A DNA stretch of 64,000 bases from Leptonemataceae bacterium (GTDB lineage: Bacteria > Spirochaetota > Leptospiria > Leptospirales > Leptonemataceae), in assembly GCA_965227295.1 (NCBI GenBank), contig OZ245742.1:5120001-5184000 (forward strand), given 5' to 3'. Positions within the stretch are counted from its first letter, which is position 1. Each line of letters starts with the position of its first letter. The notes under the pieces are model-generated. The model was not told the DNA's origin, made no database searches, and worked only from the letters and a program-made list of their open reading frames with translations. A program made the position numbers and the translations under genes. This document shows positions 1 through 64,000 of this stretch, one piece after another.

Positions 1-1
1 C

Positions 2-3000
2 CCCCGCATCGCCCTGACACGGAATTCGCATCGGCGCAACATCAGTCCATACAACCTTGAATCGCAGGTTTTTCATAAGAGGGTTCTTATTCTGTGCGTT
101 CCGAGCTCTCCTGACCACAAATTGATCCGCGATTTGCTTCTGCACTTTGGCCATGGTCAAGGCCGATTCATTTGTAACCATAGCGAGAATAACATTGGGA
201 TGACCTTTCACATCGAAAATCACCTTATCTTTTCCTCCGACCTGCTTCCCTTTTGAATTCGTGATCTTAACCAGCTTGTTCGGGTTCTTCCGCAGATCCT
301 TCGGAAGGATACGTTGAAAAAGCGGAGCTCGATTTTTCGGAGCAATATTATCCAGAGGACTGTAGCAGTTATGAACAAGAATCTTCTGCTTACCGGCGAA
401 GAAGTTATGATGTTCCTCAACATCGATATCGTAACGCAGCGCGGGCTCGGCCAGAGGCTCTTCCCGAATCGCCCGGACAGGGATATCGCTGCCGTCCGCC
501 GAACGCAGTTGCATACCGACCCGAAGATTCTCTACGCGAATCCACGTTTCGTTCTCCGGAACCCAGAAGCGGTGATTTCCAGTCACGACCAGAGTTTCAT
601 CACCAACTGTCAGATGGAACCAGTGTAAGGTTTCTAGTTCATAAGCCTGAACAACCGATCGAGAGTATTGGCGACTCCGGAACGGATCGAAAGCAACCAC
701 CGCCTCACCGGCTTCAATGGCTTCAATGGTCCTAAAACCGTCCGGCGTTAAGACTACCGTTCCCGCTGCAAAACAACTCCTGGTCGGGCAAGGATCGTAA
801 CCGTTCCCATCCTCATCCTGCGCCTTACGCTTCGCCTTCTCATTGGCAATGGCTTTCTCCTGCTCCGCCTTACTGTACTCGCCCGGTTTTTTCCGCGGCG
901 CCTCAATCTCACCACGCTTCAACGCCTTTTTGGCCTTTGTAACTTTGTCGGCCCCGATCCGAAAGAGCGCCTTGAACGGCCGCGCAAACATACTGGCCAC
1001 ACCGGTACCGATCGTCAGTGCGGCCGCAAGGTTCTCGCCGGCGTATATTTGCTTCGTCGCTTCAAAGAAAGTCTGCACATCGCCGACGACCGGAATCACG
1101 CCGAGAGCCAGGTTATCAATGAACGCGATGCCGGGATCCGAAACCGCGAACTCATTGATCGCGTCCATGCCGCCGCCCTTCAGCGCCTCGCCGATAGCCG
1201 CGAGCGCGCCTTCCAGCGAAGCCACGGTTTCCCGCGAGTACTCACTCGCCAGGTTCTGCGCATTTTCCAGGCCTTTGCGTAAATCGTGGAGCAGGTCGCG
1301 ATCAATAGCCTTCGTACCCAGCGGCTCTCGCAGATAAGCCTGGAAATCGTCGGTCTCTTTCCAGCGATCAATGAGGTCTTCCGAAGTCCGCGCGTTTTCC
1401 GGTTGCATTCCGTAACAAACGGAACGACTCGCGGTGCAGTAACGCACGCGATCCCGGCGCGGACCGCGGAGGTCCGCTTTATACTCTTCGCGCTTGAGGC
1501 CCAGCGCCGCAGCGGCGCGATCCCGATACTCTTCGATCGCCGCGAGGTCGTCGGTATCGACCTCGGTCTGCATGATCGTCTCTTCTTCTTTCTTGATTCC
1601 CCAGTACTCGTTGAACTCCGCCTGTTCTTTCGCGTTCAACTGCTGCGCCCAGACACCCAGCTCTTTGCCGTCGGCGTCCCAAAATTTCGTATGCGGAACA
1701 TCTACGAGTTGGGTGATGATCCGACCATTGCGTGAGGACTTGACCTTACGATATTCTTTGCGAAAAATCTGCTGTTTGACGACACCGTTGCTCTGGAACG
1801 TCAGCGTCTGACGCTGGCCGTCAACATAGCGTTCAAAGTACGTGGACTCCCCCAAAAGGCTGGACTTCTTCTTCCAGACGTTGCCCGCGGGATCGGTGTA
1901 CGTGGACTGAATATTGATCTCGGCGGTTTGCATCCGCTTGAAAAGCTTCGGGGCGCCGCCGCCTTTGATGTAATAACCGTGGCGGACAATGTTGCCGTTC
2001 GCGTCCCAGATTTTCGCACCGGCATAGTCTCCATTGGAGTGCCAGATGTCCTGGCGCAGCAGTCCCTCGTCCGTATAGATCAGCCTGTGCCGACGGCCGT
2101 CATCAAAGGTGGCCGCGAAGTATACCTGGCCGGAAGCCCGGTCGGTATGGCGACGCCAATAAGCACCCTCTTCGCCCAGCGCGGGTTGCCTGGGGATTCC
2201 GCTCTTGACTCCGGCATTAATATCGCGCGTGAGGCTTTGTGAAAAGAGCTTAGCCGGCTTCGGTTTGGAAGATGCCGCCGGTGCAGCCGCGATGGGCTTC
2301 GGGCGATTCGCGTCGTCGTTGTTGTTATTCGGCGGCGGTGCATTCGCAATCGGCTCCGAGTCCTCGTCATCCGTCGCTACGGTGTTCGTGGAATCGTCAG
2401 TCGGCCGTTCGTCCTCGGGCGGCGGGACCTCCCCATTGCGGTCGCCCGTAATGCTCTCAATGATCGAAGCAATGTCGCCGCTGCTGCTTTCGCTATCGGA
2501 GTTATCTACGTCATCGTCAGATCCGAAGACGTCCGGGAACATCTCGCCGAGATCCGGAGCATTCGAGAAAGGATCGTCTCCAAAAGGATTCAGGTCTACG
2601 TAGTCGCCTGGATTATTGAGCAGATCCTCCGCAGCGGCGACCTGACTTTCAATATCGTCGAGGTTCGAAATCGTTTCGAACTGTTCCGTCAAATCATCCT
2701 GCAAACCCTGCGCGTATGGACTGGTAAGCCCGTCCTGCTCGTTGTATGCGAGTAGATCGTCTCCCGCCCCGCCCAACGCCGCGGTAAATCCGTTCTCACT
2801 ATCATACCCAAAATCCAGATCACCGGCGGACCAATCGCCTCCGAAACTCAGTCCATCTTCGTCCTGGCTGAAGTCCATTCCGTACCCGGCACCGTCGACA
2901 CTCCAGCCATCCGCGCTGTCGTATGAAAACGACCCGGTTACCCCGCCGACATCATAAGAGATATCACCGGTATTATAACCGAAGCCGTTTTCCGAATCGT

Positions 3001-6000
3001 AGGTAAGATTGCCGAGGCCTGAATCCAGAGACCCATACGCCTCCCCGGTCGTAAGATTGTACCCGGCCTCCCAGTCATCGCCGCCGGTGCCGATCGTTAA
3101 TCCATCTTCACCGTAACCTAAGTCGAGGCCGTAACCCTCGCCGTCCATCTCCAGACCGGTGGCGGTGTTGTACGAAACATCCCCGGTAAAACCGCCGATG
3201 TCGTAGCTGATCGACGGCGTGGAGTAACTGAAGCCGTTGTCCGAGTCGTAGACTAAGTTCCCGTACTCCGAAGTTAGCGCCGCGCCGATGCCGTTCCCAT
3301 CGGAGACGTTCAGGCCGAAGCCCATATCGTCGGTTCCGAAGCTGAGGTTGCCGGCCAGGTTCCCGTCCGCGCCCACGGCGAAACCCGCGTTCCAGGTATC
3401 GCCGGACAGGCCGGCGCCGTACGAGGTAATGCCCTCGCCTTCCTGAAAGTTCATGTTCAGCCCGAGCTGCGGACCGCCCTCGCCCAGCGGGATGCCGACG
3501 CCCACCGAACCGCCGTAGCCGTCTTCAAAAGAATAGCTGAGACCGACGTTCACACCGTACTGCGACGTGAACGCATTGAGCGCACCGGACGCCGAGCCGA
3601 CGAACGCACCGGTCGTCCCGCCGTTCAGAGAACCCAGGTACGTTTGCTTCGCCGAATTGTAAGCCATCCAGATCGCCGTGCCGAGACCGGGGATGATGTT
3701 CCCCACGGAGTTCAACAAAATGCCCGCCGCCGTTTCACCGATGGTCATGGCCGTGTTTAAATCACTATGATATTGCTGATTGCGCCAGGCGTAGGTCAGC
3801 GCACCGCCGAGCATGTCCTCCGGCTGAAAGCGCGCGGCCTCACGACGATCCTGACGATACTGAGCCTTGGCAATCTCGGAGCTGACCCACATGCTGACGA
3901 GCTGCGTGACATCGTCCGAAAGATTAAACGTGTTCTGCACGTTATCCCAGAACACCGACTCGGCCCACGAACCCAGGGCCTCACCGACGTCGGCGCCGCC
4001 GAGTAAGGCCGAAAGAAACGTCGCCGGAACGCCGGTCATCTCTTCCAGTTGCGATGCGAATTGCCCGCGCACGTGACTTTCCAGCGCGCCGCCGAAGGCC
4101 GCGTGAAAGGACGCGCCGCCGAGCATGCCGAGGATCGCGGACTTCATGAGTTTTTTCATGAGCGTCACGCGCGCGGCGGCATCTTGCGCGTTTTCGAAGT
4201 AGCGGTCCCAACCGCTCTGAGCGATGCGGTTCGCCTCGACGACGTTCTCCTGAACGCCGGCGAGCTGTTCCTTAAACTGCTGCTGATTTTCTTCTAAGCC
4301 GTCGTAGAATGATCCGACGACCTCGCCCGTATCCCAGACGTCGAACAGGTCCGGCGTGGACACAAGTTGCACGGCGGAGGGCGCGGCAATGACGACGGAT
4401 TGATTGTAAGTGGCCGCCACGTAGTCGTTCACCGAAGAACCGTCGCCGCCGATCTGAATCAGCTCGCCGTTTGCAATCGCACGGTTCGCGACGATCTGAC
4501 CGCCCTGATCTTCAATCGTGAACTGAAACCGTTTCGCGGCGTCCTTGCGGTCCTTCTTGTCCTGCAACGCCTCGATTTCTTCGCCGTGGACGTCTTCCAG
4601 GGCCTCGTTTGCGTCGACGAGCCCTTCGAGGTACTCGAGGCGCGCCTTATCCTCCGCCGAGAACGGGCGCAGGTCCTCCTCCGAATACGGATTCAGCACG
4701 GACGAGATCGCCTCAAACTGCTTTTGTCTAATATCTAATGCCTGAGAGTTTAGCGTATCCGCCACCGCGAAGTTCAGCGACCCCTGCAGCGACTGCTGAA
4801 TGCCCTGTTCGAACTTCGCCAGGTTCTCCAGGTCCGGCCGGTTGCCCCGCCCGCGATTCAGAAACTCCGCCGAAAGCCGCGGCGCCGCCGCCGCGCTGGC
4901 CGCCGCAATGCCGTCCCGCTCTTTTTCGAAGGTCTTTGTGATCTGCGCCCAGTCGCCCTCGCCGGAACGATACTCTTCTTCCATGCGCGCGAGCCAGCGA
5001 TTGCGGGACTGCACGAGATCGGCCTGGCCGCCCTGAAACGCCGCGGCGGCCGTCGCCCGCTGCACGTCGGCCTCGGCCTGCCATGCCGCGTAATCGGCCC
5101 TGTACGTCGCGACCTGGGATTCCCAGTTCTGAATGGCCGGCAACAACTCGTCGCGCCAGCGGGTGAGCATGCCGCTCAGGGCGTTGTTGTAATTGCTCCA
5201 GATGTCCCGGTTGTTCTCGGCGTTGGGATCGTGCCAGTCGTAATTGACGACGATTCGGAAATAGGATTCGGGAATATGGCGCGTCCAATTTCCGCCGCTG
5301 GTAGTTGTTATAGAGTTACCCGGTTTCTGAGTTGGATTCGACGTTTTAATGACTGAGTAATCAATATCCTGACTCCTGAGAAAAACGGATGTTCCTTCAG
5401 TAGAATATGCGCCTTGCGAATTCAGAATATCTTCGGCCGTTTTTCTTTTTTTTATACTACTTCCGTACGCGCCCGTATTGGACAAATTATAGTAAACCGT
5501 ATGGGCCAGGGGATTAAGAGCTGTAGCCCCAAATATATCAACACCGTTTAGCGAGGAAATGTTTCGGAACTCACTGAATGCGGTCCGCAATGTAGATAAA
5601 CTCCCATGATCATGGTAGTCCGAGACTGCTTGCACATGGCCCAGAGTCATAATAGAGGCAACAAAGGCATTTTGGTTGGTCGGGAGGGTTCGATCAGGGC
5701 AGCTTGCACTGGTGCAACCGTAGTAATCATTCGTTGGCAACCGCCAACCTGTGTCTATGATCTGATCATAGTTCACTGTCCCGTTAATCAACCCATTCCA
5801 GTACGTCGTCCGCGCCGCCGCCTCCGCCTGGCGCCGTTGCATGTAGTCCGTCATCTGGACGGCAATCGCCGACAGGGGCGCGTCGTTTGCTAAGTCCTGT
5901 TTAATTGAAGCTAAAAGATTCTGCAACTCGGTGCCGGCGGCGTTCAGTTGATTCATGTCCGTCGAGCAATTCGAGCCGTGCGGGCCGCCGCAGGTTTCCT

Positions 6001-6799
6001 GGTAGAAGAAGCCGTTGTTCTGCAAGAGCGATTCGAGATTCGCAACGGTGGACTGAATGCCGTCGCGCACGCGCTGTTCGTAGGCGTCGATCTGTTCCAG
6101 GCTGCTCTGGAATTCCGCGTCTTTCAGCGCGAGTTCGTTCAGCAGCGACGTGTACTCCTGCTGCAACGCACCGAGGGCGAGCTGATACTCCGCGAAACCG
6201 GACTGCATGCTCTGCTGAAATTCTTCGTCCCACGCCTCGCGGTCGCCTTCCATCTCGGCGCTTGTGCTGTTTGGATCGGTGGCCGTCGTGCGCCCGCTAT
6301 CGATCGCGTCGTCGGAATCTTCCTGCGCCTCCTGCAACCGGCGATCCGAAAGATCGCTGAGAAACGCCAAACGCTCGCCTTCGATCTCCGCGTCGAGGGC
6401 CAGCTCCCAATCCGCAAAGGCCTCTTGCTTTTGTACGAGCAGTTCTTTGCGCAGATAGTCGCGATACTCCTGGGGCGAATTGAAATGATCGCTTTGCGTA
6501 ATACTGGAGAGATGACCTTCGATCTCCGTATTGACCGCGGCTTCCCACTGCGCCGCCAGCGTGAACTTGCCCTGAGAGATGACGTACTCCCACGTCTGCG
6601 CCGACTGACTGTTCGTCGCGATGTTGAAAACAGGATCCAGGGTGCCCGCCGAGTGCGCCGGCGCATTCAGATTCGGCACGGGCGCCGGTTGCGCCAGAAC
6701 CACGCCGGGGGCCACGGTCCAGACGATCATGGACGCGGCCAGAACGGCGGCCGTCCAGCGCGCGAAGAGATTGTATCGTTTTCGACGGTAAAGAATCAT
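2..6799 (-). CDS. Giant secreted TIGR04388-like protein with a C-terminal Hint domain and a putative toxin tip; 3' end lies outside the window
   Basis: ATG at 6799 gives MILYRRKRYNLFARWTAAVLAASMIVWTVAPGVVLAQP (signal-like). The Hint motifs CFAAGTVV (775) and ILVHN/C (373-365) are in the same frame. The ORF track lists no stop-terminated ORF in this frame, consistent with one open frame to the window edge. Confidence 0.85.
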   Translation of the reverse strand, partial: MILYRRKRYNLFARWTAAVLAASMIVWTVAPGVVLAQPAPVPNLNAPAHSAGTLDPVFNIATNSQSAQTWEYVISQGKFTLAAQWEAAVNTEIEGHLSSITQSDHFNSPQEYRDYLRKELLVQKQEAFADWELALDAEIEGERLAFLSDLSDRRLQEAQEDSDDAIDSGRTTATDPNSTSAEMEGDREAWDEEFQQSMQSGFAEYQLALGALQQEYTSLLNELALKDAEFQSSLEQIDAYEQRVRDGIQSTVANLESLLQNNGFFYQETCGGPHGSNCSTDMNQLNAAGTELQNLLASIKQDLANDAPLSAIAVQMTDYMQRRQAEAAARTTYWNGLINGTVNYDQIIDTGWRLPTNDYYGCTSASCPDRTLPTNQNAFVASIMTLGHVQAVSDYHDHGSLSTLRTAFSEFRNISSLNGVDIFGATALNPLAHTVYYNLSNTGAYGSSIKKRKTAEDILNSQGAYSTEGTSVFLRSQDIDYSVIKTSNPTQKPGNSITTTSGGNWTRHIPESYFRIVVNYDWHDPNAENNRDIWSNYNNALSGMLTRWRDELLPAIQNWESQVATYRADYAAWQAEADVQRATAAAAFQGGQADLVQSRNRWLARMEEEYRSGEGDWAQITKTFEKERDGIAAASAAAAPRLSAEFLNRGRGNRPDLENLAKFEQGIQQSLQGSLNFAVADTLNSQALDIRQKQFEAISSVLNPYSEEDLRPFSAEDKARLEYLEGLVDANEALEDVHGEEIEALQDKKDRKDAAKRFQFTIEDQGGQIVANRAIANGELIQIGGDGSSVNDYVAATYNQSVVIAAPSAVQLVSTPDLFDVWDTGEVVGSFYDGLEENQQQFKEQLAGVQENVVEANRIAQSGWDRYFENAQDAAARVTLMKKLMKSAILGMLGGASFHAAFGGALESHVRGQFASQLEEMTGVPATFLSALLGGADVGEALGSWAESVFWDNVQNTFNLSDDVTQLVSMWVSSEIAKAQYRQDRREAARFQPEDMLGGALTYAWRNQQYHSDLNTAMTIGETAAGILLNSVGNIIPGLGTAIWMAYNSAKQTYLGSLNGGTTGAFVGSASGALNAFTSQYGVNVGLSYSFEDGYGGSVGVGIPLGEGGPQLGLNMNFQEGEGITSYGAGLSGDTWNAGFAVGADGNLAGNLSFGTDDMGFGLNVSDGNGIGAALTSEYGNLVYDSDNGFSYSTPSISYDIGGFTGDVSYNTATGLEMDGEGYGLDLGYGEDGLTIGTGGDDWEAGYNLTTGEAYGSLDSGLGNLTYDSENGFGYNTGDISYDVGGVTGSFSYDSADGWSVDGAGYGMDFSQDEDGLSFGGDWSAGDLDFGYDSENGFTAALGGAGDDLLAYNEQDGLTSPYAQGLQDDLTEQFETISNLDDIESQVAAAEDLLNNPGDYVDLNPFGDDPFSNAPDLGEMFPDVFGSDDDVDNSDSESSSGDIASIIESITGDRNGEVPPPEDERPTDDSTNTVATDDEDSEPIANAPPPNNNNDDANRPKPIAAAPAASSKPKPAKLFSQSLTRDINAGVKSGIPRQPALGEEGAYWRRHTDRASGQVYFAATFDDGRRHRLIYTDEGLLRQDIWHSNGDYAGAKIWDANGNIVRHGYYIKGGGAPKLFKRMQTAEINIQSTYTDPAGNVWKKKSSLLGESTYFERYVDGQRQTLTFQSNGVVKQQIFRKEYRKVKSSRNGRIITQLVDVPHTKFWDADGKELGVWAQQLNAKEQAEFNEYWGIKKEEETIMQTEVDTDDLAAIEEYRDRAAAALGLKREEYKADLRGPRRDRVRYCTASRSVCYGMQPENARTSEDLIDRWKETDDFQAYLREPLGTKAIDRDLLHDLRKGLENAQNLASEYSRETVASLEGALAAIGEALKGGGMDAINEFAVSDPGIAFIDNLALGVIPVVGDVQTFFEATKQIYAGENLAAALTIGTGVASMFARPFKALFRIGADKVTKAKKALKRGEIEAPRKKPGEYSKAEQEKAIANEKAKRKAQDEDGNGYDPCPTRSCFAAGTVVLTPDGFRTIEAIEAGEAVVAFDPFRSRQYSRSVVQAYELETLHWFHLTVGDETLVVTGNHRFWVPENETWIRVENLRVGMQLRSADGSDIPVRAIREEPLAEPALRYDIDVEEHHNFFAGKQKILVHNCYSPLDNIAPKNRAPLFQRILPKDLRKNPNKLVKITNSKGKQVGGKDKVIFDVKGHPNVILAMVTNESALTMAKVQKQIADQFVVRRARNAQNKNPLMKNLRFKVVWTDVAPMRIPCQGDAG
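368..775 (-). other. Hint (polymorphic-toxin/intein-like) autoprocessing domain, 136 aa
   Basis: Manual translation: CFAAGTVVLTPDGFRTIEAIEAGE...VTGNHRFW...YDIDVEEHHNFFAGKQKILVHN followed by C. Confidence 0.92.
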
Positions 6800-6951
6800 C
6801 CTGTCACCCGGAGCGCCGGTCAGGCTAAACTGTGGATACTAATGATACTTTACCACATTGCGGAAATTCCGCTGCGATGGCAAGGACCTCCTCGAAGGTG
6901 AGGATTAGAAAACGGTAAGCAGCGAAAGCAGGGTGGGCCGGTACAAGAAAT

Positions 6952-6989
6952 TGCGGATTGGCTCAAACGGCAGCTTGAGCCAATCCGCA
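6952..6989. other. Perfect 15-bp stem-loop, possible terminator or RNA-stabilising hairpin
   Basis: TGCGGATTGGCTCAA-N8-TTGAGCCAATCCGCA. Confidence 0.6.
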
Positions 6990-7035
6990 TCTATAGGGAG
7001 GAAACAATCACGAGTGCAGACAACGGGGGGTGAAT

Positions 7036-7063
7036 TCGGAGGGGGCGAAAATGCCCCCTCCGA
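7036..7063 (-). terminator. Hairpin downstream of the porin-like gene
   Basis: TCGGAGGGGGC-N6-GCCCCCTCCGA, about 30 bp after the stop at 7091; no strong U-tract. Confidence 0.5.
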
Positions 7064-7090
7064 TGTGTTGTGCGTCACACACCCATTGAC

Positions 7091-8218
7091 TTAGATGCTG
7101 AAGCTGTATCCTACGCTGAGCCACCACAGGGTCCGCGGCATTTTCTGACGCGGAGTGTAGCTGTAGGTGCGTCCCGACGTACCCATAGTGGTAGCGTTCA
7201 GGAAGTTACCGATCGCGCCATTCACTGCGGCGTTCAGCACACCGTTGTTCAGTGACGGATCCGCTACGAGACCGTCGCCGTAGGTTGATTCACCATCAAT
7301 CCACGCGGGAACGGCTTCGCCGTAAGAGTCCTCACCGAGCAGTTGCTCGTGGAAGGCAATGTTCGGGCGAACAGCAAAGTTATACGCCAGGTAAAAACCA
7401 TATGCGCTAATACCAATGCTACCCGTTACGTCCTGGACACCTTTGAGGTTTTCCCAGACGCCGTAGCCGACACCAACACCGTAGTCCAGAGAGATACCGT
7501 CTGCGATGTCGAAGCTGGAACCATAAGAAAGGTTATAGTACTGCTCCGAGCTGTCGGTCTCACTGTACATCGTCAGCGAAAGATCCGGGAGAAACGGCAG
7601 CGCATAGCTTACGAAGATTTCCGTAAGTGCGAAGCCGGATTTTGCCCGGGTGTTCGGCTGCATGTAGTTTACGATACCGAAACCCATGTAGCCGACCGTC
7701 GTGTCCGCTTCATAACCGATGGTCATGTCCACTTCGTCGAGGCGATCCAGACCGTTTTCTTCCCGATAGTAACCGGGGAAAGCGCCCAGATCGTCCAGCG
7801 GCGTCGTAAGCGACGGGAATGCAGCGTTCGTCCACACTTCCGTCGGCTCAATGGAATCGCCACTGGGACCGGTTTGGAGCAATCCATCCGTATCCTGGTC
7901 GCTGCGTCCTTCCATGGCGAACGAGCCCCAGATGTTGAAGTACAGACCCTCTACCGGCGTATTGAAGTTAATCGAGGGCTGAAACGCCCATGCGCCGGTG
8001 TGGGCTCCGTAGCTTTCACCCTTTTGCGAGGCTCGGTTCGTGAAGAAATCGGTTCCACGGAACACATAATTAGATACAAACGCCAGATCGACGTCAACGC
8101 TACCTTCCGGCAGTGCGTCATCATCCGCGGCGGGCGCAGGATCGATATCGTCCTGTGCAAATACCGGGAATGAGACCAGTGCCAGAAGTAAGCTAAATAC
8201 TGTGACTTTTTTTATCAT
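7091..8218 (-). CDS. Outer-membrane beta-barrel, TorF/TIGR02001-like putative porin
   Basis: Signal peptide, FVSNYVFRG motif, C-terminal VGYSFSI, GGAGG RBS upstream. Confidence 0.7.
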   Translation of the reverse strand: MIKKVTVFSLLLALVSFPVFAQDDIDPAPAADDDALPEGSVDVDLAFVSNYVFRGTDFFTNRASQKGESYGAHTGAWAFQPSINFNTPVEGLYFNIWGSFAMEGRSDQDTDGLLQTGPSGDSIEPTEVWTNAAFPSLTTPLDDLGAFPGYYREENGLDRLDEVDMTIGYEADTTVGYMGFGIVNYMQPNTRAKSGFALTEIFVSYALPFLPDLSLTMYSETDSSEQYYNLSYGSSFDIADGISLDYGVGVGYGVWENLKGVQDVTGSIGISAYGFYLAYNFAVRPNIAFHEQLLGEDSYGEAVPAWIDGESTYGDGLVADPSLNNGVLNAAVNGAIGNFLNATTMGTSGRTYSYTPRQKMPRTLWWLSVGYSFSI

Positions 8219-8254
8219 CAACTCACTTCCTCCGTTGTGCAGTTAACTGTGCTA

Positions 8255-8270
8255 TGCACTAATCATACCA
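8255..8270 (-). promoter_or_regulatory. Sigma-54 -24/-12 promoter for the porin-like gene
   Basis: Minus strand TGGTATGATTAGTGCA = GG-N10-GC; NtrC-like sites TGCAG-N7-CTGCA (8289-8305) and TGCAC-N7-GTGTG (8365-8381) upstream. Confidence 0.6.
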
Positions 8271-8648
8271 GGCCGTATGTCAAACGAATGCAGCCTGATT
8301 CTGCACAATTCATAGTCAGATTGACCGATTGTCAAAGCGAATGATGCAGTACGCTTAAATATTTTGCACTTTTTTTGTGTGAATTGCCCGGAATGCGGGC
8401 AGGCGTGGCGAACGCGAACTAATGAAACCTCTATTATGTCGCGGGACGGCCGGAGCTATTTTTTACGCATTTTCCGAAAAAAGGAGGCATTTTCACGAAA
8501 ACGGGCCCTGTGCACCGCAAAACTGCCTGGCGCGGCGCATTACGTCGCATCTTTCCTGGACGACTGTTCATCAATTTTGTTGCAGCAAAGACCGATTTTA
8601 CAGATACGCGGAATACAGCACCTTCGCTCTCCCGGACACAACCACATT

Positions 8649-9848
8649 ATGGAACACATTGTAGATCACGACCGCGATCTCGAGATCGTCTACGAGACCG
8701 AGAAGATCAATTACCTGCTCAAGCGGCACCTGGCCAATCGCACCATGTACGTGAAAGGCTTCGATCCGCCCTATCCCGTTAAGGTTGCCGGTTTCAACGA
8801 TCTCAACGTGCTCTCCGTGGACATGGGCGGGCACTGTGAACCGGACAAAGACGAAGAGATCGTGCTCTTTCGCATTCTCGGGCGTTACCTGCATCTGAGC
8901 TGCCTGGTTCTCGGGCCGACGGGCCAGGGCAATCTCTACACCCTCACCGTACAATCCGCCGGCATTGCGCGCACGGAACGCAAGAACCTGCGCATCCCCG
9001 TAAACAACGACGAATGTCACATTACGAACATTCGCACCAGCAAACATACGATCGACGCAACCTTGTTCAACGTGCCGACTTCCGTGAAGGTCGCCTTCTC
9101 CACGTTCGAACAGCAACTGCGCGCGCAGGAGGCCGGCGCCGAAATCAAGATCGACGTCTTCGGCAAACGCGGCACGATCCTCGACGAGGTCCGCAAGCAC
9201 GGCAAGGCCCTGCTCATTTCGGATACCCAGGATGCGAACGCCTACGGCAACGAAGGCCGCGAGGACCACTACATCGACTACGCCGAATACCTGGACGACG
9301 AGCTGCGGGAAAAGATGATCGAGTACCAGCGGCAGAAGATCGTCTCCGAGGTGATCGTGCCGATCAATTACATCACCCACGACATGTCCTCGATTCCGCT
9401 GGGGTTCATCCAGCTGACCTCGCAGAAGGAACACTACGACGAAACGAAGGTCGCGCAACTCATGTCCATCGCGAACCAGCTCGTCAAACGCATTCGGGAC
9501 TCGAACACCGTCGTCATTCAGGAGCGCCAGGAGGTCGTGAATCTTTCCCAGGGCGGCCTCAAGGTCCGCATCCAGCACGAGGAACTGAAAGATTATCTCA
9601 TGCGCCAGCAGGGTTTCACGTTTGATCTCTACTTTAAGATGCAGGCGCCCATCACCCTGCACGCCATGATTCGCTCGGCCTACTTCGCCCCGTCCGGCGA
9701 TCTGACATTGGGCCTGCAAATTTCCGGCACGGGCTCCGGCAAAGAGATGCTCAAACGTTTCGCCCACAACCTGGCGGGCATGGAAGCGAAGCTGCGGGAC
9801 AACCTGGCGAAACGCCAGGCCGCGAACAAGGGCGGCGGGTCGTCGTAG
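8649..9848 (+). CDS. DUF1577-like protein (Leptospira family, PilZ-related)
   Basis: MEHIVDHDRDLE start; RxxxR (RKNLR) and NLSQGG PilZ-like motifs. Confidence 0.7.
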   Translation: MEHIVDHDRDLEIVYETEKINYLLKRHLANRTMYVKGFDPPYPVKVAGFNDLNVLSVDMGGHCEPDKDEEIVLFRILGRYLHLSCLVLGPTGQGNLYTLTVQSAGIARTERKNLRIPVNNDECHITNIRTSKHTIDATLFNVPTSVKVAFSTFEQQLRAQEAGAEIKIDVFGKRGTILDEVRKHGKALLISDTQDANAYGNEGREDHYIDYAEYLDDELREKMIEYQRQKIVSEVIVPINYITHDMSSIPLGFIQLTSQKEHYDETKVAQLMSIANQLVKRIRDSNTVVIQERQEVVNLSQGGLKVRIQHEELKDYLMRQQGFTFDLYFKMQAPITLHAMIRSAYFAPSGDLTLGLQISGTGSGKEMLKRFAHNLAGMEAKLRDNLAKRQAANKGGGSS

Positions 9849-9856
9849 ATCTTACT

Positions 9857-10441
9857 TCACGAATCGACGAAGTCGCTTTTCGTAAACAGCGAGTGCAACG
9901 TCACCCCGTGCTGCGCCAGGTTTTCACGCCCGCCCTCCTCGCGATCCACGATGCAGATGCCGTGCTCTAACTTGAGGCCGGCAAACCTTAAGGCCTCCAC
10001 CGCTTTCAGCGAGGCGCCGCCGGTGGTGACCACATCGTCGATGAGCAGGACCTCGCCGCCGGTGAAGGCGTCCAGCTCGCCCTCAATGCGCCGACCGGTG
10101 CCGTGTTGCTTCTGCTCTTTGCGCACGACGATGGGATAGACCGTCGTACCTTTTTCGCGATAGGCCAGGGACAGGGCAAAGGCGATGGGATCCGAACCCA
10201 GGGTCAAACCGCCGACGCCGGCGGGCGGGACGGCGGCGAAGGCGGAGATTCCGGGAATGAGCTCGTCACGCATGGCCGCGGCCATGCGCGCCAGATACTC
10301 CGGATGCATGGTAATTTTCTTGCAATTGAAGTAATGATGCGACGTTTTCCCGGAGGACAACGTAAACGGTTCTTCGCTATAGCGATAGATGCGATCTTTC
10401 GTGTCGGCGTAGAGTTGCTGCGTGATGGTGCCTGAAATCAT
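9857..10441 (-). CDS. pyrE: Orotate phosphoribosyltransferase
   Basis: FTLSSGK, VRKEQKQHG and LLIDDVVTTG PRPP motif; start codon uncertain (10441 vs 10561). Confidence 0.92.
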   Translation of the reverse strand: MISGTITQQLYADTKDRIYRYSEEPFTLSSGKTSHHYFNCKKITMHPEYLARMAAAMRDELIPGISAFAAVPPAGVGGLTLGSDPIAFALSLAYREKGTTVYPIVVRKEQKQHGTGRRIEGELDAFTGGEVLLIDDVVTTGGASLKAVEALRFAGLKLEHGICIVDREEGGRENLAQHGVTLHSLFTKSDFVDS

Positions 10442-12188
10442 GTCGTCGTTCCTGAAAAACTTGAGAGCTGCCTGGTCGTTGGAGGAGCCCGCGCCGCGTC
10501 CCGGCGCCGGAGCGCTGATCGGCCTCGCGGCCGTAAGCGGCGCGCTGGGCATGTTCGGCATGGCCCCGTTTCCGGAAATGCTGCGCCCCGTGGCCGCGGT
10601 GTTGCATTTGTGGCCGCTCTTTTACTTTGCCGAACGTCTCCGGGACTCCCTTCCTCGATTGCTCGTCGCGGGCCTGCTGTCTTCTTTTTTTTGCTCGCTG
10701 TTCGCCTTTCACTGGTTCACGTTCACAATCCGCAGCTTCGGCGATCTGCCGCTGCCCGCGGCCTTCGCGATCTTTCTCGTCATCGCCTTCTTCTTTCAAC
10801 TGAAGTTCCCGATGTTCGTCGTACTCTTCGGCCTGGCCCGGCGCGACTTCGGCCGCCGCCGGCTGCGGCCGGCCTGGTTCGTAGCCGGCCTGCTCTGTGC
10901 CCTGGTCGATCTTTCCGTGCCGCAGCTCTTTCCCTGGTACTGGGGCAATCTATTGGCCGGCAGCAAGGCCTTCGCCCAGCTCGCCGAGTACGGCGGCGCG
11001 AGCGGCCTGTCGTTCCTGCTCGGCGCCGGTTCGTACTGGAGCTATCGCTGCGTCGAAGATTTGCGGCTCGGGCGCGCTCCTTTAAGTTTATCCGTTCGGA
11101 CATTAGCGTTTCCCGTCGCCCTGCTCATCCTCTTCGTACTCGGCGAGGTTCGTTACTACGGTTATCAGGCTTATCAGAAAAACCTGCCCACCGTCACCGT
11201 GGCCGTGCTGCAACCGCTGGCTCCGCTGGAGCTCCAGCCCATCACCCCCCGACGCGAACGGGCGGCGCTCACTTTAATAGAAGAAATCATACCGGAACTT
11301 GCAAACCAGACGGCCGGCCATGCTCCGCGGCTTATCGTCCTGCCGGAATCCGGCGTGCCCTACTACACCACGAACGACTTTTATCTGAACCGCCGCCGGG
11401 ACGTCTATCGACCGGAGTACCGGCGCATGGCGGAAGAGATTGCCGCGGAGCACAACGCGGCGCTCATTCTCAACGAAGTCAACTTTCGCGTCGGCGAGGC
11501 CGGTGACACGATCCGCGCGGAGGCCATGAACTCGGCGGCCCTGTTTCGACCGCGAGCGCAGGACGACGAGATCCGCGGCGAACGCGCGGCGGAGTATCAC
11601 AAAAGACGCCTGCTGGCCTTCGGCGAGTACGTGCCCGGCGAGGCCTGGTGGCAGGCCCTGGGACTCACCCCGTTCCTGCCGTCGTTTTTGCAACGGTCGC
11701 GCTTTTACCCGGGGCCGGAAGCACATACTTTACAATACCGCGAAGCCGGCGAAACCGGCAGCGGCAAACTGTTACCGACAATATGTTACGAGATCATCTT
11801 TCCCGATTACGTGCGTCGTTTTGATCAGGCAACCCGCGACGCCGAGTTGCTCGTGAATCTAACCCAGGACGGTTGGTACGGGAATACCTTCGAAACCTAT
11901 CAGCACCTGGAACTGGGACGCCTGCGGGCCATCGAACTGCGCCGGTCGCTCGTGCGCGCGAACAACAACGGCGTCAGTGTTTTCATCGACATGACCGGAC
12001 AACCTATCGAACCCCGGCTCGGCCCGCGCCGAAGTTCGTTTGGGGAACGCGCCGTCATGGTGGCGCGGGTTCCGGTGCACGTCCCGGCGCCGACGCTGTA
12101 TGCGCGCCTGGGTGATTGGTGGCTGGCGGGAGCGGTGGTGGTGTTGATTTTTCTTGTGTTAATCGGAATATTTCGATCGCGCAATTAA
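10440..12188 (+). CDS. lnt: Apolipoprotein N-acyltransferase
   Basis: Multiple TM helices plus nitrilase triad motifs LPES, YHKRRLLAFGEY, ICYE; start uncertain. Confidence 0.9.
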   Translation: MSSFLKNLRAAWSLEEPAPRPGAGALIGLAAVSGALGMFGMAPFPEMLRPVAAVLHLWPLFYFAERLRDSLPRLLVAGLLSSFFCSLFAFHWFTFTIRSFGDLPLPAAFAIFLVIAFFFQLKFPMFVVLFGLARRDFGRRRLRPAWFVAGLLCALVDLSVPQLFPWYWGNLLAGSKAFAQLAEYGGASGLSFLLGAGSYWSYRCVEDLRLGRAPLSLSVRTLAFPVALLILFVLGEVRYYGYQAYQKNLPTVTVAVLQPLAPLELQPITPRRERAALTLIEEIIPELANQTAGHAPRLIVLPESGVPYYTTNDFYLNRRRDVYRPEYRRMAEEIAAEHNAALILNEVNFRVGEAGDTIRAEAMNSAALFRPRAQDDEIRGERAAEYHKRRLLAFGEYVPGEAWWQALGLTPFLPSFLQRSRFYPGPEAHTLQYREAGETGSGKLLPTICYEIIFPDYVRRFDQATRDAELLVNLTQDGWYGNTFETYQHLELGRLRAIELRRSLVRANNNGVSVFIDMTGQPIEPRLGPRRSSFGERAVMVARVPVHVPAPTLYARLGDWWLAGAVVVLIFLVLIGIFRSRN

Positions 12189-12205
12189 TGTCGCCGTGAA
12201 CGAAG

Positions 12206-12523
12206 TCAGGAACTGCTGAAATCTGATTTCCGAGGCCGGCTCTTCATAGTTACCGTCGCACCACTATCCCGAGAGCTTGTCAGCAAGCAGGTGGCATGCA
12301 GCGTGGCTTTTCCTGCGTGGATGACCGCATCTTTAAGTCCACTACGGTGCGTTACTTCCGTAAATAAATCGACGAAGCCATTCATCTGCTTTCCGCCGGT
12401 TACCGCTGCGCGTTGGCCGTAATCCTTTTTGCCGCGTCTCTTTCCCTGGTGCTTGCCCTGGTCCAGCCGGGTCGCCCAAAACTGACTGATTGCTCGACGT
12501 AAGGCTTCTTCCTCCCGCTCCAT
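12206..12523 (-). pseudogene. Truncated PaeR7I/XhoI-like type II restriction endonuclease
   Basis: FWATR...DYGQRAAVTGGKQMNGF N-terminal signature; only about 105 codons remain. Confidence 0.7.
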
Positions 12524-12535
12524 AAACAAAAACTT

Positions 12536-12742
12536 TCAGGCTGAGAGCTCGATAACGAGATAACACTGAGGAGCCGCATGCAAGGGGACGACGGTATGCT
12601 CGCCCTTGTTCTTGCGACGCGAGAGGCAAACATCGCCAACAACACAAATCAGACGGCCTCCGGGAACGAGCGCATTATAGCAGTTCGCCCAAACCCGGTC
12701 GAGCTGATCAAGGAAGTCATCCCGTATCCGACATAATGTCAT
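12536..12742 (-). pseudogene. Internal fragment of an N4/N6 DNA methyltransferase
   Basis: FLDQLDRVW...LVPGGRLICVVGDVCLSRR...VVPLHA; no SPPY or FxGxG motif present. Confidence 0.75.
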
Positions 12743-12873
12743 GCTATCGATTTGTGTAGGGTATTCAACTCATTTCCGTAGATATCCCGCGTAATATGCC
12801 CGGCAGCACGCCGTAATCAGGTTCGCGCTCGCCATAACACATCAGATGACTTATCTTCCATTTACACCATTCC

Positions 12874-15105
12874 ATGCCCCAAACACCCTCACGCCGTAGG
12901 CCGTCACCGCAAGGACTCGGCACCGCCCCCGTTTTCTTCGCCGCCATCGGCACCATCCTCGGCGCCATCATGTTTCTGCGCATGGGTTACTCGGTGGCCC
13001 ACGTCGGTCTTCTGGGAACCTTCGGCATTTTAATTCTTGGCCATCTCGTTACGATTCCCACGGCCATGGCCATTGCCGAAATTGCGACGAACGAAAAAGT
13101 CGAAGGTGGCGGCGAGTACTACATCATCTCACGATCCTTCGGACTGTCCATCGGCGCGGCCATCGGCGTCGGCCTGTATGCGTCCCAGGCCATCAGTGTT
13201 GCGTTCTATCTCATTGCGTTTGCGCAGGTCTTCGAACCGGTCTTTGCCGTGCTGCGCGAGAGTACCGGACTGCCGATCCACGACCTGCGCTTTGTCAGCA
13301 TTCCCTCGCTCATCATCCTGTCGCTGATCATGTTCACCCGCGGCGCGGACATGGGCACCACCATGCTCTACGGCATCGTCGGTATGCTCAGTGTCGCGAT
13401 CGTTTTGTTTTTCCTGGGCAGCACGGAGTACGAAGCGGGCAATCAGTACTACCTGCAAACCGTGGAGGAGCCCGACGACTTCTTTCAGGTTTTCGCCGTC
13501 ATCTTTCCCGCCTTTACCGGTATGACCATGGGCGTGGGGCTCTCCGGCGACCTGGCCCGGCCGCGACGTTCCATTCCCCTGGGAACCCTGGGCGCAACGC
13601 TCACCGGCCTGTTGGTCTACGGTTTCATCGCCTATAAGCTCGCCGTTTCTGCGGACCCGCAAACTCTCGATGCAAAGCAGTTAGTAATGAGCGACATCGC
13701 CCTCTGGGGGCCCGCCATCTTAATCGGACTCGGTTGCGCGGCGATGTCCTCGGCCCTGAGTTCGTTGATGGTGGCCCCGCGGACGCTCCAGGCCCTGGCG
13801 AAAGACCGTGTGCTGTTTACCGGCCGCGCCGGACGTTTCCTGCGTCGCACGAACTCCGACAGCGACGAGCCCCGGGGCGCGCTCCTGCCCACCGTGCTGA
13901 TCGCCTTCGCCTTCGTCAGCCTGGGCGACGTTAACATCGTCGCAGGCATTATTACGATGTTCTTTATGGTGATCTACGGGACGCTGTGCATCATTTCGTT
14001 TTTGCATCACTTCGCCTCGGATCCTTCGTATCGTCCGGCCTTTCGATCGCGCTGGTACATCTCGCTGCTCGGCGCCGTGTGCTGCGTTTATTTCATGTTT
14101 CGCATCAACGCAGTCTACGCCGGCCTGTCCGTCGCGGCGATGGTGCTGATCTACATCCTGGTGCGCAAAGCGGAGGATGAACGCGGCCTCGCGGCGCTCT
14201 TTGAAGGCGCCCTGCAACAAACGGTCAACCTGTTGCAGATTCGCATTCAAAAGGCCGGCCGGCGGCGCCGAAGTCGGTGGCGCCCGGCTGTGATCTGTCT
14301 GTCTTCGCGCAGCTTTCAGAGCTACGACGCCCTCGATCTCTTGCGCTGGACGGCTCATCGCCACGGCTTCGCGACCTACATTCATTTGATTCAGGGTTAT
14401 CTTTCGAAGGCCAACGCGCGCAAAGCGGACCAGTCCACCGAACGCCTGGTGGATATGGGCAATCAGAGCCGCAGCAACGTGTACTTCACTTCGATGGTCA
14501 GCCCTTCGTATACGTCGGCCCTCGCCCAGGTCCTGCAAATCCCGGGCATCTCCGGGCGACCGAACAACACGATCCTCTTCGATTTTGACCGCGAAGACGC
14601 CGGGGAACTACCGGTCCTGGCCGAGAACTTTAATTTGATCAAAACGCGCGGCTTCGACGTTTTGATGTTAGGTTGCACGCAGCGAAAGTTTGGATACCGT
14701 CGCGAAATAGACGTGTGGATCACGGACAAAGACGATCACAACGTGGAGCTCATGATCCTGCTCGCCTACGTTATTCTCGGCCACCCGGAATGGATGCGCG
14801 GTCGCATTCACATCAAAACGATCTGCCAGGCCAGCGAACAGCAGAGCCGACGCGAACAACTGGAAAACATGATCGAATCCGGGCGCCTGCCGATCTCGCC
14901 GCGCCACCTTAACGTCATTGAAAAAAAGAAAGGCGTCCCGCTCCAGGACATCATCAACGCCCACTCGGCCAGGGCGGATCTGACGATCCTCGGCTTTCGC
15001 GGCGCGCGCTTTCTGCACGAGGACAACTTCGAGTACTTCCGCGGTTATCCCGACGTCGGCAACATGCTCTTCGTGAATACGATGCAACGCAAGGCCCTGG
15101 GCTGA
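12874..15105 (+). CDS. Cation-chloride cotransporter (SLC12/CCC)-like APC permease
   Basis: IATN..V.GGGEYYIISRSFG, IFPAFTG, SGDL..P..SIP.GT, RPAFR..WYISLLGA motifs plus a soluble C-terminal domain. Confidence 0.88.
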   Translation: MPQTPSRRRPSPQGLGTAPVFFAAIGTILGAIMFLRMGYSVAHVGLLGTFGILILGHLVTIPTAMAIAEIATNEKVEGGGEYYIISRSFGLSIGAAIGVGLYASQAISVAFYLIAFAQVFEPVFAVLRESTGLPIHDLRFVSIPSLIILSLIMFTRGADMGTTMLYGIVGMLSVAIVLFFLGSTEYEAGNQYYLQTVEEPDDFFQVFAVIFPAFTGMTMGVGLSGDLARPRRSIPLGTLGATLTGLLVYGFIAYKLAVSADPQTLDAKQLVMSDIALWGPAILIGLGCAAMSSALSSLMVAPRTLQALAKDRVLFTGRAGRFLRRTNSDSDEPRGALLPTVLIAFAFVSLGDVNIVAGIITMFFMVIYGTLCIISFLHHFASDPSYRPAFRSRWYISLLGAVCCVYFMFRINAVYAGLSVAAMVLIYILVRKAEDERGLAALFEGALQQTVNLLQIRIQKAGRRRRSRWRPAVICLSSRSFQSYDALDLLRWTAHRHGFATYIHLIQGYLSKANARKADQSTERLVDMGNQSRSNVYFTSMVSPSYTSALAQVLQIPGISGRPNNTILFDFDREDAGELPVLAENFNLIKTRGFDVLMLGCTQRKFGYRREIDVWITDKDDHNVELMILLAYVILGHPEWMRGRIHIKTICQASEQQSRREQLENMIESGRLPISPRHLNVIEKKKGVPLQDIINAHSARADLTILGFRGARFLHEDNFEYFRGYPDVGNMLFVNTMQRKALG

Positions 15106-15193
15106 GCGGCGCGTCGCCGGACAACGACGCGTCGTTCATTGAAAATTCCGCGCTTGACCGCGCTACCGACGCCGCGCATTTTTTGCAATCCCC

Positions 15194-16009
15194 ATGGCTG
15201 CATCGCGCGATCTTCCCGACTACGAACGTTTCGAGTTTTATTATAACGACACCGCGTATCCCGTCTATCGCGGCGGCGACGGCCCCGCGGTGATCGTCAT
15301 CCACGAACTGCCGGGCTTGATGCCGGAGACCGTAGCGCTGGCGGAGCGTCTACGCGCGGCGGGTTACGCTGTCTACCTGCCGCTCTTCTTCGGCCGGCCC
15401 GGCAAGTCGTTCTCCGGTCCGTCGACCGCCGCTTACACTCTGCGACTGTGCATCAGCCGGGAGTTCTACATGCTGAAACGCCGGCGCACGAGTCCGGTGG
15501 TGGACTGGTTGCGTGCGCTATGCCGCCACGCCCACGATGCCTGCGGCGGACGCGGCGTGGGGGCCATCGGTATGTGTCTCAGCGGCGGCTTCGTTATTCC
15601 CATGATGCTGGAGCCGGCCCTGCTTGCCCCGGTGGTTTCCCAGCCGTCGTTGCCTGGCTGTGTCCTTCCGGGAGATCGGCTGTCGTGCGCACGGTCGTTG
15701 GATTGTTCGCCGGAAGATTTGCTGCATGTCAAAGAACGATTGCGCCAGGAAGATCTTACAATCCTGGGCTTTAAGTTCTCCCATGATCGCCTCTCTCCGA
15801 ACGAACGCTTCGACCGCCTGCGCGACGAGTTCGGCGAGGCCTTCGTTCCCATGGTCATCGACTCCGGGCCGGACAACGAACACGGCTATCCGGAATCCCA
15901 CCACGCCGTGCTGACGGTCCACTACGACGACAGCCCCGGCACACCCACACGAGACGCCATGGATCGCGTGTTAGAGTTTTTTCAGAAGCGATTAGTGCTT
16001 AAGGATTAG
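15194..16009 (+). CDS. Dienelactone hydrolase family protein
   Basis: IHELPGL and GMCLSG nucleophile elbow; C-terminal His. Confidence 0.8.
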   Translation: MAASRDLPDYERFEFYYNDTAYPVYRGGDGPAVIVIHELPGLMPETVALAERLRAAGYAVYLPLFFGRPGKSFSGPSTAAYTLRLCISREFYMLKRRRTSPVVDWLRALCRHAHDACGGRGVGAIGMCLSGGFVIPMMLEPALLAPVVSQPSLPGCVLPGDRLSCARSLDCSPEDLLHVKERLRQEDLTILGFKFSHDRLSPNERFDRLRDEFGEAFVPMVIDSGPDNEHGYPESHHAVLTVHYDDSPGTPTRDAMDRVLEFFQKRLVLKD

Positions 16010-16161
16010 CAATCCAGCCTGCCATTAGCGAGCATCCGCCCCGGGTCTTTGCGGGGTCGCGCGGGCTAACACAATTCTCACGGCCGCCGTTAAGTTATTC
16101 TGTAAGATTATTAAGCGGCAAGTCGTCGAATGCAATTGCCGTGTTTCGACGGCGCCCCGCA

Positions 16162-17875
16162 ATGATCGATCAAAAGATTATCAATAAGTATCTCGATTTC
16201 AGAGACGACTACGGAAGGGCCTGGCATGAGCAGCCGCCCGGTGAAGCGGAGTACTGCAATCGGCCGGCGGAGGTGGCACAAAAAACGCGACAATTGCTTG
16301 AAGACATGCTGAAAGACATCGCGAAGGCCCCGGCCGAATGGCCGGAAGAGCTGGTCAGTCAGATCGAGAAGAATACGGATGCGTACAAGGCTGCGATCAA
16401 CTTCTATGATGTAGGCATTGCAATTATTGATCATGCCCTAAAAAAAGAGAGTCGTCACGAGTATTTTAAGCGTAGTATCCGGTACAAACTGAAAGCGGAT
16501 CACGGATACTACGTCCTGCACGGCGGGTTGCGCTTTTTTTCGCGACAAATATTCACACGACGAACCCCGACCCTGGCGCCGCAAGATCGGTGACGAACTC
16601 AAAGCCCTCTGCATCCTGCCCGGGATCATTCGCGATTTCTGGTTGCGCGGTTTTTTCAAATGCTTGCGGTGGCTCCAGCAACTCTGGTTTCGTATCTATT
16701 TTTTACGCGGCACTCTGGAAATTCCACGTCGGCGCGAAAAGCGGGCGCCAGCACGGAAATCGCCTCCGGCTATCAGGGGGCGACGCCCATCAGCGCCGAC
16801 TACTTCCAGCGACTTTCATCGTTACGGAACATGGTTAAGCCTTCTTCGGCCCAATTTACGTCCTACACGGAAGCTGATCGCACGCGCCGCATCAAAGAGT
16901 TTCAGGCCAACCTGGAAAACGCCCTGACGTATCTCTTTTCAATTTACATCTTCGCCGGCACTTTCACGTTTGCGCTGTTTCAGCTCGGCAAGAGTCAATC
17001 AGAACTCTTCACGCGTTCCCTGCGTAAGAGCACCTTTGTGCCTTTCGGTTTCGCGTTCTTTATCCTCACCATGACAACGCTTGCGATCATGTGGGCGAGG
17101 ATCCCTCCGGACGAATTCCTCGTTTCGCAAATTCTCTACGGCATTCTGGTGACAATCGGCACGGCAATAGTTGCTTTGCTCTGGTTGGTGAAAGCAGTGC
17201 GCTTTTTCGGCCTCGGGTTACTACTCCGGGAAACAAACCGAGAAATCAGGAGCCATCTGAGCAGATTAAGTTACGTTCAGGGAACTCTGAGTGCCATCTA
17301 TCCGTACGCCCGCCCGAATACCTACGGCGCATTGAGACAACTATATCTACATCCTAACGCGGATTTCTTTCATCATGATGCACGAACTTCGCGAGCAAAA
17401 AGCAACCCGCATTCATTCCAGCAATACGGCCGTTGAACCAGCGCTGTATACGAACTCCTATCGACTGTTGTTGCATACATTGAGCTACGGGCTCCCCCGC
17501 AAATTGGATATGATTCCGGGAATCGTCGGCCACATCCTTGAGGATGTGCGCAAACCGGAAACAAACGGTGACCGGCGCCGACGTCTGTGCATAGCGATCA
17601 GTGAAGAACTGCATAATCCGAACGTTCCGCTTGAGCAGGCCCCCGCGTATCACACGCTTTTGAAAATCATTGCGTGGATACTCGCAGAAGAATTCCCGGG
17701 CGACACGAAGCTTCGCGCCCTCGTCGGCGATCTACCGAACCGCCAGGACATCCACTGCGCTGTGCTTCTCGAAAAGCTGCGCGACATCGCACTCATCGCC
17801 CCTCACCTCGAACGCATCGAACCGCCGAAGGAAGCGAAAAAATCATCGCAACCACGCTGCTGGTTTTCATGTTAA
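16162..17875 (+). pseudogene. Probable disrupted membrane-protein gene in three fragments
   Basis: 16162-16593 and 16660-17436 share a frame, separated only by TGA at 16591; 17375-17875 overlaps in another frame. Confidence 0.4.
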
Positions 17876-17881
17876 GACAAT

Positions 17882-18958
17882 ATGCAGCCTACAGTTCGCG
17901 TCTCACCAGCCACCCTGCTCCCGATCATCCTCACCACGTTCGCCGCCTTCCCCGCCTGCACGCCCACGCACGTCCTCCCCGGCGAAACACATCTCCGCAA
18001 CATCCGCCAGCTCACCCACGGCGGACAGAACGCCGAGGCCTATCTTTCCTTCGACGAACGCCGGCTCGTCTACCAGGCGCAGCGCGGCGACATGCAGTGC
18101 GATCAAATCTACGTCATGGACCTGGACGGCAAGAACCGGCAGCGCGTGTCTTCCGGCGAAGGTGCCACGACCTGCGCGTACTTTTTACCGGCGCCGCAAG
18201 CAGACGGCGCAAAACAACGTGTGGTCTACGCGTCGACGCACCTGGCCGGTCAAGATTGCCCGCCGCCCCCGGATCGTTCGCAGGGCTACGTGTGGCAATT
18301 GTACGATAGCTACGATATTTTCTCGGCGAACGCCGACGGCAGCGGGGATGTGCGGCGACTCACCGACGCGCCCGGTTACGACGCCGAAGCCACGCTGTCA
18401 CCGCGCGGGGACCGCATCGTCTTCACGTCCACGCGCGACGGCGATCCGGAACTCTACACCATGAACCTGGACGGCAGCGATCAGCGCAGACTTACGTTCA
18501 GCAGAGGTTACGACGGCGGCGCTTTCTTCTCCGCGGACGGCAGTGAGATCGTCTGGCGCGCGTCGCGGCCGAACGGCCCGCAGGAAGAAGCGGCGTATCG
18601 TGAGTTGATCGAAAAAGACTACGTGCGTCCGACGGCGCTGGAGGTCTTCGTCATGAACGCCGACGGCACGAACATCCGCCAGGTCACGGACTTCGGCAAG
18701 GCCTCGTTCGCGCCGTTCTTTCATCCGGACGCCGAGCGCATCATCTTCTCTTCGAACTTAAAGAGCGAGTCGGGCCGCGACTTTGATCTATTCATGATTC
18801 GTAAAAACGGCAGCGACCTGGAACAGATCACCCACAACCCCACGTTCGACGGATTCCCCATGTTCACGCGCGACGGCCGAACGCTGGTATTCGCATCGAA
18901 TCGTTCGAATGCGGAGCGCGGCGAGACGAACATCTTCGTGGCGGACTGGGTCGATTGA
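17882..18958 (+). CDS. TolB-like PD40 beta-propeller protein
   Basis: Repeated RRLT..GYD..SP.G..IVF.S.R motifs; N-terminal signal/lipobox-like Cys. Confidence 0.85.
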   Translation: MQPTVRVSPATLLPIILTTFAAFPACTPTHVLPGETHLRNIRQLTHGGQNAEAYLSFDERRLVYQAQRGDMQCDQIYVMDLDGKNRQRVSSGEGATTCAYFLPAPQADGAKQRVVYASTHLAGQDCPPPPDRSQGYVWQLYDSYDIFSANADGSGDVRRLTDAPGYDAEATLSPRGDRIVFTSTRDGDPELYTMNLDGSDQRRLTFSRGYDGGAFFSADGSEIVWRASRPNGPQEEAAYRELIEKDYVRPTALEVFVMNADGTNIRQVTDFGKASFAPFFHPDAERIIFSSNLKSESGRDFDLFMIRKNGSDLEQITHNPTFDGFPMFTRDGRTLVFASNRSNAERGETNIFVADWVD

Positions 18959-18961
18959 GCA

Positions 18962-21157
18962 TCACTCAATCGTATCGAGATAACGCCCGCGTTCCAGTTC
19001 CGGGGTAATGCGATTGTCCGCCGACGCGCTGCCTTCGTACGTCGCGCGCAGGCCGAAGTAGAAGAACCGCGGCCGGATGGGGTTGATCTCCGGATCGTAC
19101 TCGTCGAGCATGTTGTCGACGCCGGCAAAAAGTTCGTAGTTCTCCATCACGCGCTTGAAGACGCGCACCCCGAGCAGATGATACGGATTGCGGTAGTCGA
19201 AGCCCTGCTGCGGAAAGTCCGGGTTAAGTTCCACCAGACCAAAGCTACGGTCCTGGGCGATCGCACGCAACGGCGCCTCGAAATCCTGATCGAACGTAAA
19301 CGTGGAACGATCGAACGTAAACACGGCCTCTTCGGTGTAATAGTACGCCTGCGGACCGTAGACGGAACCGTTGATCGAAAAACCGAGGCCCCAGGGCAGA
19401 TACTCGTATTGCAGGCGATACGTGCCGCGGTGTTCGGCCCGCCCTTCGAGCGGAATCTTCTGCTCACGATCCCAGGTCTGCGTAAACGTATAGCCCACAC
19501 CGAAGCGCAGCGCCCGGGAAATGCGAAAGTCCGCGAAGAGTTCTCCGCCGCGGGTGTAGGCCTTGCTGATGTTGACGGTTTGATAGCGCTGCAGACCCGA
19601 CGTGGTGCGACCGGACACGGCCTGAAAGTCGATGAGGTTCGTGATCGTATTATAAAAACCGTTCACGGATAAGTAGAGCCAATCGATGGGCTCGAACTCG
19701 ATGCCGCCGTTGTAGCTGATGGAACGTTCCGGGTCCAGGTCCTCATTGCCGACGACCTCGTAACCGACGCCGGGATTCTGAAACGTAATGTACAGATCCT
19801 TAAACGCCGGCGCGCGGTAGCCGACACCGACGCTGCCGCGCAAACGCAGATTTTCGAAGGGATCGAGGCGCGTGGCGAACTTCGGCGTGGTCTGCGCGCC
19901 GAACTGCGAGTCCTCGTCGTGGCGGACCCCGGGCACAATCACCCAGTTCGGATCGCCGATCACTTCCCACTCATCCTGCAAGAAGACGCCCACCCGCGTG
20001 CGATTTACGTACTCATCCTCGACGCGCGGCGAGATCAGTTCATCGAAGCCGACGTCCACGCCGGTACTGATGAAATGGTCTTCGAACACACGATAGTCGA
20101 ACTGCACGCGCCCTTCCTGGGTGCGATCGTCCTGGGTCTCGAAGGTATCGAGCTCGTCGGAGTCGCGCTGGTCCCGGTCGAGACGATCGAAGAAACGGTT
20201 CTGCGAGTACGAAAACGAAAGTCGGCCGTCGTTCGCGAGATACAACACGGGATTGAGCACGCCCATGAAATCATGCGTCTCGCTGCGACGATCAATGACG
20301 GCGCGCGGCGGACTGAAGTCCGTGCGCTCCTGATCCAGATAACGGTAGTTCACGAAACTGTTCACGAGAAAGTTTTCGGTCAACACGAACGTCGAGCGGT
20401 TGCCGACGCCGAGATCGCGAAAGGCCGTACCGGTGCTGCCCTGGATCGACGGCGGCAGATCGTTTTCGTCGAGGAACTCGAACGTCTCGTAAGCCTCGCG
20501 CACCTGGCGTTCCCGCGTATCGACGGGAGCCAGGTCGTAGCCGTCACTGCGCGTCCAGCCGGCGACGAACGTAGAACTTAAAAAATCATTCGAAAGACCG
20601 ACGACTCCGCTGGTACTGAGTTCGTGACCGCTGCCGAAGTTCTTTTCGCGACCGGAGCCGTAGCTTGTTTCGAACTCCGCGCGGATCGGCGCGTCGGACT
20701 TACGCGTGATGATGTTGATGACCCCGCCGAGGGCATCCGCTCCGTAAAGTGCCGATGAAGCGCCCTTAACGATTTCAATGCGTTCGATCTCCTCGGCCTT
20801 AAAACGCGTAAGATCGATGGCGCCGTCCACGCGACCGGTGACCCGCTGGCCGTTGACGAGGATCAAGACGTACTCGGGATCCAGGCCCTGCAAACGTACG
20901 AAGCGACCGCGCAGACCCTCACGCACTTCCACGCCGGGATGATTCTCCAGGGCGTCGGCGGCGTTGCGCGCCCCGCTCTGCACAATGTCCTCGCGCCGAA
21001 TGACCTCGGTGGCGGTGACGCTGTCCTGGAGCAGCTTCGCCCGGCGTTCGCCGGTGACGACGATCTCGGTTTCCAGGACCTCGTCGTCGCCCTGGGCCAT
21101 AAGCCCGGTGCAGACGAAGAACAAGGCAACGGCGGCTAAGATTCGATAATGTAACAT
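18962..21157 (-). CDS. TonB-dependent receptor, probable heme receptor
   Basis: TonB box EIVVTG, plug ERIEIVKGASSALYGADALGGVINIIT, YRAP and NEDL (FRAP/NPNL-like); start overlaps the hmuY stop (TAATG). Confidence 0.92.
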   Translation of the reverse strand: MLHYRILAAVALFFVCTGLMAQGDDEVLETEIVVTGERRAKLLQDSVTATEVIRREDIVQSGARNAADALENHPGVEVREGLRGRFVRLQGLDPEYVLILVNGQRVTGRVDGAIDLTRFKAEEIERIEIVKGASSALYGADALGGVINIITRKSDAPIRAEFETSYGSGREKNFGSGHELSTSGVVGLSNDFLSSTFVAGWTRSDGYDLAPVDTRERQVREAYETFEFLDENDLPPSIQGSTGTAFRDLGVGNRSTFVLTENFLVNSFVNYRYLDQERTDFSPPRAVIDRRSETHDFMGVLNPVLYLANDGRLSFSYSQNRFFDRLDRDQRDSDELDTFETQDDRTQEGRVQFDYRVFEDHFISTGVDVGFDELISPRVEDEYVNRTRVGVFLQDEWEVIGDPNWVIVPGVRHDEDSQFGAQTTPKFATRLDPFENLRLRGSVGVGYRAPAFKDLYITFQNPGVGYEVVGNEDLDPERSISYNGGIEFEPIDWLYLSVNGFYNTITNLIDFQAVSGRTTSGLQRYQTVNISKAYTRGGELFADFRISRALRFGVGYTFTQTWDREQKIPLEGRAEHRGTYRLQYEYLPWGLGFSINGSVYGPQAYYYTEEAVFTFDRSTFTFDQDFEAPLRAIAQDRSFGLVELNPDFPQQGFDYRNPYHLLGVRVFKRVMENYELFAGVDNMLDEYDPEINPIRPRFFYFGLRATYEGSASADNRITPELERGRYLDTIE

Positions 21158-21843
21158 TAGTTGAGCGGGATCTCCGCCCAGCGGAGAGAAGGATAGCCGG
21201 ACGTGCCGGCGGAACTGTAGTAGTCGAGCATCTGGATCTTGTAGTACGTGCTGCCGTCGGAGTTGCGGATGATCAGCACGTCGTCTTTGGCCGTAAGCAC
21301 GTGCGTCGTGGTGTTGTAGTTGAACCATTCCTGCAACACGGCGCTGCCGCTGTAGGTGACGTCGCTCGCGCCCCCGGCCCCGCCGGTCGTGGCGGTGAGG
21401 TTCTGGTCGACGGCGAACTGCGGGCACACCCCGCTCGTGGTGCTGCTGAACTGATTCACGCTGAACACGCTGCTGAAGTTCGTGCTGCCGGTGCTGCAGG
21501 CTCCGCCGCCACCGCTGCCGCTCGTCCCGCTGTTGGTTCCAAGACGAAACCGTTGAAACGACATGTCCCAGGCTCCGATCTGCGCCACGGTCCCGCCGTT
21601 GAAGAGATCGCAGTAGATCGTATTGCTGTTCGACGTCGCGTTCACCGTCGCCGTATAGATGGAGCCGCTGAGGCTGGTCGAGCAGGCGCCGGAGAGGGCC
21701 AGCGCGGACGGGTTCGTCGAGGCCTGGGGCGTGAGCAGCGTCACCAGGTCCTCCAGGTCGTCGTTGCCGCCCTGCTCGTAGCGACAGCCCGCCGCCGTAG
21801 TTGCGACGAGCAGGAGAATGATGAAAAAAGAGCGATGTATCAT
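21157..21843 (-). CDS. hmuY: HmuY family heme-binding lipoprotein
   Basis: Lipobox AAGC; WDMSFQRFRLGTNSGTSG, WFNY, YYKIQMLDYY motifs. Confidence 0.85.
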   Translation of the reverse strand: MIHRSFFIILLLVATTAAGCRYEQGGNDDLEDLVTLLTPQASTNPSALALSGACSTSLSGSIYTATVNATSNSNTIYCDLFNGGTVAQIGAWDMSFQRFRLGTNSGTSGSGGGGACSTGSTNFSSVFSVNQFSSTTSGVCPQFAVDQNLTATTGGAGGASDVTYSGSAVLQEWFNYNTTTHVLTAKDDVLIIRNSDGSTYYKIQMLDYYSSAGTSGYPSLRWAEIPLN

Positions 21844-21886
21844 GGCGTGCACGCGGTCCGAAACCGGGTCTAAACTGGACTGCAAA

Positions 21887-21901
21887 TGAGAAGCAATATC
21901 A
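21887..21901. promoter_or_regulatory. Fur-like box upstream of hmuY
   Basis: TGAGAAG-C-AATATCA, imperfect 7-1-7 inverted repeat. Confidence 0.55.
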
Positions 21902-21981
21902 ATTGAACCAGGAATGGCCAACCCGCAAATCTGACAACGGAAAATTCTCCCGGGCAGGCAGTATGTCATGGATATGTGTTT

Positions 21982-21996
21982 TGAGATTGACTCTCA
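21982..21996. promoter_or_regulatory. Fur-like box upstream of the divergent lipoprotein gene
   Basis: TGAGATT-G-ACTCTCA, 7-1-7. Confidence 0.55.
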
Positions 21997-22045
21997 TAAT
22001 CACTCTCCGGAGGCTGTCCAAACTCTCAAATTCAGGATTGCTTGC

Positions 22046-22624
22046 ATGAAATTTAAGAAACCCATGACCCTGACCGCGGCCCTGCTGTTCGGTCTTTCCC
22101 TGGCCGCCTGCCAGCAGAGCAGCGGAGACGACGATGATCTCCTCGGGATCTCGCTCCTGGCCGGCGTCGCCGCCGCCTCCAACGTTCCTCAGCTCGAAGG
22201 CTTCTGCCACTTTTCGTTCGGCTCACGCACGGTGTACAACGTGCCCATCACGACGATGGATTCCGCAAAAACGGAGTCGTTGACTTTCACGTCATCCACC
22301 ACGCGGCGCTGGAGTGCCGTGTACGTCCCGGGCGCCGCGGACGGAACGGTTGTCACGTTCGACTTCAACCCGGCCTATCGCCCGCCGTTCGGATACAACG
22401 AGGACATCTCCCTCGTCCACGTCACCGGCGGTTGTCCGCTGGAATCCTCCACGTCGGACTACAACGTTAACTCGAGCTCCACCGCGCCGCAGACGCCGGT
22501 GAACTATTCGTTCGGCAGCAACACGTTTACGTTTAACTCTTCCGCCCAGGGGAAAAACTTTTTCATCATCGCCGCTCCGGAACTGACTCAGACCACCGGC
22601 TCGACGACACGGACGGACCCGTAA
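22046..22624 (+). CDS. Hypothetical Ser/Thr-rich lipoprotein
   Basis: MKFKKPMTLTAALLFGLSLAAC lipobox. Confidence 0.75.
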   Translation: MKFKKPMTLTAALLFGLSLAACQQSSGDDDDLLGISLLAGVAAASNVPQLEGFCHFSFGSRTVYNVPITTMDSAKTESLTFTSSTTRRWSAVYVPGAADGTVVTFDFNPAYRPPFGYNEDISLVHVTGGCPLESSTSDYNVNSSSTAPQTPVNYSFGSNTFTFNSSAQGKNFFIIAAPELTQTTGSTTRTDP

Positions 22625-22631
22625 CATAACG

Positions 22632-22681
22632 CACGCCCCCGAAGTCCCGCCCCGCGATTGGAGCGGGACTTCGGGGGCGTG
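22632..22681. terminator. 19-bp perfect hairpin whose right arm merges into repeat array 1
   Basis: CACGCCCCCGAAGTCCCGC-N12-GCGGGACTTCGGGGGCGTG, 7 bp after the stop. Confidence 0.6.
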
Positions 22682-23370
22682 TGCGAACTACCCGGGCGTT
22701 TCCGGTAGTTCAAGAGCTGTGGTTCGTTGCGTTTACCGTGAGACACACAAGATAAGTTGCGCAATCGTAAAGGGGTTGATTTGGCTACGGCTCGCAGGAG
22801 TTGTGGATTTTCGTTTTGTTAAGATTGTCCGCCTCGACCCGGACGTCGGTTTGTAACTCAGCTACCGTAGTGTTTCTTACGAAGAAGACGCCGTTCCGGT
22901 CCGCCTTACCACGTTCCCCGACATGAACTCCGCGCGTCAGTTGGAACCAGCCGTACCCACAAAAGGCTTAATTTACGTTGGCCGCCACTTACACCACGAT
23001 TCGGGGCGTGTGCGAACGAATAAAACGTTTCCGGTAGTTCAAGAGCTGTGGTTCGTGGCGTTTGCCGTGAGACACACAAGATAAGTTGCGCAATCGTAAA
23101 GGGGTTGATTTGGCTACGGCTCGCAGGAGTTGTGGATTTTCGTTTTGTTAAGATTGTCCGCCTCGACCCGGACGCTGGTTGTGCGGTTCGGATATCGCAG
23201 CGTTTCTTACGAAGAAGACGCCGTTCCGGTCCGCCTTACCACGTTCCCCGGCATAACCTCCGCTCGTGAGCTGGAACCAGCCGTACCCACAAAAGGCTTA
23301 ATTTACGTTGGCCGCCACTTACACCACGATTCGGGGCGGACTCGAATGAAAAAACGTTTCCGGTAGTTCA
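22670..23370 (+). repeat. Array 1 of the ~330-bp repeat family (about 2.1 units)
   Basis: CCGGTAGTTC at 22702, 23031, 23360 (period 329). Confidence 0.95.
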
Positions 23371-23386
23371 CAGAACGCGCCTTTGT

Positions 23387-23974
23387 TCATAATCGAAAGT
23401 TCAATCGCAAACGAAACGTGACCTGGTTCTTGCCGACCTGCGCCGGTATTTCCGGGAACGGGGCGGCGCTGTGAACCGCGCGTAAGGCCGCATCGTTCAG
23501 TCCGTCGTGCGGACTCGCACCGACCAGGGCGGCCGATTGCAACACTCCGGATCCGTCAATCATCACCTGCACCGTAACGACACCCTGCTTGCCCGCGTTC
23601 TTCTCACGCGGCGGATAACGTTTCTTGCGCGCCACCATGGCCCGCACACGCGCCAGGTACTTTTCCAGCTCGGACTCGGCCTCCGCCGTGCCGGCGGCAT
23701 CGCTGCTGCCGGACGTCGGCCTGTCCGGATGCGCCTCGCTGTCTCCGATCGCGGCAGACGCGGGCGGCGGCGAGTCTGCCTGCAGGCGCAACTTCACGGA
23801 CGGCAGAATTTCCAGGCTGTCCTTCCGCTGCGAGGCCGACCCGCCGAAGTCCGTGAGCGCTAACATACACACAACGGATATTAAGAGCAGGATCGGATAA
23901 AATCCCCGGCCGTCCTGGGCCGCGGCCACAACCGCGAACCATCGGTGATTCGCCGACTCAACGCCTTGCTTCAT
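23387..23974 (-). CDS. tonB: Energy transducer TonB
   Basis: N-terminal TM helix; RYP...G.QG.V.V and L..AAL.AV....PF C-terminal domain. Confidence 0.88.
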   Translation of the reverse strand: MKQGVESANHRWFAVVAAAQDGRGFYPILLLISVVCMLALTDFGGSASQRKDSLEILPSVKLRLQADSPPPASAAIGDSEAHPDRPTSGSSDAAGTAEAESELEKYLARVRAMVARKKRYPPREKNAGKQGVVTVQVMIDGSGVLQSAALVGASPHDGLNDAALRAVHSAAPFPEIPAQVGKNQVTFRLRLNFRL

Positions 23975-24359
23975 GTTCAATGTTCACCGTCGTCGCGCCG
24001 GCCTGGCGGGCCTCGTCCATCACCCGTACAAAATAACGAAACGGGGTCGCGCCGTCCGCGCGCAACAGGACGTCCGTGCGGTTCTTCGCTTCGATGGCCG
24101 CCTTGAGCGCTCCGGGTAGATCATCCGGCGCCACGGAGCCGCCGTCGAGAAAGACGCCGCCGCTCGCGTCGATGGATACGACCACCCCCGAACGATCGGC
24201 GCGATCCGCGGTCTTCGCCTCGGGCAGTTCCAGTTCCACCACCGGCTTTAGAAAACGCGAGCTGATCATAAAAAAGATCAACAGCAGAAAGACAATGTCC
24301 ACCAACGGCGCGATGTCGATGATCGAGCCCCGCCGTTCCCGCTGCGCGAAGCCCTGCAT
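23958..24359 (-). CDS. exbD: ExbD/TolR protein
   Basis: IAPLVDIVFLLLIFFM; LRADG. Confidence 0.92.
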   Translation of the reverse strand: MQGFAQRERRGSIIDIAPLVDIVFLLLIFFMISSRFLKPVVELELPEAKTADRADRSGVVVSIDASGGVFLDGGSVAPDDLPGALKAAIEAKNRTDVLLRADGATPFRYFVRVMDEARQAGATTVNIEHEARR

Positions 24360-25066
24360 CAGCGCGCCTCCATCGAGACCGACACCGGCGTTGCGCGCTC
24401 CGTGCCGGCCGGCAGAACATCGTGACGCCACTCCTCGAGATGATGCAGCACGGCGTTCATCTTCCGAATGCGCGCGTTTAAGATCGAATGCAGGTAACCG
24501 TGGGCCAGGTGGGCCGGGATGGCCGCGGCCAGCCCGAAGGCCGTCGTGATCATGGCCGTCCAGATGCCCCCCGCCAGCTCGGAGATGTCCGCCTGGCCGC
24601 CGGTGGCCGCAATGCGCTCGAAGGAATCCATCATTCCCAGGATCGTACCCAGGAGGCCGATGAGCGGCGCCACCCCGCCGATGACCTGAAGAATGCCGAT
24701 CCGCCGCTCCATGCGATCGATGACCTCGGCACCGGTACGTTCCACCGCCGCGCCCCGGGCCTCATTGGCCTGGCCGAGGCCGCCGACAAAGACCGCGGCC
24801 ATGCGAAAATAGGCGCTGCCCCGGAGTCGGAGTTCCGACAGCGGCAGCCGATCCTCCGGTCGAAGTTCCGACAGTTGCGGCGCCTCGCCGGACGTGCGCG
24901 CGCGTTCGAGGATGCGGCTGAGCCCGGCTTCGAACTGCGTGAACGGCGTATATGTTAGAAAGAAGTAGAGCCCGCGCTCCAAAAACACGGCGGTACCCAC
25001 GATCAGGAAGAGCAGGATCACCCACATCAGGTCCCCGCCCTTTTCGAAAAGTGTCAGATAGTCCAT
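24359..25066 (-). CDS. exbB: ExbB/MotA/TolQ proton channel
   Basis: APLIGLLGTILGM; GIWTAMITTAFGL. Confidence 0.92.
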   Translation of the reverse strand: MDYLTLFEKGGDLMWVILLFLIVGTAVFLERGLYFFLTYTPFTQFEAGLSRILERARTSGEAPQLSELRPEDRLPLSELRLRGSAYFRMAAVFVGGLGQANEARGAAVERTGAEVIDRMERRIGILQVIGGVAPLIGLLGTILGMMDSFERIAATGGQADISELAGGIWTAMITTAFGLAAAIPAHLAHGYLHSILNARIRKMNAVLHHLEEWRHDVLPAGTERATPVSVSMEAR

Positions 25067-25133
25067 TCTGTGCTGTTTTATTCCTTTTTTTCTTGTCGAA
25101 TGCAGAGTTGTCAGAGATATGTCACACCATACA

Positions 25134-25724
25134 ATGAGAATCAATCTCACTTACAAGCGACTTTTTCTTACGACCGCCACTGCCGTGGTCCTGCTCGGCC
25201 AGAGCGCCTGTCAGAGCGGCGGACGTGGCGGGGTGACACCGCTCATTGAAGCGGCACGCACGGATCGCCCGTCCGAACTGCGCGACCTGCTCGCGGCCGG
25301 GGCCGAGGTCAACGCCGTGGAGACCCGGGACGGGAGCGCGTTCAGTACCCCGCTGCTCTACGCCGTCAGCCGCGGGGACCGCTCGTCGGTGGAACTTCTG
25401 CTCGAAAACGGCGCCGATCCGGAACTGCCGGGCTGGCGCGGACTCACGCCCTTCATGGAAGCGGCCCGCATGGGTCATCCGCAGGTGTTGGAGATCCTGC
25501 AGCGCCGCGCGGTTTCGGTGAACGCCGTCGACGAAGACGGTCGCACCGCCCTGATCTGGGCCGCGCTGACCGGACGCCCGCAGTCCGTGCAGTACCTGGT
25601 GCGCATCCCCGATCTCGAACTGGACCTCCGGGACCTGGCAGACCGCTCGGCCCTGGACTACGCCCGGGAAAGCGGCCGCACCGAGATCGTCCGGCTGCTG
25701 GAGAACGCCGGCGCCGGCTCGTGA
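25134..25724 (+). CDS. Ankyrin-repeat putative lipoprotein
   Basis: TPLIEAA, TPLLYAV, TPFMEAA, TALIWAA, SALDYA repeats; signal ending QSAC. Confidence 0.85.
   Translation: MRINLTYKRLFLTTATAVVLLGQSACQSGGRGGVTPLIEAARTDRPSELRDLLAAGAEVNAVETRDGSAFSTPLLYAVSRGDRSSVELLLENGADPELPGWRGLTPFMEAARMGHPQVLEILQRRAVSVNAVDEDGRTALIWAALTGRPQSVQYLVRIPDLELDLRDLADRSALDYARESGRTEIVRLLENAGAGS
25135..25149. promoter_or_regulatory. Fur-like box between divergent exbB and ankyrin-hemO operons
   Basis: TGAGAAT-C-AATCTCA, near-perfect 7-1-7. Confidence 0.6.
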
Positions 25725-25764
25725 TTTTAAAACCATACCACAAATAGTTAACAGGAGAAACTTA

Positions 25765-26442
25765 ATGGGACTCGCTCAGGTTTTACGTTCGGGCACCTCG
25801 GAGGTGCATTCCGAAGCGGAGGGTTCGGCCTTCGTACGTTGTTTTATGAAGGGGGTGCTGGACCGCGCGACCTATGCTCGCCACCTCGAAGCGCTGCACG
25901 CCGTCTATTCCGCCATGGAAGACGGCCTCGAACGGCACAAGGATCATCCGATCGTCTCGAAGATCTACTACCCCGAGGTGCATCGTCGCGCGAACCTCGA
26001 AGCCGACCTCGAATTCTTCTACGGCGACGACTGGCAGAGCAAGATGCAGCCGCCCTCGCCCGCGGTCGTCGAGTACGTCGATCACATTCGTAAGATCAGC
26101 GAGGAGAACCCCACGCTGCTCGTCGCTCATTCCTATGTTCGTTACCTGGGCGATCTGTCCGGCGGGCAAATCCTGAAGAAGGTGGCCGGCCAGACCCTGC
26201 AACTGGACGCGGACCACGGCCTCGCGTTCTACGAGTTCGGCGACATCGCCGGCAAGAAGGAATTCAAAGACATGTACCGTAACGCCCTGGACGGCCTGGC
26301 CCTCGACGAGGCACAGCAACAGGCCGTGCTCGAAGAGGCCATTCGCGTGTTTCGTTTCAACGGTGCGGTCTTCAACGATCTAGAGGAAGAGTTGATCAGC
26401 AACCTCGGTCGCGATCGTTACGAGGCTGCCGTCAGCTCCTGA
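25765..26442 (+). CDS. hemO: Heme oxygenase (biliverdin-producing)
   Basis: T.EVH..AE proximal His; AHSYVRYLGDLSGGQIL; AGGAG RBS. Confidence 0.93.
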   Translation: MGLAQVLRSGTSEVHSEAEGSAFVRCFMKGVLDRATYARHLEALHAVYSAMEDGLERHKDHPIVSKIYYPEVHRRANLEADLEFFYGDDWQSKMQPPSPAVVEYVDHIRKISEENPTLLVAHSYVRYLGDLSGGQILKKVAGQTLQLDADHGLAFYEFGDIAGKKEFKDMYRNALDGLALDEAQQQAVLEEAIRVFRFNGAVFNDLEEELISNLGRDRYEAAVSS

Positions 26443-26445
26443 AGC

Positions 26446-27678
26446 ATGCAGCGTTCTACCGATCACAGCGCTCGTCTCGTCCTCGTTTTGATCCTCGGCG
26501 TGATGCTGCCGGCCACCATGCCGGTGACGGTCTTTAAGGAGATCGTCAAGGATCGTTTCGCCGCGGGCAGTGAGTCCGTGGCGTACTTCACGAGCATCGC
26601 CATGTTCGGTTCGTTTTTGTTCGCACCGCTCGCCGGTTTCGTATCGGATTACTTTCGCAACCGGCGCGGTTTCATCGCCGCTTTCGCCGCGATCAACGGC
26701 TGCATGTTCTTCGGCATGGCGGAGGCGAACTCGCTCGCGCTGTTGCTCGTGCTGCGCTTCATTGAAGGCGCAACCAGTGTCTTTGTGATCGGCCTTTTGA
26801 TGTCCGCCGTGGCGGACCGCGAGCGCGGTGCGACGGCCCCCGGCTTTCGCCCGGGAACGTTAATGGGCCTCGCCGGCATGTTGCTGGTGTTGGGTGCCTT
26901 CGTCGGCATTCCCATCGGCGGGTTTATCGGTAAAACACAGCCCATGCTGCCGCTCTACGTGTCCGGAACGCTCATGATCGCCAACGCCGGCCTCGCCCTG
27001 TTCTTAAAAGACGCGGACAGTTTTCACGAGGAACAGTCGCTGCGTCCGGGAGACGCCGTTCATCTGTTGCTGGTGGCCCCGTTGCTGCTCGTGCCGCTCA
27101 TGTTCGCGTTTACGGACCGGTTCACCTTCGGGTTTCTGGTAAGTTCGTTTAATTTACACTTAAGAGAAGGCCTGCAACTGGATCCGGCGGCAGCGGGGCT
27201 GTCCATGGGCATCGTCATGCTGCCCATGGCGCTGCTGGCGTATCCGTCCGTACGCCTGGGACGGCGCGTCGGCATGTTGCCGTTACTTCTGGGCGGCTCC
27301 GCGCTGTACGGCCTCGGCCTCGCCGCCGCGGGGACGCAAAGTTCCACGGAAGGATTGTTTACGTTTCTGGGCCTGGCCGGACTCGGCGCAGGCCTCATGT
27401 ACATCCCGTCCTTGCTGATCGCGGCGCGCCTGGCGCCGGCCGGCTGGAACGCCACGGTCATGTCGATGTTCACGGGCGCGGGTTCGCTGGGATTCATGCT
27501 CGGACCGCTGGTTTCGGCCGGGCTGGAACATCTCTATCGAGTGCGCCTGGATCCGCCCCTGGTCATCCCCGTACTCGCATCTTCGTTCGGCCTCCTGGAA
27601 GTCCTGGCCGTGGCGGCGACGATTCCGTTTTACCGGGCGTTACACCGCGCCGTTACGCGCAGCCACGACGCGGCGTAA
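26446..27678 (+). CDS. MFS transporter
   Basis: About 12 TM helices; GFVSDYFRNRR motif A; directly after hemO. Confidence 0.88.
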   Translation: MQRSTDHSARLVLVLILGVMLPATMPVTVFKEIVKDRFAAGSESVAYFTSIAMFGSFLFAPLAGFVSDYFRNRRGFIAAFAAINGCMFFGMAEANSLALLLVLRFIEGATSVFVIGLLMSAVADRERGATAPGFRPGTLMGLAGMLLVLGAFVGIPIGGFIGKTQPMLPLYVSGTLMIANAGLALFLKDADSFHEEQSLRPGDAVHLLLVAPLLLVPLMFAFTDRFTFGFLVSSFNLHLREGLQLDPAAAGLSMGIVMLPMALLAYPSVRLGRRVGMLPLLLGGSALYGLGLAAAGTQSSTEGLFTFLGLAGLGAGLMYIPSLLIAARLAPAGWNATVMSMFTGAGSLGFMLGPLVSAGLEHLYRVRLDPPLVIPVLASSFGLLEVLAVAATIPFYRALHRAVTRSHDAA

Positions 27679-27704
27679 TCGCGACCTTCTATGCCGCGGC
27701 CTGG

Positions 27705-28320
27705 CAGGCTGCTGAAAAAGTCATGCGAAAGCGGAATCTGTGAAATTCATTTGGGCGTTGCGCCCGGCCGGGCCGCGCACAAGTCGCGGTCGTAGCGACT
27801 TGTGAACTCGACGACGCGCAAGGCGCGTCGCTCAATTCCGCCGGCCGGGCGCCGGGCTACTCCGGGCTCCGCTTCGCTTCGGTCCTCCGTGCTTCGCACT
27901 CCGGACTGCCGCTGCGCGGCACCCTGCGCATCCCTAACGCTTGTATTTCGCAAGTTAGCATTGGCGATCATGCTGCGGCCTCCTGTAGGTTTCTGATTCG
28001 TAGCAAGTTGTAGACGGCAACAGCGAAGCGGAAAATCCACCCGACACGATCCGGGCCGCGAAAACGCATCTTCCTGCACAATCCGATCGACTTCAGCCAG
28101 CCGAAGATTTCTTCGACGGCTTTGCGACGACGTTGACTTACGGCATAGGCAGGACTGCGAGCGGTGCGGTGATCGACGGCGCTGGAGCGGCTCTTCTGTG
28201 CGATCTGCGCGGCACAATCCGGATTGCCTTACGTTCTTCTACGTAAGTTTTAGCATCGTAGCATTTGTCGGCGCCCAGAGTGATGCGGCGGCGATCGTTG
28301 CTTCGGCGGAGTTCCTTCAT
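27705..28320 (-). mobile_element. IS5/IS1182-like DDE insertion-sequence remnant (3' part plus one end)
   Basis: Frameshifted RITLGADKCYD and SQRRRKAVEEIFGWLKSIG..RKMRFRG.DRVGW..YNLLR; stop at 27968-27970; end-like CAGGCTGCTGAAAAAG at 27705-27720. Confidence 0.8.
27751..27940. repeat. Multi-hairpin palindromic REP/MITE-like element nested in the IS remnant
   Basis: Hairpins at 27778-27804 and 27812-27830, GGGCTCCGCTTCGCTTCGGTCC core, ends CATCCCTAACGC; single copy in this window. Confidence 0.55.
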
Positions 28321-28322
28321 GG

Positions 28323-28949
28323 ATGCCGGACTTACAGAACGAAGCCAAATGGTTACATTTGTTTACGAACCCACGGCGCTTCTTTCGACATCTCGAAAAA
28401 TTCCGGAAGCAGAGTGCCATGATATTGCTGGCGATTCTGTTGGTGGGAATGGGCGAAAGCCTCGATCGCATGTCCGATGCGAAAGCCGATGATTTTCCAT
28501 TTCCCGAAATGATCGACAATTGGGCCTACTTCTGGTTGGGAATCGGCGGCATGGGTCTCTTGAACGGTGCGGTGGATTGGCTTATCGGCGGCTGGTTTTT
28601 TCATATGCGCGTGCGTTGGTCCGGTGACCTGCATCGCGATAAAACCGAGGCGCGGCTGATCTACATCTTCACGTCGATGATCATCGCACTACCGACTCTG
28701 GCCATCGGTTTGGTCGAGACCCTCGTGTTCGAAAGCCATCGCGAGACGCGGACAATGGATAAGCTTGTGTGGTGGATGCCCATGTGGGGGCTGGTACTGG
28801 TCTCAATGTTTTACTCGATCTATGCAAGCTACCAGGGGGTGCTGGTTCGCTTTCAGGTGGATCCCGAACAGGCCCGACGCTGGTTTCTCATCTTACCCGG
28901 CATGTTATATGGGCTCTCGTTACTGTTGATCCTGTCCGTTATTTTTTAA
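28323..28949 (+). CDS. Yip1-like membrane protein, paralog 1
   Basis: WLHLFTNPRRFF; about 5 TM helices; clear similarity to the next gene. Confidence 0.7.
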   Translation: MPDLQNEAKWLHLFTNPRRFFRHLEKFRKQSAMILLAILLVGMGESLDRMSDAKADDFPFPEMIDNWAYFWLGIGGMGLLNGAVDWLIGGWFFHMRVRWSGDLHRDKTEARLIYIFTSMIIALPTLAIGLVETLVFESHRETRTMDKLVWWMPMWGLVLVSMFYSIYASYQGVLVRFQVDPEQARRWFLILPGMLYGLSLLLILSVIF

Positions 28950-29006
28950 CTAAAACTCGACTGCCGGAACTGCTTGCAACTTGACCCCGCGCATTTAATC
29001 AAGCGC

Positions 29007-29708
29007 ATGCCCGAAGAACCACAGTCGCCCAATCCCTACGCTGCGCCGGAAGTGCCGACGCATGTCGCCGTGAACGAGGAGAATTATCCGGACGCGGAGT
29101 GGATGCATCTCATCACCAACCCGCGGCGATTCTTTCAGCATCTCAAGAAGTTTCGGCATCAGAACGGTGTCGTCCTGGTCTTCATCTGGGTCGTGGGCAT
29201 GGCCGGTGTCATCGATCGGCTTTCGGCTCAGACCGCCCGGGGGCGCAGCTTCGATTTTATGATGGATGATTGGGGCGCGTTCTGGTTGGCCGTGAGCGTC
29301 GGCGGTATCGTCGCCGGCGCGGTGGACTGGCTCATCGGCGGGTTCTTGTTTCACATTCGCGTCTCCTGGGCCGGCGATCCGCAGCGCGACAAAACCGACG
29401 CGCGTCTTATTTACATCTTCACCTCGGCGTTGATCGCCGTGCCGACGCTTGCGCTGACCGCCCTGGAAACGGCGACCTATGCAAGCTATCGCGAGTCCTT
29501 CGACTTCGAAGACATCGATGCGATGTATTTGTTGTACCTGTTCGTCTTCGCCGGTATGTTCTATTCACTTTATGTTAGCTACAAGGGTGTGATGGAACGA
29601 TTTCAGGTGAATCCGCGCCTCACGGCGTTGTGGTTTCTGATTCTACCGGGCCTGCTGTACGGAGGTGTGGCCGTTGCCACATTCGCCGTGGCCCTGACGA
29701 TGATGTAA
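29007..29708 (+). CDS. Yip1-like membrane protein, paralog 2
   Basis: NPYAAP, WMHLITNPRRFF; about 5 TM helices. Confidence 0.75.
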   Translation: MPEEPQSPNPYAAPEVPTHVAVNEENYPDAEWMHLITNPRRFFQHLKKFRHQNGVVLVFIWVVGMAGVIDRLSAQTARGRSFDFMMDDWGAFWLAVSVGGIVAGAVDWLIGGFLFHIRVSWAGDPQRDKTDARLIYIFTSALIAVPTLALTALETATYASYRESFDFEDIDAMYLLYLFVFAGMFYSLYVSYKGVMERFQVNPRLTALWFLILPGLLYGGVAVATFAVALTMM

Positions 29709-29732
29709 GCGACAGGGCGAACACGGAACCGA

Positions 29733-30797
29733 GACGAAGACGCCGTTCCGGTGCGCGCCCCACATATCCCCGGCATGACCTCCGACCGTAAGCTGGAACC
29801 AGCTGTACCCACAAAAGTGTTAATCCAAACTGGCCTTAACTTACATCACGATCCGGGGCGTGCTCGAACGAATAAAGATTTCCGGTAGTTCAAGAGCTGT
29901 GGTTCGCGGCGTTTGCCGGGATGAAAATGAAGTAAGTCGCAGTATAGTGAAGGGGATCTTCTGGCTACGGCTGAGCGGGAGTTGTGGTGATTCGTTTTGT
30001 TAAGATTGTCCGCCTCGACCCGGACGTCGATTTGTAACTCAGCTACCGTAGTGTTTCTTGCGAAGAAGACGCCGTTCCGGTGCGCCTTACCACATTCCCC
30101 GGCATGACCTCCGCTCGTTAGCTGGAACCAGCCGTACCCATAAAAGTGTAAATCCAAACTGGCCGCAACGTACACCACGATTCGGGGCGTGTTCGAATGC
30201 ATAAAAAGTTCCCGGTAGTCCAGGAGCTTTGGTTCGCGGCGTTTGCCGTAAGACACAGCAGGTAAGTTGCGCAATGGTTAAGGGTTTGATTTGGCTACGG
30301 CTCGCAGGAGTTGTGGACTTTCGTTTTGTTAAGAATGCTGCATTCGACCCGGACGTTGGTTTGCGACTGCTTTACCGCAGCGTTTCTTCCGACGAAGACG
30401 CCGTTCCAGTGCGCGCCCCACATATCCCCGGCATGACCTCCGTGGGTGGGGAACAACTGCCGCGGCCACGACAAGCGTGGCCTTGCCCCTGGAACCAGCC
30501 GTACCCATAAGAGGATTAATTTACGTTGGCCGCCACTTACACCACGATTCGGGGCGTGTGCGAATTACCCGAGCGTTTCCGGTAGTTCAAGAGCTGTGGT
30601 TCGCGGCGTTTGCCGTGAGACACACAAGGTAAATTGCTCAATGGTGAGGGGCTTGATTCGGCTACGGCTCGCAGGAGTTGTGGATTTTCGTTTTGCAAAG
30701 ACAGTCCGCCAGTGGGGAACCAACTGCCGCGGCCCCAACAAGCGGGGCCTTGCCGACACCGGACGTTGGTCTGTGACTCTGCTATCATAGCGTTTCC
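29733..30797 (+). repeat. Array 2 of the ~330-bp repeat family (about 3 units, two nested hairpin inserts)
   Basis: CCGGTAG at 29882, 30212, 30579 (periods 330 and 367). Confidence 0.95.
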
Positions 30798-30881
30798 CGC
30801 AGCGAGTTTGCGGCTCACAACTGAGTCCGAACGGCCCAACATCGGCGTTGACAGTTTTGCAGATCCGAGCAGAAATTTACC

Positions 30882-31684
30882 ATGCGCCTGAAAGTGGAAC
30901 CGATTGAGATCGATCCAAACGATCCGTTCGAAAAGGACGCTCTGGAACGCAAGAAAAGCGCCGAAATTCTTACCACCTTTGTTCAATCTCTCGATACCAG
31001 CGCCGTACTTGCGATCGACTCGCCGATAGTTAGTGAAGCGCCTGGTGCCGGCCGCGATTAAAGTTGGATCCGCAGGCATCATTGATCTAAATGACAGGGA
31101 TCTTGAAAAGGTGCTGGAAAAAGCCGTCGGTGAAATGGGAGCTGCTTACGCAGAAGAACTCTTCAAAAATTATGAGGAGTCAAAGAAGGCGTTTACACAA
31201 TTCAGGGAATCCCTGGCGAAGTTCGTTCAGGAATTGCAGGGAGATGCCAGGAATGCGGCCCCCTCGTATTCTTCATCGATGAACTGGATCGCTGTCGGCC
31301 GAACTATGCCGCGATTCATCGATTTTGAGTACAGGTTGCATCCGGGGAATCGCATGAACTTCATGACGTTTCTCATGGCACGATACGACCTCGATCGCTA
31401 CATCGGTGAAGACCGAGCCGAAGTTCATACGGGATGCCGTGCAAGGACTCGGTCTCCGATCCAACCTCTGGACGAAAGCAGCCCGTCCGGTATTCGAGCC
31501 CGCCGAACGAAAAGAACTGATCGCTCAACTGTACAAAACCATTGAGTTCGCCGCCCGCTTCACGGACAACAGGAGCACACAGCAGGCCACGGAGAACGAT
31601 TCCACTTTTGAATCACCGTACGCCGGTTATGGCCGCCCCGCCTGGCCGGGTGATATTCCGCCGCAAGACGGCGGTTTACTCTAA
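30882..31684 (+). pseudogene. KAP-family P-loop NTPase remnant
   Basis: MRLKVEPIEIDPNDPFEKDALER...VLAIDSP breaks just before the expected Walker A; PLVFFIDELDRCRPNYA (Walker B) out of frame near 31260; RFIDFEYRL follows directly. Confidence 0.8.
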
Positions 31685-31729
31685 AAAAACTCTGGGCCTT
31701 CTGCGCCTCCGTATTAGAAAGAGTACGCC

Positions 31730-33553
31730 ATGAAATTCGCGAAGTACATCGTCGGCACCCTCCTCGTCATCACCATCGTCCTCACGCTGCTGTACATCCT
31801 GCTCCCCTTCGGTCCACGCGATCCCATGAAGTACGACGATCCCGCGCAAAAGAGCCGGCCGCTCGCCGAGGGCACGGAGTACATGGTCGTCACCGGCATG
31901 CCTTACGCCACGCGCGCGGCAACGGAGGTTCTGGAAAACGGCGGCAACGCCTTCGATGCGGCGGTGGCCGGTTTACTCATGCTGAACGTCGTCTCGGGCG
32001 AAGCCGCGTCTTTCCCCGGCATAGCGCCGATCATAATCTACGATGCAAAGACACAATCTGTGCACAGTTACACCGGTGCCGGGACGGCTCCCGCCGCGGC
32101 CAGCATCGAGGCCTTCGCGGAGCGCGGGCATACCGAAGTCATGCCCGATCTTTCCATCCTCTCGCAACTCGTGCCCGCATCGCCGGATGTAATCATCGCC
32201 TTACTCAAAGACTACGGCACCATGTCCTTCGAGCAGGTCTCCGCGGCAGCGATCGAAACGGCGCGTGAGGGATTTCCGGTGCATCACATCATGCATCAAA
32301 ACCTGAACTTCTCCATCATCGACCGCGTGGGATTTTCCGTACTGCTCTCCTACAATTCCGAAGTCTATCTCAAAGGCCAGGTCTGGCGGCCGCTGCACTA
32401 CAAAGATCGGTTTACGCGACCGGACCTGGCGCGCACGCTTTCGGAGATGGCGCAGGCCGAGCGTGATGCGCGATCCGCCGGCGATTCGCGCAGTGCCGGC
32501 CTCGATGCGGTGCGGCGACACTTTTACGAAGGGCCGATCGCCGAAAAGATCATCGCGCTGCACCGCAGCCAGGGCGGCCTCATGAACGCGAAAGACCTCG
32601 CCGACTATCGCGGTTCCCTGGAAGAGCCGCTGCAATACACGTTTCGCGCGCCGTCGGGAAATTATACGATCTACACAAACGAAACCTGGAGCCAGGGCAT
32701 CGCGTTCTTGATGATGCTGAACATGATCCAGGCCTACGGCCCGGAGCGCCTGCGCGAGCTCGGTCGCAACTCGGCCGAATACGTGCACACCCTGGCGCAA
32801 ATCATAGACCTGGCCATGGCCGATCGGGACGCCTTCGCCGGCGACCCGCGCTTCGTCGACGTGCCTGTCAAACATCTACTCAGCCTAACGTACGCACAAA
32901 AACGATTAGAGCAACGCGGCAAAGCGGCCTTTCCGGAATTGCCGTCCGCCGGAGTACCGCGCGGGGTCGCGCCGGGCAAAGATACCTCGTACCTGGCCGT
33001 CGTGGATCGCGCGGGGAACGCCGTATCATTGACTCCCAGCGATTTTCCGAAGTCCCCCATGGTGCCGGGCACCGGTCTCACCCTCGGCAACCGCATGATC
33101 CAGTTCCGCCTGGATCCGGAGTCCCCCAACGCCCTCGCCCCGGGCAAACGTCCGCGGGTGACGCCGCATGCCCTCATGGCAAAACGCAACGGCGAGTTCT
33201 ACATGGCCTTCGGCACGCCGGGCGGTGACATGCAGACCCAGGCCAATCTTCAGTTCCTCCTGAACCACGTACTGTTCGGCCTCGATGCGCAGGCGGCCGT
33301 GGAAGCGCCGCGCTTTCGTTCCCGTAATTTTCCGGACAGCTTCGCCCCGCACGAGATGCGACCGTCCGGCCTGGACCTCGAAGCGGAGCTGCATGCGAAG
33401 ATCGCCGGAGAGGTAAGTGCCTTAAGTTACGATGTACAGAAGTTTGATAAGTGGCTGAATCATTTCGGCGGCGTCGGCGCGGTCATTCGCAACGGCGGCA
33501 AGCTCTACGGCGCCGCCGATCCGCGCGAAGGAACCTGGGCGGCCGGAAAATAA
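31730..33553 (+). CDS. ggt: Gamma-glutamyltransferase family protein, membrane-anchored
   Basis: GGNAFDAAVA, DTSYLAVVD..GNAVS, APGKRP, GTPGG, GAADPR. Confidence 0.88.
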   Translation: MKFAKYIVGTLLVITIVLTLLYILLPFGPRDPMKYDDPAQKSRPLAEGTEYMVVTGMPYATRAATEVLENGGNAFDAAVAGLLMLNVVSGEAASFPGIAPIIIYDAKTQSVHSYTGAGTAPAAASIEAFAERGHTEVMPDLSILSQLVPASPDVIIALLKDYGTMSFEQVSAAAIETAREGFPVHHIMHQNLNFSIIDRVGFSVLLSYNSEVYLKGQVWRPLHYKDRFTRPDLARTLSEMAQAERDARSAGDSRSAGLDAVRRHFYEGPIAEKIIALHRSQGGLMNAKDLADYRGSLEEPLQYTFRAPSGNYTIYTNETWSQGIAFLMMLNMIQAYGPERLRELGRNSAEYVHTLAQIIDLAMADRDAFAGDPRFVDVPVKHLLSLTYAQKRLEQRGKAAFPELPSAGVPRGVAPGKDTSYLAVVDRAGNAVSLTPSDFPKSPMVPGTGLTLGNRMIQFRLDPESPNALAPGKRPRVTPHALMAKRNGEFYMAFGTPGGDMQTQANLQFLLNHVLFGLDAQAAVEAPRFRSRNFPDSFAPHEMRPSGLDLEAELHAKIAGEVSALSYDVQKFDKWLNHFGGVGAVIRNGGKLYGAADPREGTWAAGK

Positions 33554-33579
33554 TCCGGCTCACTCCGCTCCGGCCGGCC

Positions 33580-33960
33580 TTACTTCGGATGAACCTTCTG
33601 AATCACGACGAGGTCCGCCGGCACCTCCTCTGCCTTGATGTCCGCCCAGGAACGGCCGCCGTCGTAACTGACCTTGAAGTCCACTTCACTTTTGTAACCG
33701 TTCGGAACGTTGCCGCGCCGGCTCTGAAGTATCGCAAGATACAACGCTTCCGCTTCCGCCGGCTGTTCCGTTCCGGCCGGACACTGTAGCTCCACGTGAA
33801 ACTCAAAGCTCGTATCGTTTTGTGAATGATAGGGATGCCCCGAGTAGTACATCCAGGTGCCGTGACCCACGTGCACGCGCTCTGCATCTCGCCCCGGATC
33901 GACAAAGATGTCGTACTTACCGTACAGGGCTTCGCGATCCTTTTCGATGATGATCTTCAC
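33580..33960 (-). CDS. Hypothetical protein
   Basis: 126-aa ORF whose ATG overlaps the regulator stop. Confidence 0.6.
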   Translation of the reverse strand: MKIIIEKDREALYGKYDIFVDPGRDAERVHVGHGTWMYYSGHPYHSQNDTSFEFHVELQCPAGTEQPAEAEALYLAILQSRRGNVPNGYKSEVDFKVSYDGGRSWADIKAEEVPADLVVIQKVHPK

Positions 33961-35609
33961 TTGACGCGCACCTCGGTTACGTATTCGACTCCCAGCGTTC
34001 GCAGCTGATAGTCCAGCGTCTGCGGGCTGATACCGAGCAACTCCGCCGCCTTGCGTTTGTTGCCGGCGCTCTGCTTCAGCGCGCGCAGGATCATGGCTTT
34101 TTTGTAGTCATCGACGCGCTCTTTGAAATCCAGGGGGAACGTCGTCTCCGGAGCGAGTCCTTCGCCAGGCGACAAATCTCCGGGAACCGATGCCGGTGAC
34201 GCATTGCCGCGCAGACGCTCCAGATCGATGCGTCCCACGTCGGACACATCCAGGATCTCCGAGTTTACCCCGGCCATGCTTCGAATCAACACGTTTTGCA
34301 GCTCACGCACGTTACCCGGCCACGCGTAGCCCTGAAGAATCCTTAACAATTCTGGAGAAAGACTTTGTACCTTCGATCCCAACGCCCGGGCCTCGCTGCG
34401 GATGATGTGATCCGCGAGACCGCTTAAATCTTCCCGGCGCCGACGCAGGGGCGGCAACAGAATCTGGAACACCGAAATACGATAAAACAAGTCTTCGCGA
34501 AAATTGCCGCGGCGCACTTCCTCTTCGAGATTGCGGTTGGTCGCGAATAAGAACCGACAGCGGGCGCGTTGATTGCGCTCGGAACCGATGGGACGATAGC
34601 TGCCGTCTTGCAAAAGCCGCAGCAGCTTACCCTGCATGGACGCCGGCATCTCCCCGATCTCGTCGAAGAAAAGACAGCCCCCGGCGGCCTGCTCAATGAA
34701 ACCGCGATGCGAACGCCGGGCATCCGTAAAGGCCCCCTTGCGATAGCCGAAGACCTCGGCCTCCCACAAAGACTCCGGGATCGCGGCGCAGTTCACGGCC
34801 GTGAACTCCCCGTCCTTCGACAAAGTTCTTGCCACTAACTCTTTACCGGTACCGGTTTCCCCTTGAATCAAGACCGGGTAATCATGCTCCGCCCATTCCC
34901 GCACCTGCGCCAGCACCCGGGCCATCCGCCGCCCGCGATAGACCAAACCGGACGGCGTGGACCGGACGCGCCGCTCCGCCTGCCTGCCTCCCGGCGCGCC
35001 CAGGTAGGTCGTGAGCCGGTCCAGCTCCGCCGCACTCGTGCGTTGCCAGGCCTCCAACTGCCATTGAAAATAAAAGTTACGCAGGATCACCGCCAGCGGA
35101 CGGCGCAGTTCTTCCACCCGGGCGAGGACCGCGGCCGCCCTGCCCGCGGTTTCGCCGGCAAACAAAAAACCGGCGATCTCTCCGCGTAGAATGAGCGGCA
35201 CGGAGTAACGATAGCCTCGATCGCCGAAGGCGCGCAGTTGAACCTCGAAGCTGCGTGCGATCTGCGGATAGCCCGCGAACTCAGCACGCCCCACCAACGA
35301 ACTGCGCTTCAGGTCCTCGATGTCCAGCATACGCTCGAACAGCGGACGCAGTCGGGGATGGATGGGGCGTCCGGCCCGCGGCAGGATCGGCCCCGGAAAC
35401 GGCAGAATCCCCCGGCGCAGTTGTTCTTTACCGCCCGAGCGTTTCGGAAGGTCCAGCGACGTAAAGGCCAGACGTCGGTGACGATCGAAGGCGGTGAGAA
35501 AGAGACGATGGAACGGAAGCTCCCGGGCAAGCCGCCGCACGAGAATATCGAGGAGCTCACCGGCCTCCCCCGGATGATCCAGGACTTCGGGCTCGAAGAG
35601 GTAGTTCAT
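33957..35609 (-). CDS. Sigma-54-dependent activator (GAF-like, AAA+, Fis HTH)
   Basis: GETGTGKE, GAFTDA, FFDEIGE, WPGNVREL, C-terminal AAELLGIS. Confidence 0.92.
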   Translation of the reverse strand: MNYLFEPEVLDHPGEAGELLDILVRRLARELPFHRLFLTAFDRHRRLAFTSLDLPKRSGGKEQLRRGILPFPGPILPRAGRPIHPRLRPLFERMLDIEDLKRSSLVGRAEFAGYPQIARSFEVQLRAFGDRGYRYSVPLILRGEIAGFLFAGETAGRAAAVLARVEELRRPLAVILRNFYFQWQLEAWQRTSAAELDRLTTYLGAPGGRQAERRVRSTPSGLVYRGRRMARVLAQVREWAEHDYPVLIQGETGTGKELVARTLSKDGEFTAVNCAAIPESLWEAEVFGYRKGAFTDARRSHRGFIEQAAGGCLFFDEIGEMPASMQGKLLRLLQDGSYRPIGSERNQRARCRFLFATNRNLEEEVRRGNFREDLFYRISVFQILLPPLRRRREDLSGLADHIIRSEARALGSKVQSLSPELLRILQGYAWPGNVRELQNVLIRSMAGVNSEILDVSDVGRIDLERLRGNASPASVPGDLSPGEGLAPETTFPLDFKERVDDYKKAMILRALKQSAGNKRKAAELLGISPQTLDYQLRTLGVEYVTEVRVK

Positions 35610-35644
35610 ACGATACTTTTGATAAAATCTTATTAATTGTATAC

Positions 35645-35662
35645 TGTCAAAATATTTTTACA
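35645..35662. promoter_or_regulatory. Candidate enhancer/operator palindrome
   Basis: TGTCAA-N6-TTTACA, one mismatch to the TyrR-type TGTAAA-N6-TTTACA. Confidence 0.4.
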
Positions 35663-35701
35663 TTGGATCGGCGCACAGGGTCTTTTCGGCAATGTCTGCG
35701 C

Positions 35702-35717
35702 GGGCACGAGAATTGCT
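35702..35717 (+). promoter_or_regulatory. Sigma-54 -24/-12 promoter for the Rieske operon
   Basis: GGGCACGAGAATTGCT = GGCAC-N5-TTGC. Confidence 0.75.
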
Positions 35718-35728
35718 TTTCGTTCGGC

Positions 35729-36070
35729 ATGGACCTGCATGCATACCGGCTCCCCGAAGCAACGGGGGCCTTTCGAGTCATCGAGGAAGGCGGGCGCTCT
35801 TACATTCTGGTACGGGACGCACAGGGGCGACCGCGCTGTTTTTTGAACCAGTGTCGCCACCGCGGTGCGCGCCTGGAAAACCGGGAGTCCGGAGTCACCC
35901 GGGTGTTCGTCTGCCCGTATCATGCCTGGAGCTACGATACGAACGGGACGTTGCGCAATCTGCCGTACAAAGAATGCTTTACCGAACTCGACTTCACGGA
36001 GTTGAACCTGATCGAGACCGCGGACTTCGCCGAAAGAGAAGCTCCGGCGTCGGCGAAGGAGCCCGCATGA
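35729..36070 (+). CDS. Stand-alone Rieske [2Fe-2S] domain protein
   Basis: NQCRHRG and CPYHAWSY. Confidence 0.85.
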   Translation: MDLHAYRLPEATGAFRVIEEGGRSYILVRDAQGRPRCFLNQCRHRGARLENRESGVTRVFVCPYHAWSYDTNGTLRNLPYKECFTELDFTELNLIETADFAEREAPASAKEPA

Positions 36071-37032
36071 AGTTCTTCGAAGAAGACCGCGCCCTGGAGT
36101 TTTGCCGCTCCCCACATCGTCCGGAGCTGCCGCCGTCGGCTCGTTTCGATGTCCGCCGTTACGTCGACGCGAGTCGATTCGAACGGGAACGCCGGCGCGT
36201 CTTCGCGCATCACCCCGTGATGGCCCTGCACGCCTCCGAACTTCCCGTCGATGGTGTCGTAGAAACGGCGGTCAGCGGACAGGACGTCCGACTGCGGCGC
36301 GTGGCGGAGTCGCCCGGGGTCGAGGCCCGGAACGCAGACGGGCAACGGATCGCGGCGCTGATCCGCTATGGTTTCGTATGGCTGTACGCCGGCGAACTTG
36401 ACGACGCCACGATCGATGCGCACCTGGGCGAACTGCTCACCACGGATTTACGCGCCGCCGGCACGGAAACATTGCGGGTTTTCGCAGTAACTTCTACTGA
36501 TTGGAACTTTAACTGGAAGCTGGCCGTTGAAGCCGCTCTCGAAAGTTATCACTTTCGCATCGCCCATGCAAAGACCATCGGCGGGGCCTTCGACGATCAA
36601 TCCGCCTGCCTCAGTCAGAGCCGACTGCACCACCGCGCCGTGATCCCGCGCAACGGAGTCTCCGCAAAAAACAAACGCCTGCGGGACCGGGCCTTCGTAA
36701 CGTATAACGTTTTCCCGAACTCCCTGTTTTTCGTAAACCGGCGCCACTGCGACTGGCTGCGCGTGATTCCTCTGTCCGTGAATCGCAGCCGTTTGTCCAT
36801 CGCCACCCTGGTCCCGGCAAGCGTGCCGGACACCCCGCGGGCCCGCGAGTATTTCCGGAGCAATCATGAATTTACGTGCGAGATCGTACGGGAGGACTCG
36901 GCGATCAATCTGTCCCAGCAAAAAAACTTCGCGGCCAACCCGGAGATACCGGTCTATTTCGGCGGCCTCGAGGGCGGCCTCACGACCTTCAATCGATGCA
37001 TCGACGCCATGCTTGAGCTCAGAACGCCTTAA
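36067..37032 (+). CDS. Ring-hydroxylating oxygenase alpha-subunit catalytic domain lacking Rieske ligands
   Basis: RFERERRRVF, NWKLAVE, ESYHFRIAH, IVRED; GGAG RBS and ATGA overlap. Confidence 0.8.
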   Translation: MKFFEEDRALEFCRSPHRPELPPSARFDVRRYVDASRFERERRRVFAHHPVMALHASELPVDGVVETAVSGQDVRLRRVAESPGVEARNADGQRIAALIRYGFVWLYAGELDDATIDAHLGELLTTDLRAAGTETLRVFAVTSTDWNFNWKLAVEAALESYHFRIAHAKTIGGAFDDQSACLSQSRLHHRAVIPRNGVSAKNKRLRDRAFVTYNVFPNSLFFVNRRHCDWLRVIPLSVNRSRLSIATLVPASVPDTPRAREYFRSNHEFTCEIVREDSAINLSQQKNFAANPEIPVYFGGLEGGLTTFNRCIDAMLELRTP

Positions 37033-37927
37033 GATTCGCGAAAACGTTCTTAATTTTTGCAAGCAGGCGTTCCGGCGCGCGCAACCGGCGGTTCGTGCGA
37101 AAGATCACCGCGAGACGTTCGATGCGTTCGGTTTCTTCCAGGGCCGCTTCGCTTAATGTCAGGCGAACGTCACTTTGCCGCTGAAGCACGCCGACGCCCT
37201 CCTCCCGGGGCACCGCCCGGCCGAGCTCCGCCGCGTAACGCAGATACGGTTCGTAGCCGCGCTGTTGTTTCGCGTAGGCGATGCGACGATCACAGCGGCA
37301 GGGATTCTTCGCGTTCATGAGGCCGCAATGATCCTCCAGAAAACTCCCCAGTCGCTGCCGGGCCCGCGCGAGTCGCTGGCGATAGGCGTCGGCCGTGATG
37401 CCGAGCACCTCCGCGGCCTCGGGCCCTTTCATGGCGAAGACCTCGCCGAGCAAAAAGGCCATACGCCCCTCACGATCCAGGCAGGCCAGCATCGCATGGG
37501 TGCACGCGGCCTTCACGTTCTCCGCGAGATCGTTCAGTTCCTCACCGTCTTCGAGGGCCAGCAGCGCCGGGTCCTCACTGCCCGCCCGCAGTTCACCGGC
37601 GATGTCCTCGAAGGAAACGCCGGCACGCTCAAAGCGAGTGCGCCGGGTCTTCTTTGCGTCGATGAGATAGTTCACCGCGATGCGATGCGCCCAGGTGGAA
37701 AACGCGCTCTTGAACTCGAACTGATTCAGATGCAACACGATCTTCAGTAAGATTTCCTGCGTCGCATCCTCGGCATCTTCCGGATGCCACAGAAACTTTT
37801 GCGCGAGATTGTAGACGCGCTCCTGGATCGAAGCGACGATGCTTTCGAGGGCCTCCAGGTCGCCGCGATGCAACGCGCGGTCGATCCAGTCGGCGTAAGT
37901 TTCGTTGGATGGTTCTTTAAGATTCAT
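37019..37927 (-). CDS. ECF sigma factor with a Cys-containing C-terminal extension
   Basis: DAEDATQE, FSTWAHRIA, region 4 EAAEVLGI..RQRLARAR, then HCGLMNAKNPCRC. Confidence 0.88.
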   Translation of the reverse strand: MNLKEPSNETYADWIDRALHRGDLEALESIVASIQERVYNLAQKFLWHPEDAEDATQEILLKIVLHLNQFEFKSAFSTWAHRIAVNYLIDAKKTRRTRFERAGVSFEDIAGELRAGSEDPALLALEDGEELNDLAENVKAACTHAMLACLDREGRMAFLLGEVFAMKGPEAAEVLGITADAYRQRLARARQRLGSFLEDHCGLMNAKNPCRCDRRIAYAKQQRGYEPYLRYAAELGRAVPREEGVGVLQRQSDVRLTLSEAALEETERIERLAVIFRTNRRLRAPERLLAKIKNVFANLKAF

Positions 37928-37956
37928 CTCAGCGTGCAACCACCGGGGCGCAGACT

Positions 37957-38337
37957 TCAGTCTTTCTTCCCGGCGAGTAACGTCAACACCAGCGCCACGA
38001 GGGCCGGACCGCCCTGGGTAAACAGGATCGAAAACTTGGCCGTGGCCCCGCCGACGATACCGGCGACAATCACACAGAGCAAGAAAAACATCGTGTTCTT
38101 GTATGCGTGGGCGCGATCCGCAATGAAATACAGGGCCCAGAATAGCCCGGCCGCCAGGAATCCGTTGTAGAGGCCCTGATTGAACGCGAGGGTCGCGGAA
38201 ATCGCGGCCTGCTCGGCGGTCATTTTAAAGATTTTCAGACCCCACTCCGGCGATTCCCACAGGAACATTTCCAGGATCATAATAAATACGTGCTCCACGG
38301 CGACCAGGGTCGCGAAGACTTTTGCTGCGATTTTCAT
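37957..38337 (-). CDS. DUF1304 family membrane protein
   Basis: EH.FIMILEMF.W and LAFNQGLYNGFLAAGL. Confidence 0.85.
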   Translation of the reverse strand: MKIAAKVFATLVAVEHVFIMILEMFLWESPEWGLKIFKMTAEQAAISATLAFNQGLYNGFLAAGLFWALYFIADRAHAYKNTMFFLLCVIVAGIVGGATAKFSILFTQGGPALVALVLTLLAGKKD

Positions 38338-38365
38338 AGCTATACTTCCGTTCAGTTTTAACGGA

Positions 38366-38395
38366 TTAGACCGGGGCCGACCGGCGACTGTGACA
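38366..38395 (-). promoter_or_regulatory. ECF-type promoter for the DUF1304-sigma operon
   Basis: Minus strand TGTCACA-N17-GTCTAA, about 30 bp before the ATG. Confidence 0.6.
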
Positions 38396-38457
38396 GGCTA
38401 CGGAGAAAAAAGTACGAACCGCTCGCCGCCCGGTCCGGCCCGGGTTTTCCTGTCCCC

Positions 38458-39378
38458 ATGACCCTGACCCAGCTCCGCTACGTCGTCGCCGTGGACCGCT
38501 ACGGCAGTTTTGCCGGCGCCGCGAGGCAATGCCTCGTAACCCAGCCGACGCTGTCGCTGCAGATCCAGAAGTTTGAGCAGGAGATCGGACAGGAGATCTT
38601 CGATCGCCGCAAGAATCCGGTAACGACGACCGGCTACGGCCGCAGGATCGTGGACCAGGCGAAGGCCGTCCTGCGCGAGGCGGACAAAATCTCGGAGATG
38701 TTCGTCGAACAAGACGAGGAGCCGTCGGGGGAAATCTCCATCGGCATGATTCCGACGATCTCTTCGTACCTCATGCCGCATCTTTACAAGAACTTAAGTA
38801 AACGGTACAAGAAGTTAGAGTTTCGCATCTACGAACTGCCCACCACACAGATCATCGACCAAATTGAAAAAGAAGAGCTGGAACTGGGTGTCCTGGCCAC
38901 GCCGCTGCACATGAAACCCTTCGTCGAAACGCCGCTCTACTACGAACCCTTCGTGGCCTATTTCCCGAAGAACTACAAGGGCAAGCGTGAAAAGCTTACG
39001 TTTGAGAACATCGAGCAGACCGGCCAGGAGTTGATCCTGCTCGGGGAAGAACACTGCTTTCGCAACCAATCGTTACAGGTTTGCGGTCGCGCCGCCGCCG
39101 GCAAACTGGAATGCGGTTCTCTGGACACCATCAAGAAGATGGTGGACCTCGGCGCCGGCATGACGCTCCTGCCGCTGCTTTCCCTCGGCAAGGCCGAGAT
39201 GAATCGTTCCGGTCGTTTCGCCGAACCGCAGCCGGCGCGGGAAGTGAGCCTCATTTATAAAAAGGGTTTTTACAAAAAGAAAGTCCTCTCCGCCGTGCGG
39301 GACGTGATCCTCGAAGCGGTACCGGAAGAGCTGCGCCGCAAAGAAGGACGGCGTCTGATCGGAATCGACGTGGTGTAA
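38458..39378 (+). CDS. oxyR: OxyR-type LysR regulator
   Basis: LysR HTH; EHCFRNQSLQVC Cys pair; upstream of ahpCF. Confidence 0.88.
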   Translation: MTLTQLRYVVAVDRYGSFAGAARQCLVTQPTLSLQIQKFEQEIGQEIFDRRKNPVTTTGYGRRIVDQAKAVLREADKISEMFVEQDEEPSGEISIGMIPTISSYLMPHLYKNLSKRYKKLEFRIYELPTTQIIDQIEKEELELGVLATPLHMKPFVETPLYYEPFVAYFPKNYKGKREKLTFENIEQTGQELILLGEEHCFRNQSLQVCGRAAAGKLECGSLDTIKKMVDLGAGMTLLPLLSLGKAEMNRSGRFAEPQPAREVSLIYKKGFYKKKVLSAVRDVILEAVPEELRRKEGRRLIGIDVV

Positions 39379-39386
39379 AGGCCGCA

Positions 39387-39945
39387 TCGACCCGGACGAT
39401 GGGTTGCGCTCAGCTATCGTAGCGTTTCCTACGACGAAGACGCCGTTCCGGTCCGCCTTACCCCGGTCCCCGACATGACCTCCGTTCGTCAGCTGGAACC
39501 AGTTGTGACCAAAAAAGGCTTAATACACACGGACCGCAACTTACACCACGATTCGGGACGTTTACGAACAACCTGAGCGTTGCCGGTAGTTCAAGAGCTG
39601 CGGTTCGCAACTGGCGTGAGAAATATGAAGTTAGTTGCGGAATTGTGAAGGGGTTTTTATGGCTACGGCGAAGCGGGAGTTGTGGTATGTCGTTTTGGTA
39701 CGAATGCTGCGTTCGACCCGGACGTTGGTGTGTCGGAAAACGGGGATAAGTCATAGCGTTTCCTACGACGAAGACGCCGTTCCGGTCCGCCTTACCCCGG
39801 TTCCCGACATGACCTCCGTTCGTCAGCTGGAACCAGTTGTGACCAAAAAAGGATTAATACACACTGACCGCAACTTACACCACGATTCGGGGCATACACC
39901 GACAACCCGAACGTTTCCGGTAGTTCCAGAGCCGGGGTTCGCAGC
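39387..39945 (+). repeat. Array 3 of the ~330-bp repeat family (about 1.7 units)
   Basis: CCGGTAG at 39583 and 39917 (period 334). Confidence 0.93.
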
Positions 39946-39959
39946 GGCCCGGCCAGCCT

Positions 39960-39995
39960 ATAGCCTGCGACAATGTCATCATTGACACTATTTAT
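39960..39995 (+). promoter_or_regulatory. OxyR-like binding site upstream of ahpC
   Basis: ATAG-N7-CAAT-N6-ATTG-N7-TTAT. Confidence 0.55.
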
Positions 39996-40088
39996 TTGCG
40001 CAATGCACCAGAATCGGTTATGTTATGCACCATAGTCGGGAGGAAAACTCCCGCGGAACGAACTGATAATTACAAGGAGTATCAGCAA

Positions 40089-40652
40089 ATGTCAATGATC
40101 AACAAAACTATTCCGGACTTCAAGGTAGAGGCGTACCACGACGGCGAATTTCGCACCATCAGCAGTGCCGACGTCAAAGGCAAATGGTCCGTCTTTTTCT
40201 TTTATCCGGCGGACTTTACGTTCGTTTGCCCCACGGAACTGGGCGACCTGGCCGATTTCTATCCGCAACTGCGGGCGGCCGGCGTGGAAGTCTACAGCGT
40301 TTCCACCGATACGCACTTCGTCCACAAGGCCTGGCACGAAGCCAGTGAAACCATCCGCAAGATCGAATTCCCGATGCTCGGCGATCCCGCCGGCGTTCTC
40401 GCCCGCGGCTTCGACGTGATGATCGAAGAAGACGGTCTTGCTCTGCGCGGCACCTTCGTGGCCGATCCGGAAGGCGTGATCAAGATCGCCGAGATCAACG
40501 ATCTGGGCATCGGTCGCTCCGCCGAAGAGCTCGTCCGCAAGGTCAAAGCGGCTCAGTACGTCGCCGAACACGACGGCGAAGTCTGCCCGGCCAAATGGCA
40601 GCCGGGGGAAGCCACGCTGAAGCCCTCCCTCGATCTCGTGGGCAAAATCTGA
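40089..40652 (+). CDS. ahpC: Alkyl hydroperoxide reductase C
   Basis: FYPADFTFVCPTE, GEVCPAKW; AAGGAG RBS. Confidence 0.97.
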   Translation: MSMINKTIPDFKVEAYHDGEFRTISSADVKGKWSVFFFYPADFTFVCPTELGDLADFYPQLRAAGVEVYSVSTDTHFVHKAWHEASETIRKIEFPMLGDPAGVLARGFDVMIEEDGLALRGTFVADPEGVIKIAEINDLGIGRSAEELVRKVKAAQYVAEHDGEVCPAKWQPGEATLKPSLDLVGKI

Positions 40653-40818
40653 ATCAGCCTCGCCCCACCCGCTCCGGCCCGCGCACAAAGCGGGCCTCCG
40701 GGATGGGGCGAAACTGACAGTTATGAATCCATCGCGGCTGCCCCGGCTTCGGGGCGTCGCATCATGCAATCATATTCTATTTATTTAACACGTTAATTAT
40801 TTAAACCGGAGATACGTC

Positions 40819-42432
40819 ATGTTAGACAATGCCATCAAGAAACAACTCACCGAGTACTTTCAAAAACTCGAGGTCCCGGTCGTGCTGCGCACGTTTGCGG
40901 GAGAGCACGAGAAAAGATCCGAACTGCTCTCCATGCTGAACGGCATGGCCGAGCTGAGCGACAAACTCTCCGTCACCGAGGTGCCGGATGACGATGCCTC
41001 GCCGATTTCTTTCGATGTCCTGCGTGACGGCGACGCCACCGGTATCCGCTTCAGCGGCATCCCGGGCGGCCATGAGTTTTCCTCGCTCATCCTCGCCATT
41101 CTCCAGGCCGGCGGCTCGCCGCTGAAGCTGGACGCCGGCGTGCAATCCTTCGCGCGCAAGATCGGCGAACCGCTACGATTTCAAACCGTCGTCTCGCTGT
41201 CCTGCCACAACTGCCCGGACGTCGTCCAGGCACTCAACGGCCTGTCGCTGTTGAACGACGGCATCTCCCACGAGATGATCGACGGCGCCCTCTTTCCACA
41301 GTTCGTGGAAGAACATAACGTGCAGGGTGTGCCCGCGGTCTTTCTGAACGGCAAACCCTTCGCGAACGGCAAGATCGACGCCGGCCAGATCATTCAAAAG
41401 CTCATCGATCTCGCTCCGCAACAGAAGGATACTGCCGATGACGGCGTCGGTGGCGAACCGGAACTCTACGATGTTGCGGTGGTCGGCGGCGGGCCGGGCG
41501 GCGTCGCCTCGGCGGTCTACAGCGCCCGCAAGGGTCTGCGCGTTGCGGTGATCGCGGATCGCCTGGGCGGCCAGGTCAAAGATACGATGGATATCGAAAA
41601 TCTCATCGCCCTGCCGAAGACCACCGGCCCGCAGCTCAGCGGCACTCTGTCCGAACTGCTGCAAAGTTACAGCGTGGAGGTCAAAGAACACCTGCGCGTA
41701 TCGCGGATCGAAAACGGGAAGAGCGAAGTTTCTCCTAAAGTAATCACACTGAATACTAACGAGAAGCTGCTCGCAAAGACCGTGATCCTGGCCACCGGCG
41801 CGAAGTGGCGTGAACTGAACGTGCCCGGCGAAAAAGAGTATCTGGGCAACGGCGTGGCCTACTGTCCGCACTGCGACGGCCCGTTCTTTAAGGGCAAAGA
41901 CGTGGCGGTCATCGGCGGCGGTAACTCCGGCGTCGAAGCGGCCCTGGACCTCGCCGGCATCGTAAAATCGGTGAAGGTGCTCGAGTTCGGTTCGCAAATG
42001 AACGCCGACCAGATCTTACTGGATCGTCTGGGGCGCACCGCGAACATCGAATCGTTCGTAAACGCACAGACCACCGAGGTCCTGGCCGACGGCAAAAAGG
42101 TGACGGGCCTGAAGTACACCGACCGCGAGTCCGGTGAAGAACGTGAAGTGGTCCTCGACGGCGTTTTTGTGCAGATCGGCCTGTTGCCGAACACGGCGTT
42201 CGTGAAGGACCTGGTGGAAACGAATCGTTTCGGTGAGATCATTGTGGATGATCGCTGCCGCACGAATGTGCCGGGCATTTTCGCCTGCGGTGATGCTACG
42301 ACGGTTCCGTACAAACAAATCGTCATCGCCATGGGCGAAGGCGCGAAGGCCTCACTAAGTGCGTTTGAGTATCTGCTGAAGCTGCCGGCGGAGACGCGGG
42401 AAGCCGAAGCGAAAGAGGCGGTGGTGGCTTAA
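40819..42432 (+). CDS. ahpF: Alkyl hydroperoxide reductase F
   Basis: CHNCPDVVQ, CPHCDGP, GGGNSG. Confidence 0.97.
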   Translation: MLDNAIKKQLTEYFQKLEVPVVLRTFAGEHEKRSELLSMLNGMAELSDKLSVTEVPDDDASPISFDVLRDGDATGIRFSGIPGGHEFSSLILAILQAGGSPLKLDAGVQSFARKIGEPLRFQTVVSLSCHNCPDVVQALNGLSLLNDGISHEMIDGALFPQFVEEHNVQGVPAVFLNGKPFANGKIDAGQIIQKLIDLAPQQKDTADDGVGGEPELYDVAVVGGGPGGVASAVYSARKGLRVAVIADRLGGQVKDTMDIENLIALPKTTGPQLSGTLSELLQSYSVEVKEHLRVSRIENGKSEVSPKVITLNTNEKLLAKTVILATGAKWRELNVPGEKEYLGNGVAYCPHCDGPFFKGKDVAVIGGGNSGVEAALDLAGIVKSVKVLEFGSQMNADQILLDRLGRTANIESFVNAQTTEVLADGKKVTGLKYTDRESGEEREVVLDGVFVQIGLLPNTAFVKDLVETNRFGEIIVDDRCRTNVPGIFACGDATTVPYKQIVIAMGEGAKASLSAFEYLLKLPAETREAEAKEAVVA

Positions 42433-42531
42433 TCTCATCGCAACAATCATTACCGGCGGCGGCGCCGTGGAGCGCTGCCGCCGGTCAGTTTTCTTGCTGA
42501 CAGATCCGGCCCCCTGTGCTCCAAAGCGCCT

Positions 42532-43611
42532 ATGATGTGCCGCCTCTTCATTTTTTTCATCTTCCACTCCCTTATCGTTGCAAGCCTGCAGGCGGATGTC
42601 CTGTTCCGGATTCGCCTGAACATCGTCGCAGGGGCAACGGTGGAGCGGCCCACACGAACGAACGCGGAGGCCTATCTTGCAAAGAGCTGCGGCATAAACT
42701 TCAATCAATGGAAAAAAACCGCCCGTTATCCGGAGAGAATCACCGCAAAATTGGACATGCGCCCGGAAAAAGCGGACATAATGTTTATGTACCTTTGCAT
42801 ACGGTTCATGCGGGCCAGTCAGTGGTGGACGAAGAATCTCGCCGAAAACGAATCGAAGACGGCTCGCCACGTAAACTGGTGCTTTCGTCGCGGCACGATA
42901 TTGCCTTCCGCAGGCACCTTCAACGATGCGTACAAAGACAAGAGCCATCATTATCGCAACAAGGTACTCGCCGAACCGGTCCTGATGGGAGAAGGTTCCG
43001 TTTCGTTTGGAGAGGAGCGCGACGTAAACGACTGGAGCATTACAGTGTTTCAAGCGAGCGACCTCGGCCGGGCCCGCGTCGGGAGAAAGTTTCGCGATAT
43101 AGGTGCGATTCTTTCGCAGGATTTGTATGCGGGGCTGGTGAAAGACACGTTCGTGAACTCCAGCCAGAAGTATTTGAAGCTCGAGCACGAACTCGGCCAC
43201 GTCCTTCAACTGGCAGACGGAGACGGCGGAATCATGAATGAAAAAGGACAGGTTCGGACGAAGTTCCCGGACAGCTTTCCACGCATCCTGGTCGACAAGC
43301 TCGACGCTTACTGGGGCAAGAACGTACTGTTCACCGAGGGCGTTGCGCCGGGCTGCGCCTGCTGCCGCGATCCGAGGAGCGAGGAACCGCCGTTCGTTCC
43401 CTACGAGGAACTATTGGAAGAACTCCGCATGCAACGACTGGAATCTTTGCCGGAAAGGATTCGCGTCATCAAAGAACAGCTTGAAAAAGAGGAACAAAAG
43501 ACCCGACGTGAGGCCCTGGAAAAAGAAAAAAACGCCGCCGAAGAACAACTCAAGCGACTCGAAGCACAACAAGAGGAGCAACGCGAGAAAGACTCACGCA
43601 CCGGAAAGTAA
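42532..43611 (+). CDS. Secreted hypothetical protein with an HExxH zinc-peptidase-like motif and a coiled-coil tail
   Basis: Signal peptide; HELGH..L.D; CACC; E/K/Q-rich C-terminus. Confidence 0.6.
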   Translation: MMCRLFIFFIFHSLIVASLQADVLFRIRLNIVAGATVERPTRTNAEAYLAKSCGINFNQWKKTARYPERITAKLDMRPEKADIMFMYLCIRFMRASQWWTKNLAENESKTARHVNWCFRRGTILPSAGTFNDAYKDKSHHYRNKVLAEPVLMGEGSVSFGEERDVNDWSITVFQASDLGRARVGRKFRDIGAILSQDLYAGLVKDTFVNSSQKYLKLEHELGHVLQLADGDGGIMNEKGQVRTKFPDSFPRILVDKLDAYWGKNVLFTEGVAPGCACCRDPRSEEPPFVPYEELLEELRMQRLESLPERIRVIKEQLEKEEQKTRREALEKEKNAAEEQLKRLEAQQEEQREKDSRTGK

Positions 43612-43613
43612 CC

Positions 43614-44603
43614 TCAAAACAAATACACCACCGCAATCGAGTACGCCTCATCGAACAGCCGGTACTCCCGCGGCTCCGGCGGCCGGCGGCCCTGTAAGAA
43701 GTACCACAGTTCCTCCACTTCCGTGTTCGGCCGGCGCCGAAACAGCGGATACCGGTAACCTGCGCTCACTAACATGTTGTCCGTGATACCGAACGAAACG
43801 CCCGCCTCCAGTTCCCGGTAAATCCGCGGCTCCTCCCCGGCGTTCGCGCGCTCCTGAATGACTCCGGCATAGGGCACACGATACGCGAAACCGCCGAAGA
43901 CAGTGAACGTTTCCGCAAAAGACGGCAGCGGTCGAAAGCCCAGGCGCGCCCGCCATTCGGTGACCTTCTCCAGTTCATGCGTCTCCCGCGTGACCGTGAG
44001 CGGCTCCGGCTCCCAGGGCAACGTCTCGATCTCCTGCAACTCCGTTGTGACTTCGGTTGATTCCTCCCGGGGCAGTTGCGAAAGCGGCCAGGTCCCGCCG
44101 GCACGCAGGGTGAACAGCCAGCGATCGCTCGCGAGGCCGAGCGTAAGTCCGGCGCCGCCGTCATAAAAGTTCTCGTCGACGAAAACGTCCCGATCCGAAC
44201 CCGCGGCGAAACCGAGGTCCGCGTCGGCCACCAGAAAGAACGTTTCCTGTTCGCCGAGTTTCGGCTGGGCGCGCAGGCCCAGGCGCGGCCGGCCGTAGCG
44301 TCCGGCATCCTCGCGATCCTTTTGCGCATAATAAACATACGGCACCTGAAAGTTAAGGCCGAGTGCGCCGTAGTCCTCGTCGTCGAGGACGTTCAGTTCA
44401 CCGGCCGCACTCACGGTCCAGATGTTCCGATTGTCCGGCTCGCCCTTGACGTAGTCCACGGAGAACAGGACCTGGGAGCGCGGACCGGGTGTGGTGTTCC
44501 CGAGCACCCGCGCCCGGGAGGCGTGCCCCGGATGGTGGGCATACAACGGCATCACCGCTAATGCAACAACAGCGAAGATTAGCCAGAGAATCGGTCGGCG
44601 CAT
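43614..44603 (-). CDS. Outer-membrane beta-barrel/transporter of the MbnPH locus
   Basis: Signal then HHPGH; amphipathic strands; C-terminal VVYLF. Confidence 0.65.
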   Translation of the reverse strand: MRRPILWLIFAVVALAVMPLYAHHPGHASRARVLGNTTPGPRSQVLFSVDYVKGEPDNRNIWTVSAAGELNVLDDEDYGALGLNFQVPYVYYAQKDREDAGRYGRPRLGLRAQPKLGEQETFFLVADADLGFAAGSDRDVFVDENFYDGGAGLTLGLASDRWLFTLRAGGTWPLSQLPREESTEVTTELQEIETLPWEPEPLTVTRETHELEKVTEWRARLGFRPLPSFAETFTVFGGFAYRVPYAGVIQERANAGEEPRIYRELEAGVSFGITDNMLVSAGYRYPLFRRRPNTEVEELWYFLQGRRPPEPREYRLFDEAYSIAVVYLF

Positions 44604-45436
44604 TAAAAAGAAAAACATTCGTGTTCCCTCATGATCGTGCCGCCGGGGATGTTCGCGGCGAAGGCGGCGCTGACGTCCGACTCCGCGGTGCCGCCGAGAT
44701 TCGCGAACAGCCGGGCGTAGTCGAAGTACAGGAGCATGGCCGTGCTGCTCACCGGCGAAACAGTCGCAGCGCAGCGCGGGGTGACTGCGAAGTCCGAGGC
44801 CACCGAATACAACGCCGTGAAACTCGCACCGCCGATCGTTCCGACAAACTGCATGCGGCGCACGTGCAGGACTACGCTCTGGACGCCGCCGGGCGGCAGG
44901 GCCAGAGTACCGCCGTCCGTACCGAAGTAGTACAGTTCCAGGGAATCCCGCCCGTTGCCGAAACTGCCCGCGGACAACGGCTGCACGAACCGGTCCCGGC
45001 CGGTCACGAAGATACTGACCCCCGCCGCCGGAGCGATGTCCTCCTCGTGACGCGAAACGGGCGCCATAAACTCACGCCCATCGAATGTTAACGCATCCGC
45101 CGCCGGCAGAATCGGCGCGGGGATGCCGGACGCTCCGGCGTAGACGTCGATCTTTTCCACATCCAACCAGGCACTGCTGAGTTGCACGGTGCCTTGATTC
45201 GAAGAGAAACTATCGATGGCATCCAGGCCGCCGTCACCGAAACGAAGCTGTACGTTCATGGCCCCGGTGCCGGCAACGCCCAGGACGTAGCTTAAAAGCG
45301 CTTCCTCATCACTTAAGGCGTCGCCCTGCGTGCCAAACGAACAAGCCCCGCACAGCAGAAGCACAAACAAAAGTCCGCAGCCCGTCCCAAAAACCCTCGA
45401 AACCCCGGCGCCGCGGAGTAAAAAATTCTTCTCCAT
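44603..45436 (-). CDS. Hypothetical lipoprotein
   Basis: LLCGAC lipobox; stop overlaps the next start (TAATG). Confidence 0.65.
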   Translation of the reverse strand: MEKNFLLRGAGVSRVFGTGCGLLFVLLLCGACSFGTQGDALSDEEALLSYVLGVAGTGAMNVQLRFGDGGLDAIDSFSSNQGTVQLSSAWLDVEKIDVYAGASGIPAPILPAADALTFDGREFMAPVSRHEEDIAPAAGVSIFVTGRDRFVQPLSAGSFGNGRDSLELYYFGTDGGTLALPPGGVQSVVLHVRRMQFVGTIGGASFTALYSVASDFAVTPRCAATVSPVSSTAMLLYFDYARLFANLGGTAESDVSAAFAANIPGGTIMREHECFSF

Positions 45437-45440
45437 AATC

Positions 45441-46739
45441 TCACCGCCCGAAGTTCGCATCGCCTTCCCTCGGATTGCTGAACGCGGAGTTGTTCAGAAA
45501 ATCGTAGTCCGTCAACGAACGCAGGAACGCGATGAGATCCGCCTTTTCCTGGCTCGTGATCGAAAACTCACGAATGAGCGACGTATCCACCTGCGGATGG
45601 ACCGCGCGGGTGCTGCCGTCGGCGTACTTCGTGGCGCCGTTCGTGTAATGATCGATGATGTGGCCGAGCATGTCGTCCACCGGATCGCTGCCGCAATCGC
45701 CGCCGGAATCGATCTTAAAGACGCCGTCCTGAGGATTGCAATCGAAGCTGCCGTCGTGCATGTACGGGAAGGTCACCTCGATGTTTCGCAGCGACGGCGC
45801 GCGGTGGCGACCCTCATCGCTTACATCCCCCGTCAGATCGTACAAACCACGCTCGCGTGAAAGTTTAGCGGCGTAGTCCGATTCGGAATAGATGCCGTTG
45901 TTGTGAAACGAAAATTCGGTGAATACGGTACCGCTGTGCGTGGTGGTATCCGTGAAGTTGAATCCGCCGTGGCAATGAAAACATTCGGCGACCTCACTGT
46001 TAAAGAACACGGCGCCGCGGCGGGCCGAAGCGGAAAGCGTCGCCGTTCCGTTCTGGTACTGATCGTAAGAACTGTTGCCCGAGATCATCGTACGAATGAA
46101 CGCGGCCAGGGCCTTGCGAATGTTGCCGTCATCGAAGGTATCGCCGGCGCCGAAAGCCGCCGCGAATTTTCCCTGGTAGAGTGAATCGTTTCGCAGTTTG
46201 TCCAGGTAAGCGTCGCCGGACAGACCGAGCTCCACAATGGTACTGTCCGTGGACTCGGCGAAGAGCGGCGTCAGCGCCTGACGTTCGAGGGTATCCGTAA
46301 CACTGTTCGCCCAGTTGAGACGTGAATGATAGCCGGCGTTGGAAAGATGCTGCGAATTTCGCGGATGGGTTTCGCCGGTGATGCCCGACGGACGCTCACG
46401 CTGATCCGTAAAGGCGAACTCCTGAAAATGACAACTCGCACACGACGCGCTTTCATCTTGCGAAAGCCGTTTGTCGTAGAAGAGATGGCGGCCGAGGTCG
46501 ACCTTCGCGTCGGTCATGCAGTTATCCGCGGGCACGGCGGGGACCGGGAAATCCGCGGGCAAGTTCCAGGCATACGGAGGGCAGCCGGTATTGAATGTCA
46601 GCGCGAAGACTGAGAGCAACAGGGCGGCGCCGGTAGCGTCGCTGTCGTCGTTGCCGTTTAGAATACTGCAACCCGACATGGCGGTCAACACGGCGACCAG
46701 AACCAGGCCCCGTAGGCCCGGATGGTGGAATCGTTTCAT
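45441..46739 (-). CDS. mbnH: MbnH-family di-heme cytochrome c peroxidase-like lipoprotein
   Basis: CASCH, CFHCH, PSLRNI.VT.PYMHDGS; adjacent to mbnP. Confidence 0.85.
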   Translation of the reverse strand: MKRFHHPGLRGLVLVAVLTAMSGCSILNGNDDSDATGAALLLSVFALTFNTGCPPYAWNLPADFPVPAVPADNCMTDAKVDLGRHLFYDKRLSQDESASCASCHFQEFAFTDQRERPSGITGETHPRNSQHLSNAGYHSRLNWANSVTDTLERQALTPLFAESTDSTIVELGLSGDAYLDKLRNDSLYQGKFAAAFGAGDTFDDGNIRKALAAFIRTMISGNSSYDQYQNGTATLSASARRGAVFFNSEVAECFHCHGGFNFTDTTTHSGTVFTEFSFHNNGIYSESDYAAKLSRERGLYDLTGDVSDEGRHRAPSLRNIEVTFPYMHDGSFDCNPQDGVFKIDSGGDCGSDPVDDMLGHIIDHYTNGATKYADGSTRAVHPQVDTSLIREFSITSQEKADLIAFLRSLTDYDFLNNSAFSNPREGDANFGR

Positions 46740-46761
46740 AATATTATACCATATGATGTTA

Positions 46762-46790
46762 GCGGCGCCGCCGGATCCCGACGGCGCCGC
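46762..46790. other. Intergenic hairpin between mbnP and mbnH
   Basis: GCGGCGCCG-N11-CGGCGCCGC. Confidence 0.45.
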
Positions 46791-46795
46791 CCATC

Positions 46796-47731
46796 CTACT
46801 GAATCACAAAGGCCGACTGGAGCGAGGCGGCCTGGCCGGTTGTGGAGTCGATCCCGAAGTTCGAAAGCAGCTTCGGACACTCCACGGACTCCTCGGTAGT
46901 GGACCCGGACGCAGCCGGCGGTTTCAACGGCATGCAGCCGCGTCGGCTTCCCGTGGACGGATCGAAGCCGCTCAACGCCCGATTCATGTCCAGCGTAACT
47001 TTCTGCGAGTCGGTGTTAAACGACGTCGTCGAAGCCAGGATGTTCGCCCGGAACGGCTGCGAACACGTATTGCTGCTTACGTCCCCGCCGCAATCCAGGC
47101 TGCCCAGGTGCAATAACGTCGTAAACGTTGCGTCCGTGGCCTGGAACTCCAGGCGCGTGAACTTGTAACCAAGGGACCAGCTCCAGTACATCTGGTTGAT
47201 GTTCAGCGGCGACGGCGTGGTGCTGTTGCTCAGAGAATTGAGGCTGTCCGGCAGGCCCAGATCAAAGACGATGCCGGTATAATTCGCAACCGGCGCGTAG
47301 CCGCGAATGCTCGTGTTCGTATCGCTCGAACCGGAGCAGTTACCCGTGGCATTCTCGAAGTCCAGCAGCGCGGCGCCGCCGTACTGCCAGACGCCGTCGT
47401 CCGGGAGCGTGACCGGTAACAGCGTACCACCGGAAATTAAGCGCACGTTGGAAACGTAGAAGCGCGCGTCGGTGAGGTTCAGCGTCTTCGTGGTGGAACC
47501 GTCCACCGCCGCGGAGACGGTAAACGTCTGATTGCAGCGTACCGAGGTGCTTCCGCTGCTGAGATCGAACTCGATGGCGATGGGCGAGGCCACGAAAGCC
47601 AGTGCGGTCAGCAGAGTATGGTTCGGCGCGGCTTCAGTGTCCTGATCCAGGCCGAGGGCGTTGCATTGCAACGTAGCGCCGGCAAACAGTACGGCCGCCG
47701 CAGATGCGGCGAATCTTGATAGAATGTGCAT
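46796..47731 (-). CDS. mbnP: MbnP-family copper-binding protein
   Basis: DARFYVSNV, ALLDFE, MYWSWSLGYKF (WxW), HLGS. Confidence 0.85.
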   Translation of the reverse strand: MHILSRFAASAAAVLFAGATLQCNALGLDQDTEAAPNHTLLTALAFVASPIAIEFDLSSGSTSVRCNQTFTVSAAVDGSTTKTLNLTDARFYVSNVRLISGGTLLPVTLPDDGVWQYGGAALLDFENATGNCSGSSDTNTSIRGYAPVANYTGIVFDLGLPDSLNSLSNSTTPSPLNINQMYWSWSLGYKFTRLEFQATDATFTTLLHLGSLDCGGDVSSNTCSQPFRANILASTTSFNTDSQKVTLDMNRALSGFDPSTGSRRGCMPLKPPAASGSTTEESVECPKLLSNFGIDSTTGQAASLQSAFVIQ

Positions 47732-47829
47732 GGTTTCTCCTGAATATAAAGCCCCGTCGTCGGCGTATGCGTGCACGACCCGACGGGCGTCGCTAAGTAG
47801 CGACGATCATAAGTTAAACGAACCGGGAT

Positions 47830-48300
47830 TCAGGAGAATGCGGGCGGGCCGCGAGAACCGGGCAGCCGGAGATCAGCGACACGGACACGCACACCTTCCA
47901 GAACGGTCGGCGTGAGGATCGGCTGCAACGCTACGACAAGCAGCGGCGCCGGAGCGGCCTGGGCCAGGGTGAGCAGTTGCAGATAGCCCTGGCACACCGG
48001 ACACGAGGAGTGCTGGTGATGGCCGTCGCGATTCGACTCGGTTTCCGCATGCTGCTCATGTCCCGACGTTTCCGCGGTAGCGGCAAGGCGTCGGTGACAC
48101 GGCGGAACCACGGAGGCCCGTTGCACGTGGGCATGGTGCCCGTCCCCGTGATCGCCGTGTTCGTCGGCGTAAGCCGCCGGGTTCATGACCGGACAGCGGT
48201 GCAACGCCGGGATCGGATACTGGGACAGGAATCCCAATAGCGCGATCAGGGCACCGGCGAAGCGCAGACGCGCGAACGATGTCGAGCGGTGAGAGTTCAT
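47830..48300 (-). CDS. DUF2946-like protein (CruR/CutF-like leader)
   Basis: N-terminal hydrophobic segment, His-rich linker, CPVC, C-terminal RGPP. Confidence 0.75.
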   Translation of the reverse strand: MNSHRSTSFARLRFAGALIALLGFLSQYPIPALHRCPVMNPAAYADEHGDHGDGHHAHVQRASVVPPCHRRLAATAETSGHEQHAETESNRDGHHQHSSCPVCQGYLQLLTLAQAAPAPLLVVALQPILTPTVLEGVRVRVADLRLPGSRGPPAFS

Positions 48301-48404
48301 CGACCGTGCCAGAATGATGCAGGTCGAATCGCTGACAAGGCGATTTTTCGCACCCGTGGCGACAAAACGCTTGTGCCCGTTCCGCCCTCGTGCATACCTG
48401 CACG

Positions 48405-49751
48405 ATGCTCCGTCCGCTAACTCATTCTGCGCATACATTAGCATTTACCGTGCTCTGTCTGGGCATCGGCTGCGCCCACGCCCCGGCCAACACGCCGCTG
48501 CCCGGCGGCACCGTGGACCCGAACACGGGCTATCGCTTCGACGAAATTCCGGCGACAAACTCGGACGACGAGCTGTTCATCTGCCTGGCATTCTCCGGCG
48601 GCGGCAGCCGGGCCGCGGCGTTTGCGTACGGCGTGCTGGAAAAGCTGCATCATATGAAGCTGAACTTCGGCGGCCGCGAGACGACGTTGTTGAAGGAAGT
48701 CGATTGCATATCTTCGATCAGCGGCGGTTCGTTTCCGGCGGCCTACTACGGCCTGCGCCGGAATGCCGTGTTCGAAGAGTTCCGTCCGAAGTTCATCGAC
48801 CGCGACATCGAAGGCGACCTGGCCCTGCGCGCACTGAACCCGGTGAACACCGTGCGGATGCTTTCGCCGTACTTCGATCGCATCGACGTCGCCGCGGAGC
48901 TGTACAACGACACGGTCTTCGACGGCGCCACGTATGCAAAGATCATGGAACGGGGCGAGCGCCCGTTTATCATCGTCAACGCCACGGACCTGGCCATCGG
49001 CAAACGCTTCGAGTTTACGCAAGATCAGTTCGACGTGATCGGCTCGGACCTGGCCGCCTTTCCCGTGGCCCGGGCGGTGGCCGCGTCGTCGGCCTTTCCG
49101 ATCTTGCTGAGCCCGCTTACGATTCAGAAACATCCCGTGCGTAACGACGAATTGTTGCGTAAGCGTTACTCAACACGGCACGAAAAGTTTTATTCGGATC
49201 GGCGGAACTACGAGTTTGATTGGACCCGGCGGGAGTATCTCCGGGCCGACAAACGCTGGGTGCATCTCATGGACGGCGGCCTGGCCGACAACACGGGACT
49301 GCGACCGATCACTTACGGCATACGCGAGGGTTTCATTCATCGTCGCCTGGAACGCCGGCGCATTCGACGCCTGGTGGTTATTACCGTGAACGCTTATACT
49401 CGCAGCAAGGATGAAGAGAGCGCGAGCGAGAGCGGCCCGGGCACCGGCGCCGTGGACATCAAGACTATGACCACGGCCATGGACGACTTCAGCCTGGATA
49501 CCATCGAAGAAACCGCCGATCTCCTTCAAGACATGCGTGCGAAGTTCGGCGGCGGGCTGCAGGTCTACGCCGTGAACCTGGAATTCGAGGCGCTGCGGGA
49601 CGAGGCCGAGCGCAATTATCTGTGGTCCATCCCGACGAGTTTCTACGTCAACCGCGCCCAGGCGGACCGGCTCATCGGCGTGAGCGAGGTACTCTTTCGC
49701 CGGCATCCGGACTTTCAGCGATTGCAGCGGGACCTTAAGATCCGCTGGTAG
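48405..49751 (+). CDS. Patatin-like phospholipase, probable lipoprotein
   Basis: FSGGGSRA, SISGG, DGG; LGIGC lipobox. Confidence 0.88.
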   Translation: MLRPLTHSAHTLAFTVLCLGIGCAHAPANTPLPGGTVDPNTGYRFDEIPATNSDDELFICLAFSGGGSRAAAFAYGVLEKLHHMKLNFGGRETTLLKEVDCISSISGGSFPAAYYGLRRNAVFEEFRPKFIDRDIEGDLALRALNPVNTVRMLSPYFDRIDVAAELYNDTVFDGATYAKIMERGERPFIIVNATDLAIGKRFEFTQDQFDVIGSDLAAFPVARAVAASSAFPILLSPLTIQKHPVRNDELLRKRYSTRHEKFYSDRRNYEFDWTRREYLRADKRWVHLMDGGLADNTGLRPITYGIREGFIHRRLERRRIRRLVVITVNAYTRSKDEESASESGPGTGAVDIKTMTTAMDDFSLDTIEETADLLQDMRAKFGGGLQVYAVNLEFEALRDEAERNYLWSIPTSFYVNRAQADRLIGVSEVLFRRHPDFQRLQRDLKIRW

Positions 49752-49766
49752 TACATTAACACGCCG

Positions 49767-50693
49767 CTACGCATCGAGCATTTCCAGCACGCGCTGCTCC
49801 ACGTCCCGGTAAACCGCTTCTTCAATGCTCTCCGGCTCGATGCGTTCCGCCGCCCCGAAGATGCGCGCCGCCCGCACGTCCTCGAAACCGTCGATGGCCG
49901 TACGCAACGCCGGCACCGGGGCCATGGCATACAACATGGCGATCACACGATCCGACTCCTTCGAGAGGACCCGCTGGAGTTCTTCCGGCGGATAGTCGAA
50001 CAACGGGCTGTCGTTGGCGCGCAAGAGCGGCCGGGCGGCGAGAAAGTGCTGCGCCTCAAAACGTTGCAACGCCGTGAGCAGTTTCAGATGACGGCTGTCC
50101 TTTTGTACGGCATGGTACCATTGCAAAAGATAGTAGCGTTCCAGAAACGGCAGCTCCAGGAAAATGGCGTAACCGTCGATGTCGTCGTAGCGCGGCAGAG
50201 CTTCCAGGGGATCCGCGCCGTGCAGCTCACGAATTTCAGCCACGAGCTCTTCGACGGACGGTGGATCGATAGTAACTGAAAATTCGCGAATGTTACCGGC
50301 CGGCACAGGTTTGTCCGCCGGAAAGAGGGCCCGGGGCAGTTCCCCCAGTTTCGAAGAGAAGCGTCGTTCGAGGGCGCGCTCGACCTGCGCCTGCTCGCCG
50401 GCATCCAGACTTTCCATGGCCTGCACGTTCCCCGGGCCGTGCGCCTGGTCGCCGTCGCCCGGGTTCGTCGGCGCGGCATCCCGGCTAACTTCTTTTTCTC
50501 GAAACTTAAACAACCCGACGCCGTCTTTATTCAGCCGCACCGTATAGTCGGAACCGTCCGGTTGCAGAAACGTAAAACGCAAGGCGAGGTCCTGGTCGTC
50601 GAGGGCATGGCCCTCGTCCACGGAGCGCAGTACCTGCGCGGCGGTCATGAGTTCGAGCAGGCTATGATCCAGTTCTCCGGCATTTCCAAGCAT
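49767..50693 (-). CDS. Hypothetical protein
   Basis: 308-aa ORF with protein-like composition and AGGA RBS. Confidence 0.6.
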   Translation of the reverse strand: MLGNAGELDHSLLELMTAAQVLRSVDEGHALDDQDLALRFTFLQPDGSDYTVRLNKDGVGLFKFREKEVSRDAAPTNPGDGDQAHGPGNVQAMESLDAGEQAQVERALERRFSSKLGELPRALFPADKPVPAGNIREFSVTIDPPSVEELVAEIRELHGADPLEALPRYDDIDGYAIFLELPFLERYYLLQWYHAVQKDSRHLKLLTALQRFEAQHFLAARPLLRANDSPLFDYPPEELQRVLSKESDRVIAMLYAMAPVPALRTAIDGFEDVRAARIFGAAERIEPESIEEAVYRDVEQRVLEMLDA

Positions 50694-50827
50694 GGGGTTT
50701 CCTGCATCGAAGCCCTGGAGCTGTCAAGACATAGGCCGCGGCCCGAACGGCCGAAAATGAAAGTCATACAACTTGACGGCGGCATTACTTCTTGTTATAC
50801 TGTGACTATACCGAAAAGGAGGTAACA

Positions 50828-51394
50828 GTGAGTACTACTGTACAAAAATTCGAACGATACAACGCCACGGACGCCCCGCGGGGATCCGCGGAAATCCTGA
50901 AAGGCGCAGAACAGAAGATGGGCTTTACGCCGAATCTCTACGCCGTGATGGCGGAGTCGCCCGCCCTTTTGAAAGGCTATACCGAACTCGACGATATTTT
51001 CGCAACGTCTTCCCTGACGCCGGTCGAGCGGCAGATCATTCTCTTAACCGTCAGTCGCTTTCACGAATGTCATTATTGCGTGGCCGCGCATTCCACGCTG
51101 GCCAAATCATTCAACATCGACGAAAACAATTTGAGCGCTCTGCGTGAGGGCCGACCGTTGCATAACGGCAAACAGGAAGCCCTGCGCCGCTTTACCGAAA
51201 CCCTCGTAGAAAACCGCGGCTGGCTCCGCGACGACGACCTGCAGGATTTTCTGGACGCCGGTTACAATCGCACGAACGTAATGGAAGTAATCCTCGGCAT
51301 CGCCTTAAAGACCATGTCGAACTATACCAATCACGTCGTGGATACGGATCTGGACAAGGCATTCGCAGCACAACGCTGGACTCCTGCTAAATAA
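50828..51394 (+). CDS. AhpD/carboxymuconolactone decarboxylase family protein
   Basis: GFTPNL, ECHYCVAAH; AGGAGG RBS before GTG. Confidence 0.88.
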   Translation: MSTTVQKFERYNATDAPRGSAEILKGAEQKMGFTPNLYAVMAESPALLKGYTELDDIFATSSLTPVERQIILLTVSRFHECHYCVAAHSTLAKSFNIDENNLSALREGRPLHNGKQEALRRFTETLVENRGWLRDDDLQDFLDAGYNRTNVMEVILGIALKTMSNYTNHVVDTDLDKAFAAQRWTPAK

Positions 51395-51431
51395 AAACAG
51401 GCAGCCGAAATCAATATATGATTCACCGGAC

Positions 51432-51455
51432 GGGCGCACGAGCGCCCTTTTTTTT
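51432..51455 (+). terminator. Rho-independent terminator
   Basis: GGGCGC-ACGA-GCGCCC followed by T8. Confidence 0.75.
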
Positions 51456-51461
51456 ACGCGC

Positions 51462-52067
51462 TCAGTGCAGGGTCTGCACGTAACACCAGGCATGCACGTA
51501 ACGCCGGTCCGTCTCGAACAGATACCAGTCGGTAACGCACGTCACGTCTTCATCCACACGATCGTGAAAGCGATGCACCAGCCAGCCCGCGAGAATCGTT
51601 TCACCATCGGAAGTTACCGGCGGAACATCGCGCAGGGGGTCTTCCTCGCCCGCCTCGACGGCCGTCTCGCGCCACCAGTCCAGGCCCGCGGCGGGATTCA
51701 CGCAAACTTCCTCGGGCTCCCCGGGATCGTGGGCGTTCCATAACCACTCGCGCCAGTGACCGGGCGGGCCCTGCCGGGGCGGTTGCCGGGATTCCCGCAG
51801 GTCCCCCTCGCCGAAGATCGCCGGGGCGGCCTCCGTATTCACGTAAAACGCGGCGAGACTCGGGAAGGCGTCTCCGGGCGCATGCTCCACGCGGAGCAGA
51901 TAGCCGTCGTACATCTCGAACCCGCTGGTAACTTCGAATTGAGTGATCTTAGCCGCGGCGGCCGGGTCCCGAAAGCGCGCCGCCGCGGCAAGATCCGGAA
52001 CACGATCCCGCGGCCCGGGCTCGTCCGAAGAGAATAACGTATCACCGATCCACATCACATCATTCAC
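51462..52067 (-). CDS. Hypothetical protein
   Basis: 201-aa Trp/acidic-rich ORF after the OmpA-like gene. Confidence 0.55.
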   Translation of the reverse strand: MNDVMWIGDTLFSSDEPGPRDRVPDLAAAARFRDPAAAAKITQFEVTSGFEMYDGYLLRVEHAPGDAFPSLAAFYVNTEAAPAIFGEGDLRESRQPPRQGPPGHWREWLWNAHDPGEPEEVCVNPAAGLDWWRETAVEAGEEDPLRDVPPVTSDGETILAGWLVHRFHDRVDEDVTCVTDWYLFETDRRYVHAWCYVQTLH

Positions 52068-52091
52068 CTGCTAACAAACATTGCCAGAAAG

Positions 52092-52679
52092 TTAATCCAA
52101 TCGAATCAACTCCACCCGCCGATTCAAACCCGGATCCACATTGGTTCCGTGGGGAGCCACCCGGCCCTCGCTTTCGAGGCGTGAAACATCGATGCCGAAC
52201 CTACCGGCGAAATAACGCACCACCGACCGCGCACGGCGATGAGCCAGGTTGATGTTGCCGTTGGATCCGCCTTCGACGCGCAGGCGCAAGTCCGGTTCAC
52301 GCAGCAGGGCCTCGCCCGCGGCGTCCAGGGCCGGCGCGCTGTCCTCACGCAAACGATCCGACGACGGATGAAAGTACACGCGTTCCAGGGAGACGCGACC
52401 GCGTTCTCTTAAGCTCGTGATGATGTCTTCCGCTGATGCGGGCGGCGGGTCCTCGGGCGGATCGGTCCAGCGACGCTCGTTTTCTTTTTTCGGCGACTCC
52501 GATGAGCGCGACGGTAACGCGGCAAGATCGCGCGAGTACTCCAGCGCTCGATCGCGGCGATCGTTGCCGGGCGGCACATCATCCTGCCTGTCTTTCAGAG
52601 CGCGGCCCGGCAAACGCAGCGGCAACAACATCAACGTAACGACAAAGAGCAACGCGCAGACGAGAAACAGAACGAACAT
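52092..52679 (-). CDS. OmpA/MotB C-terminal domain protein with degenerate motif
   Basis: TM anchor; VYF..SD.L, LA.RRA.SV, NRRVE. Confidence 0.75.
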   Translation of the reverse strand: MFVLFLVCALLFVVTLMLLPLRLPGRALKDRQDDVPPGNDRRDRALEYSRDLAALPSRSSESPKKENERRWTDPPEDPPPASAEDIITSLRERGRVSLERVYFHPSSDRLREDSAPALDAAGEALLREPDLRLRVEGGSNGNINLAHRRARSVVRYFAGRFGIDVSRLESEGRVAPHGTNVDPGLNRRVELIRLD

Positions 52680-52727
52680 CTCGTTCTATGAGACGACGCA
52701 CGTCGCGAAAGGGTAGGCTTTTTTGAT

Positions 52728-53321
52728 TTGAGTTGTTTGCATGATGGGGCGGTGCAGGCTTGCCGTGTGGACGGCCGCGACCTCAAACTCCGCCGCTTTT
52801 CGCTGCGCCGCGGCGACCGTGAATGGCTGCTCGGACTACTGGGCCGCGCGGACGCGGACGAACTGCGAAACTGGGCCGGCAACGGCTTTCGCGCGCCCCT
52901 GAATCGCGCGCAACTGGATCGTCACCTGGCCCGCATGCGAAACCCCGGGCGCTACGCGTTCATCGGTCAGTGGACGGGGGCGGAGACGGAGCGCGTGAGT
53001 TACGTGGAACTCTACGACGCCCGCGCCCACGCTTCGGCCTTTCTCACGCGCATGTACGTGGCCCCGGCCTTCCGCGGTCAAGGCCTTGGCACCGCCACGG
53101 TGCGCCGGGTCATCGCCGTAGGTTTCAGTCAACTGAAGTTACACCGCATTGAGCTGAACGTTTACGAACACAACACGGCGGCGCGGCGCTGCTACGAAAA
53201 AGCGGGCTTCCAGAACGAGGGTCTGCTCCGGGACCTCCTGTTCACCGGCACCGGGTACTGGAGCGCGTATCGCATGTCGATCCTGGATCATGAGTGGCGA
53301 ACGCGTGGCAGGGGTTGCTGA
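52728..53321 (+). CDS. GNAT (RimJ/RimL-like) acetyltransferase
   Basis: FRGQGLG, LHRIEL.V...N..A..CYEKAGF..EG; start uncertain. Confidence 0.85.
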   Translation: MSCLHDGAVQACRVDGRDLKLRRFSLRRGDREWLLGLLGRADADELRNWAGNGFRAPLNRAQLDRHLARMRNPGRYAFIGQWTGAETERVSYVELYDARAHASAFLTRMYVAPAFRGQGLGTATVRRVIAVGFSQLKLHRIELNVYEHNTAARRCYEKAGFQNEGLLRDLLFTGTGYWSAYRMSILDHEWRTRGRGC

Positions 53322-53413
53322 GGCCGCCCCCGTCGCACGCACATCCTGTGCGAGCGTCGGGGGCGCTTCGCCCTCCATGGCTTCGCAACGACCTCAGCAA
53401 CCCCTGCCACGCG
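53302..53413. mobile_element. 112-bp MITE/REPIN-like element with 22-bp perfect terminal inverted repeats
   Basis: CGCGTGGCAGGGGTTGCTGAGG...CCTCAGCAACCCCTGCCACGCG with an internal CGCCCCCG/CGGGGGCG stem. Confidence 0.6.
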
Positions 53414-53537
53414 AAGCCCTCAAAATTCTGTTGAATCGGGCAATTGAAATACCGCTCAAATCTGTACTTGCGCGCTACACGGCCCTCGGCATTGCATACA
53501 GCGCCAGCGTCGACTTTAAGAGCGACTGACACCAGTA

Positions 53538-54035
53538 TTACTCCACGTGCTTCAGTAACTTCTCCCGGTACGCACTTAGTTCGTCCGCGCTTGCGTCGCC
53601 TTCGTGGGGCGCCCACGGGGCGAACTCCTTGTCGTTAGTGGGAATGTACGGCCCGGGCTTGACCTCGAAGCAAACGGCGTGTTCGCTCAGCACCACCAGC
53701 GTATGCCAGAACCCCGGCGAGATGTCCACGCCCACGGGCAGGCCGTCGTTCATCTCCGCGTCGAGGACCTCGGCCGAGGCGACCCGGCCGTCGTCGTCGA
53801 ACGTAAAAAAAGCAATGCGCCCCTCGATCACCAGGAACGACTCGGCCTTCGGCGGCTGCGTGTGTCGATGCGGGGTGATGTAGGTGTCCCGCAGCATCAC
53901 GTTCAAAAAACGATGCGGATTTTCTTCCATGCTGCCGTGAAAGTTGAAGTTCATGCGCCGCCGCGGCGAATTGCGGGCCTGGTCCAGGACCTCGTCGAAG
54001 AGCTTGCGATTGAGAATGTGTTTGGTGAGATTCAT
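53538..54035 (-). CDS. WbuC-family cupin metalloprotein
   Basis: SPRRRMNFNFH, PHRH...K.E, WHT, EVKPGPY. Confidence 0.88.
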   Translation of the reverse strand: MNLTKHILNRKLFDEVLDQARNSPRRRMNFNFHGSMEENPHRFLNVMLRDTYITPHRHTQPPKAESFLVIEGRIAFFTFDDDGRVASAEVLDAEMNDGLPVGVDISPGFWHTLVVLSEHAVCFEVKPGPYIPTNDKEFAPWAPHEGDASADELSAYREKLLKHVE

Positions 54036-54163
54036 ACTGGATGGTGTCGCTGAGAAATGCGGAGCATCACATTGCAACCATCCCCCGCCTATCGCGAAAA
54101 CGCAATCAAGAAACACGGCGGCATCCCGCTTGACACAAGCACCACGACGCCGAACGTACCAAC

Positions 54164-54628
54164 ATGGCCGCATCATCGGACATCGACTTCGACGATCTCG
54201 TACACGCTGCTTACGATCCGGAAACCGGCGAGCCGCGTTCCATGGAAGCCCTGGACGATCTATGGACCGCCTTTCTGTCGTTGCCCGACTGGAACTTTCT
54301 CGTGAAGGCGCCGGGGGAAAACGAGGCGCCGCGCGATCCCTATCCCTACGTCGGTTACGTGGACGGCAAGTCCTGGGTCTTCGTCTTCACCGACGCGCGT
54401 CGTTTGCGCGAGTACGCGCGCGAGCACAACTTCACGAATCCCGACGGCAGCGCGCTCATGATCACGATGCCGAAAGACGGCGCCCTGGACTGGCTCGTGG
54501 AACTGGGCGGCAACGGTGTCTTCGGCCTGCGCGTCAACGAGGGCGAGCACGGCTGGTTCGCGCCGCTGGATCAACTGAAACCCATCCGCGCGCACCTGCG
54601 CAAACTCGGTAAACTCGATGACGCGTGA
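54164..54628 (+). CDS. Hypothetical protein, SseB-like
   Basis: PYVGYVDGKSWVFVFTD motif. Confidence 0.6.
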   Translation: MAASSDIDFDDLVHAAYDPETGEPRSMEALDDLWTAFLSLPDWNFLVKAPGENEAPRDPYPYVGYVDGKSWVFVFTDARRLREYAREHNFTNPDGSALMITMPKDGALDWLVELGGNGVFGLRVNEGEHGWFAPLDQLKPIRAHLRKLGKLDDA

Positions 54629-54720
54629 ACCTTCCACAAACGAAATCGATCCGACAGCAGCATTGCACTAACATTCACCGAACTGGTGTTAGCAAAACCG
54701 TGGCCGCGCAGGCAGCGGCC

Positions 54721-55338
54721 TTATGCGTACAAATCCGCGAACGGATCGTGCGCCGGGTCTTCGTTCCACTCGTGTTCGATCTCGTTCGCCTGCTGTTTCG
54801 CAACGTCGTAGCCGAGCAAATCGGCGACAAACGCGAGCGTCATGTCGATGCCCGCCGTCACGCCGGAGCTGGTGTAAACATTGCCGTCCTGCACCCAGCG
54901 CGCTTTGTAGACCCACTGCACGTTCGGTCCTTGCGACTTCGCCCAGGCGAACGCAAGTTTGTTCGAGGTGGCGCGTTTACCGTCGAGCAGGCCGGTGTTC
55001 GCGAAGAGCCCGGAGCCGGTGCACACCGTTAAGATGTACTCCGCGCGGGCGGCGACGTCGCGCAGCGCTTCGATGTACGGCGCATCTTTCGCCAGGACAC
55101 GCGTGCCGATGCCGCCGGGTACAAGTAAGATGAAATCGCGCTCATGGATTTCCGAAAACGGCCGGGTCGGCACGGGGACCTGTTGCGCACTGGTAACGAG
55201 ACCGCCGTGCTGCGAGTAAAACGCGGGCGTGAAGTGTTCGCCGAGACGGCCGAAGACTTCGACGGGGCCGAAGGCATCGAGGGTTTCGAAGTCGGAGAAA
55301 AGAACCGTTACAATCGTGCGCATCTTTACCGTTGCCAT
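54721..55338 (-). CDS. DJ-1/PfpI family protein
   Basis: LDAFGP.EV, VPGG.G, VCTG, TSSGVTAGID. Confidence 0.9.
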   Translation of the reverse strand: MATVKMRTIVTVLFSDFETLDAFGPVEVFGRLGEHFTPAFYSQHGGLVTSAQQVPVPTRPFSEIHERDFILLVPGGIGTRVLAKDAPYIEALRDVAARAEYILTVCTGSGLFANTGLLDGKRATSNKLAFAWAKSQGPNVQWVYKARWVQDGNVYTSSGVTAGIDMTLAFVADLLGYDVAKQQANEIEHEWNEDPAHDPFADLYA

Positions 55339-55347
55339 CGTGAAACA

Positions 55348-56685
55348 TCACCCCCGCTCCGGCAAACCTTCCGCTAACTTACACTTACCGTAATCTCCGG
55401 TCGGCAGCGGTTTAGCCAGAAACGCCTCGGCGTGATGCGAGACCACCGACAGCGGCCGGCCGCGCACGAAGTTCGGGCAATCCTCGCGATGCTTCAAGCA
55501 CAGCACCTGGGACGACTCCGGCTTCGGATAGGCCCAGGCCGCGTCCGGGTCGTTTTGAATGCACGCCTGCTCCAGTTGGGCGACGATGCGCATGCGTTTG
55601 ATGATGGGCTCATACGAACGGCACCGGGCAAGCACCGGATTCACGAAGCTCGCCGGCAACGCCCCCAGCTCGCCGTGGTAGGCCAGGCCGGCAATGAGGT
55701 TCTTGAGTTGAATCACCGGATCGAGCTTCTTTTTCTCGGCGTCCATAATGAAGCGCGCGATCTTTAAGATCGACTTCACCGCGCGATACGAACGATCCTG
55801 TTGTTCGTCGGTCTTTGCATCGCCGGCGGTGGCGGCTTCCACGGCGGCCGCGTCCTGCTCATCATCTTCCTCGTCGTCGTCGAGCAACGAAAGATTCGGC
55901 GTCGCCGAAGCCTGGATGTCCTCGGCCTCCGGCGCGTTCAAATGATTGCGCAGGCCGGCAATGACCGCGGCCTCCAGTTGCATTTGCCCGGCGGCTTCCG
56001 CGGCACGGTAGGCGTAATCGAGCTGGAACTTCTGCGGCCGATCGAACATGGGGTCTTCCAGCGCCCCCAGTTGCTTCGCGTAGACGTCGGCCACGAGACC
56101 GGCCTGAAACGTATAACGATGCGTGAACGACCCGCGCTTTTGCAGAACGAAGGCGAGCACCAGCGCATAGAGGCCGAAGCGCGCCAGGTGCAACGCAAGC
56201 TTGCGATCCTGCTCATAGATGCGCAGCAACCACAGCGTGAACATGCGCTTCTCGTTGTTGAACTTATTATAGAGGGCATTCTGAATGACGCCGGCCAGCG
56301 ACGCCCCGGGCATGTCGGTGCGCAGCAGTTCCATGAGGTCGCCGCGGCTGCGCTGGACGAGGCCCAAAAGCACGCGGCGCAAATGCATGCTCACTTTCGA
56401 CAGGACCTCGTCGTTGGTCTTGATGCGATAGTGCGGATTGTGCGCGTCGAACTTGTCCAGGTTTTCGATGCGCGCTTCGTTGATGTTCATGCCGGCGGGA
56501 ATGTAGACCTCGCCGCCGCCGGACTTCACCGGTTCGCTGAACTGAAAGTCGAAGCGCTCTCCCGGCGGCGTGTAGCGCGTGGCGAAGTCCCGAAGCTGGG
56601 CCGCCGAGTAAAACTGGAGAAACTTCTCGGAGATTTTGATCGGCTTTTCGAAGATGCCGCCGCTGTTGCTTACGTTCTCGGACAT
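55348..56685 (-). CDS. Hypothetical protein with an acidic linker and Cys-containing C-terminus
   Basis: 445-aa ORF with host-like codon usage; WAYP, four C-terminal Cys. Confidence 0.7.
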   Translation of the reverse strand: MSENVSNSGGIFEKPIKISEKFLQFYSAAQLRDFATRYTPPGERFDFQFSEPVKSGGGEVYIPAGMNINEARIENLDKFDAHNPHYRIKTNDEVLSKVSMHLRRVLLGLVQRSRGDLMELLRTDMPGASLAGVIQNALYNKFNNEKRMFTLWLLRIYEQDRKLALHLARFGLYALVLAFVLQKRGSFTHRYTFQAGLVADVYAKQLGALEDPMFDRPQKFQLDYAYRAAEAAGQMQLEAAVIAGLRNHLNAPEAEDIQASATPNLSLLDDDEEDDEQDAAAVEAATAGDAKTDEQQDRSYRAVKSILKIARFIMDAEKKKLDPVIQLKNLIAGLAYHGELGALPASFVNPVLARCRSYEPIIKRMRIVAQLEQACIQNDPDAAWAYPKPESSQVLCLKHREDCPNFVRGRPLSVVSHHAEAFLAKPLPTGDYGKCKLAEGLPERG

Positions 56686-56786
56686 AATTCCCGCGCCGGA
56701 GGCGGTGATCCTGGGTACCTTAAAACGAGCCGGACCCAGGCAAACAAAATTTTCTGGTCCCCCGCCCCGCCCCCAAAAAAGTGCTC

Positions 56787-57833
56787 ATGACCATGAACGT
56801 TGCCTCGCTACAGGATCACGACCCGGCGGCCGACGCGTCCGGCCCGGCCGGTTCGCTGCGTATGTTTTCCAGGCTCACCCTGCTCGTGGCGATCTTCGCG
56901 CTCTGCACCATGGTCCTGGGACCGCTCGTGCGCGCCCACGATGCCGGCCTCGCCTGCCCGGACTGGCCGCTCTGCAAAGGCCAGGTCATTCCAGACGTCG
57001 GCGACTATCAAATCTTCCTTGAGTGGATTCATCGCGTCGTGGCCGCCGTCACGGGCATCGGCCTCCTGGCCTGGCTCGCCGTGCTCTTCGCGAAGACCGA
57101 ACTGCGCTCACGTTACGCCGTGGCCGGCGTCCTGGCCGCGTTGCTCATGACCTCGCAAATCGCCCTCGGCGCGCTCACGATCACCGAACAACTCGACGCC
57201 TACGTGGTCAAGTCACACCTGCTGAACGCCGTGCTCTTTCTGAGCGTCCTGGTCTACGTACATCGCAGCGCGGAACGCCGGCAGCGGATCTTAACCACCG
57301 GCGAAAAGAAGTTAAGCAACGTCGTCGGCGGCCGCGATCGATTGTCCCTGGCCGTGTCCCTGGTCTTTCTCGTTACGATCTTTCTGCAATTGTTCCTGGG
57401 CGGCCGCGTGAGCACGAACTACGCCGGCTACGTTTGCCCGGCCTTCCCCGCGTGTTACTACGAAGAAACGGCGAACATCGACGCGGAGGGCGGCGTGCCG
57501 ACCCTGGAACGCAGCCCGGTCTACTTTCCGTCCATGATCGGCGCCACGGAAATGCACATGACCCATCGGTTCATGGCCTACTTCCTGGCGGCGTACTCCG
57601 TGGCGCTCCTGCTTTTCGCCTACCGGCGGCCCTGGACGGAAAACGGGCGACGCTTCGCCTGGTTTTTGTTCGGCATGATCCTATTGCAAATCCTGGTCGG
57701 CGCCGTAAACGTACTGTATCAGATCCCGCCCATCGTTACGACGTTGCACTCGACGTTCGCCTACATCATCTACCTGGGCGCCTTTATTCTCAGTCTGGAG
57801 CTCTTCTTTGACGGCCGTAGTCATGCGCACTGA
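56787..57833 (+). CDS. ctaA: Heme A synthase (COX15/CtaA)
   Basis: AGLACPDWPLC, EWIHR, second Cys pair CPAFPAC, HR. Confidence 0.92.
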   Translation: MTMNVASLQDHDPAADASGPAGSLRMFSRLTLLVAIFALCTMVLGPLVRAHDAGLACPDWPLCKGQVIPDVGDYQIFLEWIHRVVAAVTGIGLLAWLAVLFAKTELRSRYAVAGVLAALLMTSQIALGALTITEQLDAYVVKSHLLNAVLFLSVLVYVHRSAERRQRILTTGEKKLSNVVGGRDRLSLAVSLVFLVTIFLQLFLGGRVSTNYAGYVCPAFPACYYEETANIDAEGGVPTLERSPVYFPSMIGATEMHMTHRFMAYFLAAYSVALLLFAYRRPWTENGRRFAWFLFGMILLQILVGAVNVLYQIPPIVTTLHSTFAYIIYLGAFILSLELFFDGRSHAH

Positions 57834-58725
57834 TCCCGGGCTACTTTCGGACCTCTACAAACTCTTTAAACCGGGGCTCGGCGCGTCGATCCTGGTTACG
57901 ATCATCCCCGGTCTGCTGTTGGGCCCGGAACTGCCCGGCTGGTCGACGATCGCGTTTACCATGATCGGCACGTTCCTCGTGGCGATCTCCTCGTTCGCCT
58001 ACAATCAGATCATCGAAATCAAAACCGACGCCCTCATGGAGCGCACGCGGGATCGTCCACTGCCGTCCGGTCGCTGGCCGCTCTTCGCCGCGTACTTCAT
58101 GGGCTCTTCGATGCTCGGCCTCGGTCTCATCTTACTCGCCCTCAACGTCAACCCGCTCACCGCGGTCGTCGCCCTGGCTTCGTTCGTGCACTACGTCTTC
58201 ATATACACGGCGATCCTCAAGCGCGCAACGCCCTGGAATACGTTGATCGGCGGTTTGTCCGGCGCGGTGGGCCCGCTCATCGGCGAGGCGGCCGTGGCAA
58301 ACACGCTAACATTCGAAGGTTTTACGTTATTCCTGCTGCTCTTTCTCTGGCAGCCGCCGCACTTCTGGTGCCTGGGCATCAAGTACCGCGAACAGTACGC
58401 GGCCGCGGGCATTCGCATCCTGCCGGTAACGGACGGCGTGCAGACAACGTTGCGCTACATGATCGGCTACTGGATTGCGGTCTTGCTTTTGATCGTGCTG
58501 ATGTACGTGCCGGTGTTTCCGCCGCTCGCGATCGCCGGGCCGGCCTTCTTCGTGCCGGCCTTCGGCCTGGGACTCGTGGTACTCTACGCCATGATCAAAC
58601 TCCGCCGGGACTTTGCCGCGGGGGAGGACGCCCGGCCGCTGCGGGTCTTCTTTCTGACGATCCTGCACATGCTCGTCTGGCATCTGGCCATGACCGCGGA
58701 CCTGTACCTGCGACGCTGGTCCTGA
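57823..58725 (+). CDS. ctaB: Protoheme IX farnesyltransferase
   Basis: D.LMERTRDRPLPSG, YT..LKR.T, FLWQPPHF. Confidence 0.93.
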   Translation: MRTDPGLLSDLYKLFKPGLGASILVTIIPGLLLGPELPGWSTIAFTMIGTFLVAISSFAYNQIIEIKTDALMERTRDRPLPSGRWPLFAAYFMGSSMLGLGLILLALNVNPLTAVVALASFVHYVFIYTAILKRATPWNTLIGGLSGAVGPLIGEAAVANTLTFEGFTLFLLLFLWQPPHFWCLGIKYREQYAAAGIRILPVTDGVQTTLRYMIGYWIAVLLLIVLMYVPVFPPLAIAGPAFFVPAFGLGLVVLYAMIKLRRDFAAGEDARPLRVFFLTILHMLVWHLAMTADLYLRRWS

Positions 58726-58923
58726 TTCATGAGCACCCGGGTCGCGGCCTTTTTTGTCGGATCTTTGGGTTTTTCTTTTCCCTTTTCAGCAGCCTGCCTG
58801 TATATTGAACAAATCTTGAGAGCGGCCGCGCCGGATTTCGCCGTCTCACGGCCCTCGGACGCTGGAACGCTTCTTGCTGATGTAAACAGGGCAGAGCCCG
58901 ATTTTTTTCACTTTGATTGCATC

Positions 58924-59538
58924 ATGTTGATCTACTCGCAACCCTATCGTCGTAAAACCGAACGCCTGAACGTTACGCTCACCCGGGAAAAGGGCGGTTA
59001 CCTGCTCGTGGTGGACGCGTTGCGCAACGCCCCGGAGACCCTGTATCGCCTGGCGGCGGTGCTCTTCGTCCACGAATGGAACATCACCCACGCGGACATC
59101 TGCACCCTCGAGAACCTGGAGATCATCGACAAGTTCCTGGTGCGACCGGTAGACAACGAGATGGCCGTGGACGAACTCAAGTTCGAAAACATGATGTACG
59201 ACTTCGAGCAGTTGCTCTTCGAAAGCCCGTCCGTGTCCACGTATCTCAAAGAGCGCGAGGCCGAGCTCCACTTCGACGCCACCGGCGCCGGCCAGGTGGA
59301 GTTCTATCTCGACGCGAACCGCACGTACATCATGCTTTCCGGTTTCGACCGGCCGGGCCTGCTTTTATCGATCACCCAGGTCTTCGCGTTCATGGAGATC
59401 GACATCCTGGAAGCCCGCATCCACACGGCGCCCGGCGGCCAGGTCCGTAACTCCTTTTTGCTGAATCCTACGGACGGCCGGTTCAAGGATCCCCGCTTCC
59501 GCGAGCGGTTGAGCGACGGATTGCGGATGTTGCTGTAA
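58924..59538 (+). CDS. Tandem ACT-domain protein resembling the GlnD C-terminus
   Basis: NITHADI.T....IIDKF and DRPGLL..I..VF....IDILEARIHT. Confidence 0.7.
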   Translation: MLIYSQPYRRKTERLNVTLTREKGGYLLVVDALRNAPETLYRLAAVLFVHEWNITHADICTLENLEIIDKFLVRPVDNEMAVDELKFENMMYDFEQLLFESPSVSTYLKEREAELHFDATGAGQVEFYLDANRTYIMLSGFDRPGLLLSITQVFAFMEIDILEARIHTAPGGQVRNSFLLNPTDGRFKDPRFRERLSDGLRMLL

Positions 59539-60462
59539 TGTCGGGCACGCCCTGAATCGTGGTGTAAGTGCAGGCCAGTGTACATTAAGGCTTTTATGGG
59601 TACAGCTGGTTCCAGCTTACGGTCGGAGGTCATGCCGGGAATATGTGGGGCGCGCACCGGAACGGCGTCTTCGTCGCAAGAACCGCTGCGGTAGCTGAGT
59701 CGCAAACCGACGTCCGGGTCGAACGCAGCACTCTTTGCAAAACGAAAATCCACAACTCCCGCTTCGCCGTAGCCAAATCAACCCCTTCACCATAACGCAA
59801 CTTGCCTAATGTTTCTCACGGCAAACGACGCGAACCACAGTTCTTGAACTACCGAAAACTTTTCGGTAGTTCGCAGGCGCCCCGAATCGTGGTGTAAGTA
59901 ACGGCCAGTGTACATTAAGGCTTTTATGGGTACGGCTGGTTCCAGCTGACGAACGGAGGTTGTGCCGGGGAGCGTGGTAAGGCGGACCGGAACGGCGTCT
60001 TCGCTTTGGAAAAAACATCAAGCGAAGGCGCACCGGAACGGCGTCTTCGTCGTAAGAAACGTTCCGATCGCTGAGTCACAAACCGACGTCCGGTGTCGGC
60101 AAGGCCCCACTTGTTGGGGCCGCGGCAGTTGGTTCCCCACTGGCAGCACTCTTTGCAAAACGAAAATCCACAACTCCCGCTCAGCCGTAGCAAAAAAAGG
60201 CCTTTCACGTTGCGCAATTTACCTCATGTGTCTCACAGCAACAGTCACGAACCGCAGTCCTTGAATTACCGGAAACGCTCGGACAGTTTGCGCACGCCCC
60301 GAATCGTAAAGTAAGTGAAGGCCAGTGTACATTAAGCCTTTGATGGGTACAACTGGTTCCAGCTGACGCGCGGAGGTTATGCCGGGGAACGTGGTAAGGC
60401 GGACCGGAACGGCGTCTTCGTTTCGGAAAAAACATCAAGCGAAGGCGTAAGAAACGTGCGGA
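59539..60462 (-). repeat. Array 4 of the ~330-bp repeat family (about 2.5 units, inverted orientation, nested inserts)
   Basis: Reverse complements of the conserved blocks, e.g. GAATCGTGGTGTAAG, CTGGTTCCAG, CCGGAACGGCGTCTTCG. Confidence 0.95.
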
Positions 60463-60468
60463 TGCGTG

Positions 60469-61449
60469 TTAGCGGGGCCCCACGCGCACGCCGCCGACAA
60501 ATCGTTCCGGCGGCCGGCAGTCTTCGATGAAGTGCAGACGGCCCCCTACTAACTCCTGGCCGGATTCTGTTAAACGAATGCGCTCCCGCAGCCACTCCGG
60601 AGCAGCCGCCGGTTCGTCGGCGAAACCGGCGCTTGCAAGCACCGGCACCTCCGCGTTCCGAAACGCCGTAATCACGCGGAGGAACATGAGGTCACCCAGA
60701 AACGGGAGCGGCTCGCGTTCGTCGTGCAACAAACGAAAGACCGCCGCAATCGTCGGCGGCCCGCCCGTGTCCAGGTCCCGCACGCATTCCAGCGTGAGGC
60801 GTTCCGTAAGAGCCAGGCCGGAGGTATCCGGGAGTTCCAGCAGGTGCCGACGCAGAGCCGCCCGCAGTACGGACTTCCAGCCGGACGCCTCCGCCGGTTC
60901 CGGGCCGGCCAGGGCCATCAACGCCTGCGGCTCCGGCGCGCACAGAGCGGCCCAGACCCGGGCGCCGAAACGAAACATATCTTGCGTAGCTTCTATTGAA
61001 TAGTCGTTAAACACCAGTCTCAGATCTTCCGGCTCCAGTTCGCCGAGGCCGCGAAAACGCCGCCCCGATTGCGTGGGATGATGATCCAACGAGATGAGCC
61101 GCACATTGCGGCGGCGGGTCTCCGCGCAGCGCATGAGCACGTACGCGAGGATGAGCTGATCGTAAGTGTCGTGTTCGAACCAGAGCGTCAGCGGTTCTTC
61201 AGCGGCGACGGCTTCGTCCAGAGCCGTGTATTGCTCGCCGAGTTTCGCGCGAACTTCGGCGACGGCAAGGCCGTAGCTCTCCGAGAGAAACGTTGCGCGA
61301 CGTTCCAGAAATTCCGCGCGGTGCAGTTCCAGGACCGGGCCGTCGCAGTACGGATCCGAGAATTCCAGGAATCGGCCGAAGCCCTCGCCGACCAGGCCGA
61401 TCGCCCGGAGTCCTTCCTGAATGTCGGAGCCGCAGCGTAGATGAATCAT
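60469..61449 (-). CDS. DUF1835-like protein
   Basis: HLRCGSD, DPYCDGP, LWFEHDTYDQL, PFLGD. Confidence 0.75.
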   Translation of the reverse strand: MIHLRCGSDIQEGLRAIGLVGEGFGRFLEFSDPYCDGPVLELHRAEFLERRATFLSESYGLAVAEVRAKLGEQYTALDEAVAAEEPLTLWFEHDTYDQLILAYVLMRCAETRRRNVRLISLDHHPTQSGRRFRGLGELEPEDLRLVFNDYSIEATQDMFRFGARVWAALCAPEPQALMALAGPEPAEASGWKSVLRAALRRHLLELPDTSGLALTERLTLECVRDLDTGGPPTIAAVFRLLHDEREPLPFLGDLMFLRVITAFRNAEVPVLASAGFADEPAAAPEWLRERIRLTESGQELVGGRLHFIEDCRPPERFVGGVRVGPR

Positions 61450-61565
61450 TCGCAGCACATCCCCGAGCGCGCGATTGTAGTTCGCCGCCCCGAACGCACG
61501 GAAGACAACACAATTTTCTCGCGGAAAAAGACTGACAGACTCCGCAGACCTGGTAGAACACCGCC

Positions 61566-63065
61566 ATGTTCGCCTCTCGCCTGCCCGCGACGGCCGCCCT
61601 GGCCGGTCCTCTCGCCGCCCTCGGCATCCTGCTGTTCGCCGACATGGGTGCTCCGGCAGTACGGGCCTGCGCGGCAGTGACGGTGTGGATGGCAGTCTGG
61701 TGGGTCGGCGAAGCGGTCCCGCTGGCGGTGACGGCGTTGCTGCCGGCAATCCTCTTTCCGTTACTCGGCGTCGCCGGGAGCGAGGACATCGCCGGTTCAT
61801 ACTTCAACTCCACGGTCTTTTTATTTCTCGGCGGTTTCGTGCTGGCTCTGGCCATGCAGCGCTGGGACCTACACCGGCGCATCGCCCTGCGCATCATTTT
61901 GTTTTTCGGTGAACGGCCGCCGTACATCATCCTGGGATTCATGACCGCCGCCGCCGTGCTTTCCATGTGGATTTCCAACACCGCCACCGCGGTGATGATG
62001 CTGCCCATGGTTCTCGCCATCGCCGTGAAATTCGAAGGCGACGCGAGTGACGGCCGGGACGACAGCGTGCGCATTACGAAGCCGTTATTGCTCGGCACGG
62101 CCTACGCCTGCTCCGTGGGCGGAGTCGGCACACTCATCGGCACGCCGCCGAATCTGATTTTGCTCCGCACGCATCAGATCGTCTTCCCGGACGCGGACCC
62201 CTTAAGTTTCGCCCGCTGGATGTTACTGGGTGTACCTCTCGCAATCAGCATGTTGTTGATCATCTGGCTGGTGTTGCTCGCGATCTTTCGCGTGCCCTTC
62301 GCGAAACACGAACTGGTGCGTACGGAAACGGTACGCCGGGAGTACCGGGGCCTGGGGCGGCTGAGTTACGAAGAAGCGGCGGTAATGATCGTGTTCACCA
62401 TTACGGCGCTTCTGTGGATCCTGCGCAAAGACATCAGCTTCGGCGACGGCGATCAGGCCTTCGTGATTCCCGGCTGGTCCGGGCTTTTGCCCTACGGCGA
62501 TCTCATCAACGACGGGACCGTCGCCGTGGCCGCCAGCGTGTTGCTGTTCTTGATTCCCGCGCGCGGAAACAACGAACGGACACGCATTCTCACCAACGAC
62601 GTCTTTCGCGATCTGCCCTGGGGCATAGTCTTGCTCTTCGGCGGCGGCTTCGCCCTGGCCCACGGCTTCGAAAGCAGCGGTCTTTCGGAGTACCTCGCCG
62701 GCGGATTCGCCTTCCTGGACACATGGCCTGCCTGGGCGGCGGTCCTCGCGGTCAGTACCGGCATGACCTTTCTCACCGAGTTCACCTCGAACACGGCGAG
62801 CACGCAAATGCTGTTGCCGGTCCTCGCCCAGGCCGCCGTCGCCCGGGACCTGCCCCCGCTCCTGTTGATGGTCCCTGCCGCCCTCAGCGCGTCCATGGCC
62901 TTCATGATGCCCGTGGCCACGCCCCCGAACGCCATCGTCTTCGGCAGTGAACGCCTGCGCATCATCGACATGGTCAAGGCCGGCCTGGTGCTGAACCTGC
63001 TCGGCGCGCTAACAATCACCGGATTCATGTTAGCGCTCGGACTGAATATATTGGGCGGACGTTAA
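61566..63065 (+). CDS. DASS/SLC13 sodium:dicarboxylate-type symporter
   Basis: SMWISNTAT, GTPPN, TEFTSNTA, PVATPPNAIVF. Confidence 0.92.
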   Translation: MFASRLPATAALAGPLAALGILLFADMGAPAVRACAAVTVWMAVWWVGEAVPLAVTALLPAILFPLLGVAGSEDIAGSYFNSTVFLFLGGFVLALAMQRWDLHRRIALRIILFFGERPPYIILGFMTAAAVLSMWISNTATAVMMLPMVLAIAVKFEGDASDGRDDSVRITKPLLLGTAYACSVGGVGTLIGTPPNLILLRTHQIVFPDADPLSFARWMLLGVPLAISMLLIIWLVLLAIFRVPFAKHELVRTETVRREYRGLGRLSYEEAAVMIVFTITALLWILRKDISFGDGDQAFVIPGWSGLLPYGDLINDGTVAVAASVLLFLIPARGNNERTRILTNDVFRDLPWGIVLLFGGGFALAHGFESSGLSEYLAGGFAFLDTWPAWAAVLAVSTGMTFLTEFTSNTASTQMLLPVLAQAAVARDLPPLLLMVPAALSASMAFMMPVATPPNAIVFGSERLRIIDMVKAGLVLNLLGALTITGFMLALGLNILGGR

Positions 63066-63142
63066 CTGTTTCAATTCTTCGCGCCAGGGATACGGAGCAT
63101 GGCGAGTAGCGCCAGTCACGGCCGAAGGCCGGGACCGAATAC

Positions 63143-63889
63143 TCAAGCACTGCCCGGTATCAGCACCGGCACTTTTTCCACTACGGCAATTTCCCGCGTC
63201 GTTACTCGCGCGCGGTATGCAATGACCTCGACGCCGCGTTCATGCGATTCCGCCAGTTGCTGCGCGTACTCCGGGTCGATGTAGTCGGCCGGCTCCAGGT
63301 GCCGTGCGTCGCCGCGTTGAATAATGAATAAGAGCACCGCCCGGGCACCGGCTTCGACGGCGGCGGCCAGTTCGCGCAGATGGCGGCGGCCGCGCAGCGT
63401 TACGGCGTCGGGAAAACGAAAGGCACCCCGCTCCATCATGTTCACATTCTTAACTTCTACGTAACATATCTTACGGCGGCGGCCGCCGGAAAGTCGAAAG
63501 TCCACCCGGCTGCCCTCGCCGCCGCCGGGCAGAATATCGTAACCGCGCTCGCGTTCGATCACACGGTAACCGGTGAGTTCCGGAATGCTGCCGGCGTGCA
63601 ATGCCTCTTCGGCGAGGCGATTCGGCAGAATACTGTTCACGCCGATCCAGCAGCGACCGTTGTGAATCATTTCGAGGGTGTACGGCAACCGGCGCTTCGG
63701 ATTGTTGCTGTGACTGAGCATCACGCGGCGGCCCGCGCCGAGACACGTCCGCATGCTGCCGGGGTTCGGGCAATGGACCGTACGTATCAGGGGCTCGTCG
63801 CCGTCGGGCACCACGCACTCGACGTCGGCCAGGAATCGTTTGTACCGCCGAATCAAGCGGCCGGGAATGAGCGGTTCTACAAAACGCAC
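63143..63889 (-). CDS. sfsA: DNA/RNA nuclease SfsA
   Basis: RRYKRFLADV, HCPNPGSM, YVEVK, FPDAVT.RG.RHL; start uncertain. Confidence 0.92.
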   Translation of the reverse strand: MRFVEPLIPGRLIRRYKRFLADVECVVPDGDEPLIRTVHCPNPGSMRTCLGAGRRVMLSHSNNPKRRLPYTLEMIHNGRCWIGVNSILPNRLAEEALHAGSIPELTGYRVIERERGYDILPGGGEGSRVDFRLSGGRRRKICYVEVKNVNMMERGAFRFPDAVTLRGRRHLRELAAAVEAGARAVLLFIIQRGDARHLEPADYIDPEYAQQLAESHERGVEVIAYRARVTTREIAVVEKVPVLIPGSA

Positions 63890-64000
63890 GATAAATTTTT
63901 GATGACCGTTCCGGGGATTCGCGGCATTTCGAATCATGGCCGAAGAACAGGAAAAGCGCGTCATCCGAATTCGGGTCCGAACCCCGGAAGACTTCGTCTA

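Follow-up and report, generated by a model that had tools for sequence, protein, structure and literature searches.

The window analysed here is a stretch of 64,000 nucleotides from the chromosome of a Leptonemataceae bacterium (genome G000), and it holds four intergenic arrays of a repeat with a period of about 330 bp. The arrays and the features within or beside them are as follows.

22641..22672, + strand: short hairpin with a perfect stem, related to an optional hairpin module (C), directly 5' of array 1
22674..23370, + strand: array 1, ~2.1 units in the order linker-B-A-linker-B-A-linker
22784..22845, + strand: example of the three-box core, module B (GCTACGG - GAGTTGTGG - CGTTTTG - TCGACCCGGACG)
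22884..23015, + strand: module A (example), homologous to module B but inverted and diverged
about 29729..30800, + strand: array 2, three A-B units, 3' of a Yip1-domain gene
30446..30487, + strand: array 2, module A, hairpin insert D in its fixed position
30712..30754, + strand: array 2, module B, hairpin insert D in its fixed position
about 39380..39947, + strand: array 3, ~1.7 units
59540..60462, - strand: array 4, ~2.4 units
60003-60048: duplicated head of module A, 46 bp, array 4
about 60098-60140: insert D of array 4

The convergent gap separating a 218-aa ORF from tonB is filled by array 1, and that separating an ACT-domain gene from a DUF1835 gene (the latter without a match in the relatives with the query used) by array 4. 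Array 3 has the stop of a LysR-family (oxyR-like) gene on one side and the conserved region upstream of ahpC on the other. All four arrays have an end 7–50 bp from a stop codon. The spacing of the GAAGACGCCGTTCC box is 330 bp in array 1, 329 and 329 bp in array 2, 334 bp in array 3 and 330 bp insert-free in array 4, and the four arrays together amount to ~9 unit-equivalents. A preliminary description of the window had arrived at the same places, periods and total, at three units for array 2, and at the same setting near stop codons and, for arrays 1 and 4, in convergent spacers; all the blocks that it listed as near-invariant are so in 67 full-length units genome-wide.

Architecture of the repeat unit

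That description treated the 330-bp unit as the elementary repeat and overlooked that the unit is itself an inverted dimer, i.e., a pair of diverged modules (A and B, each 135–165 bp) around a ~63-nt core of three boxes (GCTACGG, TGYGG and TCGRCCCGGACG), plus two linkers. Two comparisons carry the homology: ancestral A against reversed ancestral B, and main A against ancestral A, each with none of 1000 shuffles as good. Doublets of the ancestral type also fold (z of -10 and -3 to -5). The halves of the main consensus, compared directly, show no significant similarity (129 of 1000 shuffles as good), and the main consensus unit has no fold (z -0.6); today's units would thus be unusable by a hairpin-reading enzyme. 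In 27 unit copies from many loci, insert D occupies two fixed sites, and its orientation is that of the array throughout. Only this optional insert starts with GTGG. GTAG is found on the bottom strand of the core at its 3' end, where no conserved stem follows. As the preliminary description held, the family is not CRISPR-like: the variable segments are reused alleles, and no Cas family was present among the 13 window proteins scanned. Two further ideas about the repeat were considered and set aside, namely a hammerhead-type retrozyme (no Rfam match) and DGR-like variation directed at adenines (variability is no higher in A columns than elsewhere).

The family across the chromosome

Genome-wide, the family comprises ~118 loci and ~210 units, ~75 kb or 1.3% of the chromosome; BLAST with the unit, the check proposed at the outset, returned 114 loci, and the core pattern read backwards, as a control, gave no matches, which puts the family well outside what chance would produce. 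The loci are non-coding gaps at gene ends, behind stop codons. By our own gene calls, 57 of 118 are in convergent gaps, an arrangement that 795 of 4412 gene pairs have (18%; p about 6e-14), and there is no preferred orientation relative to the upstream gene (27 vs. 23). Of 202 core matches, 196 are inside arrays and oriented as expected; the remaining six were not seen at the ends of the genome's multi-copy elements, whose ends are other than the core.

Array ends are ragged and differ in phase, as had been claimed, but they are not freely permuted: the two inter-module linkers hold 92 starts and 100 ends, out of 113 in each case, which is what an alternating array of inverted modules that can begin or end at either one would give. 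This distribution does not support a circular permutation of one 330-bp unit. The preliminary description was right that target duplication and fixed termini are missing, and breakpoints fixed throughout the genome, which it named as one of the observations that would count against it, are absent: the commonest exact start and the commonest exact end each account for 7 of 113 arrays, no terminal base is fixed, and target-site duplication is not above background (6.2% vs. a null of 3.2 +/- 1.6%, with power lowered by the ragged ends).

Relatives and distribution

In two other species of the genus the core occurs at 18 (G001) and 28 (G002) places, mostly singly. Each also has one inverted, tail-to-tail doublet, both behind the same gene, where G000 carries an array; at least one G000 array stands on an ancestral doublet site. 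Most sites are particular to a lineage. Among 29 informative relative loci (15 of 44 were uninformative), 26 are empty in G000, and the orthologous spacers singled out for comparison, oxyR-ahpC and tonB, are both without core in the relatives: the array 3 gap is empty in G001 and G002, and the array 1 gap is an empty ~23 bp in G001. Because G001 and G002 are sisters, gain is told from loss here by parsimony alone.

Across five orthologous G001/G002 cores, boxes are identical at 112 of 113 positions, spacers at 66 of 136 and flanks at 101 of 250, where the box figure is inflated because the relatives' cores were found by box pattern; fourfold sites match at 60–64%. In the orthologous doublet, the two arms carry opposite spacer types in G001 vs. 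G002.

In the order as a whole, 153 of 156 genomes lack the core. A search with the core model, in which only 29 candidates per genome were scored, was negative in 150 further genomes from the phylum. Two single weak matches (E 0.002 and 0.007) came from 39 genomes of other genera of the family. The core pattern had no match in viral or metagenome contigs, the 14 metagenome matches to a 21-nt A-box pattern all came without the rest of the unit, and no plasmid or phage matched. Searches of the literature turned up nothing relevant to such a repeat in Leptospirales. As far as these searches reach, the family is genus-specific and previously undescribed.

Sequence exchange among copies

Unit copies differ by 6–31%. 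Identity is 84% within arrays vs. 79.5% between them, neighbouring units are often only 74–80% identical, and the best identity between copies at different loci is 92.7%; with no near-identical copies at different loci, there is no sign of current spread. Exact repeats of at least 150 nt occur inside 12 of 118 arrays and never between arrays, and two arrays 39 kb apart have 718 bp in common at 90%, insert included. Linkage between columns (r2) falls from 0.30 at up to 3 bp to 0.05 at 11–20 bp and then 0.02, with four-gamete violation of at least 0.9 beyond 10 bp. Alleles are thus reshuffled over 10–20 bp, which points to heavy gene conversion and gives recombination, one of the routes of spread proposed in the preliminary description, a large role.

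Candidate mobilising genes

Searches for Y1/RAYT transposases (PF01797, NF047646), TnpB and DUF559 were negative in all three genomes; for Y1/RAYT, controls were detected and each genome is ~93% complete. No resolvase was found in G000, and a Y2 search there gave no match but did not detect its own control either. A crude motif scan for HUH-like proteins gave no candidates. HNH matches were present. The lone IS110 of G000 lies 9.5 kb from an array and has no counterpart in the two relatives; with the ten reverse transcriptases it falls 6–64 kb from arrays. GIY-YIG matches are a long protein common to the three genomes and, 10 kb from an array, one small protein. Two of four tyrosine recombinases adjoin arrays, of which one looks like a housekeeping XerC, judging from its sequence, and the other is part of an island that landed inside a core. 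Neither of these two was accepted as mobiliser. The preliminary description had seen no mobilising gene, and in these searches neither RAYT nor TnpB nor any other mobiliser was linked to the family.

Origin and spread

How intergenic repeat families without an obvious transposase originate, spread and persist is an open question. Our best explanation, which we hold to be modestly probable, is that the family is a BIME-like, non-autonomous DNA repeat whose construction took three steps. It starts from the ~63-nt core, which does occur across the genus singly and as a tail-to-tail inverted doublet; the 330-bp unit is one of these doublets together with two linkers, its arms now too diverged to pair. 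Cores or doublets would then have been seeded in this lineage at ~100 new gene-end gaps, perhaps by a trans-acting nicking or recombining enzyme that read the boxes and has since been lost or become unrecognisable, and only gaps behind stop codons may have tolerated the copies. There is strong support for the last step, in which local tandem duplication would have enlarged the seeded copies and short-tract gene conversion between loci would keep reshuffling them, with conserved boxes as homology anchors. Ragged ends in the linkers would follow if arrays begin or end at either module and their edges erode. Since the boxes are under constraint in place, a DNA-binding protein probably still reads them.

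What is supported of the preliminary model is an undescribed, non-coding, non-autonomous element in which recombination has a large part; circular permutation of a single unit finds no support in the form proposed. In full, the model had each array arise by a single insertion of a circular or rolling-circle concatemer of the 330-bp unit, which would leave the ends permuted. The lack of target duplication and of a fixed terminal base, the greater likeness of units within an array, the 718 bp in common between distant arrays and the rolling-circle models published for BIMEs (PMC3333891, as far as the available part describes them) all speak for it. We nevertheless consider it unlikely, as ends lie in two linkers instead of being spread over a circle or at one fixed origin, neighbouring units are often diverged, and no Y1 enzyme was found. 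Somewhat less unlikely, though still doubtful, is that the boxes are a site for a host chromosome-organising or topoisomerase-type protein and that no dedicated enzyme exists: unit circles looped out by homologous recombination would re-enter at cores already present or at microhomologies, and selection would keep the boxes. Boxes kept at orthologous sites, a box2-box3 distance of 27–29 nt in the five pairs examined (box1-box2 tolerates insertions), indifferent orientation, the ancestral doublet site beneath an array and the negative mobiliser search are consistent with this. However, since most of the relatives' sites are empty in G000, and since neither the oxyR-ahpC nor the tonB gap has a core in the relatives, most arrays have no demonstrable landing pad, and essential sites would be turning over fast; column conservation shows no helical periodicity (columns of full-length units), and the core is restricted to so few genomes of the order. 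If no dedicated enzyme does exist, the family would be a clean case of repeat expansion by recombination. We would give about the same limited credence to the idea that the core is the substrate of an unrecognised, hairpin-independent recombination or nicking system unrelated to RAYT, which would swap 27-nt segments, seed sites and build arrays; the swap is suggested by the opposite spacer types of the doublet arms. BIME-like architecture could then be reached in a second way, by a double-strand route.

That the modules act as RNA, either as a non-coding RNA with a structure or by terminating transcription at gene ends, seems to us very improbable. Arrays do sit behind stop codons, box1-box2 of module B followed by a T tract is terminator-like in all three B modules of array 2, four terminator-like sites compare with 1.7 +/- 1.6 expected, and the plus strand of module B has a consensus-fold z of -2.1. 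Against this, Rfam yielded no family (a lone chance-level match, E 0.41), single-unit folds have z of 0.5 and 1.0, the structure conservation index is at most 0.34 on both strands, the consensus of the core has an energy of -0.84 kcal/mol, the strongest linkages between columns come from allele blocks of short range and not from base pairs, and orientation bias is absent; no conserved fold emerges. A relic of a repeated coding segment (330 bp being 110 codons) or an assembly artefact, the latter raised in the preliminary description, is effectively refuted. The consensus length is divisible by 3 and some relative cores look, by eye, Cys-motif-like in one frame, but unit lengths modulo 3 are distributed 25/28/14, the synonymous fraction is 0.25–0.33 in all six frames, and these have 1.9–5.5 stops per unit. 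Artefact is opposed by the divergence among copies, by homologous cores in two other assemblies, and by one run, possibly of the source sample, whose contigs contain 99% of sampled words from 36000–45000, array 3 included.

Comparison with known systems

MITEs have fixed ends with terminal inverted repeats, target-site duplications and a cognate IS with the same ends; none of these was found for the family in this genome. IS91 and Helitron elements have one fixed and one variable end, whereas both ends here fall in two zones. The GTAG- and CGTC-tagged REP superfamilies and the terminal inverted repeats of TIRYTs are palindromes of 20–40 bp, while our core is longer and non-palindromic, and that paper makes no mention of Leptospira (PMC3733652). 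Their Y1 gene was likewise not found in our three genomes. In BOX the modules share one orientation, NIMEs consist of 20-bp repeats plus variable cassettes, and neither is known as a tandem inverted dimer. Compared by description only, pneumococcal BOX (67–637 bp), neisserial NIME and Bacillus bcr5 (310 bp) are, like the present family, long, modular, intergenic, lineage-specific repeats of hundreds of bp with an uncertain mobiliser (PMC3184786, part of the text).

The closest systems are the BIME-2 arrays of E. coli and the Pseudomonas REPIN clusters with RAYT/TnpA-REP transposases, as described in the accessible portions of two papers (PMC3333891, PMC3116915). The arrays work like a BIME or REPIN array but are not REPs. 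A REP is an imperfect palindrome of 20–60 bp with GTAG or GTGG 5' of the hairpin foot, and RAYT genes there are flanked by repeats; here the core consists of boxes spaced over ~63 nt, has neither conserved hairpin nor such a tag, and no RAYT was found in any of the three genomes. Gene loss is known in systems of this type (PMC6006769). The core breaks the hairpin-plus-GTAG rule and its boxes are nonetheless kept in place, which makes them an exact bait for finding the protein. Immediate impact is limited, as the architecture is familiar and the organism uncultured. The modules (135–165 bp) and the 330-bp period also set the arrays apart from BIMEs and REPINs, as do main-family arms that no longer pair. 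The preliminary remark that the unit is much longer than REPs holds for the period and is overstated for the basic core, which occurs singly or as an inverted doublet in the relatives, in a hierarchy like that of REP, REPIN and BIME. As far as those portions go, the likeness extends to high-copy, extragenic repeats enriched at gene 3' ends and in convergent gaps, to modules of alternating orientation with two linkers, to ragged ends and units more alike within than between loci, and to service as a target of other mobile elements (PMC1525189, in part). It also extends to the hierarchy from singlet through inverted heterodimer to tandem array, which the three genomes of one genus appear to present stage by stage, from single cores by way of inverted doublets to long arrays.

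Structure of the repeat unit

The repeat family is real. The four tandem arrays of the preliminary description are present in the window at the places it gave, and its insert-free period of about 330 bp holds (spacings of the GAAGACGCCGTTCC box: 330; 329, 329; 334; 330 bp). Each unit runs from module A (about 1–135) through a linker to module B (about 165–305) and a second linker. The halves of the main consensus align without significance (129 of 1000 shuffles score equally well); a few ancestral-type copies, e.g., at 776282–776589 and 1378565–1378856 of the source genome (G000), link them. The arms of these copies are clear inverted repeats (0/1000 shuffles each) with a DNA hairpin fold (z −10 and −3 to −5), and each matches main A or B in alignment (0/1000 shuffles). 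Because the bridging arms are both inverted and alignable to A/B, the 330-bp unit is a diverged inverted dimer.

Common to both modules is a core of ~63 nt, ordered as GCTACGG, a short gap, GAG(A/T)TG(C/T)GG, 27 nt (often including CGTTTTG) and TCG(A/G)CCCGGACG. Optional hairpin modules are nested within arrays: insert D is found in 27 unit copies, at either of two fixed sites, and has 6 more matches elsewhere, and hairpin C (~60 nt, with matched stem changes) has 51 matches, mostly inside or adjoining arrays. A separate GC-rich hairpin family, some members of which contain insert D, occurs at G000:C1:777740-777820 and about 200 other places.

Copy number and genomic position

The genome-wide BLAST search with one unit, as proposed earlier, found 114 loci in the single 5.94-Mb contig. 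A profile search gave 316 matches in 130 clusters, summing to 75 kb, which merge into 118 loci (five of them weak and <100 bp) with 209 A modules, 186 B cores and ~212 unit-equivalents; mean identity among 67 full-length units is 79.5% (range 69–94%). By the gene calls made in this analysis, convergent gaps hold 57 of the 118 loci vs. 795 of 4412 gene pairs, and array orientation is indifferent in co-directional gaps (27 vs. 23). The window carries a tandem pair of Yip1-domain paralogues at 28323–29708 (72% over 194 nt), of which just the second has an array behind it.

Array ends and internal dynamics

The 113 loci that reach 100 bp or more begin and end very unevenly along the unit (p < 1e-22 by chi-square test over 30-nt bins): two linker zones, delimited after data inspection and together making up half of the unit, hold 92 of the starts and 100 of the ends. 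No base serves as an array end more than 7 times, and flanking direct repeats of at least 5 bp occur at 6% of loci vs. 3.2 ± 1.6% in shuffled pairings. The ends are therefore ragged but modular; of the "permuted ends" proposed earlier the raggedness stands, while free circular permutation gives way to clustering in the linkers.

Linkage between variable columns fades within 10–20 bp, past which four-gamete violations exceed 90%. Unit identity averages 84% within one array (27 pairs) vs. 79.5% (2184 pairs), an array mate is the nearest neighbour for 21 of 37 units, and identity between units of different loci peaks at 92.7%. Exact repeats of at least 150 nt occur inside 12 arrays and never between arrays. 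These patterns fit a history in which seeding is old, local duplication recent and conversion continual.

The core in related genomes

Among 156 genomes of the order, the core pattern was found in three, those of this genus; in a species-level genome collection an exact variant of it matched at 10 loci, all of them in two assembled genomes. A core sequence model places 18 cores in G001 and 28 in G002 (two other species of the genus, sisters to each other). Almost all of these stand alone; each genome also holds a single inverted doublet, located behind orthologues of one gene (presumably fliM-like) that in G000 precedes an array. A flanking orthologue could be used for 29 of the 44 relative loci examined; the matching G000 gap has no array in 26 and an array in 3, one of which depends on a 54% match that may come from a paralogue. 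In the orthologous-spacer comparison the oxyR–ahpC gap is empty in G001 and G002 alike, and the G001 counterpart of the array 1 gap is about 23 bp.

Four orthologous gaps bear five cores common to G001 and G002. At these sites, which were located through their boxes, box identity is 112/113, as compared with 66/136 in the box2–box3 spacers, 101/250 in the flanks and 60–64% at fourfold-degenerate sites. Since neutral retention is expected at only about 0.003 of 18 sites, the boxes are likely under constraint or repaired in place. The shared doublet has a collinear middle, while its arms are opposite in spacer type between G001 and G002, which suggests exchange between boxes.

A second intergenic module of ~170 bp in both relatives (loci L027:2285-2500, L030, L034, L092-L105) often abuts a core; BLAST found none in G000.

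Insertions into cores and neighbouring elements

Cores attract insertions of other elements.

Insertions into cores of the source genome
G000:C1:1034820-1035970 (locus L143): IS481-family copy, splitting a core at or near box 1, apparent 6-bp duplication
G000:C1:2989220-3001920 (first part, locus L084): 12.7-kb tyrosine-recombinase island, splitting a B core near box 1

The IS481-family copy has at least five near-identical copies elsewhere, and in G002 box 1 of one core borders directly on an IS3-like end. The joined ends of the island make an 11-6-11 inverted site, and G000 has a paralogous integrase module near position 4225078.

Behind array 2, at 30843–31020 of the window, stands the truncated start of an ATPase gene. 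A core closely precedes its intact paralogue too (G000:C1:3617880-3619170, locus L144; QatA similarity weak and below cut-off), and the two copies are 76% identical over 180 bp, promoter region included. G000 further carries an 11.9-kb duplicated segment (G000:C1:750433-762310 and 5014969-5026846) with an ORF of about 4300 aa, and 10 reverse transcriptase genes of five types, of which those inspected resemble group II intron proteins.

Origin and spread

The Rfam search proposed earlier gave no match for the family, no conserved fold was found in unit or core, and a coding origin was rejected, the repeat having no codon signal. A weak terminator-like reading of module B is possible; an assembly artefact is very unlikely.

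The data establish that the family is built as a core–doublet–array hierarchy, occupies lineage-specific sites, recombines and has its boxes under constraint. No mobiliser linked to the family was found in the genomes searched. We lean, by a little, toward seeding by a box-reading enzyme that would now be lost or unrecognised. Spread through host recombination alone, to sites selected by the host, seems unlikely to us, and insertion of a concatemer in one step slightly less likely still.

Comparison with known repeat systems

Literature searches, with most subscription papers outside their reach, found no description of this family. The array architecture agrees with that of BIME-2 and REPIN clusters (PMC3333891, PMC3116915), and a role as insertion target is common to this family and BIME/REPIN-type repeats (PMC1525189). 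The comparison also drew on PMC12306157, PMC3733652, PMC6006769 and PMC3184786. Three defining features of REPs are absent: unlike in REPs, the basic unit is not palindromic, and neither a GTAG foot nor a RAYT was found. The family works like a BIME, but we do not class it as one.
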